Source: Macrostomum lignano (Eukaryota). From it: DNA of 64,000 bases. This document shows, in pieces, positions 1 to 64,000 of the stretch. The notes under the pieces were generated by a model. It was not told the origin of the DNA. It did not search any database and saw nothing but the letters and a program-made list of their open reading frames with translations. Both the position numbers and the translations under genes were made by a program. Position 1 is the first letter of the stretch, and every line of letters begins with the position of its first letter. Where the stretch lies: positions 1-64,000 of the forward strand of contig NIVC01003292.1 in the NCBI GenBank assembly GCA_002269645.1, in the 5' to 3' direction.

Positions 1-134
1 ACTGAGCACTTCTCATGAACATCGTCAATGCATAAGAAATTAATACGAAAACCAAATATCTAAGCAACACGGTAGTTGATCACTCACGCATTCAACTCTT
101 TCCTCTAGATCAACATCAGCCTTAGCAGCCTCTT

Positions 135-3100
135 TCAAATGCTCGTTAGCCATTTGCAGCAGCTTTGATCGGATTCAATGTTCTTAGCAGTATAAGCTTC
201 ATTGTCTATGGCATCGGCAGATTTAGCAGCGGGCTCTGATCCTTGTTCGGCATGCCCGAGGGCTTCGATGCGACTCCTTAACTGGCTGATGGTTTCCGCC
301 TGGGTGCAAGTGGTGCATTTTCAGAGAGAGTCATTCATATGCTTTGACTGTTCCTCGTGTCTACCTTCTCCTCCTCTCCCATCTCCGCTCTCCCTCTACC
401 ATCTCCTATCTCCCTTCTCCCATCTCATATCTCCCTTCTCCTATCTCCCTTCTCCCCTCTCCTATCTCCCTTCTCTCCTCTCCTATCTTCCTTCTCCCAT
501 CTCATATCTCCCTTCGCCCCAAACCGCTCTCGCATTTCCCTTCTATATCCCCCGTATCGACTCTCTCCTCTCCTATCTCCCTATCTGGTCTCTGCATCTG
601 TGTATCTACCATCTAATCTCACACTCAATCTCCAATTCAACTCTATTCTCAAGCCAGTTCCCCTCACCTGCTCCTCAACAGTCAGCCGTGCAGTCTTCAA
701 CTCCTCAGCCAGCAATTCTCGCTCCATCCTGAGTCCATCCAGCATCTCCTGTGAGCAGGCCAGCGTGGCAGTCATGGCGCCTACCTGTCGCTCTCGGTTC
801 TCCTGCTCTTCAACCAGTTCAGCCTCCAGCTCGTGAACCAGAAACGAGTCGTTCTTAAGCAGAGTGGCCCGCATTGCAGACCGGTGCTGATTGGTGGGCG
901 GAGGCGGGTGCGACCTGGCCAGGCTGCTGATATCTGCAGACTCCGCTAGCCGCCTGTGCATATCGCCGATTCTCCTGACTCGAATGTTTACTTCGGCTTC
1001 GATGGCCTCTTTAGTGGAGACGCTCTGAGCAGCGGCCAGCTCCATCTCCAATTTCTCAACTTTATTATTCAAATTTTCCAACTGCTCATCTTGCTGCTCA
1101 GCCTCCGACCTGGCCTCGCCAAGTTGCTCTTCTAATCTATCGATTTTTGCTTGCAGTTCGGCCAGCTTGCGTTTGTGAGCCTCAACCATGCGCTTCTTCA
1201 GGTTGTCGCTGATCCGCTGGGAAGTGTCCAGGTACTCGCGCAGGCGGGTGTCGTGGCGCTCCTGCAAGGGTCAATGGGGAATGGTTTAGTAGTTATAAAT
1301 CAATGTCAGAGGCAAATTTTAAGAATTCAATCGCTAGACTCTAGGAAAAGGAATAGAAATGGCAGATTTTAACCACGAAATGGCAGATTTAACTACAAAA
1401 TGGCAGATTTAACTACAAAATGGCAGATTTAACTACAAAATGGCAGATTTTGAATCTACAAAATGGCAGATTTAACTACAAAATGGCAGATTTTGAATCT
1501 ACAAAATGGCAGATTTAACTACAAAATGGCAGATTTTGAATCTACAAAATGGCAGATTTTGAATCTACAAAATGGCAGATTTTGAATCTACAAAATGGCA
1601 GATTTAACTACAAAATGGCAGATTTAACTACAAAATGGCAGATTTTAGCTACAAAAATGGCAGATTCTGAATCTACAAAATGGCAGATTCTGAATCTACA
1701 AAATGGCAGATACTGAAACTACAAAACGGCAGATTCTGAAACTACAAAATGGCAGATTCTGAAACTACAAAATGGCAGATTCTGAAACTACAAAATGGCA
1801 GATTCTGAAACTACAAAATGGCAGATTCTGAAACTACAAAATGGCAGATTCTGAAACTACAAAATGGCAGATTCTGAAACTACAAAATGGCAGATTCTGA
1901 AACTACAAAATGGCAGATTCTGAAACTACAAAATGGCAGATTCTGAAACTACAAAATGGCAGATTCTGAATCTACAAAATGGCAGATACTGAAACTACAA
2001 AATGGCAGATTCTGAAACTACAAAATGGCAGATTCTGAAACTACAAAATGGCAGATTTTGAAACTACAAAATAATTGAAGAATCTTGGAATAGCATTGCT
2101 CAGTTATATCACAACGTACCTCTTGCAGCTCCTTCTGCTCCTGAAGCTGCTGCTCAAATCGCTCCTCCACCTCGCTCATCAGCCGGTCCCGTTCGGCAAT
2201 GAGCTCGCGTCTAATGCGCATCTCCCGCTCCTCCATCTCCTCCTCTTGCTGCTGCACAGTTTGGCGCAGGTCTCCAATGAGCTTCAGCATCTCCTGCAGT
2301 AGTTTTAGGATTGGATTATCGTTTAATTTAGATATTGAAGTCACTAGATCTATTTATTGAAGCCTCTACATTAATCCAGCTATCTAGACGAGAAATCGAT
2401 AGTTTATCTAGCCGGTTTTTTGAAAACAGATAGAAATGCTTCAGGTCTCACTCTTAGATCTCAGAAATCACCCTTCGATACCCTTCAGGCCTCACCGTTA
2501 GATATCTTTCAGGCCTCACCCTTGGATATCCTTCAGGTCTCACTCTTAGATATCCTTCAGCCCTACTCTTAAATTCATCCGCACTACACTATTGAAAAGA
2601 GCATCATTTAAAGGAGTGCAAACCCACACCTCAAGCACTGCAACTCGCTCATTCCTTACCTCCTTACTACACTGGGCAATGTCGGCCATTTCGAATTCAT
2701 TCGCATCAACGTAGGTCACTTCGTACTGCTGCTCATCCTCGCCATCGGAGTCTTCTTGATGGTCGCCGATCTCGTCTACTATTGGCTCAATTGGCTCAAT
2801 TGGCTTAATCTCCTCCTGTTCATCTTTCTTAGCAACCGTCGTCATAGCAGCCGCAGTAACAACTGTAGCTGTCATAGTTTTAGTCTGATAGACTGGCACA
2901 ATAATAGTAGAATTATTATGACTGCTACTCTTAGCAGTAGCTGTAGTAACCGTAGTAGAAGTCTTATTACTATTAGTAGTAGTAGTAGCCGTAACCTTCC
3001 TAATTCCAATGCCGGGAGAGGCGGCATTCGGAGCGGCCAAGTGAAGCCGGTGCGGGGTCGGCGCCGTCACGGTGATGTTGCTGGCTAGCGCGCTGAATCT

Positions 3101-6100
3101 CAATACGTTTAAAGTGTCATCAAACAGACTGGCGCACCTGCTGATATTCACAATCATAGTGGCCCTGCCGCTGCCGCTGAAGTACGGCTGTATCAACTGG
3201 GTGAGTTTGGACTCGCGGAACGGCACCAGCCTGGCTGATTTCGGATTCTGCTGATTGTGCTGAAGTGTTTCAATGCACCTGCGCAGAGTCAGCAGGCTGC
3301 TGTTGATGCTGCAGGCCTCGCGAGCGCGGTCGTTTGCGCCGATGTTGGCGCCGTATCGGGCTGTGCGCTGGCTCTCTGAACCGGCCAGGTCGCAGAATGT
3401 TAAACTGGACACCTGTTGTTTCCAATGCGTGTTTATGCTGGGCTGTATAATAAACTCTCCGGAATATCTTCATCGGAATTCCCCAGATAAATACAAATTC
3501 AGAATCCTACTTACTGACTGAATTCCCCAGACTCTCTATGTGAATTCTCCAGACTCTCTATGTGAATTCCCCAGACTCTCTATGTGAATTCCCCAGACTC
3601 TCTATGTGAATTCCCCAGACTCTCTATGTGAATTCCCCAGACTCTCTATGTGAATTCCCCAGACTCTCTATCTGAATTCCCCAGACTCTCTAACTGAATT
3701 CCCCAGACTCTCTAACTGAATTCCCCAGACTCTCTATCTGAATTCCCCAGACTCTCTAACTGAATTCCCCAGACTCTCTAACTGAATTCCCCAGACTCTA
3801 TCTGAATTCCCCAGACTCTCTATCTGAATTCCCCAGACTCTCTATCTGAATTCCCCAGATTCTCTATCTGAATTCCTCAGACTCTCCATATGAATTACCC
3901 ATGCTCCCTATCTGAATTCCCCAGACTCCCTATCTGAATTCCCAAGACTCTTTATCTGAATTCCCAAGACCCTCTATCTGAATTCCGCAGACTATCTGAA
4001 TTCCCTAGACTATCTGAATTCCCTAGTAGACTATCTGAATTGCACAACATCTCTATCTGAATTCCCCAGACTATCTGAAATCCCCAGACTCTCTACCTGA
4101 ATTCCCTCGAAAAATGAATCTGAATTCTCTAGAATCCATCTAAATTCCCCCAAAATCCATCTGAATTCCCTAGACTCTCTATCTGAATTCCCCAGAGCCC
4201 CTTACCAATCCAAAATTAGGCGCCTCCTTATCCAAGCAGGTGACCAGGCGAACAGCGAACAGCGAGTGACTCCTGGAGGACTGCTGATTCAGAACGGTAG
4301 CGGCCACGCTCTGGTTCTGTTTGCCCAGCAACACGAGCCTGCAGGCGTCCTGAGCGCTGCACACAGGCAGGCAGCGCAGGCCTTTGATATAAAATTTGCC
4401 TGTCTTGTCCCAACGAACATCCAGAGCAGTCCGGCTCGGCTTCCGGCCGCGTTGAACAATCGGCTCCAGCAGGTCGTACACGACTTCGTTGTAGATCTCG
4501 GCGTACGAAACCCAGACGCAGAAGCGCTTCTGCGATGACGGAACTGACGAAGCATCGCCAATCACTTCGCTGTCTGATTCGCAGGTTGTCGAAGAATCGA
4601 CAGCAGCGTCCGATGACAGGCGGGAATCGAAAATCACTGAATCGCGGGAATTGTTGCACCTGCAGTGGTTTTGCGATGGGGATGCGAGAAAGGATTTATA
4701 TAAGTTGGCTAGGAATTCGATTTAAGATTATTCAGATGGGAGATTTTCCCTGAAAATGGGATATTCTTCAGGAGATGGGAGATTTTAATTAAGAATGGGA
4801 TTTTTTCAAATGAGAGATTTTTCCCTAAAAACGGGATTTTTTCAGAAGATGGGAAATTTTCCCGTAAAATGGGAGATTCTTCAGAATATGGGACATTTTT
4901 CCTTTAAAATGGGATATTTTTCAGAAGATGGGAGATTTTTTCCCTGAAAATGGGATATTATTTTGAAGATGAGATTTTTCCCTGAAAATGGGATTATTTT
5001 CAGAAGACAGGAGATTTTTCCCTAAAAACGGGCGTTTTTTAAAGATGTAATTTTCCCTAAAATGGGATGTTCTTAAAATGGGAGATTTTCCCTGAAAATG
5101 GGATATTCCTAAAATGGGAGATTTTTTCCAAAAAATGGGACATTCTTTAAATGGGAGATTTTATTCGAAAATGGGATTTTCATCAGGATATTGGAGACTT
5201 TTCCCGAAAAATGGGAAACTCGTTACAATATAGGAGATTTTCTGGTAAAAATAGGATATGATGGGAGATTTTTCCCTAAAAATGGGATCCTCTTCAGAAG
5301 ATAGCAGATTTTTCTCTGAAATTGGGAGATTCTTCAGAGGAGCTTCTTTCCCTATTGAAAGGGAAATTCAATAGTTGTAATTAATAAACTGCTGCAAGTA
5401 TACCAACTACAAATAGAAACAACCTACCAGGCGGTTGCCACAGCCTCTCCAGCCTCATAGGACTGCAGTAGGGCTTTGGTTTTCTTAAACGCAGCTTCAG
5501 CATCTCCTCTGGACAGCTGGACAGCTTGGCTAAAACTGTCCGGACGGAATAAACAGCCAGGCTGAGCAGGCGTTGACAACAGGCGGTCGCCAATGTTGTC
5601 GAACAGAGATTTCAGGGCGCGCGGCAGAATGCCGGGTTGGTCGCCGCTGCCCTGCAAAAATGATACGATTAATTTTCTGATTACGCGCTCTGATGTGCCC
5701 CGATGAAAATGGTACCTGTGCCAAAAAGCATCCCAGAGTCACTTGCGTCGCCTTGTTGTAGGTAGGTAATACAGGTAAAATGTAAAAATAAGTGACCCAA
5801 GACTCTGAAACGACCCGGGGCGATTCTACAAATATATCGACTCTGGAGCAAAATATTAGTATCTGAGGAAGTATCTCCCCTCTCTCCTATCTACCTCTCT
5901 CTTATCTACCTCTCTTCTATCTACCTCTCTCCTATCTACCTCTGTCCTATCTACCTCTCTTCTATCTACCTCTCTCCTATCTATCTCTGTCCTATCTACC
6001 TCTACTTATCTACGTCTACTTATCTACGTCTACTTATCTATTTCTCTCCTATCTACCTCTCTTAAGGGGGCCGTAGCCCAGCGGTAGCGCAGCTGCTCTG

Positions 6101-7050
6101 GTGTGCCAGCGGCCCAGGCTCGATTCCAAGTGCAGTCGCATTAATTTGGGGCTGAATTGGAATCTCGACTTGGCTCTGCTCGTGCAATTAACGGCCTTGA
6201 GAGCCAACCCCCCAAGGCGCAGTGAAGTGTACATGCCTAACGATAAAATAAAGTTAGGGCCGCTGTACACTCCTGTGTGAGTGTGTGCCTGTGCGTATGA
6301 CTGCTCAGGGGAGTCAGGCGCCAGGATAACCACAGCCCCTGGCCTCTACATTATAGTATTTATAGCTTCAAAATCCAGCGATGTGAATAGGAGGATTGAA
6401 AGCCAGTCCAACTCACTTGAATAGTATGAGTCTTGCCAGCGCTTGTGACACCATAGCTGAAGACAAGGCCGCTGTGACCTTGCAGCAGCTGCTTGACAAG
6501 GTCAGCCACTGTACCGTCAAACATCTGCGACTGACTGACTGACTCGTTGAACACTCGGCTGAAGGCGAACCGATGCGACAGGCGCTCGCTATCCCGCAGA
6601 TGCCCAGCAGGTGGAGCGTCAGCCGATGCGTTAGCAACAATTGATTTTGGCCCGTCAATTGTGAAGCAGTGCTTCTCTTCGCCAGCAGCGAGCTCGGCTT
6701 CAGTGAGAGGTCGGACTCGCAGGTAGATTTTCATTCGATCCGACACCGCATGCGCTGTTGATGCCGATGCAACGCTGCCAGTCTGCTCTGAGCGGCTGAC
6801 GTCCAGGCTGCTGAATCGCAGCTTCTGACGAATGGACTGCAGTGGCAGTTCAGCTTCCAGCTTGTCAACATCTGGCTGAGGCTGGGGCGCATTGGGGCGC
6901 TTGTTCTGCAGCTCCGCTAGGGTGTCTGGTTAAGTATAAAAAAGAACAGCAGTATCGATTAAATATGATTCTAAATATACAACCTTTGAACTTACACAAG
7001 CCAAGAGACTTGTCGGAGGGCTCTGCAGGTAGACACAGGTTTTTCAACAT
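135..7050 (-). CDS. KIF20: Kinesin-6 family motor (KIF20A/B, MKLP2-like), about 975 aa. Exons: 6996-7050 (tentative first), 6417-6925, 5428-5651, 4206-4659, 2660-3412, 2120-2293, 668-1261, 135-299
   Basis: Motor motifs IYLRVRP, P-loop GVTSAGKT, switch I SSRSH, switch II CDLAGSE and VPFRESKLT. A long insertion after the P-loop exon and the LQHNQQN..RLVPFR segment are typical of kinesin-6; the tail is coiled coil. All junctions are GT-AG and phase-consistent. First and last exons are less certain. Confidence 0.9.
361..600. repeat. Pyrimidine-rich (CT) degenerate tandem repeat in the last kinesin intron
   Basis: Repeated ctcctatctcccttctc-like units; the source of spurious SPISYLP ORFs. Confidence 0.8.
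1358..2070. repeat. Intronic minisatellite, 20/23-bp unit (ctacaaaatggcagatt[ctgaaa]), about 30 copies
   Basis: Visible tandem array filling kinesin intron 1262-2119. Confidence 0.97.
2440..2570. repeat. Intronic 24-bp repeat (gatatccttcaggcctcaccctta), about 5 degenerate copies
   Basis: Tandem units in kinesin intron 2294-2659; expanded in the duplicate at about 22710-22960. Confidence 0.85.
3515..4200. repeat. Intronic 22-bp minisatellite (ctgaattccccagactctctat), about 30 copies
   Basis: Tandem array filling kinesin intron 3413-4205. Confidence 0.97.
4730..5370. repeat. Degenerate intronic repeat, about 20-bp unit (aaaatgggagattttccct)
   Basis: Recurring aaaatggga/gggagatttt units filling intron 4660-5427. 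Confidence 0.85.
5878..6062. repeat. Intronic 15-bp repeat (cctatctacctctct)
   Basis: Tandem units directly upstream of the SINE copy. Confidence 0.9.
6066..6345 (+). mobile_element. tRNA-derived SINE, internally deleted copy
   Basis: Head GGGGGCCGTAGCCCAGCGG (pol III A box) and GGCTCGATTCC (B box); body nearly identical to 42900-43275. Confidence 0.8.
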
Positions 7051-7065
7051 ATTATAGTATATGCC

Positions 7066-9621
7066 CCCTATTGGAATAAATGTTGAAAACTTGTGGACAC
7101 ACGCTTTAGAAAAAGAGTCAAATTATTTTACCGCACTTTATGATTATTAGAAATCATTTTCTGTCGAAATCAAAATTTGCCAACTTTTGAAATCGTAATT
7201 AAAATTTTCCAAAATCAAAATTCAGAAAAACAAAGTTTACTATGACCAAAACTCACTTTTTACTATTGATTTACTGCTCATGCAAAACAAAATACATGGA
7301 TATATAGCGCAAATTAGTTTATTTTTAGCCACTTTTTATACGCTTCCAAAATTTTCACTTCTAAATTGTTTTGAAATCGAAATTCCATTTTGGAAAATCA
7401 AAATCAAAATTTTTGAACATGTCTAAGCATTATACAAGAAATACGAGTGTATAAGCCCCTTCCACAAAGGTATTAGACCCTCTTCCATGTATATTTATTT
7501 TCTAGAGCAGCAGCCAGTAGGAAAAGGGCAGCTTTAATAAAGGGCAATTTAGAAAAAATTTGAAAGTGCGCCAGACACTTTCCGCGGTTTTACAACTTTT
7601 TCCTATAGGGTATATGCCTCTTTAACTGATAGGCATCTCACCTTGAAGGTTTTATTTCATATACAATTATTATTCATCACTATACCTAAAAAACAAAAAA
7701 TAATTATAGCATGGCTTAATTTATTGGCTTTATAAATCTTTTCTACCATCTACGAGGGCTGAGCAATAAGTTTCCGGATGTTGCCCAGACAGAAATAGTT
7801 AGAGAGAAAAAAACAGTTACATCTTTTCAAAGTACTCTCCAGCAGATTCGATGCAAATTTTCATGCGCTCAAACCACTTGCTGAAGCAGCTGGACCAATC
7901 TGAAGCAGGCACCTCCACCGCATGCCGGATGAAGGCCTCCACTGCAGCTTCTGGTGATCCATAGCGGATTCCACGCATCCTGCGCTTGATTTGTGGAAAC
8001 ACAAAAAAGTCGCAGGGGGCCAGGTCGGGGCTGTAGGGTGGATGACCGAGCTTTTGAATGCGCTCTCCGGCCAGAAACTCCGCCATCTGTCATGCCTTGT
8101 GGGCCGGGGCGTTGTTGTGATGGAGAAGGATGCCCCGAGCTCGAGTCCTTGGGCGACGCCTGGAGAGAGCGCTCAGCACTTCTGGCAGGCAAACATTGGC
8201 ATACCAGTCACCGGTGACTGTGCCCTGCTGCACGAGTGGAACCGTGGCCAGATGACCGGTTTTCGCCACAAAAACGGCCACCATCTGCTTCGCCACGCTG
8301 CGCTCTCGCCGAAGCTTGGATGGTGGGTGCCGCCAACTGGAGTCCACTGGGCCGACTGCTGCTTAGTCTCCGGGTCGAAACTATAGATACAGGACTCGTC
8401 ACCACTGACAATATCCCAGACCGAGTTTGAGCTGCCTCCGTTGAATCTGTCGAGCATGGTGCGGCACCAGGTCACCCGAGCCTCCTTCTGCTCCGGAGTC
8501 AGCTGATGAGGCATCCAGCGTGCAGAAATCTTGCTCCGGTTGAGCTGCGAATGCAGGATCGTCCTGATGGATCCTGATGAGATGCCCATCTCTGCCTCTA
8601 TCTGGGCCACAGTCACTCGGGCATCATCCTCAACCATGGCCCGGACAGCAGCAACATTATCCTCGGTCGTCGCGGAGACCGGCCGGCCACTGCGCTCCTC
8701 ATCATCCAGACTCTGCCTGCCGCGTCGAAATTCGGCAAACCAGTCAAAAACGGTGGATCTAGATGTGCTTCATCCCCAAAAGCTCCTTGCAATCGCTCAA
8801 CTTTCTTGCTGCCGCAAACCACTTTTATAATCGTAATAAATCATTGCTCTAAAATGACTCCTATTGAGCTCCATTGTGAATTTGATAGATAGGGTGGGTA
8901 TGCTAGCTTGGTTTGGGTGCTGCACTGGCTATATATGACCAGTGTGTCTGAAACTTTACAAACATTGTACTTATATAATGTACTTGACACCTATGGTGTC
9001 AGATTTTGTCAGCCGCCTCTCAACTATGCACATCCAGAAACTTATTGCTCAGCCCTCATATTGCACATATTGTTACAGTCAGCTAAGAATCATAAAATAG
9101 ATTCATAAAACCAATAACATAAGCTATGCTATTTTTATATAGTATTTTTAAGTATAGGACACATTTAGATTAACCTAGAATGCTGACTTTCTATACAAAA
9201 GGCTTTATGAATATCCATAATTATAAGAAAGCTAAAACATATTAAAAGATAAACATTAGGTCTAGCTCCTATTGAAAGCAATTATTTCTGTGCAAAAAAA
9301 GCTCTTTTTTCAAGGTAATGAAGAAGCATTAAAAGTGGCTAAAAAGTGTATAAAAGAGCGGCTAAAAATAAACTAATTTATGCTACATATGCATATATTT
9401 TGTCTTGCATAAGTAGTAAATCAAGAATAAAAAAAATGAGTTTTGGTCATACTAAACTTTTTTTTAATTTTGATTTTGGAAAATTTTAATTATGATTTTG
9501 GAAAGTAAACAAATTTTGATTTTGACAGAAAATGATTTCTAAGAATCCTAAAATGTGGTAAAATAATTGGACTTTTTATAAAGCATGTGACTACAAGTCT
9601 TTAATATTTATTCCAATAGGG
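7066..9621. mobile_element. Foldback/MITE-like DNA element with about 290-bp diverged inverted arms, hosting a mariner
   Basis: 7066-7350 (ccctattggaataaa...ctatgaccaaaactca...) is the reverse complement, with mismatches, of 9335-9621 (...tgagttttggtcatac...tttattccaataggg). No TSD found. Confidence 0.7.
7751..9060 (-). mobile_element. Full-length mariner transposon with a frameshifted, inactive transposase (ATG at 8874, stop at 7817)
   Basis: 30-bp TIRs including the TA target site (tacgagggctgagcaataagtttccggatg / catccagaaacttattgctcagccctcata). Motifs WMPHQL, SGDESCIY, LHHNNAPAH (second Asp appears mutated) and HPPYSPDLAPCDF are split over several frames. Confidence 0.95.
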
Positions 9622-9667
9622 TTTATTCCCATAGGTATAAGGCCATATATATCAAATATATCATTAT

Positions 9668-10530
9668 TAGTGTTCCGCTGTAGCCATAGTGGAGGGATCC
9701 TATGGCAAATATGGTAAAATAGGTGCCTATGGCAGCTATGGATATGCCTACAGTAGCTAGCTGCTCTTATAGCTATGACTATGGAAATATGGTAGTTGCT
9801 ATCACATTCAGCAGATTCCCACAGCCATAGTTATCAACGTTAAAAAAATTGAAAAAATATTAGAAACAGGTAGAGTAAAACAAAGATACTTTTAGTTAGT
9901 GTTCCACCGTAAGGAGGGTCAATGTACCATAGCTGTAGCCATAAGCAAAACTATGGCTTATTCCAATTCGCCGTAGGGACCCCGAAATTACCATATTCCC
10001 ATAGTTCCCATAGCTATAGCCGTAGTTTTAACAAAAAGTCTAGAAAACAAAATATTTTGAATCAAGAAGATAACCTAGTGCTAAACAACTGCAAATTAAG
10101 TTAGAAAATAAAAGAAACATTTGATTGCCCTTGTATTGTAAGATTATATTTTGTCTTTTTTTAGAGCAACAATCCCAATTGTTACTAAAAGTACTAATGC
10201 TAAACTTTTTCACATTAATTAAAATTAGAGTTTGCTTGTATTTTATTGTACTTTTTTAGATATATTTTATAAGTTTCTAGGTTGATAATACAGTTTACTA
10301 AAAGTATATTTGTTTTATTCTACCTGTTTCTAATATTTTTTCAATTTTTTAATATTAATAAATATGGCTATGGGAATCTATGGAATGTGACAGCAACTAC
10401 CATATTTCTGTAGTTGTAGCCATAAGAGCAGCTAGCTACCATAGGTGTATTTGTAGCTGCCGTAGGCACCTATTTTACCATATTTGCCGTAGAATCCTGT
10501 AGCCGTAGCTACAGCTATGGCAGAACACTA
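9668..10530. mobile_element. MITE with about 170-bp inverted arms and hAT-like termini TAGTGTTC...GAACACTA
   Basis: 9668-9830 is the reverse complement of 10365-10530, rich in CCATAG/CTATGG motifs; no ORF; no matching TSD seen. Confidence 0.75.
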
Positions 10531-12400
10531 CTTCAGGAAAACTGAAGGACCTTTGTAGGAATTTTAGGCATTCATTTTAGAGAATTTTTTTTATTTTTGG
10601 TGTACACTGGCATACATTTAGCTGAGATAGGATTTTTGTTCTGGCATACATTACTATACTATCTAGACCCTGGACAAAAGGAATTATTATAATGTAATAA
10701 TTCTGTTTTAGCATCAATCTTCCTAGTTAGGCATTCCAATGAGGTTTGTGAAATATGTCCCAAAACACGAAAAACGTGAAAATGTGTCCTACGTAGAATG
10801 AAGAAAAAAGGTACTAAATTACAAAATAAAGACAAACTGAAATATACAACAGAAACTAGACAAATTATACTTTCCAAAATGTGTTGAACATTCTTATAGT
10901 ATGACATAAGAAAAAAGTTATACGTGTCGAAAGTTACCACAAAAAGCGTCACAAATACGAAATGAAGCCAATCGTAAAAATGAGGGTTCATACGGCCAAT
11001 TGAAATATCACCTTAAAGCGTGCTAGGAATAACAAATTAAATGAAAGGAATGAATAAAGGATATAGTAAAGCACAAATTTTGCAATAAAAAAATGAAAAA
11101 AAAATTTCTAAGCCCCCTCTACTGTCAGTTGAAAATTTTCAACACGTTTTTCTTTGTGTCGTCATGAAAGGCTGCATTTTAAACAATTCAATTTGATATG
11201 CGGGTAACCTTTGCTCCATTTTGCCAAAAAGAGGCATCTCGAATGACTTGCTGCAAGGCAGCTGAGCCTCTGTTCCTTTATACATGTAAACTGCCATTAA
11301 GAAGACAATAAAGTTGATGTCTCTCTTTACAGATGCAGAGACAAGGAAATTAAACATGTTTAATATGCAGATTTCCATGTTGAATGACATGGTATAAGTC
11401 CCATTGCATGAAGTTTGCCGCAAGGTCAATATTTAAGTTAACCTGCCAAAAATGCGCGTCTACTTGTAGTAGATAAATGGTAAATTTGCAGATTTTTTTT
11501 CATTTTTTTTATTTTGCTTTTTTTGATCAATATGATGTCTTTAATGAAACTGAATGCAAAGAGGGCATGTATAGGAAATATAAAAATGCAAAAAAATGAC
11601 ACCAAACATATTAAAATTGGATAAGGGACAAAAAAGTTATAAATAAAAGTATATGAAAAATTGTACTTTTTGTGCAAAAAAGGTCACAGGCTGTAATGCA
11701 AAAATGCCATAAGGAATTACAAAATTTTCTACAACTAAAAATGCTATAACTTTTTTATTCCTTGACAGAAATTAACAAGTGAGGCCATTTTGGATTTTGG
11801 TTGCAGAGATCTACTTAGCTGCCCAAAAATATCCAAGAATAAAAAATGTTTCAAAACCTTACTGGAACCCCTATCCTAGTTACTAGGCCTATCAATAGGA
11901 AAATGGAAATGAGTGAAATGTATAGACCTAGGCTTATTATTATTTATTTAGACATTTATATCTGTGGCTACCTTGTGTGTGGCCATCTTGGTAATATGCC
12001 AAATTGGCTTATTAGGTTAGGCCTAGGCTTAAATAAATTTGCATGCCAATATTGAAAAAGAATTTGACCCAGTACAACATCTATACATGTTTATAATTTA
12101 TACATTTGATATTGATCCTGATTCCACTCCAATATTCCCAAAATCCCAGGACCCTTGCAAAAAATGGAATCCTGATCTAACTCAAACACAACTTTGTTTG
12201 TTGTTGTCCAACCTGTACAAATTATAATAGTAATAAATTATAATAATAATAAATAATAATAATAATAAATAACCTATTAATAATAGGTTAAATACTTGAT
12301 TAAAAAGACTTACTTTTAACTTGATCCATATATTGCCCTGTGATAAACTGAAAGAATAATCAGTCTAGACTTGTCATGCGTGCCATACCGTGCAGGATGA

Positions 12401-15216
12401 TACGCATTTGTTTCCCGATCGATATTCAGATTGATATTCGAAAACTAACAAAATCTCTGCTCTGCAAAAATATTTTAGAACGCCGTTTGACAGAAAAAAA
12501 AGTGCAACTAAGAACATTGCAAAAATAAAGTTTCAGCTCGATCCGTTACTCTGGCTCGAAATGGCACCGATTTTCGATGTGCTCCCATTTAAAATACATG
12601 TGATTTTATAAGGCAGATTGATATTCGAGTTCGCTCACTTTGGCTTGACCATTCAACATGAAATTTTACACACTAAAAAGTGCAACTAAGAAACCGATAA
12701 ATATACAGTTTCAGCTCGATCCGTCACTCTGGCTCGAAATGGCACCGATTTTCGATGTGCTCCCATTTAAAATACATGTGATTTTATAAGGCAGATTGAT
12801 ATTCGAGTTCGCTCACTTTGGCTTGACCATTCAACATGAAATTTTACACACTAAAAAGTGCAACTAAGAAACCGATAAATATACAGTTTCAGCTCGATCC
12901 GTCACTCTGGCTCGAAATGGCACCGATTTTCGATGTGCTCCCATTTAAAATACATGTGATTTTATAAGGCAGATATCGATATTCGAGTTCGCTCACTTTG
13001 GCTTGACCATTCAACATGAAATTTTACACACTAAAAAGTGCAACTAAGAAACCGATAAATATACAGTTTCAGCTCGATCCGTCACTCTGGCTCGAAATGG
13101 CACCGATTTTCGATGTGCTCCCATTTAAAATACTAGCTACGGTGTGTTCGTCTGTCTGTATGCCACGGCTGTTGCAACTGGATCACCGCTACACTTCAGA
13201 AACGACACAGGATCCCTAAAAAAGTATAGGTGTCACATCTGGCAGGTTTTCCAGAATTACAGTCAAGGAGGAAGCCAGGCGACCTGCAGCACGTGCAACA
13301 GGATGGTACCTAGCCTGATGCTTGTGCTAGAAATCGGACGATTGACTGGGTCGGTAGCAGCTAGTACGCTTGCTATATTGACTACACTTTAAAGGCTTTA
13401 CGAGCGTACAATAGTTATGCTGCTCTCTTCGTTGAAGTTGTTCTTTCCGGAAATAGGCTAATCTACGAGTATTAACGATATATCGCCGATAAGTAGCTAG
13501 TACTAAAACCATTTCACTTGTAGGTAGCCAACAGTGGCAATAAAAGCTAAAAAGGAAGTATATATAAATTAACCATTACTGATATGCTAAATAAAATTAG
13601 GGCAATCCCACTTAACGCTGAAATTAAATTCCTTACGACAGATCGAATGCCCATCCTGCCTGGATTGGTACCACGACAAATGCGTGGCCAGTGGCCCGAC
13701 CGACACCTTTATCTGTTCGAGCTGCCAAAACCTTTTTTCGATCTGAACGAACGAAGCAACTGCAAATTACGTAGTGAATTTAAGCAGTGCTTTTTTAATT
13801 TTACGAGTACATCTAGACTGTTTCTTAAAGCATACTAGGTAATCGTATATTAGGAATTACGAATCGTGCATCTCATCGTTCCTGCAATCGCACAGTTTTT
13901 ATTGTTATAATTTTCCTTTACAAACTCTCATACTCCATCAGCCAGGTGCGGATCCAGGAATTTCTTGAGTGGGGCCTAATGCAATGCTAGATCACCGAGG
14001 GCCTTGGGGCCGGATTGGAAGGGCCGGATCTGGCCCTGGGGCCGAGGGCTGTTGACCCCCTGCTACAGTATAAGTCTTAAATTAAAAGTAAGTTAATCCT
14101 CATATAGCTTCTGAACATTGCAAGGCGAGGCAATAAATAGAATGTACTGCTTGCTTAGTATTGCTTAGGAAAGGCCATTTTTCGGGAAGCAGAGTATTAA
14201 TTGCAACCCCTAATTAGATCCGCAACCTGCCTTCTGTAAGCTAAATACGAGAGCTATACGCTCGTAGAATTTAGCGTTCCTCGTTGTCTATACTTTTCTG
14301 AATGCACCAACATCCGAACAATTAATTTAACAATAAACGAGTCCCAAACAACGTTGTTGCCTTCGTGTGTAAAATTTATGAGAAAGAAATAACGTTTCCT
14401 ATCAAAATAGAACAAAATTTCATGTTGAATGGTCAAGCCAAAGTGAGCGAACTCGAATATCGATCTGCCTTATAAAATCACATGTATTTTAAATGGGAGC
14501 ACATCGAAAATCGGTGCCATTTCGAGCCAGAGTGACGGATCGAGCTGAAACTGTATATTTATCGGTTTCTTAGTTGCACTTTTTAGTGTGTAAAATTTCA
14601 TGTTGAATGGTCAAGCCAAAGTGAGCGAACTCGAATATCGATATCTGCCTTATAAAATCACATGTATTTTAAATGGGAGCACATCGAAAATCGGTGCCAT
14701 TTCGAGCCAGAGTGACGGATCGAGCTGAAACTGTATATTTATCGGTTTCTTAGTTGCACTTTTTAGTGTGTAAAATTTCATGTTGAATGGTCAAGCCAAA
14801 GTGAGCGAACTCGAATATCAATCTGCCTTATAAAATCACATGTATTTTAAATGGGAGCACATCGAAAATCGGTGCCATTTCGAGCCAGAGTGACGGATCG
14901 AGCTGAAACTGTATATTTATCGGTTTCTTAGTTGCACTTTTTAGTGTGTAAAATTTCATGTTGAATGGTCAAGCCAAAGTGAGCGAACTCGAATATCAAT
15001 CTGCCTTATAAAATCACATGTATTTTAAATGGGAGCACATCGAAAATCGGTGCCATTTCGAGCCAGAGTAACGGATCGAGCTGAAACTTTATTTTTGCAA
15101 TGTTCTTAGTTGCACTTTTTTTTCTGTCAAACGGCGTTCTAAAATATTTTTGCAGAGCAGAGATTTTGTTAGTTTTCGAATATCAATCTGAATATCGATC
15201 GGGAAACAAATGCGTG
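12401..15216. mobile_element. Foldback-type element: 730-800-bp inverted arms each made of about four 178-180-bp tandem units, 1.3-kb spacer, 8-10-bp TSD
   Basis: Left arm 12401-13133 is the near-perfect reverse complement of right arm 14414-15216. Flanking direct repeat CAGGATGA at 12393-12400 and 15217-15224, or GCAGGATGAT if the termini are trimmed by one base. Confidence 0.92.
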
Positions 15217-17133
15217 CAGGATGATGCCAGCACACGTGAGCTCGATTTGATGATTTAAAAAAATAGCACGCTTTTAAATTTTGTCAACTTGTAAAACAAA
15301 GTTTTAAATAGATTTCATTGATACACCGTCTAATTGTAGCTAATTGTTATAATCAGCATTATTTTAATGTATGCGGTAAAAATAAAATTATTTGTACTAA
15401 ACTATAAAATTTCGTGAACTGATTTGTTCCTACGTACCACGATGTACATGTATTTTTTTGAGATCAATATATTGGGATTACCAGAGAAGGGAATACGGCA
15501 AAGTCGCTCCATTGATTTGGCTACTCGCCTTGATCGACGTTTCAGTTCTGCTTAGCCCTCCTCAGCCAATCAATATTATTATTTATGGTCAAGGCTAAAG
15601 CGTGGACGCACGATGCGGTATTCAGGCCTCCGCGGAAACTGGATGTTTTGGCTCTTGTTCTGCAATTGCTACTTCCAGAAGTAATTGGCACTTCCTTCTT
15701 CAAACTTTTTTTCTAGTGTACATTTTCCATATTCTTTTCTCCCCTCTCTACTACCGCGCCGGTATCTTCCCTTCTTATCATTTTGTCTCTACAATTAATT
15801 TTCCTCTGCCTCTCAATATGCTTCTTTCTTATATTTTCCAGTGGGAATCTCAACAGCACTGCATATATACATTCGCACCAGCATTACTTTTTTGGGTCAT
15901 AGTCCTCTCTCATATATCATTATTATAAGTTATCAACGCTTTAGCGGCAATCTGGCATGGTACTTGCGAGTTTAGCGAGAACTAATATATATTTGATGGA
16001 AAATGTATGTGTTTTTTATACATACCTTAATGAGAAATGAGAGAGAAGGGTGCTCAAATGCGCGAGCTCAAATGAGCATTCAGCTACAGCAGTTTGGGTC
16101 CAAATTTCCGCGCGAAATTATAAACTGGTGGTGTGAAATCTAGATCTGCTCAATTGGAGCCCTAAAACCCTAAAACCCTAAAAAGCATACAAATCTGAAT
16201 ACGGCTACTATTGTGAAAACGCCGAGAACTAATTCCAATGCAGTCACCGATCTGTCACCGACCAATGCAGCTTCTAACATGTATGGCAGGCTCACTCACC
16301 ATGCAGTTATGTACATGTCAGCCAATTGTCTGGTGGATGCAGCGTGGAAGGCGGAATGGGACCGCCAGTCCCGCTAGACCTTCGCGACCAGACTTTCATG
16401 TACCGAAGTGATGTCGCTCAAGGGGGAGAGGGCCCGTCAGTCTCGCCTGCCTCATCGGGCGCGGTAGGGAAGAAGTCAGCTCATTCCGTGTCCTCTAGGT
16501 ACTACCAGGAGCGCGGTACATGTTCTTGGGTCGTGGGTCTGAGAGAAACCGCGGGTTTGGTCCCTGCAGCTAGCTACATGTGTATGCCAAGCAATTCAAG
16601 CACCACTGCCTCTCGCATATCCCGCGTCGCCTCTGTGGCAGAGCATATAAATAAGTAATGAACTGCCTGCGTAAGCGCTCAGCAGATGCATGTGCACGTA
16701 GATATACACAGCGAGATACTGTAATAATTAGCAGAAGGGTTTTGCGTTTTAGTGTTGGATCATATAAGCGTTAATTGGGAAACCTGCTTTATTCACCAAA
16801 AATATACATTTAGCTTGTTAAAGCAGGGGAGCTTTAAATGCGCGTGACAGTCAGTTAATTATATTTCGCCTCTTGCAGTCTTATACTGGCTGCAGCTGCC
16901 ACTGGAAGCGGCCGCGGAATCGGTCACAGGCTGACGGCAGCTGAGGCTGGGGGGAGGGGCTCTCATCTCCCAGCTCCCACCCCATCATCATGGATTGACT
17001 GCAGTCTGAGCTTCTAACAGCATAAATACCATTAAGCAGGAGGTCTATACCTGCTTCCCATCAGGTCTCCCATCTCCCCGCAAACCATCAAATTAGCATC
17101 CACAGCTAAAAGCTTAGAATCTTGTCACAGACT

Positions 17134-18863
17134 ATGAAATTCTCGGTCATTTTTGCGATTGTGCTTATTCGAGCGAGCGGTGAGTAGCTCTACACTCTAC
17201 TCAACATGCCTCGTCACTCATGTCATGCATTGCACGTTTAATCCTAAGTGCGTACATGCATACATCAATGTGAACTGCTGTTACAGCACTCTTACATGTT
17301 CTTTTGAATTGCAGTGACCAACGCAGCAGATGGCAAACGCTTCAATCGATTCGTCACCAGCGGCTCCGTTGAGCTGAGTGACTCTGTGAGCAGCTGGTTG
17401 TTCATCGAGACCGAAGTCGCTCGGGAAAGCCATTGCCTGCTGCTGTGCCAGCTCCGAGGCTGCGCTGTCGCCGAGCTGAACCAGACGGCCAGAGTCTGTC
17501 GGGCAGTCAGCCTCAGCAATGAGTCATCGGGGCAGCCCGCCGGCCTAAACGGAAGTCACGTGACGAGACAGCTCGGCTCGCCCGACGACAGCGCTGTGAA
17601 TTTTTGGAAAGCGGAAGAATTTGAACAATACCTGATGAGTTTGACGTCGGCTGGAGACTTGCTTAGAAGTGAGTCATGAGATGTGAAATTTCAAAAAAAG
17701 TTTGTAAAAATCGTTACACACAAAGCTTCATCAGTTACAATGGACACTGCATGACCCCTGCAGACAGCAGCTCCGGCCGAAACGGGTCGATCGAAACCTT
17801 CACGGCTCCCGCTAGCGGCTGCTTCCTGATCGAGGCTGCCGGAGCCAGAGGGGGCAACAACACTCTAATGAACACCACCGGAGGCCCGGGAGCCCAGGTG
17901 AGCGCCAGAGTCAACCTGACGGCCGGAACCCAGCTGAGCATCGTGGTGGGCCAGACGGGCGGCTCGACCTCCCTGGACTACGAAGGAGGCGGCGGAGGCG
18001 GCGGCAGCTTCGTGTACCGGACGGGCGACCGGCTGCTGCTGCTGGCTGCTGGTGGGGGCGGCGGAGCTTCCAGGAGTAAAAATGGAGAGATGACACGCTT
18101 GCAGCTAACGATAACAGCAAGTGCAATGGTACCTGCATTCGGTGGCGTCAATACGGCAATAGTTAGTACGCCACAACTGTAAATTCTTAGCAGATAGCCA
18201 GTATGTTTACTAAACACACTGAGTAGTAGGTATTGATTTCCGTTTGATGCCGTTTAGAGCCAATAATGGAAACCATCTTTTTTTAACAAAAAGCATCCGG
18301 TAAGCAACAAAAAGAGGCAACCGCATACTCTTGAGACATCTAAGCTTGCTTAAATTATTTTGGAACTCTGCGCAGGACGGCCGGGAGAGGTCGGCGTCAA
18401 CGCTTCCGACAGCATGGGATCTGGCTATTCCAATACGGGATTCGGTGGCAGCAACGGACAGCCGGGCTCCAACGATCCAAGCAGCACTTCCAGCTACACC
18501 AACCACGGCGGCTGCGGCGCCGGCTGGCTTGGCAGGGCCGTCAACCCGAGGCGCAGCTCCAATGATGGCGAGCGAGGCAGCGGTCTGGCCGAAGGCTTCG
18601 TCGGCGGCAGCGCCGGTGGTGGCAGCGCCTGCGACGGCGGCTTCGGCGGAGGCGGCGGAGGCGGCTGCAAGTGCGGCGGCAAATACGGAGCTCCGGGAGC
18701 TGGCGGCGGCTTCAGCGGCGGCGGAGCCGGGATCGGCTACGGGCACAGAGGCGGCGGCGGCGGCTCCTTCTGCCTGGGCGGCTGCGTCTCCGGAACCGTC
18801 TCGACTGTCGATCAGGGCTTCGCGTCTATTCAGTTGGAGTCCGTGTCCGGTAGCTGCGGCTGA
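17134..18863 (+). CDS. Secreted protein: signal peptide + PAN/apple-like domain + ALK/LTK-type glycine-rich domain, about 399 aa. Exons 17134-17179, 17315-17668, 17764-18075, 18376-18863
   Basis: MKFSVIFAIVLIRAS leader; HCLLLC..GC..C pattern; TFTAPASGCFLIEAAGARGG, LSIVVGQTGG, GGGGGGGSFV and LLAAGGGGGAS match the glycine-rich domain of ALK/LTK. All three introns are phase 1; the donor at 18076 (GTAAAA) is weak. Confidence 0.8.
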
Positions 18864-19088
18864 GAGGCGATATTTAGATTAACTCGAAGGAAAGTACTAA
18901 CAGAATAAATCAGTGAACGTAATTTTTTGTCCGTAAATCATCTGTCTGTCTATCTGACCGGTATATCAGTCTACAGCCTGAATGCCTGAACCGATTTTTT
19001 TTCAAACTTGCTTTTTTAAAATTAAACTAAATTTATTCATTTATTTGTAGATTGTGCCTCGACTAAATTAAAACATTTTTTATTATTC

Positions 19089-22000
19089 ATTCGGTTGAAG
19101 GGAACGTTCTCGCCAATTCTAGAAAAATATAGTGCAACGAAATTTTTGACAGTTCTAGAACCTTCCATTGCTGGATTATAAAGAAGGATAGGTGGGCATC
19201 ATGTCATAGTCATTGCCTTCTATTTTTTCAGAATAGCGCCTGAAAAATGGAAATTTCAAAACTCTATAGTCGTGAATGTTTGCTCTACGACTTTAAATCT
19301 GGACTTAATGCCCGGGACTGGTTCACTCGTTTCCGCAATGGAAACTTTGAACTCGAAGACCAGCCCCGATCAGGTCGACCATCGGGGTGGATGACGAGCA
19401 GCTGCGCCAGCTCGTAGAAGCCGATCCCCGCGAACCCAGTGATGAGGACGCACTTTTTTTCAAATTTCACGCTCGCACATGGGTTCCAAACTTGCTAGCC
19501 TACTAACAGCAGGCTATGGGCGTTTTTCTACTTTTTTTGTAATTTTTCTAGAATTCATGCTAGTAGGACTTCTGTAGCTATTAATCTGCCATACTTGTAG
19601 TTATAATAACATAGGCGCGGTTTTTTGCTGCTTTTGGGTCATAAATCATTGCGTCTGAGCTGGCCTGACAGCCACCTGCGCCTCACTCAATGCGGAGGCT
19701 GGCGCCAGGTGGTCTGAGAGGATGCGGGCGGTAGCTTTTTTCTCATCATTTTGACAGGCCATCAAAATTTATGAGGTCAGGGCCTATTGTTCGTGTTCAC
19801 TCAAGCGTGTGACAGCTTTGACAGCTATGCGTTTTACCCCTAAAAGTACTTTGGGATTAGTGATTAGCGATTTCTCTTCACCATCTTCACTTTCTACTTA
19901 ATAAGAGCTTTCTAATGTATATTTTTTCATTAGTTTTTGTCAATTCTACGCGAAAAGTCATAAATCATTTTTTTGCGATTTTGATTGATTCATGGCCGCA
20001 CCTTTCATATTTTTACGACCCCGAGGGAAGTGATAGGATCTCCTGGTCACGTGACTTTGGGTGGCAACAAGCGCAGCCAATCAGAAAATTCGACGCTCAT
20101 TTTAACAAATCGGCTTAGCCAATCAGAATCGACGTGTTCCATTATAACAAACTGCGGTCCAGTTGGCGGCTATTTAAACCGGTGTTTTTGGGCCGCTCGC
20201 AAAACACCCTTTCTGGTGACCGGCCAGGAACTTGCTCTCTCTCTGGCCTGACCGTCGTTTCTTGATCCCCGGATTGCAACTCCCCCCATCATCATCAAGG
20301 ACGAATTCCCCCGGTCATCAGTAGTGAACATCAAAGTCAAGAGCATCACCTCCTAGCTATCTACGAAGGTTGTGACATCAGCATCATCCCGGGTCTACAG
20401 CTGCAAAGCACTAAGCCGATTCGGTCACTGTGGATTACCTGGTCTCCGACTGTTGAGTTTCTGATTGGTTGGGTGAGAGGCTACCTAGACTTGCTTGATT
20501 GGGTGATTCCCTATCTGTCCCCTGTTTCAGTAGCTGGATTAGGCGCACACTTTTGCTTATTTTGTTCAGTAGTGCTGTTACTGAGGCAGAAATCATTCAA
20601 TAATACTGTTAGTAGTCTGAAGCTCCAATTTAATCTGAGTTGTGAAGTGATTTAAGAAGGTTAAATCTAACATTCATTTGTATCGGTTTTATTTCTTTGT
20701 CCGCCGATGGCTCGGATGAGTAGCTAAGCTAGTAGGCGCCGGTCGCAGTGGACCAATGGCAAGGCAGTTCTCAGTCGATCAATCTATCAAATCAGTGAGC
20801 AAAACTGCCAGAAGTGCAGAATCGGCGCCAGAGATGTACTTTGTGCACTCTAGGTTCGCCAAGCGGCTCGGGTAATGAATCATGAGGTCTCCGATGTTCG
20901 AGTTAGCCTATCATCAGCGCTAGAAGAGGCTAGTTGGCGCGTTGAAGGCCAAAAGTACAATTCCTCCTATTTAGCAATGTAATAGTACATGTAGCTACCC
21001 CATAGCCTCGCCACTGCAAGAATCCCCTGCACAAGTCCCCTCTGTACCTGCATGGCCAATGCGATCGAGTCCCAGCAGTGTCCCTTATCATCGGCTATGA
21101 CTTCGAGATTGACAGCAAAAAGACACTAGTTGGCAGGTAAGTGCTAAGCCCCCTCTAGTCGGAAGCCCGATTTCGAAAGTTCCGGTTGGGTGGGCCAGAA
21201 CGCACGGGCTGGTGGCAGCGGGTTAGTTAATCTGCGGATTGGCTGATCTCTACCTTCAAAATTCTCCCTGCTTGTCTCTCGCTGTCCCTCTCTTAGCTAT
21301 AGGACCTAGACTGCTCGCCACACGATCAAGCTACCATGGGGCTGACCATCTGACAGGAGTGGGGGCCAGGACTCTAATTGATTTATTTCTGAGGCCTGAG
21401 GCCCGAAGGCTTCCCCACAAGGGGGCCGAAAGGTCGAAACCCATCACTAGCATGAAATGGCAGATGTCCTCGGGTACACCAGACCATCATCACCGATCAC
21501 CTGCGCCAGCTGGGTAAGGTGTACAAGTTGGCATAATGGGTACCCCACGACCTTACCGAGTTCGACCGTCGGCGTTGCGCTGATGCTGCCATCCATAGTG
21601 ACGGGTGACGAAAAGTGTTGTTTATACACCAACGTGAAACGCCGTGCTTTGTGGGTGGACGAAAATGAAGTGCCAAAACCACAGCCGAAAGCACCACTGC
21701 ACCCTTGATGATTTGGCAGCAAAGATCAAAGAAAAGCGCCCGAATCATGGTCCGGTCCGTTTTCTTCACGACAATGCGCGGCCGCACACGGCAAAGGCTG
21801 CTTGATCTGGGCTGGGAGGTTTTACCCCACCCACCTTATTCACCGGACCTTGCACCATCTGATTACCACTTGTTCCTATCCCTGTCCAGCGCCATGGCCG
21901 AGAAATCGTTTGATGAAGAGCATGAACTCAACGTCTGGCTGGACAACTTCTTCGCCTCAAAACCAGCTAAGTTCTATAAGGACGGCATCATGAGTCTGCC

Positions 22001-22127
22001 CAAACGACGGCAGAAAGGCCTCGAATATGATGGCGATTACTTCACTTTGTGAAGTTGCTTCAGTTCTATAAAAACTCAGTACGATTTAAGTTCTTAAAAT
22101 CGGCAAGAAATTTACCCTTCAAACGAA
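19089..22127 (+). mobile_element. Decayed mariner transposon interrupted by a ~2-kb insertion
   Basis: Imperfect TIRs (attcggttgaaggg at 19089; cccttcaaacgaat ending about 22128). N-terminus MEISKL..LYDFKSG..WFTRFRNGNFELEDQPRSGRP..LVEADPR at 19247-19430; continuation EMADVLG..WVPHDL..TGDEK..HPPYSPDLAPSDYHLF at 21453-22052 with stops, frameshifts and deletions. Confidence 0.9.
19437..21449. mobile_element. Unclassified non-coding insertion inside the mariner, possibly composite
   Basis: Separates two contiguous transposase segments; ends CAGTGATG...CATCACTA form a short inverted repeat; internal CCAAT/TATA-like region at about 20075-20180; no long ORF and no clear TSD. Confidence 0.55.
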
Positions 22128-22310
22128 TAGCAAGGCACAATTTATGAACTATTTCGGCTAATCGCCGCAAGTCGTTAAGTAAAATCCTATTCGTAAAAAA
22201 CTGACTTTAGTATTACTGATCGCACCAATGGGTATTGCTCTATGAAAGTATGAAATTGCTGCTAAACTGCTGGAGGCATTGCTAAATGCTGTGCTGTGCG
22301 AAGTTGCTGC

Positions 22311-22520
22311 TTCGTCGGCTTCGTCGAAGGCTTCGGCGGAGGCGGCGGAGGCGGCTGTAAATTCGGCAGCAAAAATGGAGCTCCAGGCGTAGGGGTCGGC
22401 TACGGGCACATCGGCGGCGGCGGCGGCGGCGGCTCCTTCTGCTTGGGCGGCTGCGTCTCAAGAACCGTCTCGACTGTCGACCAGGGCTTCGCGTCCATCC
22501 GGCTGGAGTCGGTGTCTTGA
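22311..22520 (+). pseudogene. Partial duplicate of the 3' end of the glycine-rich gene
   Basis: GFGGGGGGGCK.G.K.GAPG..GYGH.GGGGG.SFCLGGCVS.TVSTVDQGFASI.LESVS aligns to 18590-18850 with two internal deletions. Confidence 0.9.
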
Positions 22521-22524
22521 TTTC

Positions 22525-25110
22525 TGACTCTGCGTAGGTGCATTGAAACACTTCAGCACAATCAGCAGAATCCGAAATCAGCCAGGCTGGTGCCGTTCCG
22601 CGAGTCCAAACTCACCCAGTTGATACAGCCGTACTTCAGCGGCAGCGGCAGGGCCACTATGATTGTGAGACCTCACTTGTGAGACCTTGTGAGACCTCAC
22701 TAGTCTCACTATGAGTGAGACCTGAAGGATATCTAAGAGTGAGGCCTGAAGGATATCTAAGAGTGAGACCTGAAGGATACCTGAAGGTGAAGCCTGAATG
22801 ATATCCAAGGGTGAGGCCTGAAGGATATCTAAGGGTGAGGCCTGAAGGATATCTAAGGGTGAGGCCTGAAGGATATCTAAGGGTGAGGCCTGAAGGGTAT
22901 CGAAGGATGATGTGATGTCTAAGATCTAAGAGTGAGGCCTGAAGGATATCTAAGGGTAAGGCTACATAGAAGAACTATTGATTTCTCGTCTAGATAGCTG
23001 GATTAATGTAGAGGCTTCAATAAATAGATCTAGTGACTTCAATATCTAAATTAAACGATAATCCAATCCTAAAACTACTGCAGGAGATGCTGAAGCTCAT
23101 TGGAGACCTGCGCCAAACTGTGCAGCAGCAAGAGGAGGAGATGGAGGAGCGGGAGATGCGCATTAGACGCGAGCTCATTGCCGAACGGGACCGGCTGATG
23201 AGCGAGGTGGAGGAGCGATTTGAGCAGCAGCTTCAGGAGCAGAAGGAGCTGCAAGAGGTACGTTGTGATATAACTGAGCAATGCTATTCCAAGATTCTTC
23301 AATTATTTTGTAGTTTCAAAATCTGCCATTTTGTAGTTTCAGAATCTGCCATTTTGTAGTTTCAGAATCTGCCATTTTGTAGATTCAGAATCTGCCATTT
23401 TGTAGTTTCAGAATCTGCCATTTTGTAGATTCAGAATCTGTCATTTTGTAGTTTCGAAATCTGCCATTTTGTAGATTCAGAATCTGCCATTTTGTAGTTT
23501 CAGAATCTGCCATTTTTTAGATTCAGAATCTGCCATTTTGTAGATTCAGAATCTAATCTAGTCAAAATCTGCCAGTTCTATTCCTAGAATCTACCAATCC
23601 TGTTGCTTCTTGCAGGAGCGCCACGACACCCGCCTGCCGCGAGTACCTGGACACTTCCAGCGGATCAGCGACAACCTGAAGAAGCGCATGGTTGAGGCTC
23701 ACAAACGCAAGCTGGCCGAACTGCAAGCAAAAATCGATAGATTAGAAGAGCAACTTGGCGAGGCCAGGTCGGAGGCTGAGCAGCAAGATGAGCAGTTGGA
23801 AAATTTGAATAATAAAGTTGAGAAACTGGAGATGGAGCTGGCCGCTGCTCAGAGCGTCTCCACTAAAGAGGCCATCGAAGCCGAAGTAACATTCGAGTCA
23901 GGAGAATCGGCGATATGCACAGGCGGCTAGCGGAGTCTGCAGATATCAGCACCCTGGCCAGGTCGCACCCGCCTCCGCCACCAATCAGCACCGGTCTGCA
24001 ATGCGGGCCACTCTGCTTAAGAACGACTCGTTTCTGGTTCACGAGCTGGAGGCTGAACTGGTTGAAGAGCAGGAGAGCCGAGAGCGACAGGTAGGCGCCA
24101 TGACTGCCACGCTGGCCTGCTCACAGGAGATGCTGGATGGACTCAGGATGGAGCGAGAATTGCTGGCTGAGGAGTTGAAGACTGCACGGCTGACTGTTGA
24201 GGAGCAGGTGAGAGGAACTGGCTTGAGAATAGAGTTGTACAGGGGATTTAGTACGAGATTAGATAGTGGATATATGAATGCAGAGAACGGATAGGGAGAT
24301 AGGAGAGGAAAGAAGATATGGAAGATATAGAAGGGGGATGCGAGAGCGATTTGGGGGCGAAGGGAGATATGAGAAGGGAGATAGGAGAGGGGAGAAGGGA
24401 GATAGAAGAGGGGAGAAGGGAGATAGGAGAGGGGAGAGGGGAGATAAGAGAGGGGCGAAGGGAGACAGGAGAAGGGAGATAGAAGAGGGGAGAAGGGAGA
24501 TAGGAGAGGGGAGAGAGGAGATAAGAGAGGGGCGAAGGGAGATAGGAGAAGGGAGATAGAAGAGGGGAGAAGGGAGATAGGAGAAGGGAGATAGAAGAGG
24601 GGAGAAGGGAGATAGGAGAGGGGAGAGGGAGATAAGAGAGGGGAGAAGGGAGATAGGAGTGGGGAGAAGGAGATAGGAGAGGGAGAAGGGAGATAGGAGA
24701 GGGAGAAGGGAGATAGGAGAGGGGAGAAGGGAGATAAGAGAGGGGAGAAGGGAGATAGGAGAGGGGAGAAGGAGATAAGAGAGGGGAGAAGAGAAGTGAG
24801 ATAGGAGGCTTAATCTATTAAGTCTAATAAATTCGGTGTAACAGCCAAAACCTGAATCAACCTCTCTCAATTTGCACCCAGCGCGGAAACTATTAGAGAG
24901 TTAATGAGTCGCATCGAAGGTTTCGAAGCCCTCAGACATGCCTAACAAGGATGAGATGCTAAATATTCGTCCTAAATCTGCTGAGGCCATAGACAATGAA
25001 GGCAATACTACTGAGAACATTGAATCTAATCAAAGCTGCCGCCAAATGGTAACGAAGAAGACGAGTCTTCGATAGAGGCGGCTGAGGCTTATTACACTGC
25101 TGAAATTAAT
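22525..25110 (+). pseudogene. Inverted partial duplicate of the kinesin 3' half: truncated motor exon 22525-22668, exons 23084-23257 and 23616-24207, diverged last exon from 24882
   Basis: ORF 23033-23359 is identical in translation to 2018-2344. Exon 23616-24207 has four 1-bp indels versus 668-1261. The last exon copy has a premature TAA. Intron repeats are the same families as in the source gene. Confidence 0.93.
24290..24806. repeat. Polypurine 21-bp tandem repeat (gggagataggagaggggagaa), expanded counterpart of 361-600
   Basis: Almost pure G/A tandem array in the duplicated intron. Confidence 0.95.
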
Positions 25111-26171
25111 TGACAGACTTTTCTGACGCTGCAGCTGTTTTCTCTGAAGTCGCGACAGTTTTTTAGTCCAGTGTATAAAATCCCTCACAAGTTTTACGTG
25201 CGGCCGCTTATCTCCTTTGCGGTTGAATTGCTTTTATAAACTAAGAATCAGCAGTTATGACCATAGACTAAGCTTCTGCTGATCTCAAGCATTAGAACTC
25301 AAAGAAAAGACTTGAAAATGATTTAGAATCGACTGACACAGGACTTCGTTTCACAACAGCAGCAGCAGCAGCAGCAGCTAGTGTCTATGGCCCAAACCTC
25401 AGGGTAAATATATACATGTACATTAGCGATTGCTGGAGTGACAAATTGCTTTTATAAACTTTATAGGTTATATCGAATCTTGTGTACATTGTCACAATTG
25501 CAATACATGATTGCCACACGTTCGATGAGTTGATTTTTTAGTATACGTCTATGAGAATATTTATTACATGTAGTACAAGCGTATAATTTATGTACATGTG
25601 TAAAAGATATAGAATTATATCCGATTTTTCTTTGCACAACAGCAAAAGCTTGATGTTATGGCTTTTACCCTCCTAATACGATTTTTTATTCGAGCAACTT
25701 TCTTTTTGGTTCTTAATTTATGTAGCTGCGCGATGACTCAATATCTTTGCGGGTCTTACTCATGCAGCTATTATTATATATATAATCTAATGATTAGCAT
25801 TGTACATCCATGGAACGCGTATCTGAAGAATGGTGTGGTACACCATTTTACCTCCTATGTTCAAAAGAAACAAGCCAGAACTTCCATTCAAACACTTTAA
25901 GAAATAACAGCCCTTGCGGAAATTCAATTCAAACAAAGTCCCTTTCTATTGAAACAGAAGAACTTCAATTCAGACTGTCTGGCCAAAACTGTCCCCGAGT
26001 GACGCGCATAGCATGCGCAAACTTGAAATTCAAAAGAAACAAAGTCACATTCTATTTCGACAGAGATTTTTGCACATAGGTACAACTTAAAAAAGTACAT
26101 TTTTAGTACATTAATCTAACTGTTTTCCCTGTACTGCATAACTGTACAATCGTTGCGCAACAAGAAACGAT

Positions 26172-26420
26172 ATGAATGCTGAAGATCAGATTGAAGAAGA
26201 CGATGAATTGCTGGAAGAAGATGGAATCGATGAATTTGAAGCAGAATTCGATGAAGATATCATGGAACAGCAGCATTGGCAGTGCGCTATTGTTTAAGCA
26301 ACAGTGACAAAGACCGTATCATCAGGGCTGCTGATCGTGGGGATTACTTTGTGGAACTGGCGCGCCAACTTGGAGTCAAGGGTCAACAGCGAACACGATT
26401 GTGAGGTCAGGGAGAGCGGA
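26172..26420 (+). pseudogene. Possible remnant of an IS630/Tc1-type transposase N-terminus (acidic leader + HTH)
   Basis: MNAEDQIEEDDELL... then a frameshift into RYCLSNSDKDRIIRAADRGDYFVELARQLGVK, an HTH-like pattern; no catalytic domain seen. Confidence 0.35.
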
Positions 26421-26799
26421 AAAGCAGCCTACGAGATTCCGGACACCATTCAGGTCAAGCCACTACGGAGCTATTGAATCTGAGAATATATATTTGCCCA
26501 AATTGTCAGTCCTATTTTGACAAGGTCAACTTCCCGGCCCAATTATAGTTACAGCAGGATCCATTTGTCGATAAATTCGCTGTACTATTTTTGTCAACAT
26601 GCATACAGTGAAACAGAGAATGGATGAGGGAAAATCCGAGAGCAAAATTGTTTGAGCGTGGTAGTATGCTTGCAAAATGGTGGTACGTGTGTATACATGT
26701 ACAATTGGTTAAGTGCCCTTTTTAGTGCGAAGCGCGGAGCGCGCACCAGCGAGTTGAGCGCCGACGCGAGCGAAACCGGCGAGACCGGCAACGTGGCGG

Positions 26800-27240
26800 T
26801 CCATCTGGGTCTTCCGGCGCTGTTCTAGGCGGTGGTCGAGACCGTCCTTTTGTACAACGCCGAGACCTGGACGCTGACGGATTCGCTCGAACAGCAAGTC
26901 AACGCGGCGCACGCTGGCCTTTTGCACGCCGCCTTTGAAGATCAGCGATGAGCGGATCACTAACGCGGCACTCTATCGCCGCGCCGGCCTGGCCCGTCCA
27001 AGTGAACTGCTGCGACTTCAGCGACTCCAGCTGGCAGGCCACATCATTCGCGCCGAGTCCTACTGCCCGCGCAGCCGGTGCTGGAGGTGCTGCTGCTAAC
27101 GCTGCAGGCACCCTTACCGGCGGCCAGGCCCAAACTCGGCGTTTCGTCGACTGCCTGCTCGCCGACGCTGGCGCCCCAGACTCTGCCGTCGGTGGGGCCT
27201 TTGTTCGCCCCCAGACTCTGAAGCGTGCGCTGTGACGCAG
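26800..27240 (+). mobile_element. 5'-truncated RTE-type non-LTR retrotransposon fragment (region downstream of RT)
   Basis: AVVETVLLYNAETWTLT..., ITNAALYRRAGL..SELLRLQRLQLAGHIIR and RRGQ..TRRFVDCLLADAG across frameshifts, typical of the RTE ORF C-terminus. Confidence 0.8.
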
Positions 27241-27984
27241 CATTTTTCCACCTGACAGCGTATTTTGTTGTTGTGCGAAATTTAAAATTTTGATGCTGTC
27301 AAAAAGCTTTGAAAGTCATTGAGAGTAAACTCGTGTATACATGTAGTGTAGGCAGTTCAATAAAGACAATATTGATATCTAAACACTAGCTCTTGGCGAG
27401 TGACCTCGCCTTTAGTCAAGACTTATCAGTCATATAGAATACCGGCTGCCGGATGATGTCGAAAAGTTTAGGCAGATAAATTATAGAAAATGATAATGGA
27501 AACAAAATAAATGACTTGAATAGGTTGCCCTCGTTTTATTATATTAGAAATTGGTGCAGTATAGACCATGATTTAACTTTAACGTCACAGTAAAATTGTT
27601 GTTTTACTTTGTCAAATGACAAATGAATTTTCGGAGAAATGGCATTTCTATTTTAAGAAACAGTACTACTCACCACAAGATGGTGGATCAGAGGCCTGTT
27701 CTGTCTATACAGTCGATTCCGTTTCGTTCCGACCCATGCCATAACTAACTAGGAAAAATATGCAAAAACTGAACCCAGCCTTGCCTTGGCATTTGGAGGA
27801 TGCAGTGTGAATAGGAAATTCATTTTTTAAACATACAAATGTTCCTACGAGGACTTTAGAATTAGAATTTAGCATCGAGCAATTTTTTAACCACGATGCA
27901 TGTATTGTCACAGGAAAATCTCTGATCAAGTGGTGAAAGTTTGAAAAAAATGTTTTTTTCTGAAATCAATTGCATATGGACAGA

Positions 27985-28652
27985 CGGATTCGAGACGAGA
28001 TTCAAGATGAGAAGGGTTATAAGCCAAGAATTTCGAGACAAGACAAGACAAAGTAAATCTAAAAAAATATATTTCAGAATTGCATCTTGTCTTGCTCTTA
28101 TCTTGTCTTATCTTGTCTTAAATTTCTTGATAAGATATAATTCTAAAATAAATTTTTTAGATTTTCTAGAATACTTTCTTAATTCTAGTTTTAATTCTTT
28201 GCTATTTATTCAAAAGCATTTATGCTTGTAGCATATAGGCCCTTGGCCCTACTATGTCTATTACTAATTCTTCAAAAGACCTATGTAGATTGTCTTCAAG
28301 TCTGCTGTGATACACATTGCTGCAGAACTGAAATGATAACTAAAAGAGTGCATATGCAATGCAAACTCGTATATAATGACATTCATTAAATAACTAAAAC
28401 TGCTTGACATTGGCTAGATTTTACCATTTGAAAATTGCCCTATCAAGTGTGTTACAACAAACAGTTGTATTTATATGAAAATTTGCTCCCCTTTTTATAT
28501 CTTATCATTTAAAAACTTTTGAAAAAAAGGTATCAAAAAATTCTTGAATCTCGTCTCAAATTTCTTGACAAAATTCGAGATTTCTCGAGATAAGAAAAAA
28601 TGTCAAGATCTTGTCTCGAATCTTGTCTTGTTGAGATCTTGTTACAGCTCTA
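27985..28652. mobile_element. Truncated hAT-like MITE remnant
   Basis: Right end reads TAGAGCTGTAAC on the minus strand; clustered TCTTGTCT/AGACAAGA motifs; gagacgagattcaag near 27992 is inverted near 28543. Confidence 0.35.
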
Positions 28653-29334
28653 CTATATTCTACAGTTGATTCTGCAACTTTACTTATTATTCTGCATTTT
28701 ACTGTGCTATTCTATTTTAATTCTGCTGTGGATTCCATGTTTTACTAGGTACCCTATGCTATGGCTATATATGCTATGATCTGATCTTGGATTTGGAATA
28801 TCAATATTGATATTGTTTTTGGGATTTGTTTCCTATCCTAATTTTTATTGGTATTCAAGATCCTATGGCTATGATTTTAGTCTTCAATATTAAGATTAGC
28901 AACCTAACTAACCTATCTGGCTATCTAACCTATCCTGATGGTTTTAGAGTTCAAGATATGATACTGAATTGAAATATGAAAAAGATCAGTTGCACTCGTT
29001 TTTTTGGTCCTAAAATAGCAAATCTATAGGGGGCCTATCATAGTTTATTGAAAAAATTTTGAAACTAGTTTTATTTAAAAGCAAATGGGTTATATTTTAG
29101 TAAGTATGATAGTTGTTGCTACAGAAACATGCCTTTATAGAGACAATAAATTTGCTTCTGAATTCCTATGAGTTTTGATTGCCTAATTATCTAAAGTTGT
29201 TTTTTCTAAAAGATAACATGTATACTTAATATATTGGTTTCCTGACAGACATTCAGAAATCATTCAGTAAATGTTTAACAAAATTGTCTATTTAGTATGC
29301 AAGACAGTGCAATTTTTCATATATTTTTATGCTT

Positions 29335-31475
29335 GTTTCTGCTTTGAAAAGATACATCAGACACACACAAAGACACTTTACAAGCTGAGATATCCCCTAG
29401 CAACAGTTGTTACGACATTTCCCAATAGTCCAAATACTGTATATAGTTGTTTTTGAGGAGCCACTACATTGTTGCACTTTGCTCTTTTTGGCCAGGTCAG
29501 CCAATGGCCAATGTTCTTTAAACATTCAGCTGCTATGTGTGGTTAAAAATCATCTTAATATCTATCTTCAAATAGGTAGCATCAAACTTAAAATCAGCCT
29601 TCAAAAATTTTTATATAGTTTATGAGTGCCGGGTCCTTCTTTAATAATTGTCCTTGTATGTATATATAGGTTGCAATGTAATTTGGAGTATTAAATTATG
29701 GCTTACTACTGTTGACTTATTTCCCAGATTGACGATGCCATCTCTTAGGCAAGAAAGGCACACTCCATTCCTAAAGATTACCAAAATTGAGATCCTATTT
29801 TCTCATTTTTAGCTTGCAACTAGGAATTAGAAATAACTTGAGAAATTGTATGACTATGTGGAATTGGCTTTGGAAAGCCAAATCTATATGTAGCACCCAG
29901 TGTTCACCTGTGCAACCTCCTCATGAAGATGAGTCTTGTTTCCAATAGAACAGCAATTCATTTAGACCTCATAGCTCCACTGAATACCAGCCAACCAGTG
30001 GCCAGGCTAAAGCCCAGCCAGCCACTGGCCAGGCGACCAAGAATGAAAGAGCCAGAAGTCCTGAAGGGACTCCTGAAGGGACTCCTGAAGGGACTCCTAA
30101 AGGGACTCCTGAAGGGACTCCTGAAGGGACTCCTAAAGGGACTCCTGAAGGGACTCCTGAAGGGACTCTTGAAAGGCAACTTGTTATGGACTGCTCCTCA
30201 ATGAATGAAGTGACAGCAACAATGACAATATCAATTAAAGCTATAAGGAAGATTCATTTAGGAATTAATAATTCCAAATATGTTTTTTTCGAAGCTAGCA
30301 CTAAATGAAGCTCTTTGCAAATCATTGAGATCTATATCGTCTTGTTGCTTGCGCATGAGGGAGTATTGTCATGTTAGTGCAATTGAATCTAGAAAAAAAT
30401 GTACAAATTTTTTGACAATAAGGGCTGAGTGCAAGATGCAAGGGTGCAAGAAACTTACTTTTGTAATGAAAGAAAAACCCCTATTGCAAGATGCTGGGAG
30501 TGGCACGTCATCGGACAAGGTCTCTTTGACCATTCGAAAGCCAAATCATCAACTTTTAGAAGAATAACAGAGGATGAGGAAGAAAATTTCACAAAACTTG
30601 TTGCAGAGGAAATTTTCTTTGCCATTTTGAAAGTCATGTCTTACTTTCTTCTAGCAGTTGTTCAACAACTTTGCTGTCTCGATGACTTGTGACAATCTGA
30701 TCAGGTATAGTTGACACTCTAGATGGGTGTGGAATCTCAAAAAGTTACATTTACTTGTGATTTCTTTTAGGGCTGTTTTTGTTGCTTCCTTGTGTTGCTT
30801 TTTTGCTACATTTAAATTATCCAACATTTCTTACATTTTCTCTCAATAATCTTAACTTAATAATAATAGTAGTAGTACAGTATATAATCATAGTAATATT
30901 AATAATAATAACAGTACAGTAATGTTAATAGTAATAACATTATTATAAGTAGTGCAAATATTATTAAAAAGTAATATTAATAATAATAGCATTCGGTGTA
31001 CTAAGTATTTAGAAAACATTGTAACAACCATTGCTAAAGAATATCTCAGCTTGTGAAGCATCTTTGTTGGTCTTTAATGTGTCTTTTTACAGCAAGGCAT
31101 GCATAAAGTAGCAGTGCAATTTTCATCCAGAATGAGCACAGCTTCTAAAAAAATGGTTATACAATTCAAACAGCAACATCAAACAGCATTCGGTATATCT
31201 AGAAAATATGGTAACAACCATTGCTAGGGAATATCTTAGCTTGTGAAGTGTCTTTGTGTGTGTCTAATGTGTCTTTTTAAAGTAGAGACATGTGTAAAGC
31301 AGCTGTGTAATTTTCATTCAGAAAGAACAAAGTGCAATGATATAGCGGCTCCTCAAAAACAACTATATACAGTATTTGGTATATTGGGAAACATTGTAAC
31401 AACCATTACTAAAGAATATCTCAGCTTGTGAAGCATTTTTTGTGTGTATCTGATGTGTCTTTTTAAAGCAGAGAC
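29335..31475. mobile_element. Foldback-like element remnant: about 150-bp inverted repeats (right side in about 3 tandem copies) flanking a decayed ORF region
   Basis: 29335-29480 is the reverse complement of 31328-31475. The aacattgtaacaaccattgctaaagaatatctcagcttgtgaag unit recurs near 31015, 31205 and 31390. Frameshifted coding-like text lies at 29950-30690. Confidence 0.6.
30059..30172. repeat. 12-bp tandem repeat (cctgaagggact), 9-10 copies
   Basis: Direct inspection. Confidence 0.95.
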
Positions 31476-32680
31476 ATTAACTGTGATGGTCTCAGTGTGG
31501 TAGACCAATCAAAATAATATACAGCAAGTCTAAAAAATACAAGTGTAAATAGTTGTTGATGTAGGGTAAGACTTGGATAGAAAAACAAGACCTTCATTAA
31601 TTATAGTGTTTTGTATTTCACCATTTTAATCTTTAACATATTTTAGCCCCTTTTGACCTAGCTTTTTTGTTTTATTAGTTTATTGGTTTATTTTTATTTT
31701 TTAATTATCTTTCTTTTTATTTGCATTTTGCCTTAATTAATTTGTTTTGCTTATTGGCTTATTTAGGTCCTATTGTCAGGAAGGTGTCAAGTGTTTTTAG
31801 GTGAAAGAGTTTTTTAGGCAAAGGTTTTGGTGTATGCCAAGTATGCTAAGACTCTCCAACCCCTAATTATAAAGTTTTAACCTTTTAATCTTGACATTGT
31901 TTGCTCAATTTTGTTCAACTCTATATGGATTTACAAACTACAATACACTAAAAGACTTGAACCCAATTCTTAAATTCCAATCCCAATCCTGAGAAAAAAA
32001 TTATTCCTGATCCCAATCCCACCCAATGATTTCAGTCAATTCTGTCCAACCTCTAATATACTGTTTAAAAATATATGTTTTGAAAAGAATAAATTAACAA
32101 AAAAGCTCACAGAATGAAAATTTTAGATATAAAAGTTACAATTGTTCAAATAAAGGGTTGCATGTTGATACATTGAACAAACTTTTGAGTGCAGTGAAGC
32201 TCCTAGCCTGCAGTTTTGTTTTACCTTCTTGTTCAGATTAAGGATTTTGGATGCAGTTGAAATTAAGTAACCATCTTTGCTGGTTACTGGGCACCCTCTA
32301 TCCTTATTGCTTGTTAAATGCAGTTGATTTGCCATAGCCTCTGTTTCTAGTATGTTTATTTTTGCTATTAAGTCTCAGATTTCTAGATTTGATCAGATTG
32401 CAAAAACCAATATTAAGTTCTATATTGTGTGTTATTTATATTATTTCTTTCATTTGAAGTAATTTGATGTTTTTAGCAATAGCAATAAAGGGTAAAGTAC
32501 TTAGCAACCCAGGGCACTAGCAATTCCTATTCATGCCCTCCAAGGCTCCAATCCAGGAGTAGAGATATTGATATTTTATTGAATTTTAGGCATAGGTCTA
32601 AAAGTGCAGATTATAATTTTTTTATGGCTAAAAGTAAAGCCTATTACAATAATCAATGGAGTTTAATACCACAACATTGC

Positions 32681-33043
32681 ATGTTGTTCTATAGCTTCTT
32701 CAAGACCCTCGTGGGTAAAGACGTGGTGGTGGAGCTCAAAAATGATTTGAGCATCTGCGGCACCCTGCAATCTGTTGACCAATATCTCAACATTAATTTG
32801 AACGATATTAGCGTCACAGATCCAAACAAATATCCGCACATGATGTCAATGAAAAATTGTTTCATCCGTGGATCTGTGGTGCGCTATGTACAGCTGCCGG
32901 CTGACGAGTGCGACACTGTTGAGTTGCAGAATGCTGCTAGAAAGGAGGCGATGCAAAGCAAATCAGTTGCTGCGGCTGCCTCTGCTGCTGCTGCAGGAGG
33001 AGGAGGAGGCGGCGGCACTGGAGGACACGGCGGAGCACATTAG
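32681..33043 (+). CDS. LSM2: U6 snRNA-associated Sm-like protein LSm2, intronless CDS, with an Ala/Gly/His C-terminal extension
   Basis: MLFYSFFKTLVGKDVVVELKNDLSICGTL.SVDQYLN..L.DISVTDP.KYPHM.S.KNCFIRGSVVRYVQLPADE is the LSm2 sequence. Confidence 0.97.
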   Translation: MLFYSFFKTLVGKDVVVELKNDLSICGTLQSVDQYLNINLNDISVTDPNKYPHMMSMKNCFIRGSVVRYVQLPADECDTVELQNAARKEAMQSKSVAAAASAAAAGGGGGGGTGGHGGAH

Positions 33044-33560
33044 ATAAGTCATTTCCTGGAACTGAGCCTGCTCTAAAAAGGGCCGTTTTTTTCTCATCTA
33101 TATGTCAAAATATTTGTTTTTGTATTCACGTTAAAGTAATTTTATAAGGGTGTTCAAAATAAAGATAAATTGTCATTATAAAATTTTTTAAGTCTTAGTG
33201 TTGCCATAATTGTACTATGTAAGCAACCATTTTCATAATTTTCTAGCATTTAACTATATTATAATCTGTCTGCTTTGAAATCTTAGCTGTCTTTTGTGTT
33301 GAATATCTGAAAAGTTGAAGTAATATAAATATAATAGTGAAGTTTTGCCTGGACTTTAAAGTCCCATGCTTTTTACTTTGGAAATCTTTTTTGTCTTAAA
33401 ATTATTTTTTTAAGAGTACGCCTATAATTATTTATTTTAATAGCAAAATAATTCTGTAGTAATTATATACGACAATTTTTGTTGCATGAATTATCTCTCG
33501 TATTTTACTCGTCATACGCTAAACTGAACTACTTCAAGTAGTTGAAATCTGTATAGAAAA

Positions 33561-34106
33561 ATGAGCCAACAACAACAGCAGAACCAGGCGGAGTCAACAG
33601 GCTCTCAGACTGTTACAGTTGAGCCTCAGCCGCAAGAGGAGACTGTCACTCTTCATTTGATTGATAACTCGACTCAAGATAGTAGGCAGGTAAGAAATCG
33701 TCTTAATCTTTGTGCATACCATCGAGTAGCTGTAAAATGGGTGCCAGCATTAGCTGGGGTAATTGAGGGTGTGTGTGGCGACCCCCCCAGTCCTTGGACT
33801 GAACATCCGTTAGGGCAGGTGTAATCAACTATTATTGTTATATTATTAAAGGTTTCCCCTGACAGCCTTTATTTAAACATGACGCTTTCTAAGAAACCGC
33901 CCCTTTAACTGCAGGTGCAATTCGCCCAGGACACTGTAGACAATGAGCATCTTGGCAAAAAGAAATCCAAATGCTGTTGCGTCTACAAGAAGCCAAGAAA
34001 ATTTGATCCCGACAATCCTGACAAATCAGATAGCGAGGATGAAGATGGACACTCTTGCACTATGCACTGTCAAGGTCATACGCAGAAGTCCTATCATAAA
34101 GATTAA
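33561..34106 (+). CDS. PPP1R11: Protein phosphatase 1 inhibitor-3 (PPP1R11/Ypi1). Exons 33561-33689, 33915-34106
   Basis: RVxF-type RQVQF across the splice junction, followed by DTVDNEHLGKKKSKCCCVY, the inhibitor-3 signature. Confidence 0.95.
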
Positions 34107-34524
34107 AAACTTTTACATTGTTTATTTATTATGTAAAGAGCTTTTTTAACTACGATAAAGTAGATTTTGAGATAGATTTAACTGCTATAATCTGTCTGCA
34201 ACTGCAACATAATTCTAAGAACGATGTATGTAAATGTATGTTGGCAATAACAAAAAATAGTTTTTAGCAGTTGAAATTTATAACACAGAATTTGTACTAT
34301 ATAATACCAATTGTTGGTTGTAAGAACGCAACGCAAATATCAATTCCCAGCTCGTGAAAAGGAATGCAAGAATGTGCGTAATAATAAATTGACAAGCTTA
34401 AATCTGAAGTTTTGTAGTAAAAACAAACGAAAGTAACTCTTTATTTGCTTCATTTAGTAGTGCCAATAGTTATTACATTGTTATTAAGAATAAGTCTTTG
34501 TTACACACCTAATGGTTAAGAATT

Positions 34525-35302
34525 AGCCTTAGTTACACACCTCTACTAATTAGGAATTAGCCTTAGCTCGTAGTTACACACCTCTACTAATTAGGAATTA
34601 GCCTTAGTTACACACATCTACTAATTAGGAACTAGCCTTAGTTACACACCTCTACTAATTAGGAATTAGCCTTAGTTACACACCTCTACTAATTAGGAAT
34701 TAGCCTTAGTTACACACATCTACTAATTAGGAACTAGCCTTAGTTACACACCTCTATTCACTAGGAATTAGCCTTAGTTACACACCTCTACTAATTAGGA
34801 ATTAGCCTTAGTTACACACCTCTACTAATTAGGAATTAGCCTTAATTACACACCTCTATTAATTAGGAAGCAGCCTTAGTTACACACCTCTACTAATTAG
34901 GAACTAGCCTTAGTTACACACCTCTACTAATTAGGAATTAGCATTAGTTACACACCTCTATTCACTAGGAATTAGCCTTAGTTACACACCTCTACTAATT
35001 AGGAATTAGCCTTAATTACACACCTCTATTAATTAGGAAGCAGCCTTAGTTACACACCTCTACTAATTAGGAATTAGCCTTAGTTACACACCTCTACTAA
35101 TTAGGAATTAGCATTAGTTACACACCTCTACTAATTAGGAACTAGCCTTAGTTACACACCTCTATTAATTAGGAAGCAGCCTTAGTTACACACCTCTACT
35201 AATTAGGAATTAGCCTTAGTTACACACCTCTACTAATTAGGAATTAGCCTTCGTTACACACCTCTATTAATTAGGAAGCAGCCTTAGTTACACACCTCTA
35301 TT
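34525..35302. repeat. 34-bp minisatellite (gaattagccttagttacacacctctactaattag), about 22 copies
   Basis: Regular tandem array between PPP1R11 and RPB8; no unique spacers. Confidence 0.98.
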
Positions 35303-35501
35303 GATGCTTAATATTCCCTTGTACTACAAAAAGGAATTAAAATTCTCACAGCCTACTCATGTTGTGAAATTTCTCAGTAGTACGAATTGAATTAATGAGA
35401 ATGACGTTAGATTGACAGCCGTGCTAAGAATCGCCTTCAGTTACTAGTTCAACAATTATCAAAACTTTGCAGCAACTAACCCGGTCAATTGTAACTCCAA
35501 A

Positions 35502-35963
35502 ATGGCCGGCACAATATTCGAAGACATATTCGACGTTAAAAATGTTGAGAAACGTTTCGATCGAGTTTCACGCCTATTCTGCGAATCGGAATCGTTTAAA
35601 ATGGATTTAATTCTAGACGTTAATACTATGGTTTATCCTGTGCAGCTGGGCGAAAAGTTCCGCTTAGTGATTGCGTCCAGCTTGCGAGAGGATGGCCTAG
35701 TTGATGACGGAGAGTTCGACCCGCTGATGTGGCAGGACGGCAGCGGTGGAGGCGGTGGCAGTCGTAGCAGAGCTGATCAGTTTGAATACGTGATGTACGG
35801 CAAAGTTTATCGACTAGAAGGTGAAGGCTCCAGTGATAGTCGTCTGGCCGCCTACGTGAGCTATGGCGGCCTGCTGATGCGACTGATGGGCGAGGCCAGC
35901 AATTTGAATAGTTTTCAAATGGACTCGCATGTCTATTTGTTAATGAAGAAGTTGGCCTTTTGA
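35502..35963 (+). CDS. POLR2H: RNA polymerases I/II/III shared subunit RPB8 (RPABC3), single coding exon
   Basis: [60 protein letters not shown] and [12 protein letters not shown]. Confidence 0.97.
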
Positions 35964-36167
35964 GTGTACTTTTATTTTGTGTTATAATTGCCCAGAATTT
36001 AACAGTTAGATAGAATCGAGTACTTTGCGACCATAGACTAATTAAATCATAAGCCTTGTACATCTAAATTGGTTGGGTAGCTTGGATTTAAGGGTCATTC
36101 CACAGATAATAGAATAACTGGATACTATCTACTCTTCTTTGCCCACTTGTGTCTGACTTTACTTTTC

Positions 36168-36622
36168 TCTCATTGGCTGAGCTTGATTGGGCCTACCCCC
36201 CTAGGCTGAGAGTTTCGTCCGCCTGACTATGACCTCTCTCTTTACTGCTCTCTCATTGGCTGAGCTTGATTGGGCCTACCCCCTAGGCTGAGAGTTTCGT
36301 CCGCCTGACTTTGACCTCTCTCCTTACTGCTCTCTCATTGGCTGAGCTTGATTGGGCCTACCCCCCCCCTAGGCTGAGTTTCGTCTGCCTGACTTTGACC
36401 TCTCTCCTTACTGCTCTCTCATTGGCTGAGCTTGATTGGGCCTACCCCCCTAGGCTGAGAGTTTCGTCCGCCTGACTTTGACCTCTCTCCTTACTGCTCT
36501 CTCATTGGCTGAGCTAGATTGGGCCTACCCTCTAGGCTGAGAGTTTCGTCCGCCTGACTTTGACCTCTCTCCTTACTGCTCTCTCATTGGCTGAGCCAGA
36601 TTGGGCCTGCCCCCCCCCTAGG
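36168..36622. repeat. 82-84-bp tandem repeat, about 5.5 copies, two inverted CCAAT boxes per unit
   Basis: Unit ctctcattggctgagcttgattgggcctacccccctaggctgagagtttcgtccgcctgactttgacctctctccttactg. Confidence 0.95.
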
Positions 36623-37014
36623 AAACTCTTAGCTGCCACTGCAAAGACAATCTACTGAAAGCACTTTTAATTTTACTTGTAGCTTAATACTAGGTAATGT
36701 ATATGTTGCATTTCTATGTAAGACGGTAACTAGGAGTTAATTTAAGTGCGTAGTATACTTTTAACTCATTTGTAACCGAAAAGAAACGTTTGCTAGTTTT
36801 TGTGACATTTTTAAAATTTTTTTTTAACTGCGCAAGTGCAAACGTTTATGCTAATTTCTGTTAAAGTACATTTTTGCATGCTTAGCTAAGCTGAAAGTAA
36901 TATACTAACCTTTTTGTGGGGACGTTTTTGTGTCATTACCACGGGATTTTTCAGCTCTACTTTCTGTCAATTAAAAGCATTGGCCAAATTAAAAATCGTC
37001 CTTTAGAATCACTC

Positions 37015-37255
37015 TTGTAATCTAGTATGAGAATCACCCTTTACTCTCGTAATCTACCATGAGAATTGCCCCCTATTCTCGTAATCGTCTATTAGAATTG
37101 CCCTCTATTCTCGTAATCGTCTATGAGAATCGCCCCTTATTCTCGTAATCGTCTATGAGAATCGCCCCCTACTCACGTAATCGTCTATGAGAATCGTTCC
37201 CTGCTCACGTAATCTACCATGAGAACCGCTCCCCTCTATTCTCTTAATCGTATGT
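37015..37255. repeat. Degenerate 32-bp tandem repeat, about 7 copies
   Basis: ctcgtaatcgtctatgagaatcgccc units upstream of the FERM-PTP start. Confidence 0.85.
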
Positions 37256-37939
37256 GAGCATCGCTAATGAGTCATACTTTTAAATCAATATTGTATTGTT
37301 ATTCTGTTAGCCTACAGTTAGTTTGTTGCAATCCGAGTATTTGATGAATTCATTCATGTCGTAAAATAAGCAAATACAAATGCCAAAAATGGCTGACTGC
37401 AAGCAGCTTGAGAAAAAGAATTTTTCTTTTATGTCTTTGTTTTATTTTATTTTTATTAGCATTGGTAGCTCAAGGTAATTAAATGTATGAACACAGTGCA
37501 TTAAATCCAGTGGCCCAATTACACACTTGAATGTGTGTCGTGTGTGTCCTCTCTCTGTAAATAATATTATGCATATAGATAGTATATATTTGGTTAGGTT
37601 ACGTCTTGACGGCCAGTAGCTGAATTCCGAACTGAGCTTCGAAACTTTCTTCCCAGATAGCTACTTTAGAACAGCATAGAACGCTACATGCACTGCATAG
37701 AATTGTCCAAATTTGTACGTAACTGCCATTCTATTGTATAATGTAGTGAGTTCTCTCACTCAGTGCGTGGCTCTTTCTGTCTTGCATTTCTTTTTTTGGC
37801 CTGCGCGTATAAATTTTCATTACAGTACACTATACTTCTGTTTTTTATTACAAATGTATTAATTCTCTTCTCTCTCTCTCTCTGTCTTCAGCGAAATCTG
37901 CCAAGGCATCTGCCAAAGACAAGCCGACGACAAATAACC

Positions 37940-40900
37940 ATGCCGGGTTTTCGTTTGAAATTTCAACGCAAACATCGGTATGATATATCTGCTAAAGGCT
38001 ACTTTATAGTGTCTGTCACTCTACTGGATGGCACCACAATTGACCAGACGGTCACGTCGGAGACTTGCGGCAAAGATTGTATTCATTTTGTGGCACAGAA
38101 AATTGGCATCCGCGATGTTAATTACTTCGGCCTGCAGTACCAGTCGCCGAAGGGCCAGCGATGGGTGAATCTGTCCAAACCTGTCAAGAGGCAGCTGGAT
38201 AAATATGCTGTGGATCATTCTCTGAGATTTGGAGTCATGTTCTTTGTTGAGGATCCCTATGCTATTGTGGATGATGTGGCTAGGTGAGTAAACTCTCAAA
38301 ATGCCAGATTTTTCTTTTACTGGGCTACCTCCAGCCTCCCAGATCCTCAGTTGCTGGGCCACCAGCCTCCCAGATCCTCAGTTGCTGGGCCAGCCTCCCA
38401 GATCCTCAGTTGCTGGGCCAGCCTCCCAGATCCTCAGTTGCTGGGCCACCAGCCTCCCAGATTCTCAGTTGCTGGGCCAGCCTCCCGGATCCTCAGTTGC
38501 TGGGCCAGCCTCCCAGATCCTCAGTTGTTGGGCCAGCCTCCCGGATCCTCAGTTGCTGGGCCAGCCTCCCAGATCCTCAGTTGCTGGGCCAGCCTTTCAG
38601 TGTTTCCCATGCCAGAATCATTAACTCTACTAAAATATTTTTAGAAGCCATTTTTGGTGCTTTTTTGTTACGCTTTTTTTAACTGTACAGAAAGTGAATT
38701 TCTCATAAGAGAATTTTTCCAAAACAACTTCATGTATCGCAACTACCTTTTGCATTTTGAAAAAACAACAAACGCCAAACAGTACTGCGATGTGACACAA
38801 GTATTATAGTTTTAAACGTTACATGGTAGCCACAATGTATGGGCAGTAGTCTATTTTGACAAGGAGGAAATGTAATAAATTGTTTTTTCAATTACATAAT
38901 CAATAATGAACGCAAATAAGTGACACAATGCACATGAGTTTGTAATAAGCCATTGACGCAGGTATGAGTAAAAAAAATTTATAGATAAAAATTTGGTGCA
39001 CAACTGACAGGCGCGATAAATATTGCACAGTAACAATATGAGTAGCAATAACGGAAGCCAGTACGTTAGAAACATAAAGACTTAGGATAACTTCAATTGA
39101 ACATGCAATTGAAAAGTGTCTAGTTGAGAATGCATACTGAAGTAGATATAAAAACAAAATGTTGTAAAAAGCAATATAGCAGGCACATAAGGAAGATTAA
39201 ATAGCACACACTCACATTTGTATTTTAAGGGAGAAATCATCCTCTGTACTAAATCACAACCTAAAAAGAAACTTACTGAAATGGGAATGCTTAGCAGAGC
39301 AAATAAACAAAAGATATAAACTGAGGTCTTCATTGTTAGTTAAAGTATACAAATCGCTTTGCCAGTTAGATGCGCAGTAACAGCGATAGTATGACACCTC
39401 ACAAAGTAGTCAATACCTAGGGAGGAACTGGGTTAGGGATACTTGATACTTGTGACAAAGCGTGTTTGAAAAAAAGGTGTTTAAGTTTTTTGTTCGCCTC
39501 TTGAGCACGTTAAGATAAGTCTTCAAAGTCTTATTTGCCAGTGAGAAAGTTCTCTTGGTCTATTCTGAAATAAAAGATGAAAATTGTCGCGATGGTCGTG
39601 GAAATTCAGAGGGAATCTACTTGCTAGGCTACAGGGAAGATCAGAAAGCGACCACGAATCCGAAAGCCTTTCACCAAGCTAAACATCCAGGAAAATACAC
39701 GGCGAGTAAGGGAAAGAGATCCTCGACTGGCTGTATGCGATGCAATGCATTGGAAGTAAGCACGAGCAACTGAATGCCACACAGATAAATACGAAATTTC
39801 CCAGCTTTCTTGTACTCGTATGCTGCATTATCATTCCAACTGACTTCAAAACCATGATCTCATTAATGAGCTTACGGAGAGGCTTTCCAAATCCACGGTA
39901 TAGCTGTACTGAATAGACTCAGCTGACGGCCTGCCCGGCTTTGGAGCACTGGACAAAAATTGGCCAAAATTCTGTCCTCACTCTTCCAAAGTGGCAAGCC
40001 GTCGATGTTGACTTTGAAATCCAGAAAATGTCCGCTTCGCTGAGAACTTGACACCCATCAACTTCAAGGCTACGAGTATTTGAATACTTATGCTTATCGA
40101 AAGATACGTCAAGTTTCCTCTTTACATGGCTTCCTTGCCAACAGTTGAGCTAAATTAAATTAAAATTAACAAAACTGGAAGTAGCACAAAATTTAAAAGT
40201 GGATCTACTTCCTAATCCGATTTTTGCGGTCTTCAGCATCATCTTCCAGTTTGGTACGATAGTTTACTTCCGTTTGCGGGCTTCAAAAATGCTTTCCAGC
40301 TTCCCATTCCATCCCAGGACGCAAGCCTTCGCGAGACTGGTGTCAGGCAGGTGGAGCACGTGCCTCATTCGCTTTCAGTGTGCTACTTCAATTTTATGGC
40401 GGATGACTTCCTCTTCTCGCTCCAGATTTAGTGGTACCTCGTCAACCAAAAGTTGATACAAGCCATCGTTGTCGAAAATAGACTAAAAAATGATTCATGC
40501 TCACACACTCACCACGAAAACAATCATTAATCACGTCTTCCCCTAGATCCATGGCTACCTCGCTAGTTGCAGCATCAGACGCAGCCAAACCAACGTCTAT
40601 CCCTGCTAAATGCTTATCCGCCTCTCGAAGAACCTTACGTCGAGAAGCCTTAAAAAAATTGGGGATTTATACCTTATACCTCGGGTTGAGAAAGAAGCCT
40701 AAAACGAAGAGAAACGTTAAATTTTTCTACTAAAATTTTATAAAAAGACAAAATAAAAAAATAATAAACAATAAAACGTTAAAGGAATAGAAAGAACCGC
40801 AGTGATATAACTTGTCAAAATATATCTGTTAAGCTTAAGCTCAGCTCCATTCAGTCACTCGTGACTGTCTTCCAAATCTTCAGCTTCATAGAGGCCGGAG

Positions 40901-43900
40901 GCCTCCTTGTCCTTGCTCACAGAGCTGCCACAATCGCCTCTTCAACAACCTTGACATTCAGGCTGGTCGCTGGTGTCAATGTTGCACTTGCACATATACT
41001 CCTTAATGAAGTCCTCTAGCTTGCCCTTGATTTTTATCTTCCCATCTGTAACATGCCTGTTGCACCTTGCCATAACTTCGTGCATAAACAATGCACACAA
41101 TAGCTCGTATACGACGGACCAGTTCTTTATCAGAGTCTCTAGCTAAGCGATTCAGATACTGTAGGATCCTATGCTTCTTGTCAGGTTGATCAAGCCAGGA
41201 AATTAATTCATTAACACCCGCCATTGATGAGACCTGATACATTGAATCTTTAAAAATCAAGACATCCGAATTGCCAACAGCAGACTGCAGAGGATAGCAC
41301 GCTCACCCATCATTATATAATTCAAGCTTTCTCCCCAGAGTGAGAACCTTGCAAATGACAGCGTAGAAAATTATCTGACTCCATTTGTGTTTCGTCTGAT
41401 TTCATGTCGCTCCAGTGGCCTGTAGTAGTTAACATTGATCTGTAGTAGACATTTATTGCTTGTGGCCTCTTGGCATGCGTGGCGACTGGTGGTGGTGGCA
41501 GTGCACACAGTGATGACATTTGTCGCATGGCTACAGGACTAAATCTTGAAGCAGGGAGATTAGCAACTAGTGTGGCAAACTCAGTGGTATGTGAATGCCT
41601 TTTGTTTGAAGCACACTCCCTGGAGTTATCACTCAATGGCTGGGAACCATTATCAATATGCTGCAAGTTCTCTTGTGTTGCAAGTCTTTCGAACTCTGTG
41701 GCACTGCCAGACCGATCAGTGCCAAAGCAGTTAAATGTTTTCCAGACAAACCGCTTTGTGGGTTCAGACACGCGGCTGGCGTCGTCCAGATCACGCAGCA
41801 TTCACTCGATTGGCCACTTTTTGTAATTCTTGTGTTCTGTGAAATTATTTAAAACTGGCTGAAGAGATGATTTTGCATGATCTGCCTGCACAACTATTAC
41901 TGAATGCGGCTTATCAACGTACTGTGCAGAGGCAACCACAATCTCTGATGACAGTAAAAGAAATCGGTTAAGTTGTTGAATGTTTAAGAAGGTTAAACTA
42001 ACATTATTGGTCGAGCCGACGCATCTCGACGAAAGCGGTCATAATCAGGGGCATTAATGAACAATTAATTTTCTAACAATATAAATATGTACGTACATAT
42101 AGTCCAATAGACGGGAGACAGTTGATAGGCATTTCGGAGCACAATCTCTGATGAAGCTTTAACATTTTAACAAGTGCCTCGAAGTGACTTAGGCTAATGT
42201 CAGTCTGATTGCTATGACTGAATCTCAATAGTCTTGTCAGTTGGAAAATACAACAGGAGATTTGAAATGTCTTTAAAAGCCGATATCGGAGGCTGAAAGG
42301 GTGAATAAAAAGAAATAAATATGTTTAATTCTTATCACATATGAAGAAACGTATGTCAAGAGATCTGGTTGACATAGGATTATTATAATATTACTATATA
42401 GTAATGAAATAATGCTAGGCCAGCCTCCCAGATCCTTGGGCTCTCTTCAGCCCCAGGACGCGTCTAAAACCCTTTAAGCAGCACATGTTGCATGTAGTTT
42501 TGATCATTCGCTTGATGTATCAAAACCCGCAGAGAATTGTACTACCTGCAGCTGCGCTACAACCTACTGAGCGGGCTCATTCCCTGCTCACTGTCCAGAG
42601 CCATCACCTTGGCGGCCTACGGATTTCAAGTAGACTTTGGCGATTGTAGTCAGGCTAATTTATCGTTCGACTATTTGCTGGACTATCGGCACATTTCTAA
42701 CGATCTGATGCCTGTTAACGACTCCGATTATAAGAACATTGTTGAAGAGATACTTAAACAGTATCAGATGCTTGAGGGCACCGACTGCAAGATGGCGCAG
42801 TGCATCTACATTGAATTGATTCAGAAGAATACGCCGCACTTTGGTGTCGCTTATTTTCCTGCTAAGGTAAGTTTGTTCTGTACTAGATAAAAATGGCGGG
42901 GGGGGCGTAGCCCAGCGGGCTAGCGCAGGCTCTGGTGTGCCAGCGACCCAGGCTCGATTCCAAGTGCAGTCACATTAATTTGGGGCTGAATTGGAATCTC
43001 GGCTTGGCTCTGCTCGTGCAATTAACGGCCTTGAGAGCCAACCCCCCAAGGCGCAGTGAAGTGTACATTCCTAACGATAAAATAAAGTTAGGGCCGCTGT
43101 ACACTCCTGTGTGAGTGTGTGCCTGTGCGTATGACTGCGTACGTATCCGCGCGCTTGTGTGCCTGCTCAGGGGAGTCGGCGGAATGGGCAGTAATGCCTC
43201 TCGCCGGTTGTGTGTTGATGTCGCTTAAAGTGCGCCAGGGTGCACACAACCCCCCTGCCTCTAATAAAATAAAAAAGATAAAAATGGCGGTTCATTTTAA
43301 ACTTACATTTTGAACTCTTCATTAGAATCCCCTAAACTGGGATTTTTAATCCTGTCTCTCAGATCCCATTATATTGGGATTCTTAACCATGTCTCTCAGA
43401 TCCCCTTATATTGTGATTCTTAACCCTGTCTCTCAGATCCCATTATATTGGGATTCTTAATCCCTGTCTCTCAGATCCCCTTATATTGTGATTCTTAACC
43501 CTGTCTCTCAGATCCCCTTATATTGGGATTCCTAACCCTATCTCTCAGATCCCCTTATATTGGGATTCTTAATCCTGTCTCTCAGATCCCATTATATTGG
43601 GATTCTTAATCCTATCTCTCAGATCCCCTTATATTGGGATTCTTAATCCTATCTCCAGATCCCATTATATTGGGATTCTTAATCCTGTCTCTCAGATCGC
43701 ATTAGATTTGGATTCTTAATCCTATCTCTCAGATCCCCTTATATTGGGATTCTTAATCCTATCTCTCAGATCCCATTCTTCATCCTCTGAAATCCCATTA
43801 GATTAGGATTCTTAATCCTGTTTTAGATTAGTTCCTTACAGTAACCGCTTTATGATTTGGGTCCAGTCCAACATTGTTCTCAAATTATCGCTAGAAACTG

Positions 43901-44544
43901 TTAAAATGGTGAAAATCCCATTTATAAAACAACTTTCAGACGCGCAAAGGCCAGGACGTGAAGCTGGGATTGTCTCAACGCGGTGTCCGACTGTTCGGCA
44001 ATGCCGACATGGGCGAAGTCGACCTTCGCTGGTCAGACATTGCCAGATTTCAGGCCGCCGGTAGGAACTTCTCCATCGCCAGGAATGGCGGCTCCGGCGG
44101 CAGCAACTTGCAGTTGCGCTTAGACGATCCAAAAACGGCTAAATATGTGCTGCAGTACTGCGCTCAGTTGCACGCCTTCTACATCAACTACTGTGCTAGG
44201 GTTGTGACACCTCCGCAACAGCAGCAGCAGACTGCCGCACCAATAACTCCAACTGGCATTGTAGCCACAGCTGTGCCTGTTGTTGTCACCTCGGCAACTG
44301 ACGATCAGGCCATTGCTACTGCAACCGTAGATAGTACTACGCCAACTAATACCTTCGCTAATAGTAATCATAAGCATAATAGTCAGGCTATGACAGTCTC
44401 TAATGGCAACAATCATAGCGATTATAATACTTCGTCTTGGCAACAACAGCAGCAGCAGCAGCAACAGCAACAGCAGAAGCCGATGCATATACGTTTGCCA
44501 TCGTATCGTAAAGCTGCAGACTATGCAGCTTTGATTCGTCAGCG

Positions 44545-44580
<36 letters not shown>

Positions 44581-47500
44581 CGTCGTAGCCACAGCAGATC
44601 TGGAGCCGCCGCCAAAATATCCGGTGTCGATTGCTGCAGCCAATGCCGCTGTTGCCGCGGCAACCGGAGGCGGCTCAACAACAACGCCAGGGGCCGATTT
44701 AGATTTGGAATGTCCGGCTAGTAAAACTGTTAGAAACTATCTTCACTCGCTTGAAAGCGACGGACTGTTGTTGGATAAGCCGCAGCCTCCTCAGCAGCAG
44801 CAGAATCTTGCAAATATGCTGCTTTCAAAGCAACAACAACAGCAGCAGCAACAGATTATGACCGAATCTGGTGATTATGATCAGCCGCAATTCTTGATTA
44901 CTCAACAGCATCATCAACAGCCAGCCTTTCCTTTGTCAACTATTAAAGCTGATGATTGTTACGACGAACGGGATTATTATCCTCAGCAGCAGCGGCATCA
45001 TCATCTTTATCAGCATCATATTTATGATAATTTGCCGCAACCGGATCTGCTTCTTGCTAGCGGTGTTGGCGCTCCAATTGGCGTTGGCGCTGTTAATAAA
45101 AATGTCACCTGCAGTACCCCGGATCTGCATCATCTGCTTAGCGTGTTGGATAAGGTAACTTACAAAGGGCCCGCGATAAAAAAATTTAACGTTTTGGATC
45201 GCTTAGGATGACCTTGACCTAACGGGTCATTTAATGCCACGTTGAATAGGTCATTTAAGATCATCTTGACACCTTGATCTAGTCGGTCATTTAAGATTGC
45301 ATTGATCTAGCGTGTCATTTAAGGTCAATTTGGTAATTTAAGTCGCAATGATCTATGGGTCATTGAAGGTCACATTGATTTATGGGGTCATTGAAGGTCA
45401 CATTGATCTAGCGTGTCATTTAAGGTCAATTTGGTAATTTAAAGTCGCAATGATCTATGGGGTCATTGAAGGTCACATTGATCTAGTGGATCATTGAAGG
45501 TCACATTAATCTATTGGGTCATTGAAAGTCACATTGATCTAGTGGATCATTGAAGGTCACATTGATCTAGTGGGTCATTGAAGGTCACATTGATCTAGTG
45601 TGTCATTGAAGGTTACAGTGATCTAGTAAGTCACATAAAAAATTAAATTCATCTAGTAAGTCATTTAAGGTCGCATTGGTCTAATTGGTCATTTATGCTC
45701 GCAATAATCTAGTGTAGTGGGTCATTTAAGGTCAAATTGATATAGTGGGTCATTGAAGGTCACCTTGATCTGTCGGGTCAACTGACGTCACTTTGTGCTT
45801 CTGGTCATCAGAGATCAACATCCTCTTAGTGTATTGGGTCATTTGATGTCACTGATCTAGATAGGGGTCAAGGTCACAGTAGGCTATTTTAATGTTAAAT
45901 GACGTCACCTTATAAGCAACTCCCCCCCCCGATTCCCAGGGCGAGACCCAGCTGGCTCATCGTCTGGTCCGCGACTTCCAGCAGACCTCGGCAGCAGCCG
46001 CTGCGGCCGCCAACGCCTCGTCGTCAACTGGCGTTGCCGTGCCAACCAGCCTCAGTCATCATCACAGCACGCCGAATCTGCACAGCCCAACATCCGCTCC
46101 AATCAATGCTAAACTGCCCCTGATAGCGGTGGAGGCTGCCGCTGTTAGAGAGCCGCCAGCTCCGGCCTACTCAGCCAGCCGTTGCTACGAGAATCTGAGA
46201 CCTCGACCGTCGTCAAATCGACTACCGGCTAAGCCGCCAGCCGCTCTGGCTTTGACCAGTTCGAATAGTTTGAATAATGGCCGGCAGCAGTTGAATGACT
46301 CTGCTGGCTATAAAACTCTTCACCAAGCTCAGCCGATCCCTGCGTCGCGTTCCCGCTCCTTGTCTTGCTCGTCAGAATCTTCTGCCTCATCATCGAGCTC
46401 TTCATCTTCCTCTGCATCGTCGGCTGTGATTGACATCGCCTCCGCTGCCGCCATTGAAGCTGACGCCGCTGAAGGCTCCATCGGTACGGAATCCTTTCAA
46501 AGCGACGATGTACACGAACAGCAGCAGTATCTGGACGAGTTGGACAATGATATTGCTGTCCAGGGTGGCGGAGGATATTCAAGAACTTCATCATCTGATG
46601 GGGCTTGTTCGGTTGGCGAGGTGCCCGTTAATAGCTCTGTGAGTGGCAGGTTTTTGGCTGGGTTCAATAACTATTGCTTGATCCATGTCAATTCGTGTCA
46701 TCTTATTTTGAATCTATGTCATGAAAACTTCAAATTATCCCAGTTTTTAATCCAATTAATCCCCATCATCAGATCCCAACTTCCCATCATTATCAGATTC
46801 CAATTCCCATCATCAAATCCCAACTTCCCATCATTATCAAATCCCAAATCCCCATCATCATCAGATCCAAATTCCCATCATCATTAGATCCCAAATCCCC
46901 ATCATTATCAGATCCCCAATCCCCAACATCAAATCCCCAATATCCATCACCAGATCCCGAATCCCTATCACCAGATCCCTAATCACCATCACCAGATCCC
47001 TAATCCCCATCATCGGATCCCGAATCCCCATCATCGGATCCCGGATCCTCATCACCAGATCCCGAATCCCCATCATCGGGGATCCCAAACCCCATCAACG
47101 GATCCCGAATCCCCATCATCGGGGATCCCAAACCCCATCATCGGATCCCGAGTCCTCATCATCGGATCCCGGATCCCATCATCGGATCCTGAATTCGCTC
47201 CACCTGTTTAGTTCTCAAAAATTTCTCATTTGTTTTATCCACAATATAATCGCCACTCTTTTCTTGACAGCTCAACGTGAAACCATCTCTGACCGTGAGC
47301 ACAGCCAATCTGCTCTGGGAACAAAGCGAACTGTCAATCAACTATATGCCTCGAGACGAAAGGGTATGCTAATTGCATTTTTAACCTATTATATTGCTAA
47401 AGTTTTTAATTTTTCTAAAGCTATAAAATTATTGTATTTAAATCACTAATCCGAATCAGCCCTAATCCCAATTTTTACCGTCCTTAATCCCAAATCCCTA

Positions 47501-50449
47501 TCATTGCAGTCCTTAATCCCAAATCTCAATCATTCCAATCCCTTAATCCCAAATCTCAATCATTCCAGTCCCTTAATCCCAAATCCCCATCATTGCAACC
47601 CTTAATCCCAAATCCTGATTATTACAGTCATTGATCTCAAATCCTGATTATTACAGTCATTGATCCCAAATCCTGATTATTACAGTCATTAATCCCAAAT
47701 CCCAATCATCCCAGTCCCTAATCCCAAATCCCTATTATTCCAGTCCCTAATCCCAAATCCCTATCATTCCAGTCCCTAATCCCAAATCCCTATCATTCCA
47801 ATCCTTAATCATAAATCCCTATTATTCCAGTCCCTAATCCCAAATCCCTATCACTCCAGTCCCTAATCCCAAATCCCTATCATTCCAATCCTTAATCATA
47901 AATCCCTATCATTCCAATACTTAATCCCAAATCCCAATCGTTGCAGTCCTTAATCCCAAATCCCAATAACCGAATTCTCAATCCTTATGTTCTATCCGTA
48001 ATCCCTAGTTTAAATCCCCAATTAAAAATCCCGCAGCGCCAGCAGCTGGAGGAGCACCGATCAACCGTAGACTTGGCTGCAGAATTCCACCAGATCGAGA
48101 CCCGCTCCAGCCGAGCCCAATGCCTGGTTGCTAAGCGACCACACAACGCCGTTCGCAACCGTTGCCAAGACGCTGTACCGTACGATCACAACCGGTTCGC
48201 GCTGTCAGGCACTGCCGATAACCCGGATGGTTACTACAACGCTTCCCAGGTGGAAGTGGCCTCCAACATTATCGGAGCGGATGCGCCATTATTCATAGCC
48301 GCCGAATCGCCGCGTCAGGATACGCGCGCCGATTTCTGGCGCCTAGCCTGGGAATCCGGCGCCAGAATCGTGGCCCAACTGTGCGGCCAAAGTGAAACCG
48401 CTCGCTATCATCCCGGCATTGAGAAGCCGACGCCTGGCGAAAAGCTGATCTGCGATGGAGCCTACGAAGTTCAATTAGTGAATTGCACTACATCTCCGGA
48501 CACGGACTATTCTATTGCCACTCTGGCGGTTAGGGAGCTGGCCACTGGTCGGGCCCGAACCATCTGGCTGTTTGTCTATCCGATTTGGACGCCTTGCCTG
48601 GTGCCGGCCAGCGCTTCACAGTTTCTTAGTGAGTTTCCCAGTGATGGGAATTCTCCCTTGAGATTCCGATATCAATGATGGGAATTCTCCCTTGAGATTC
48701 CGATATCAATGATGGAATTCTTTCTTGAGATTCCGATATCAATGATGGAAATTCTCCCTTGAGATTCCGATATCAATGATGGGAATTCTCCCTTGAGATT
48801 CCGATATCAATGATGGGAATTCTCCCTTGAGATTCCGATATCAATGATGGGAATTCCCCGCTTGAGATTCCGCTATCAATGTTGGGAACTCCCTTCTTGA
48901 GATTCCTTTATCAATCAATGATGGGAATTCCACACTTGAGATTCCACTATCAATGATGGAAATTCCACACTTGAGATTATGCTATCAATGATGGTAATTC
49001 CACACTTGAGATTCCTCTATCAATGTTGGGAATTCCGTTCTTAAAATTCCTCTATCAATTATGGGAATTCCACACTTGAGATTCCTCTATTAATGATGGG
49101 AATTCCACACTTGAGATTCCTCTATTAATTATGGGAATTCCACACTTGAGATTCCTCTATTAATTATGGGAATTCCACACTTGAGATTCCACTATCAATG
49201 ATGGAAATTCCACACTTGAGATTATGCTATCAATGATGGCAATTCCACACTTGAGATTCCACTGTCAATGATGGGAATTCCACACTTGAGATTCCACTAT
49301 TAATTATGGGAATTCCACACTTGAGATTCCACTGTCAATGATGGGAATTCCACACTTGAGATTCCACTATTAATTATGGGAATTCCACACTTGAGATTCC
49401 ACTGTCAATGATGGGAATTCCACACTTGAGATTCCTCTATCAATGATGGGAATTCCACACTTGAGATTCCTCTATCAAAGATGGGAATTCCACACTTGAG
49501 ATTCCTCTATTAATGATGGGAATTCCACACTTGAGATTCCACTGTCAATGATGGGAATTCCACACTTGAGATTCCTCTATTAATGATGGGAATTCCACAC
49601 TTGAGATTCCACTATTAATTATGGGAATTCCACACTTGAGATTCCACTGTCAATGATGGGAATTCCACACTTGAGATTCCTCTATCAATGATGGGAATTC
49701 CACACTTGAGATTCCTCTATCAATGATGGGAATTCCACACTTGAGATTCCTCTATCAATGATGGGAATTCCACACTTGAGATTCCTCTATCAATTATGGA
49801 AATTCCACACTTGAGATTCCTCTATCAATGATGGGAATTCTCCACTTGAGATTTCGCTATTAATGATGAGAATTCCCTGTGCTTATTCCGCTATAAATCA
49901 TGGGAATTCCCTTTTGAGATTCTGCTATCAATGACGGGAATTTTCCCTTTAAATCCCGCTATCAATGATGGGAATTCCCCGTTGAGATCTGGCTAGTAAT
50001 ATGGGAATTCCCCCTTAATAGTAATTATGGGAATCCTCGCTCTGAGATTTTGCTATCGATGATGGGAATTTGTAGAAATTCTCTCTGCGAGTTGGATAGG
50101 AATTCGATTTCCCTCATGAGATCGCGATAAATCGGTAACTAAAATTCCACTTTTTCTATTTGCAGTGTTCCTCGACGAGGTGGACTCGCTCCGCCGCCTA
50201 CTCCAATCCGAGGACTCCGGCAGTCGGCAGACGGTGCTGCTGCACTGCCCAGACGGTTCAGGACGCACAGGCCTGGCCATCTGTCTGCTGGTGTACAAGG
50301 CCTGTCTGCAGCACAACCAGTCCGTCAGTCTGTCAACCGTGCTCTGCTCGTTGCGCGGCCAGCGAATGAGTCTGGTGCAATCCTTGCAACAATACGAGTT
50401 CGTCTACGACGCCCTGATTCGCTCGTTGGATTCTACGCGACTTATTTAA
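37940..50449 (+). CDS. PTPN14: FERM-domain tyrosine phosphatase of the PTPN14/PTPN21 (Pez) family, about 1186 aa. Exons 37940-38283, 42533-42866, 43940-45154, 45940-46638, 47271-47363, 48037-48628, 50166-50449
   Basis: N-terminus MPGFRLKFQRKHRYDIS..YFGLQY..RWVNLSKPVKRQLDKY (FERM); YYLQLR..LAAY..Q.DFGD; linker with PPKY and STPDL; PTP domain RNRC.D..PYD..R, DFW, HC..G.GRTG and Q..QQYEFVY; C-terminal STRLI. All junctions are phase-consistent. Confidence 0.93.
38326..38596. repeat. 28/32-bp intronic repeat (ggccagcctcccagatcctcagttgctg), about 9 copies; one more partial unit at 42418
   Basis: Direct inspection. Confidence 0.95.
39500..41830 (-). mobile_element. Decayed EnSpm/CACTA-superfamily-like transposon in intron 1 of the FERM-PTP gene; ends not defined
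   Basis: Minus strand: NIDGLPLWKS, then (frameshift) EFWPIF..LYRGFGKP..LINE..L..VG, then ARAYFQCIASHT, matching the NIDGLP..WPI transposase family. ELISWLD..ILQYL..SDKELVRRI at 41003-41260 resembles the DUF4806-like partner ORF (inference). Confidence 0.75.
42900..43275 (+). mobile_element. tRNA-derived SINE, full-length copy with A-rich tail and 15-bp TSD
   Basis: A box TAGCCCAGCGG, B box GGCTCGATTCC, tail aataaaataaaaa, TSD AGATAAAAATGGCGG at 42885-42899 and 43276-43290. Confidence 0.92.
43340..43822. repeat. 37-bp intronic minisatellite (tctcagatccccttatattgggattcttaatcctatc), about 12 copies
   Basis: Direct inspection. Confidence 0.96.
45210..45870. repeat. 28-bp intronic degenerate repeat (gggtcattgaaggtcacattgatctagt)
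   Basis: Direct inspection. Confidence 0.93.
46760..47192. repeat. About 21-bp intronic repeat (gatcccgaatccccatcatcg)
   Basis: Direct inspection. Confidence 0.9.
47460..48030. repeat. 29-bp intronic repeat (cagtccctaatcccaaatccctatcattc)
   Basis: Direct inspection; runs up to the acceptor at 48036. Confidence 0.93.
48640..50040. repeat. 35-bp intronic minisatellite (atcaatgatgggaattccacacttgagattcctct), about 40 copies
   Basis: Starts immediately after the donor at 48629 and splits the PTP domain exons. Confidence 0.98.
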
Positions 50450-51334
50450 ACATTTCCTTTATTTAAAACTACTGTTTGATAGTTGCGTAATCAGTAGTAT
50501 CAAAAGAATGTATCGTTGCCTTAATAAGTATGCCATTGATTGTCACTTTAATCCGCTTTAGTCTTTCTCTTATTGTTGTCGGTTTCACTTTATTATAACA
50601 ATTTTTATTGCTCGTTTGTTTGTTTGTTTATTCTGTCACTGACAATCTGGCTGGACCAAATTTGAGATGCGTTTTATTTAAACTTGTCACGCAAAGATGT
50701 TTTTCGATACATATCGGTTAGTCTACAAAAATTTTAAAAATATTGTAGCGCCTTCGCTCAGTAATATATCAAAGCTATTTTTTATTAATTATTAATAATC
50801 TGTTCTATTTTTTACTTAGCGATCTCGAACCTATCTGTACCATCTCATTCGCTCTCTATAAATATCCCTTCAATATATATTATTTATAACAAATTTTATA
50901 TATCATTAAGTCCCCCCGTCACTCACTTTTGCTATTTGAAATTGGCATTTATGAATGCGTATCATTGTATGCTGTAAAATTTCTAATTTAGATAGTTTCA
51001 GTTGGGTTGCCCATATGCAATTGTGCAGATACTGACAGTAAGTAGACTATATAAGTAGTGTATTAGAATATTGTCGTTAAAATTTGTTATATTCGTTTAT
51101 TATTCTCTACTAACAAGCCGCTGCTAGTACTTAAATTTTTTAATGCGGCTCTTTATTTGCCTTCTCTTGTCACTGTTGCTCCCTTTTACTTACTGTTTTT
51201 TCTTTGAATGCGGTGGCTTTTCCTTGCTTAAAACAGTTAAGTTGTCCTCAATTTAGGACAAGTCTCCCTTGTCAAACAGATTTGTTTCTTTAATATCTTT
51301 CTGTCTGCCTCTTTCTAAAGCACCGTTTCTTTTG

Positions 51335-53400
51335 TGGCGCCTCCCCTGACTCACCTGAGGTGCCTCCCCTGACTCACCTGAGGCGCCTCCCCTGATTCAC
51401 CTGTGGCGCCTCCCCTGACTCACCTGAGGCGCCTCCCCTGACTCACCTGAGGCGCCTCCCCTGACTCACCTGAGGCGCCTCCCCTGGCTCACCTGAGGCG
51501 CCTCCCCTGACTCACCTGGGGCGCCTCCCCTGACTCACCTGAGGTGCCTCCCATGACTCACCTGAGGTGCCTCCCCTGACTCACCTGTGGCGCCTCCCCT
51601 GACTCACATTTTGCGCCTCCTTTGACTCACCTGTGGCGCCTCCCCTGACTCACCTCTGGCGCCTCCCCTTGACTCACCTGTGGCGCTTCCCCTGACTCAC
51701 CTGAGGCGCCTCCCCTGACTCACCTGAGGCGCCTCCCCTGACTCACCTGTGGCGCCTCCCCTGACTCACCTGTGGCGCCTCCCCTGACTCACATTTTGCG
51801 CCTCCTTTGACTCACCTGTGGCGCCTCCCCTGACTCACCTCTGGCGCCTCCCCTTGACTCACCTGTGGCGCCTCCCCTGACTCACCTGTGGCGCCTCCCC
51901 TGACTTACCTGAGGCGCCTCCCCTGACTCACCTGAGGCGCCTCCCCTGACTCACCTGAGGCGCCTCCCCTGACTCACCTGGGGCGCCTCCCCTGACTCAC
52001 CTGAGGTGCCTCCCATGACTCACCTGGGGCGCCTCCCCTGACTCACCTGAGGTGCCTCCCATGACTCACCTGAGGTGCCTCCCCTGACTCACCTGTGGCG
52101 CCTCCCCTGACTCACATTTTGCGCCTCCTTTGACTCACCTGTGGCGCTTCCCCTGACTCACCTGAGGCGCCTCCCCTGACTCACCTGAGGCGCCTCCCCT
52201 GACTCACCTGTGGCGCCTCCCCTGACTCACCTGAGGCGCCTCCCCTGATTCACCTGTGGCGCCTCCCCTGACTCACCTGTGGCGCCTCCCCTGACTTACC
52301 TGAGGCGCCTCCCCTGACTCACCTGAGGCGCCTCCCCTGACTCACCTGAGGCGCCTCCCCTGACTCACCTGAGGCGCCTCCCCTGACTCACCTGAGGCGC
52401 CTCCCCTGACTCACCTGGGGCGCCTCCCCTGACTCACCTGAGGCGCCTCCCCTGACTCACCTGGGGCGCCTCCCCTGACTCACCTGAGGTGCCTCCCATG
52501 ACTCACCTGAGGTGCCTCCCCTGACTCACCTGTGGCGCCTCCCCTGACTCACATTTTGCGCCTCCTTTGACTCACCTGTGGCGCCTCCCCTGACTCACCT
52601 CTGGCGCCTCCCCTTGACTCACCTGTGGCGCTTCCCCTGACTCACCTGAGGCGCCTCCCCTGACTCACCTGAGGCGCCTCCCCTGACTCACCTGTGGCGC
52701 CTCCCCTGACTCACCTGTGGCGCCTCCCCTGACTCACATTTTGCGCCTCCTTTGACTCACCTGTGGCGCCTCCCCTGACTCACCTCTGGCGCCTCCCCTT
52801 GACTCACCTGTGGCGCTTCCCCTGACTCACCTGAGGCGCCTCCCCTGACTCACCTGAGGCGCCTCCCCTGACTCACCTGTGGCGCCTCCCCTGACTCACC
52901 TGTGGCGCCTCCCCTGACTCACATTTTGCGCCTCCTTTGACTCACCTGTGGCGCCTCCCCTGACTCACCTCTGGCGCCTCCCCTTGACTCACCTGTGGCG
53001 CCTCCCCTGACTCACCTGTGGCGCCTCCCCTGACTTACCTGAGGCGCCTCCCCTGACTCACCTGAGGCGCCTCCCCTGACTCACCTGAGGCGCCTCCCCT
53101 GACTCACCTGGGGCGCCTCCCCTGACTCACCTGAGGTGCCTCCCATGACTCACCTGAGGTGCCTCCCCTGACTCACCTGTGGCGCCTCCCCTGACTCACA
53201 TTTTGCGCCTCCTTTGACTCACCTGTGGCGCCTCCCCTGACTCACCTCTGGCGCCTCCCCTTGACTCACCTGTGGCGCTTCCCCTGACTCACCTGAGGCG
53301 CCTCCCCTGACTCACCTGAGGCGCCTCCCCTGACTCACCTGTGGCGCCTCCCCTGACTCACATTTTGCGCCTCCCTTGACTCACCTGTGGCGCCTCCCTG
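51335..53400. repeat. 23-bp GC-rich satellite (ctgaggcgcctcccctgactcac), about 90 copies, with a 185-bp higher-order period
   Basis: The variant cattttgcgcctcctttg recurs at 51607/51792 and 52552/52737/52922. Confidence 0.99.
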
Positions 53401-54034
53401 AGCGTCTAATCCCATTTTAACCTCTGAGCTCCCACCAAAAGGTATCTATGTATTCTAAACTGGGTTTCAATAATCCAAAAGCTATCCTAGTTGTCTTTTA
53501 GTTTTCCCTACTTGACTCCTCAAGCTGTCTATCAGACTGAAAGTTTTAATTGGTTAAGAAGCTTCTTCTTTAATCAATCATCACAAAAACTTGTTCTATT
53601 GCTCTGCAATTTGAAAACTATTTCTCACCTCTATAAGAATCTGCGCGTTTTATTTTTTAATTTTAACTGCGGAGTTCGCCTGTAAATGACATGTGTTTTG
53701 CTAAGTGTACCACTTTGAAAACTGTGTTCCCTTTTATGTACTCGATGTATTGTTTATTATTCAATAAAATTTATTCGCTTTAATTCTAATGGAGACTGTA
53801 TTATACAGCACATATTAAATAGAGGCTCTCTTACTATTGCAATCTACTTGTGAACATGAAAATGCTTTTCAAATATTGCTTTTCAGTCTTTCTTCTAACG
53901 GCTTCTCGATCGGAACATGGCATGATCCCATTTCATGACGTATTTATGACCGCTTTAATACATCCATGACCAATTTGGGGGGGGGGGGGCGGGCACGTCA
54001 CCACTTCAATTTTAACCGTTTTGCCAAATCGATG

Positions 54035-55075
54035 ACCACTTCGGTGCACATAAGTGATAAATTTGAGACACATGAATGACCACTTTAAGACACATGTATG
54101 ACCACTTTAAGACACATGAATGACCACTTTAAGACAAGTATGACCACTTAGAAACACAAGTATGACCACTTTGGGACACATAAATGACCACTTTGAGACA
54201 CATGAATGACCACTTTACGACGGATTAATGACCACTTTAGGACGCATTAATGACCACTTTAGGACACATTAATGACCACTTTAGGACACATTAATGACCA
54301 CTTTAGGACACGTGAATGACCACTTTAAGACACGTGAATGACCACTTTAAGACACGCGAATGAACACTTTAAGACACATGCATGACCGCTTTAAGACACA
54401 TTAATGACCACTTTTAGACAAGTATGACCACTTAAAAACACAAGTGTGACCACTTTGGGACACAAATGACCACTTTGAGACACATGAATGACCACTTTAC
54501 GACGGATTAATGACCACTTTAGGACGCATTAATGACCACTTTAGGACACATTAATGACCACTTTAGAACACGTGAATGACCACTTTAAGACACGTGAATG
54601 AACACTTTAAGACACGCGAATGAACACTTTAAGACACATGCATGACCGCTTTAAGACACATTAATGACTACTTTTAGACAAGTATGACCACTTAAAACAC
54701 AAGTATGACCACTTTGGGACACAAATGACCACTTTGAGACACATGAATGACCACTTTACGACGGATTAAAATGACCACTTTAGGACGCATTAATGACCAC
54801 TTTAGGACAGATTAATGACCACTTTAGGACACATTAATGACCACTTTAGGACACGTGAATGACCACTTTAAGACACGTGAATGACCACTTTAGGACACAT
54901 TAATGACCACTTTAGGACACGTGAATGACCACTTTAAGACACATGAATGACCACTTTAAGACACGCGAATGAACACTTTAAGACACATGCATGCCCGCTT
55001 TAAGACACATTAATGACCACTTTTAGACACATTAATGACCACTTCAGTACACATTAATGACCACTTTAAGACACA
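54035..55075. repeat. 22-bp minisatellite (aatgaccactttaggacacatt), about 45 copies
   Basis: Direct inspection. Confidence 0.97.
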
Positions 55076-55740
55076 ATAATAACGTCCTAACACGTAAGTC
55101 GCACAAATGACTTTCGGACATGAGTGACTTTTCGGTCATGAGTCACATGTACTATTTACAGATACATAAATTAAAGTCCTTACTTGGCATTTGACTCAAT
55201 GCTCAATCCTATGCAGGACACATTGGCGGCTAATGCAGCTATAGATGATAATTTAACGGCCGCAGGAAAGGAAGTTTATTTTGCCAGTCGGACGGACAAT
55301 GGGATCTGGCAAAGTGTACATATCCATCCACCGCAGGGCAATTGTTTTGTTTTGTAAGTCTCGTTGTTAGGCACCCAATATAGTTCACTCCTTTCTACCT
55401 CCCCCACCTCTCCCTCTCATGGCCTTCAATTGTATCAGTTATTCTGCAAGAGGCACATACATGTACATTTTATGTGTGCATTTTTGTGTCTGAACCTCCA
55501 ATTAGGTTGGAAAGGATAGAATTCCTATTAGGGCTGCTTTTGAGTTGAGTTGAAAATGCCCTATAACAACTAGTAGGTACGATCGGTCATCCATGGCGCC
55601 TTACCTGCCAGTCCTTGCCACCCAGTCCTCAAATCGATGATCATTAAAACGCATAAAAGCAAACAGTTTTGCAGATTAGTTTTAAAGGCTGCAATATCAT
55701 CATTTTATTGAAAAGCAATACATATGCAAAGCCGCTCAAA

Positions 55741-57082
55741 ATGCAGGCCTCGTTAATTCTGCAGTTTCTGTGCTGCTGCATCGCCTTCCGCTTCTCGCTG
55801 GGCGCAGAATTCGGTCTGATTGGCTGTTTCAAGGACAACGAAACTCGAGACCTCTCCGGTTTAGTTGGCAAGCCCAATATCGGGCCCTACTCTGTGGTGG
55901 ATTCTGATCGTGTCGTATTTGGCTCATTGACTTTGGAGCAGTGCAGCGAAGTCTGCGCCTACGAAAATTTTGAGTACTTCGGCGTCCAGTTTGAAACTCA
56001 ATGCTATTGTGGAAACTCATATGGTCGCTTCGGAGCTGGCACTGGCTGCAACAAGACTTGCGCGGGCAATGCTGCCCAGATCTGCGGAGGGCTTTGGCAG
56101 AATTCTGTGTACCGGCAGGTCTACCTTCGTCCAGGTGGGATTAACGGAATTTAGAATGTTCCTGTCTGCGTGTTCTGCGTACTCTAGGTACATATCTAAA
56201 ACAGGACTAAATTCATGCATTTCCATTATTTTAAGAATCGTATTGTCAGCGCTCATTTTCGCGCCGCAGGCACTCATTTTAGCGCCACAGGCACTCATTT
56301 TGGCGCCGTAGGCACTCATTTTAGCGCCGCAGGCACTCATTTTAGCGCCACAGGCACTCATTTTAGCGCCACAGGCACTCATTTTGGCGCCATAGGCAAT
56401 CCTTTTAGTGCCACAGGCACTCATTTTAGCGCCACAGGCACTCATTTTGGCGCCATAGGCACTCATTTTGGCGCCGTGAGCGCTACATTTTGGCGCCCGA
56501 AGAAAAATTATTGATTACCACGAGTCACAAGGTGTGGTGGAGGGACAAAGCATTGGCATGTCCCCCCATAGCTTTTACTGGGTGGGAGACATGTCCCCCT
56601 GTCCCCCACCCCCAGTGGCAACGCGCCTGCCTAAAGATCATAAAAATGCATGGCACTGCTCGACTCATGGTTTCTTGAGTCCATTTTAACATAGAACCCA
56701 AATTTACTAAACGAAAAGCTTAATGAATATCAATAGAGCTACGCTCGTATAAGATCAAAATCAAAATCAACATCAAAATTGAACACTTCCTTTCTCCGTA
56801 GTGTCTCCTAAAATTTTCCATGGCTAACTATACTCTTGACCTTTTTTAGTCAGCAGCAAGAATTTCATACGGACAGACCGAATCTACCTGAACGTGACCT
56901 CCACCAGCGGGCCCTTCTATAGCACGGTGCAGCCCGTCAAAAGCCTAGCCGAGTGCCTGGTTCGCTGTGGCGCTGACTGTCAGGCCGTGCTGCTGCATCT
57001 GAACGCCTGCCACCTGCTGAGATTCCCCGTCCTGCCGCACGAGCTCGAGGCCAAAACTAGCGAATTTATCGTTCGCGTGTGA
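55741..57082 (+). CDS. Secreted WSC-domain + PAN/apple-like protein, about 199 aa. Exons 55741-56134, 56877-57082
   Basis: Hydrophobic leader; LIGCFKD..RDL, TLEQCSEVC..FEYFGVQFETQCYCGN and C..CAGNAAQICGG..SVY form a WSC domain; the second exon has ECLVRC..CQAV..C (PAN-like). Phase-1 junction; donor GTGGGA is weak. Confidence 0.85.
56250..56485. repeat. 21-bp intronic repeat (ggcactcattttagcgccaca), about 11 copies
   Basis: Direct inspection. Confidence 0.95.
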
Positions 57083-57134
57083 CCTGCCGGACACGAAATT
57101 TAATCGTTTGAAGTGCCGAAAATGTTCAGTAAAC

Positions 57135-59455
57135 ACCTTAAACATCATCTTATTGAAAACTCTGGTAATTTTTGTTTAACTGTGTGATTAAACACCATCT
57201 TATTGAAAACTACGATAATTTTTGTTTAACTGTGTGATTAAACACCATCTTATTGAAAACTAAGGTAAACCTTGTTTAACACTGTGATTTTAAACACCAT
57301 CTTATTGAAAACTACGGTAATCTTTGTTTAACTCTGTGATTTTAAACACCATCTTATTGAAAACTACGATAATTTTTGTTTAACTGTGTGATTAAACACC
57401 ATCTTATTGAAAACTCTGGTAATCTTTGTTTAACTCTGTGATTTTAAACACCATCTTATTGAAAACTACGGTAATCTTTGTTTAACTCTGTGATTTTAAA
57501 CACCATCTTATTGAAAACTCTGGTAAACCTTGTTTAACTCTGTGATTTTAAACACCATCTTATTGAAAACTACGGTAATCTTTGTTTAACTCTGTGATTT
57601 TAAACACCATCTTATTGAAAACTCTGGTAAACCTTGTTTAACACTGTGATTTTAAACACCATCTTATTGAAAACTACGGTAATCTTTGTTTAACTCTGTG
57701 ATTTTAGACACCATCTTATTGAAAACTCTGGTAAACCTTGTTTAACTCTGTGATTTTAAACACCATCTTATTGAAAACTACGATAATTTTTGTTTAACTG
57801 TGTGATTAAACACCATCTTATTGAAAACTCTGGTAAACCTTGTTTAACTCTGTGATTTTAAACACCATCTTATTGAAAACTACGGTAATCTTTGTTTAAC
57901 TCTGTGATTTTAAACACCATCTTATTGAAAACTCTGGTAAACCTTGTTTAACTCCGTGATTTTAAACACCATCTTATTGAAAACTACGGTAATCTTTGTT
58001 TAACTCTGTGATTTTAAACACCATCTTATTGAAAACTCTGGTAAACCTTGTTTAACTCCGTGATTTTAAACACCATCTTATTGAAAACTCTGGTAAACCT
58101 TGTTTAACTCTGTGATTTTAAACACCATCTTATTGAAAACTACGGTAATCTTTGTTTAACTGTGTGATTAAACACCATCTTATTGAAAACTAAGGTAATT
58201 TTTGTTTAACTTTGATTAAACACCACCCCATCTTATTGAAAACTACGATAATTTTTGTTTAACTGTGTGATTAAACACCATCTTATTGAAAACTCTGGTA
58301 AACCTTGTTTAACTCTGTGATTTTAAACACCATCTTATTGAAAACTAAGGTAATTTTTGTTTAACTTTGATTAAACACCACCCCATTGAAAACTACGATA
58401 ATTTTTGTTTAACTGTGTGGTTAAACACCATCTTATTGAAAACTACGGTAATCTTTGTTTAACTCTGTGATTTTAAACACCATCTTATTGAAAACTCTGG
58501 TAAACCTTGTTTAACTCCGTGATTTTAAACACCATCTTATTGAAAACTACGGTAATCTTTGTTTAACTCTGTGATTTTAAACACCATCTTATTGAAAACT
58601 CTGGTAAACCTTGTTTAACTCCGTGATTTTAAACACCATCTTATTGAAAACTCTGGTAAACCTTGCTTAACTCCGTGATTTTAAACACCATCTTATTGAA
58701 AACTACGGTAATCTTTGTTTAACTGTGTGATTAAACACCATCTTATTGAAAACTAAGGTAATTTTTGTTTAACTTTGATTAAACACCACCCCATCTTATT
58801 GAAAACTACGATAATTTTTGTTTAACTGTGTGATTAAACACCATCTTATTGAAAACTCTGGTAAACCTTGTTTAACTCTGTGATTTTAAACACCATCTTA
58901 TTGAAAACTAAGGTAATTTTTGTTAACCTTTGATTAAACACCACCCCATTGAAAACTACGATAATTTTTGTTTAACTGTGTGGTTAAACACCATCTTATT
59001 GAAAACTCTGGTAAACCTTGTTTAACTCTGTGATTTTAAACACCATCTTATTGAAAACTACGGTAATCTTTGTTTAAATCTGTGATTTTAAACACCATCT
59101 TATTGAAAACTCTGGTAAACCTTGTTTAACTCCGTGATTTTAAACACCATCTTATTGAAAACTACGGTAATCTTTGTTTAACTCTGTGATTTTAAACACC
59201 ATCTTATTGAAAAACTCTGGTAATTTTTGTTTAACTGTGTGATTAAACACCATCTTATTGAAAACTACGATAATTTTTGTTTAACTGTGTGATTAAACAC
59301 CATCTTATTGAAAACTAAGGTAAACCTTGTTTAACACTGTGATTTTAAACACCATCTTATTGAAAACTACGGTAATCTTTGTTTAACTCTGTGATTTTAA
59401 ACACCATCTTATTGAAAACTACGATAATTTTTGGTTAACTCCGCGATTAAACTCT
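57135..59455. repeat. 50-52-bp AT-rich satellite (aaacaccatcttattgaaaactacggtaatctttgtttaactctgtgatttt), about 44 copies
   Basis: Regular array with a few alternating variants, starting about 50 bp after the WSC gene stop. Confidence 0.99.
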
Positions 59456-61137
59456 GTCTCTATCTTATAGAAAAGCACGTGAGATGATGTTTGGAAGAAG
59501 AGTTTTCGAGCATAAATTGAAAACCTGGCGCCCTACTTCAAGTACGAGCGTAACAGTATGGGAATTTGAATGCCCATATTTGGGGTAATTATACGAATTT
59601 AGAGTGGGGAATAACGTTAATTATTTTAGTCTGTGTCTGAACTTCACCCGCCCATCTCAAAAGCGATCATATCACTTTAACAAAGCTCTATCTATATAAC
59701 GAAACCTGAAAATATCTATTAAAATTATAAAAAAACTTGAACGAAAAACAACTGAGCTATTATCAACGGAGAAGTGTGTCGTATATTTAACCTATTTTGT
59801 GAAACTGAGCAATTTGTTTGTTTGTTAGATTTCAAGACTTTACCATTACGAGCTATATATGTAAGTAAAAATGTTAATTAAACTTATTTCTGTTCTTCAA
59901 ACATTATAAGTATCCTTACGGTTTCTAAACATTAAAGCGAGGGGCCATTGTACGTAAGGGATGGCGTGTACTATTAAAAAAATTTTGTTGGGGAACGTGC
60001 TAGCTAGAATTGGGATCAGCGGCATTAAATCAGTGCCCCTCTCCAAACTTCGTAAACCTCTATCTATATGAAACATCTATTAGTATTAGGCATATGTGAA
60101 AAAGGCATTCATTTGAAGAAAAGAAAGCACTTTTATTTAATTTATGTATTTAGTACGTGGTTTATATTGTAGCTTATAATATCGGAATGGTCAATAAGTT
60201 GACATTCTAGATACATTAAGGTATATATTGTACATTCAAACAACAGCCAAGATTGTAGGGTAAAAAACTGCTGGGCTGAATTCTGGTTCAGAATCAGCAT
60301 CAGCACTGGTCCTAACCCCCTCTGAAAATCCGGTTTTGGGTTGGTTTTTCTGTACGCAATCATCCTTTCCGTGCTATTTTTAGATTTGTGACTCCGCTAT
60401 AATAATGTACAGGAGCTAAATGCACATTAAAGGGACTGTACATCTGATTCTATGTTCAATTTCCTAAGTCCAACTTCCTTTAAGTCTTCAGCCCCAGCTC
60501 CCCACACCCCTTTTTACAGACTTTCCACAACCCCGTGTTTAGGGTTTCTGCCGGGGCAGCCCCCACACCCCCGGTCGGTCAGTGCACGCACTGTCTGCAT
60601 GATAGGAACGTCCCCAGAGCCCTCCCCCCGCCCACGAAACAAACAGTTCATTCTGTCCCTCCGACAACCACTATCTTTCCTCTCTGCCCTTTCTCTCCTC
60701 CCTTGACTAGAATGTACACAAGTCTGTAGGCAAGGGGCAGGAATGGAGATTTCCAGGCCCATAATGCACACGATTCCTTCGACACCCCGCCCCCATATAA
60801 TACACAAACGTTCTCCAGTCTTTTTACCAGTTCTAACAACTGCGCCGAAAAATTTCTTTCCTTTTCAAAAAACCAAACACGTGATTACGCCGAATTTTTC
60901 TATTCTCAAATGAGCATTCAAAACTAGGCACCCTGCTCTTTGACCGAACTGTAACGTATATAACCCTAGCCTGTCTACACACCGCTTGCAGCTCCTGTCG
61001 ATTTGCTGTAAAAGACTATTCCTATAATTGAAGCGAACAAGAAGGAACGTGTCTATAAGGTCCCTGTTTAAATACCTGACGATCTGGGTTCTACTTAGTG
61101 TAAACTGCACTTTTCTAACAAAAAAGTAAAGTAAGAA

Positions 61138-63485
61138 ATGTCGTCCCAGGAGCTTCAGAAAGTTCAGGAACGACGCCCGTTCCACGACTACCCGAGTCGT
61201 CAAGGTCTATACGACCCCAGCCTGGAGAAGGATGCCTGTGGTGTTGGTTTTGTTGTCCAGATCAAAGGCGTGCCGTCCAAGCAGGTGAGCTGCAATTGCG
61301 TCAAATCTTAACTTTTGTTTATATTTCACCACAATAAAAAAATAATCTCGTTTAACCGATCTGCCTGTACAAACAGATCCTGAAGGCCGCTCGCACCATG
61401 CTCCTACGAATGGAGCACCGAGGCGCCTGCGGCAGCGACAACTCGGGCGACGGAGCCGGCGTGTTGACCGGCATCCCGCACGAACTATACGCCGAATCTA
61501 TGAGGTGAGGAACTGATCCGAGTCCAGGTCTCAGGGGAAGGAGAGAGGAGGGAGAACGAGGGAGATTAGGAAAAAAGGAGAGATAGAGTATGAGACGGAG
61601 AGGGGGAGAAAGAGAGGAAGAGAGGGAGAGAGATGGGGTAGACAATAGAGAATAGTATAAGAGTTAGAATTTTATTAATCTACTTACAGTTACACTTACA
61701 GAAGACAAGGCACTTTGAATAGAATGTACTAATGCCTAATAGCCTATGCTATAGGTTGATGCATAGTGGAAAAAGCGGTCTATAATTGTTCTCATTAAAA
61801 CATTAATTGTTACACGCGCTGACCCAGTCGTGCGCGCAGCCAGCCACCCAGTTAAATTATATTTTTCCCAAAACCAGGTTTAAGGTTAATTTTGTCCGAA
61901 TTAGTTGCTTATCTTATCAGTCCTTCCTCTCGCTTACTTGAGCTAAGAAGCTGAAATTCTAGATTTAACTGGTTTGTGTTATCTATTTATATCTCGGTTC
62001 AGGCCGGCCAGATAGCTTTGTGTGATTCAAAACAATTTTTTTATTATATATAGGTATACGTCTCAAAACAACCTGAACTATGCCGATTAGATAGGCCCGA
62101 GTTTATTAATTTCCAACTGTTCTATATTTTCTAAATGTTCTATCTGAACATAAACTTGGGGAACATTTTTCGAATCGGCCTTCTAACGAGTAGTAAAAAT
62201 CTTAGTTAATGGTGTCGTTTCCATTTTCGTATTGTGCGTATTTAGATTTCACCTTGAGGCTTATTGCCTTTATAAGAATCTTCCCAATCGCTAAAAATAT
62301 CCCAAGTCCCCTAGAAATACTCCCATTCTCTAAAATCTCATAATTTCTTCAGAAGTCTCCCAATACGCTTTGAACTGTTCCAATGCCCTTAGAAATCTCC
62401 TAATGCCCTTCAAAATCTCCCAATGCCTTTAGAGATCTCCCAATTCCCTTAGAGATCTCCCAATTCCCTTAGAAATCTCCCAATTCCATTAGATATCTCC
62501 CAATTCGCTTAGAAATTTCCCAATTCCCCTCAGGAATCTCTTAATTCCCTTAGAAATCTCCCAATGCCCTTAGAAATTTCCCAATTCCCTTAGAAATCTC
62601 CCAATTCCCTTAGAGATCTCCCAGTTCCCTTAGAAATCTCCCAATTCCCTTAGAGATCTCCCAGTTCCCTTAGAGATCTCCCAATTCCCTTAGAAATCTC
62701 CCAATTCCATTAGATATCTCCCAATTCGCTTAGAAATTTCCCAATTCCCCTCAGGAATCTCTTAATTCCCTTAGAAATCTCCCAATGCCCTTAGAAATTT
62801 CCCAATTCCCTTAGAAATCTCCCAATTCCCTTAGAGATCTCCCAGTTCCCTTAGAAATCTCTTAATTCCCTTAGAAATCTCCCAATGCCCTTAGAAATTT
62901 CCCAATTCCCTTAGAAATCTCCCAATTCCCTTAGAGATCTCCCAGTTCCCTTAGAAATCTCTCAATGCCCTTAGAAATCTCCCAATGCCCTTAGAAATCT
63001 CCCAAAGCCCCAAGATTCTCATAATTCACTAAGAATTTACCTATTTTCTAAGAATCTAAGGTCAAGGATACTTTGCTAAAAGATCTTCACAGTCTTTTAA
63101 TAATTACAAAAATGCATAAATTGAGTTGACAATTGCTCTCCAGCAAGCAGGGAGTGACGCTGCCCCAGCCGGGGCGCTATGCCACCGGAATCCTGTTCCT
63201 CGAGAACGGTCTTGGCGAGCAAATCACCCAAATGAAATCGATGTTTGTCAGCCTAGTTGCCGAGTGCGGCTTGAACTTTCTTGGCTGGCGCGAGGTTGAG
63301 AAAGATGCCTCGTATCTGGGGCAGGTTGCCCGAGCTTCGGAGCCCATCATTGTGCAGGTTTGTTAATTTTTTAGTTACAAATTTTAGATTTCAGTCATCA
63401 CGTTAAACTATTAATCTAATTATTTTTCCAGGTGTTTGTTTCCGACCAAAATGAGAATTTTAAACAGACTGACTTTGATAAAAAG
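61138..63485 (+). CDS. GLT1: NADH-dependent glutamate synthase (GOGAT), 5' part; continues beyond the window. Exons 61138-61284, 61377-61504, 63144-63357, 63432-63485
   Basis: [14 protein letters not shown] (propeptide followed by the Ntn catalytic Cys), [54 protein letters not shown]; phase-consistent GT-AG introns. Confidence 0.95.
62335..63012. repeat. 20-bp intronic minisatellite (agaaatctcccaattccctt), about 33 copies
   Basis: Direct inspection. Confidence 0.97.
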
Positions 63486-63584
63486 GTGAGCCTTTTTGAT
63501 TGCTTTTTATGAGCGTATTGCAGTTTGAGATAGTGGGAGAGTTGGACAATATAAGAGACTGAGGGCGAATGAAGAGAGATGGAA

Positions 63585-64000
63585 AGGAGAGAGACAGGGG
63601 AGAGAGGAACAGGGCCCAGGGGAGAGGAACAGGGGAGAGAGGGACAGGGGAGAGAGGGACAGGGGAGAGAGGAACAGGGTAGAGAGGGACAGGGGAGAGA
63701 GGAACAGGGCCCAGGGGAGAGGAACAGGGGAGAGAGGGACAGGGGAGAGAGGAACAGGGAAGAGAGGGACAGGGGAGAGAGGAACAGGGCCCAGGGGGGA
63801 GAGGAACAGGGGAGAGAGGGACAGGGGAGAGAGGAACAGGGGAGAGAGGGAGAGGGGAGAGAGAAACAGGGGAGAGAGGGAAAGGGGAGAGAGAAACAGG
63901 GGAGAGGGAGAGGGGAGAGAGAAACAGGGGAGAGAGGGAGAGGGGAGAGAGAAACAGGGGAGAGAGGGAGAGGGGAGAGAGAAACAGGGGAGAGAGGGAG
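63585..64000. repeat. Polypurine repeat, about 15-bp unit (ggggagagaggaaca), in a GOGAT intron
   Basis: Direct inspection; runs to the window end. Confidence 0.95.

Follow-up and report, generated by a model that had tools for sequence, protein, structure and literature searches.

Human minisatellites, in the 1985 account of Jeffreys, Wilson and Thein, are said to share a G-rich core, a 10- to 15-bp consensus found by cross-hybridization. Minisatellites occupy most introns of genes in the mouse pseudoautosomal region, a pattern for which frequent recombination and unequal crossover have been held responsible (bioRxiv 10.1101/2022.03.26.485930). Introner elements are near-identical full-length copies with their own splice sites (Huff, Zilberman and Roy 2016, as cited in PMC9481584). 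For Macrostomum lignano, the accessible text on the published assembly puts simple plus tandem repeats at 15% and average intron length at 1.1 to 1.4 kb (Wudarski et al. 2017, PMC5730564). The window, the whole 64-kb stretch of M. lignano DNA analyzed here and the scope of all array results below, comes from the same organism and likewise has a high share of tandem repeats, whereas the accessible text of that report gives bulk percentages only. The identity of the DNA was supported by a FERM-PTP exon, which as a query was 100% identical to a UniRef M. lignano protein. Accounts of a one-array-per-intron pattern, of how far arrays lie from splice sites, or of how arrays are related to each other were not found in the accessible literature, and a search for papers on Macrostomum minisatellites returned none.

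With TRF, ~29 distinct arrays were identified in the window, together covering 17.1 kb (27%) (Table 1). Units were 12 to 82 bp, plus 178 and 190 bp, and were present in 2 to 90 copies with 73 to 97% matches; higher-order periods of 87, 110, and 249 bp were also called inside arrays. The head-to-tail arrangement of 10- to 100-bp units over ~0.1 to several kb is that of minisatellites (VNTRs). Arrays were pure at one end and decayed at the other. The purity gradients had no consistent direction, with some pointing each way, and we therefore rejected a consistent growth polarity. Tandem RNA genes were also rejected as an identity for the arrays, since no Rfam family and no tRNA was found in the window. 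We concluded that the arrays belong to an ordinary sequence class and are unusually dense in the window, a striking local example of a genome already known to be repeat rich.

Table 1. Positions of arrays, host introns, and associated elements in the window
Feature	Position	Strand	Within	Description
Kinesin introns 1 to 6	5652-6416, ~4660-5427, 3413-4205, 2344-2667, 1262-2119, ~300-590	minus		frame + GT..AG; one array each
Kinesin intron 6 array	360..519		~300-590	21-bp unit, 7-bp sub-period, TCTCCC-type; TRF
Kinesin intron 5 array	1357..2072		1262-2119	23-bp x 32; fills 83% of intron
Kinesin intron 4 array	2468..2571		2344-2667	24-bp x 4.4; TRF
Kinesin intron 3 array	3518..4196		3413-4205	22-bp x 32; 9 nt from donor GT
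Kinesin intron 2 array	4734..5338		~4660-5427	40-bp unit, 19-20 bp sub-period
Kinesin intron 1 array	5879..6062		5652-6416	15-bp x 12.5, CT-rich; adjoins SINE
21-nt array-flank block	4703..4723	+		AGTTGG[C/A]TAGGAATTCGATTT; also 50090-50110, beside FERM-PTP intron 5 array
Putative SINE, dispersed	6066..6304	+	kinesin intron 1	tRNA-like head; adjoins 5879 array
Inverted-arm structure	12402-15215			perfect 732-nt arms of 178-bp tandem units; foldback-element-like
Partial kinesin 3' copy	22524..24800	+		inverted, frame-shifted; matches 360-3292; same three arrays, other copy numbers
Copy of 2468 array (intron 4)	22715-22962			10.3 units
Copy of 1357 array (intron 5)	23305-23554			10.9 units
Copy of 360 array (intron 6)	24355-24791
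LSm-RPB8 intergenic array	34483..35300			34-bp x 24
RPB8-FERM-PTP intergenic arrays (two)	36159..37264			82-bp and 32-bp units
FERM-PTP introns (five)	38284-42532, 42867-43939, 45155-45939, 46639-48036, 48629-50165	plus		frame + GT..AG; at least one array each
FERM-PTP intron 1 array	38331..38595			28-bp x 9, 87-bp higher-order period; 47 nt past donor
FERM-PTP intron 2 array	43338..43777			37-bp x 12, 110-bp higher-order period
FERM-PTP intron 3 array	45342..45780			28-bp x 16; without core
FERM-PTP intron 4 array, first	46758..47189			21-bp x 20
FERM-PTP intron 4 array, second	47480..47964			29-bp x 17; diverged relative of 46758 array
FERM-PTP intron 5 array	48642..49978		48629-50165	35-bp x 38; begins 13 nt past donor
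FERM-PTP-WSC intergenic arrays (two, large)	51333..55075			23-bp x 90 and 22-bp x 46
WSC-gene intron array	56248..56497			21-bp x 12
Array downstream of WSC exons	57138..59448			52-bp x 45
GOGAT intron 1	61286..61376	+		91 bp, no array
GOGAT intron 2 array	62295..63005		61506 to about 63129	20-bp x 35
GOGAT intron 3 array	63587..64000			15/30-bp unit, purine-rich; continues past window end

Like the mo-2 and mo-2-like arrays of the mouse pseudoautosomal region, the M. lignano arrays fill introns and intergenic DNA with units of ~20 to 35 bp, leave exons array free and GC richer, and may have one predominating repeat strand. However, the mouse region is dominated by one unit family (mo-2), whereas nearly every interval of the window has its own unit. 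The mouse region is also a special 700-kb recombination hotspot, whereas the M. lignano pattern may extend to the whole genome, since tandem repeats total 15% there. Dispersed arrays of different units, a possible G/C strand asymmetry, an apparent short core, and rapid copy-number change recall the minisatellites of Jeffreys, but what is shared in M. lignano is a degenerate element of 5 to 6 nt that does not exceed dinucleotide-matched expectation. As with introners, many introns of a gene consist mostly of repetitive DNA; unlike introners, different introns have unrelated flanks and unrelated units, and no near-identical copies spanning whole introns with their splice sites were found.

Splice sites were placed by reading frame and GT..AG. 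Array sequence made up 45% of the bases in introns, none (0%) of those in exons, and 25% of those elsewhere; the sole TRF rows in exons were coding (AGC)n/(GCAGCA)n repeats at 44440-44579. The 11 mapped introns contained 12 arrays, with no intron empty (P<1e-5 if placement is proportional to array-free intron length; P=0.0008 at equal probability per intron). Introns are thus occupied much more evenly than they would be by randomly placed arrays (P<0.001), and the distribution is not proportional to intron length. The initial annotation had assigned an array to every large intron, and this held for all six kinesin introns, the WSC intron, and the two long GOGAT introns, but five FERM-PTP introns were found rather than six. 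Units differed between introns as it described and were 15 to 40 bp long. Three kinesin arrays are not private to their introns, however: they recur in the inverted copy at 22715-24791. FERM-PTP intron 4 has two arrays (46758 and 47480), which are clearly related (z of 6 to 8). Array-free intron remainders measured 114 to 633 bp, with one intron excepted. Together with the 91-bp GOGAT intron, which has no array, these remainders indicate that long introns are short introns plus one array.

Two earlier observations were borne out, namely that no array enters an exon and that some almost reach a splice site. The closest array-to-donor distances were 9 nt (kinesin intron 3) and 13 nt (FERM-PTP intron 5); the distance to an acceptor was never below about 60 nt. 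The idea that array richness is special to introns was not. In the short spacers of the gene-dense half, 4,616 of 9,731 bases were array (47%, versus 45% in introns), and the 91-bp GOGAT intron is empty. Almost every intron and short spacer of the window has an array of its own, and we concluded that the array pattern is not intron specific.

The inverted kinesin pseudogene copy was used as a comparison in place of sister-species loci. Looking up the exact products of the RPB8 gene and of two M. lignano UniRef proteins gave no orthologous or homeologous contigs, and the nearest relative of the kinesin in the protein collection had 42% identity. Array flanks were 94 to 99% identical between the original kinesin gene and the copy (1 to 6% divergence) and the unit was kept, while copy numbers went from 32 to 11, 4.4 to 10.3, and 7.6 to 21 units. 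Copy number has therefore outpaced flank substitution, with a 2- to 3-fold change, as in minisatellites. Arrays or copy numbers of this kind could also be produced by long-read misassembly of a repetitive, partly duplicated genome. The accessible text on the M. lignano assembly describes it as redundant and hard to build (PMC5730564), and the 100% identity of the 732-nt inverted arms is suspiciously perfect. Against this, the arrays have internal variants, decayed edges, and higher-order structure, they are surrounded by intact reading frames and splice sites, and exons are 99 to 100% identical to a UniRef M. lignano protein model, an independent annotation. Misassembly could alter how many copies an array has but could not account for the arrays being there or for where they lie. 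We regard an assembly artifact as most improbable.

Unrelated arrays had been reported to reuse an ATCCC/ATTCCC core, and local sequence was proposed to be amplified around such a seed. The core strings are present in the arrays concerned, and AAATCTCCCA is common to the sense strands of kinesin intron 2 and GOGAT intron 2. A break-prone or recombination-initiating motif (ATCCC/TCCCA, compare the core of Jeffreys) that starts arrays would be common to unrelated arrays. We compared 22 short-unit arrays with mononucleotide and with dinucleotide-preserving shuffles. Relative to mononucleotide shuffles, TCCCA (8/22 arrays) and AT{1,2}CCC (7/22) exceeded the expectation of 1.3 to 1.7 arrays (1.7 for AT{1,2}CCC; P about 0.0005, for a motif picked post hoc from these very arrays), and the most widely shared 5-mer, an unbiased family-wise test, gave a P value of 0.017. 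Under dinucleotide-preserving shuffles, however, AT{1,2}CCC was at expectation (7 arrays versus 5.3; P=0.20), as was ATCCC (4 versus 4.5), and the 5-mer gave a P value of 0.41. The degenerate 10-mer TCCCATCTCC (<=2 mismatches) occurred in 8 arrays versus 5.1 expected (P=0.003 for that setting), and many consensus units contain the core word twice. Array units were more alike than random noncoding segments (mean z of 0.44 versus 0.07 +/- 0.09), but similarity between intronic arrays of different genes was only z 0.12, and several large arrays (1357, 2468, 45342, 51333, 54062, and 57138) lack the core.

Nor did the units share a common structural potential. DNA folding of unit concatemers gave z-scores of -3.1 to +1.2 with no general trend, and four G3 tracts with loops of <=12 nt were present in ~7 arrays only; hairpin-driven slippage as a common property and G-quadruplex or i-motif formation as a general property were rejected. 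The core seems to reflect a base composition common to the arrays, not a specific signal, and a defined core of the Jeffreys type, beyond composition, was not found under the dinucleotide-preserving null. Seeded amplification is thus unlikely, whereas the local amplification that was proposed along with it agrees with the differing units, the pure and decayed ends, and the 2- to 3-fold copy change. TCCCA/ATYCCC words were enriched in intronic over intergenic short-unit arrays (8/13 versus 0/9; Fisher P=0.0055, with the motif picked post hoc). The outcome named beforehand as refuting the core idea was thus only half observed: something nonrandom remains in array placement and core distribution, but it is not a defined core.

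UCCC-type words are of the kind bound by the KH domains of hnRNP K/PCBP. C-rich words in pre-mRNA might bind a splicing protein or a KH-type C-tract protein, or introns might need a minimum length, so that the arrays would be selected platforms. One-per-intron regularity, the restriction of the core to intronic arrays in the window, and the ~60 nt left free next to acceptors are consistent with selection, although avoidance of acceptors is expected anyway from purifying selection on the branch point and polypyrimidine tract. The consistent sense-strand orientation expected of protein-binding or splicing arrays was not found: AT{1,2}CCC was sense in 5 and antisense in 3 arrays, TCCCA was sense in 6 and antisense in 3, and the sense strand was C rich in 8 arrays and G rich in 6. 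Instead, C-richness tended to follow the + strand of the window regardless of transcription direction. GC skew was -0.16 in arrays versus -0.01 in nonarray noncoding DNA, and ~15 to 17 arrays were C rich on the + strand versus 4 to 7 G rich (sign test borderline). The 2- to 3-fold copy change between near-identical duplicates argues against a constraint on array size, the 91-bp GOGAT intron does without an array, and spacers are as array rich as introns. With the core on both transcript strands, the suggestion that arrays act as binding or splicing platforms is very unlikely. Splice-site mimicry by array units was rejected as well, since donor-like GT[AG]AG (1 sense versus 0 antisense units) and acceptor-like words (5 versus 3) showed nothing usable.

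Arrays could also have been brought by, or grown from, SINE tails, MITEs, foldback elements, or Helitron-like elements, with the shared words as remnants. An element with a tRNA-like head lies in introns of two genes, once adjoining an array; its second copy (42900-43138, FERM-PTP intron 2) is 96% identical, and ARAGORN called no tRNA in it. The 21-nt block AGTTGG[C/A]TAGGAATTCGATTT occurs beside the kinesin intron 2 and FERM-PTP intron 5 arrays (2 matches versus 0.01 expected), the units at 51333 and 56252 have GCGCCACAGG in common, and the structure at 12402-15215, with its perfect inverted arms, is foldback-like. However, an all-versus-all comparison of 150-bp flanks recovered only the pseudogene copy and one 21-mer, the window has no third copy of the putative SINE, and there is no other relationship among array units. 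Neither terminal inverted repeats nor target-site duplications were identified around the intronic arrays. The flank search did not place arrays within copies of a dispersed element, SINE adjacency being limited to 2 introns, and we consider a transposon-borne origin improbable.

Our preferred explanation, which we hold to be probable though by no means secure, is that minisatellites expand neutrally, rapidly, and in place wherever DNA is unconstrained, with some local copying between neighboring arrays. A short local sequence would be duplicated and would then grow and shrink in place, likely by replication slippage, unequal sister-chromatid or homolog exchange, or slippage in break repair; we infer that slippage, unequal exchange, or template switching was the molecular route. 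Arrays would persist where length change is harmless, that is, in intergenic spacers and in introns outside the ~6 to 10 nt next to the donor and the ~60 nt next to the acceptor; exonic arrays would be purged by selection. If the process has run for long, nearly every old noncoding interval would have acquired one array that is now most of its length. The core would then be common composition (A/T-flanked C runs; dinucleotides AT, TC, and CC) and not a recognition sequence, and the relatedness of some neighboring arrays may reflect array splitting or short-range template copying.

If one array per interval is the rule throughout the genome, intron length in M. lignano, a model flatworm, would be set by minisatellites and not by transposons. 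This would explain the difficult assembly and would supply very many hypervariable markers. The length instability of introns and promoter-proximal spacers, with arrays 10 to 50 nt from donors, would also matter for the design of transgenes and knock-ins.

Long stretches without arrays (6.9-12.4 kb, 15.2-22.5 kb, 24.8-30 kb, and 38.6-42.5 kb) mean that saturation by in-place expansion needs an added assumption, younger or constrained DNA there. The support found for this assumption was transposase remnants and one pseudogene copy; a Pfam search of ten ORFs of the long array-free stretches for transposon content gave no matches. A neutral, composition-only model also does not predict the confinement of TCCCA/ATYCCC to intronic arrays (8/13 versus 0/9), the similarity of arrays of the same gene, or the C-richness of the + strand regardless of gene direction. 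The extra similarity within one gene survived a strict null (P about 0.003 to 0.014); decay of similarity with distance between arrays was absent (Spearman rho -0.06, P=0.33), and only the same-gene contrast was significant. Same-gene relatedness and chromosome-strand bias, if real, offer a way to study minisatellite birth.

Arrays might instead be born not by random slippage but by short-range copy-and-paste on DNA, not RNA, in which breaks are repaired by template switching into neighboring arrays, giving one array per interval and a C-rich strand that follows the chromosome (replication direction). Template switching into a neighboring array would yield chimeric, partly related units among the introns of one gene. 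We think this rather unlikely as the general mode of array birth; if general, it would be a distinctive mutational regime setting intron size across an animal genome. The unit of the 4734 array (kinesin intron 2) has blocks of 12 to 19 nt in common with the 360, 1357, and 2468 arrays, and its 40 bp, in which blocks of these three units are combined, provide an example of what such copying would look like.

Pfam supported the gene calls of the initial annotation (kinesin motor, FERM plus tyrosine phosphatase [PTP], WSC domain, and LSm). A FERM and phosphatase exon query was 100% identical to a UniRef Macrostomum lignano protein; two alternative protein models matched at lower identity (97% and 77%), and the exons of these models could be placed back on the window at 99 to 100%. 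These matches identify the window as DNA of M. lignano, a free-living flatworm. The best kinesin matches were KIF20A/KIF20B/subito-type kinesins (identity, ≤42%). TRF identified ~29 distinct arrays, named here by their start coordinates, covering 17.1 kb (27% of the window). We placed splice sites using GT..AG, an open frame through the junction, and agreement with homologues. All 11 mapped kinesin and FERM-PTP introns contained an array, with two in FERM-PTP intron 4; this gene had five introns, one fewer than originally claimed. As described, arrays did not enter exons (0 array bases); the only tandem rows inside exons were coding trinucleotide repeats (TRF; 44440-44579). Arrays also ran close to splice sites, as reported, the kinesin intron 3 array ending 9 nt from the donor GT and the FERM-PTP intron 5 array beginning 13 nt past the donor. 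The nearest approach to an acceptor was ~60 to 75 nt (n = 11 introns), a gap suggestive, with 11 introns only, of the branch point and pyrimidine tract being kept.

Genes, introns, arrays, and related elements in the window
Feature	Position	Strand	Array start(s)	Remarks
Kinesin motor gene	roughly 300-6929	minus		Pfam
Kinesin intron 1	5652-6416	minus	5879	
Kinesin intron 2	~4660-5427	minus	4734	
Kinesin intron 3	3413-4205	minus	3518	
Kinesin intron 4	2344-2667	minus	2468	
Kinesin intron 5	1262-2119	minus	1357	
Kinesin intron 6	~300-590	minus	360	
Partial kinesin 3′ copy (exons and introns)	22524-24800			Inverted, frame-shifted; matches 360-3292; same three arrays
LSm (LSm2-like) gene	32690-33040			Pfam; apparently without introns
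RPB8-like gene	35502-35963			Apparently intronless
FERM domain plus PTP gene	37940-50446	plus		Pfam
FERM-PTP intron 1	38284-42532	plus	38331	
FERM-PTP intron 2	42867-43939	plus	43338	
FERM-PTP intron 3	45155-45939	plus	45342	
FERM-PTP intron 4	46639-48036	plus	46758, 47480	
FERM-PTP intron 5	48629-50165	plus	48642	
WSC-domain gene	from about 55738			Pfam
WSC intron			56248	
Glutamate synthase (GOGAT), first exons	start near 61140			
Two long GOGAT introns			62295, 63587	
Dispersed element, tRNA-like head	6066-6304, 42900-43138	same window strand		239 bp; 96% identical

To test occupancy, we treated every array as a single point and placed these points at random on the array-free DNA. Twelve of 29 arrays lay inside the 11 mapped introns (5.2 expected; P = 0.003). 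Placement proportional to array-free intron length filled all 11 introns in 0 of 200,000 trials, and equal probability per intron gave P = 0.0008. Filling thus exceeded random placement, and array placement does not scale with intron length; such scaling was one of the outcomes named at the outset as refuting the idea. The one-per-intron pattern is partly circular: the long introns owe their length to the arrays inside them. Intron remainders after array removal were 114 to 633 bp, with a single exception of 3984 bp, and the sole short intron found (GOGAT intron 1, 61286-61376, 91 bp) had no array. Nor was the pattern intron specific. Arrays made up 33%, 36%, and 58% of the short LSm-RPB8, RPB8-PTP, and PTP-WSC spacers; pooled, 4616 of 9731 bp (47%) was array, versus 45% in introns. 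The overall intergenic share was 25%, a figure kept low by the 6.9- to 32.5-kb region, where transposase remnants, the kinesin pseudogene copy, and further DNA without arrays lie. The LSm2-like and RPB8-like genes, apparently intronless, adjoin genes with every intron array filled.

Many of the arrays had further been said to share a core, ATCCC/ATTCCC (AT{1,2}CCC). The quoted strings were indeed present, and all 19 occurrences of AAATCTCCCA lay on the sense strand of two arrays, those of kinesin intron 2 and GOGAT intron 2. For 22 short-unit arrays, we used mononucleotide and dinucleotide-preserving shuffles. AT{1,2}CCC, on either strand, was found in 7 arrays, above the mononucleotide expectation (1.7; P of about 0.0005) but not above the dinucleotide-preserving one (5.3; P = 0.20). 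TCCCA, a word picked post hoc, was found in 8 arrays (1.3 and 3.5 expected, respectively; P = 0.005 for the latter), and ATCCC was found in 4 (1.3 expected [P = 0.04] and 4.5 expected). As a correction for post hoc motif choice, we tested the most widely shared 5-mer, present in 8 arrays (P = 0.017 and P = 0.41, respectively); a degenerate-seed search gave P = 0.003 to 0.13, depending on the setting. The dinucleotide null is conservative for units so short, and the truth therefore lies between both nulls. Core words occurred in 8 of 13 intronic versus 0 of 9 intergenic arrays (Fisher P = 0.0055, for a post hoc motif in a small sample with non-independent arrays within genes). The shared feature is best described as composition (C runs with A/T flanks) and not as a defined sequence. 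The idea of a core resembles Jeffreys' minisatellite core, the defining feature of which is reportedly a real shared core; the arrays of the window lack one. Hairpin potential was rejected as a common array property because it was not general, as was G-quadruplex potential, found in about seven arrays only.

Relative to the transcript, the core was sense in 5 to 6 arrays and antisense in 3; eight arrays had a C-rich sense strand and six a G-rich one. This mixed orientation disfavours an RNA-level role. The plus strand of the window was C-rich in arrays of both the minus-strand kinesin gene and the plus-strand genes. GC skew was -0.16 in arrays versus -0.01 in non-array noncoding DNA, and it had the opposite sign in the pseudogene copy, as inversion predicts. 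A sign test for plus-strand C-richness was borderline (roughly 15 to 17 arrays versus 4 to 7). If real, the skew may reflect a DNA-level bias in array growth, possibly linked to replication.

Relatedness was measured by pairwise local alignment of circularised units, with equal-length random noncoding segments of the same window as controls. Mean z was 0.44 for arrays versus 0.07 ± 0.09 for controls, with 16 versus 3.4 pairs above z = 3. Under dinucleotide-preserving shuffles, there was no excess for different-gene intronic (z = 0.12), intron-intergenic (0.03), or intergenic (-0.24) pairs. Same-gene arrays kept theirs (z = 0.87; label-permutation P = 0.001), also without the same-intron pair (P = 0.003) and among intronic arrays only (P = 0.014); the excess was weaker without the "hub" array, 4734 (P = 0.04), whose 40-bp unit has blocks matching the units of arrays 360, 1357, and 2468. 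Several arrays had 10- to 19-nt blocks in common, such as TCAGATCCCA in 43338 and 46758, and arrays 46758 and 47480 were clearly diverged relatives (z = 6 to 8). A 21-nt block, AGTTGG[C/A]TAGGAATTCGATTT, lies next to the array of kinesin intron 2 (4703-4723) and that of FERM-PTP intron 5 (50090-50110), in two unrelated genes (2 matches versus 0.01 expected). Beyond this block and the pseudogene copy, no transposon-like sequence common to array flanks was found. From these sequence matches, we infer that neighbouring arrays have now and then been copied over short distances or share an ancestor. Separately, GCGCCACAGG was common to an intergenic 23-bp array (51333-53398) and the WSC-intron 21-bp array (56248-56497; z = 4.4, strict null), and a similar stretch, TCAGGGGAG...GGCGCCA, lies in the tail of the putative SINE described below (about 6305-6330).

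The pseudogene copy lies 20 kb from its parent; its last large exon carries a frameshift, and ~480 bp of low-complexity exon sequence is absent. The non-array segments of the copy are 94 to 99% identical to the kinesin gene, and unit counts changed from 32 to 11, 4.4 to 10.3, and 7.6 to 21. The arrays are therefore older than the duplication and remain in place, and their length evolves far faster than flank sequence. Higher-order periods, and pure-to-decayed gradients pointing in both directions, fit unequal exchange and slippage. The description of arrays as private holds in that units mostly differ between intervals, but not for the pseudogene copy, the FERM-PTP intron 4 pair, and the 10- to 19-nt blocks.

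The initial observation was thus largely right and locally striking, but seeded amplification or a selected platform was unsupported. We consider neutral and rapid growth of minisatellites in place the most probable explanation; it would affect all unconstrained DNA of a genome already known for such arrays. Our literature search on Macrostomum found no paper on per-intron minisatellites. The nearest parallel described is in the mouse pseudoautosomal region, where minisatellites occupy most gene introns and intergenic DNA, one strand predominates, and frequent recombination with unequal crossover is the proposed cause (bioRxiv 10.1101/2022.03.26.485930). The data also hint at copying between nearby arrays and at a bias tied to the chromosome strand.

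A search for RNA families and tRNAs in the window found none. The 239-bp element, in introns of two genes and with one copy abutting an array, has a tRNA-like head (GGGGGCCGTAGCCCAGCGG...GGCTCGATTCC); ARAGORN called no tRNA in it, and by sequence it is probably a tRNA-derived SINE. At 12402-15215, two 732-nt arms (100% complementary, with 178-bp tandem units) surround 1350 nt whose ORFs had no Pfam match; the structure resembles a foldback-type element but could equally be an artefact of assembly. Mariner/Tc1-type transposase remnants lie at 8176-8769 (minus) and 21669-22049 (plus), one with Pfam HTH domain matches and the other with a C-terminal ...PYSPDLAPSDYHLF... recognised by eye, without a Pfam match. 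An array-free stretch contains several glycine-rich ORFs in different frames (17308-18880, plus; Pfam ALK/LTK glycine-rich domain, E = 1.4e-8), possibly parts of a gene that is unannotated or has decayed. In translations read by eye, the phosphatase domain (48500-48628 and 50166-50446) retains its catalytic HC(X5)R loop (LLHCPDGSGRTG); the position expected for the WPD loop reads YPIWTPCLVP, and the domain thus seems to lack the general-acid aspartate.
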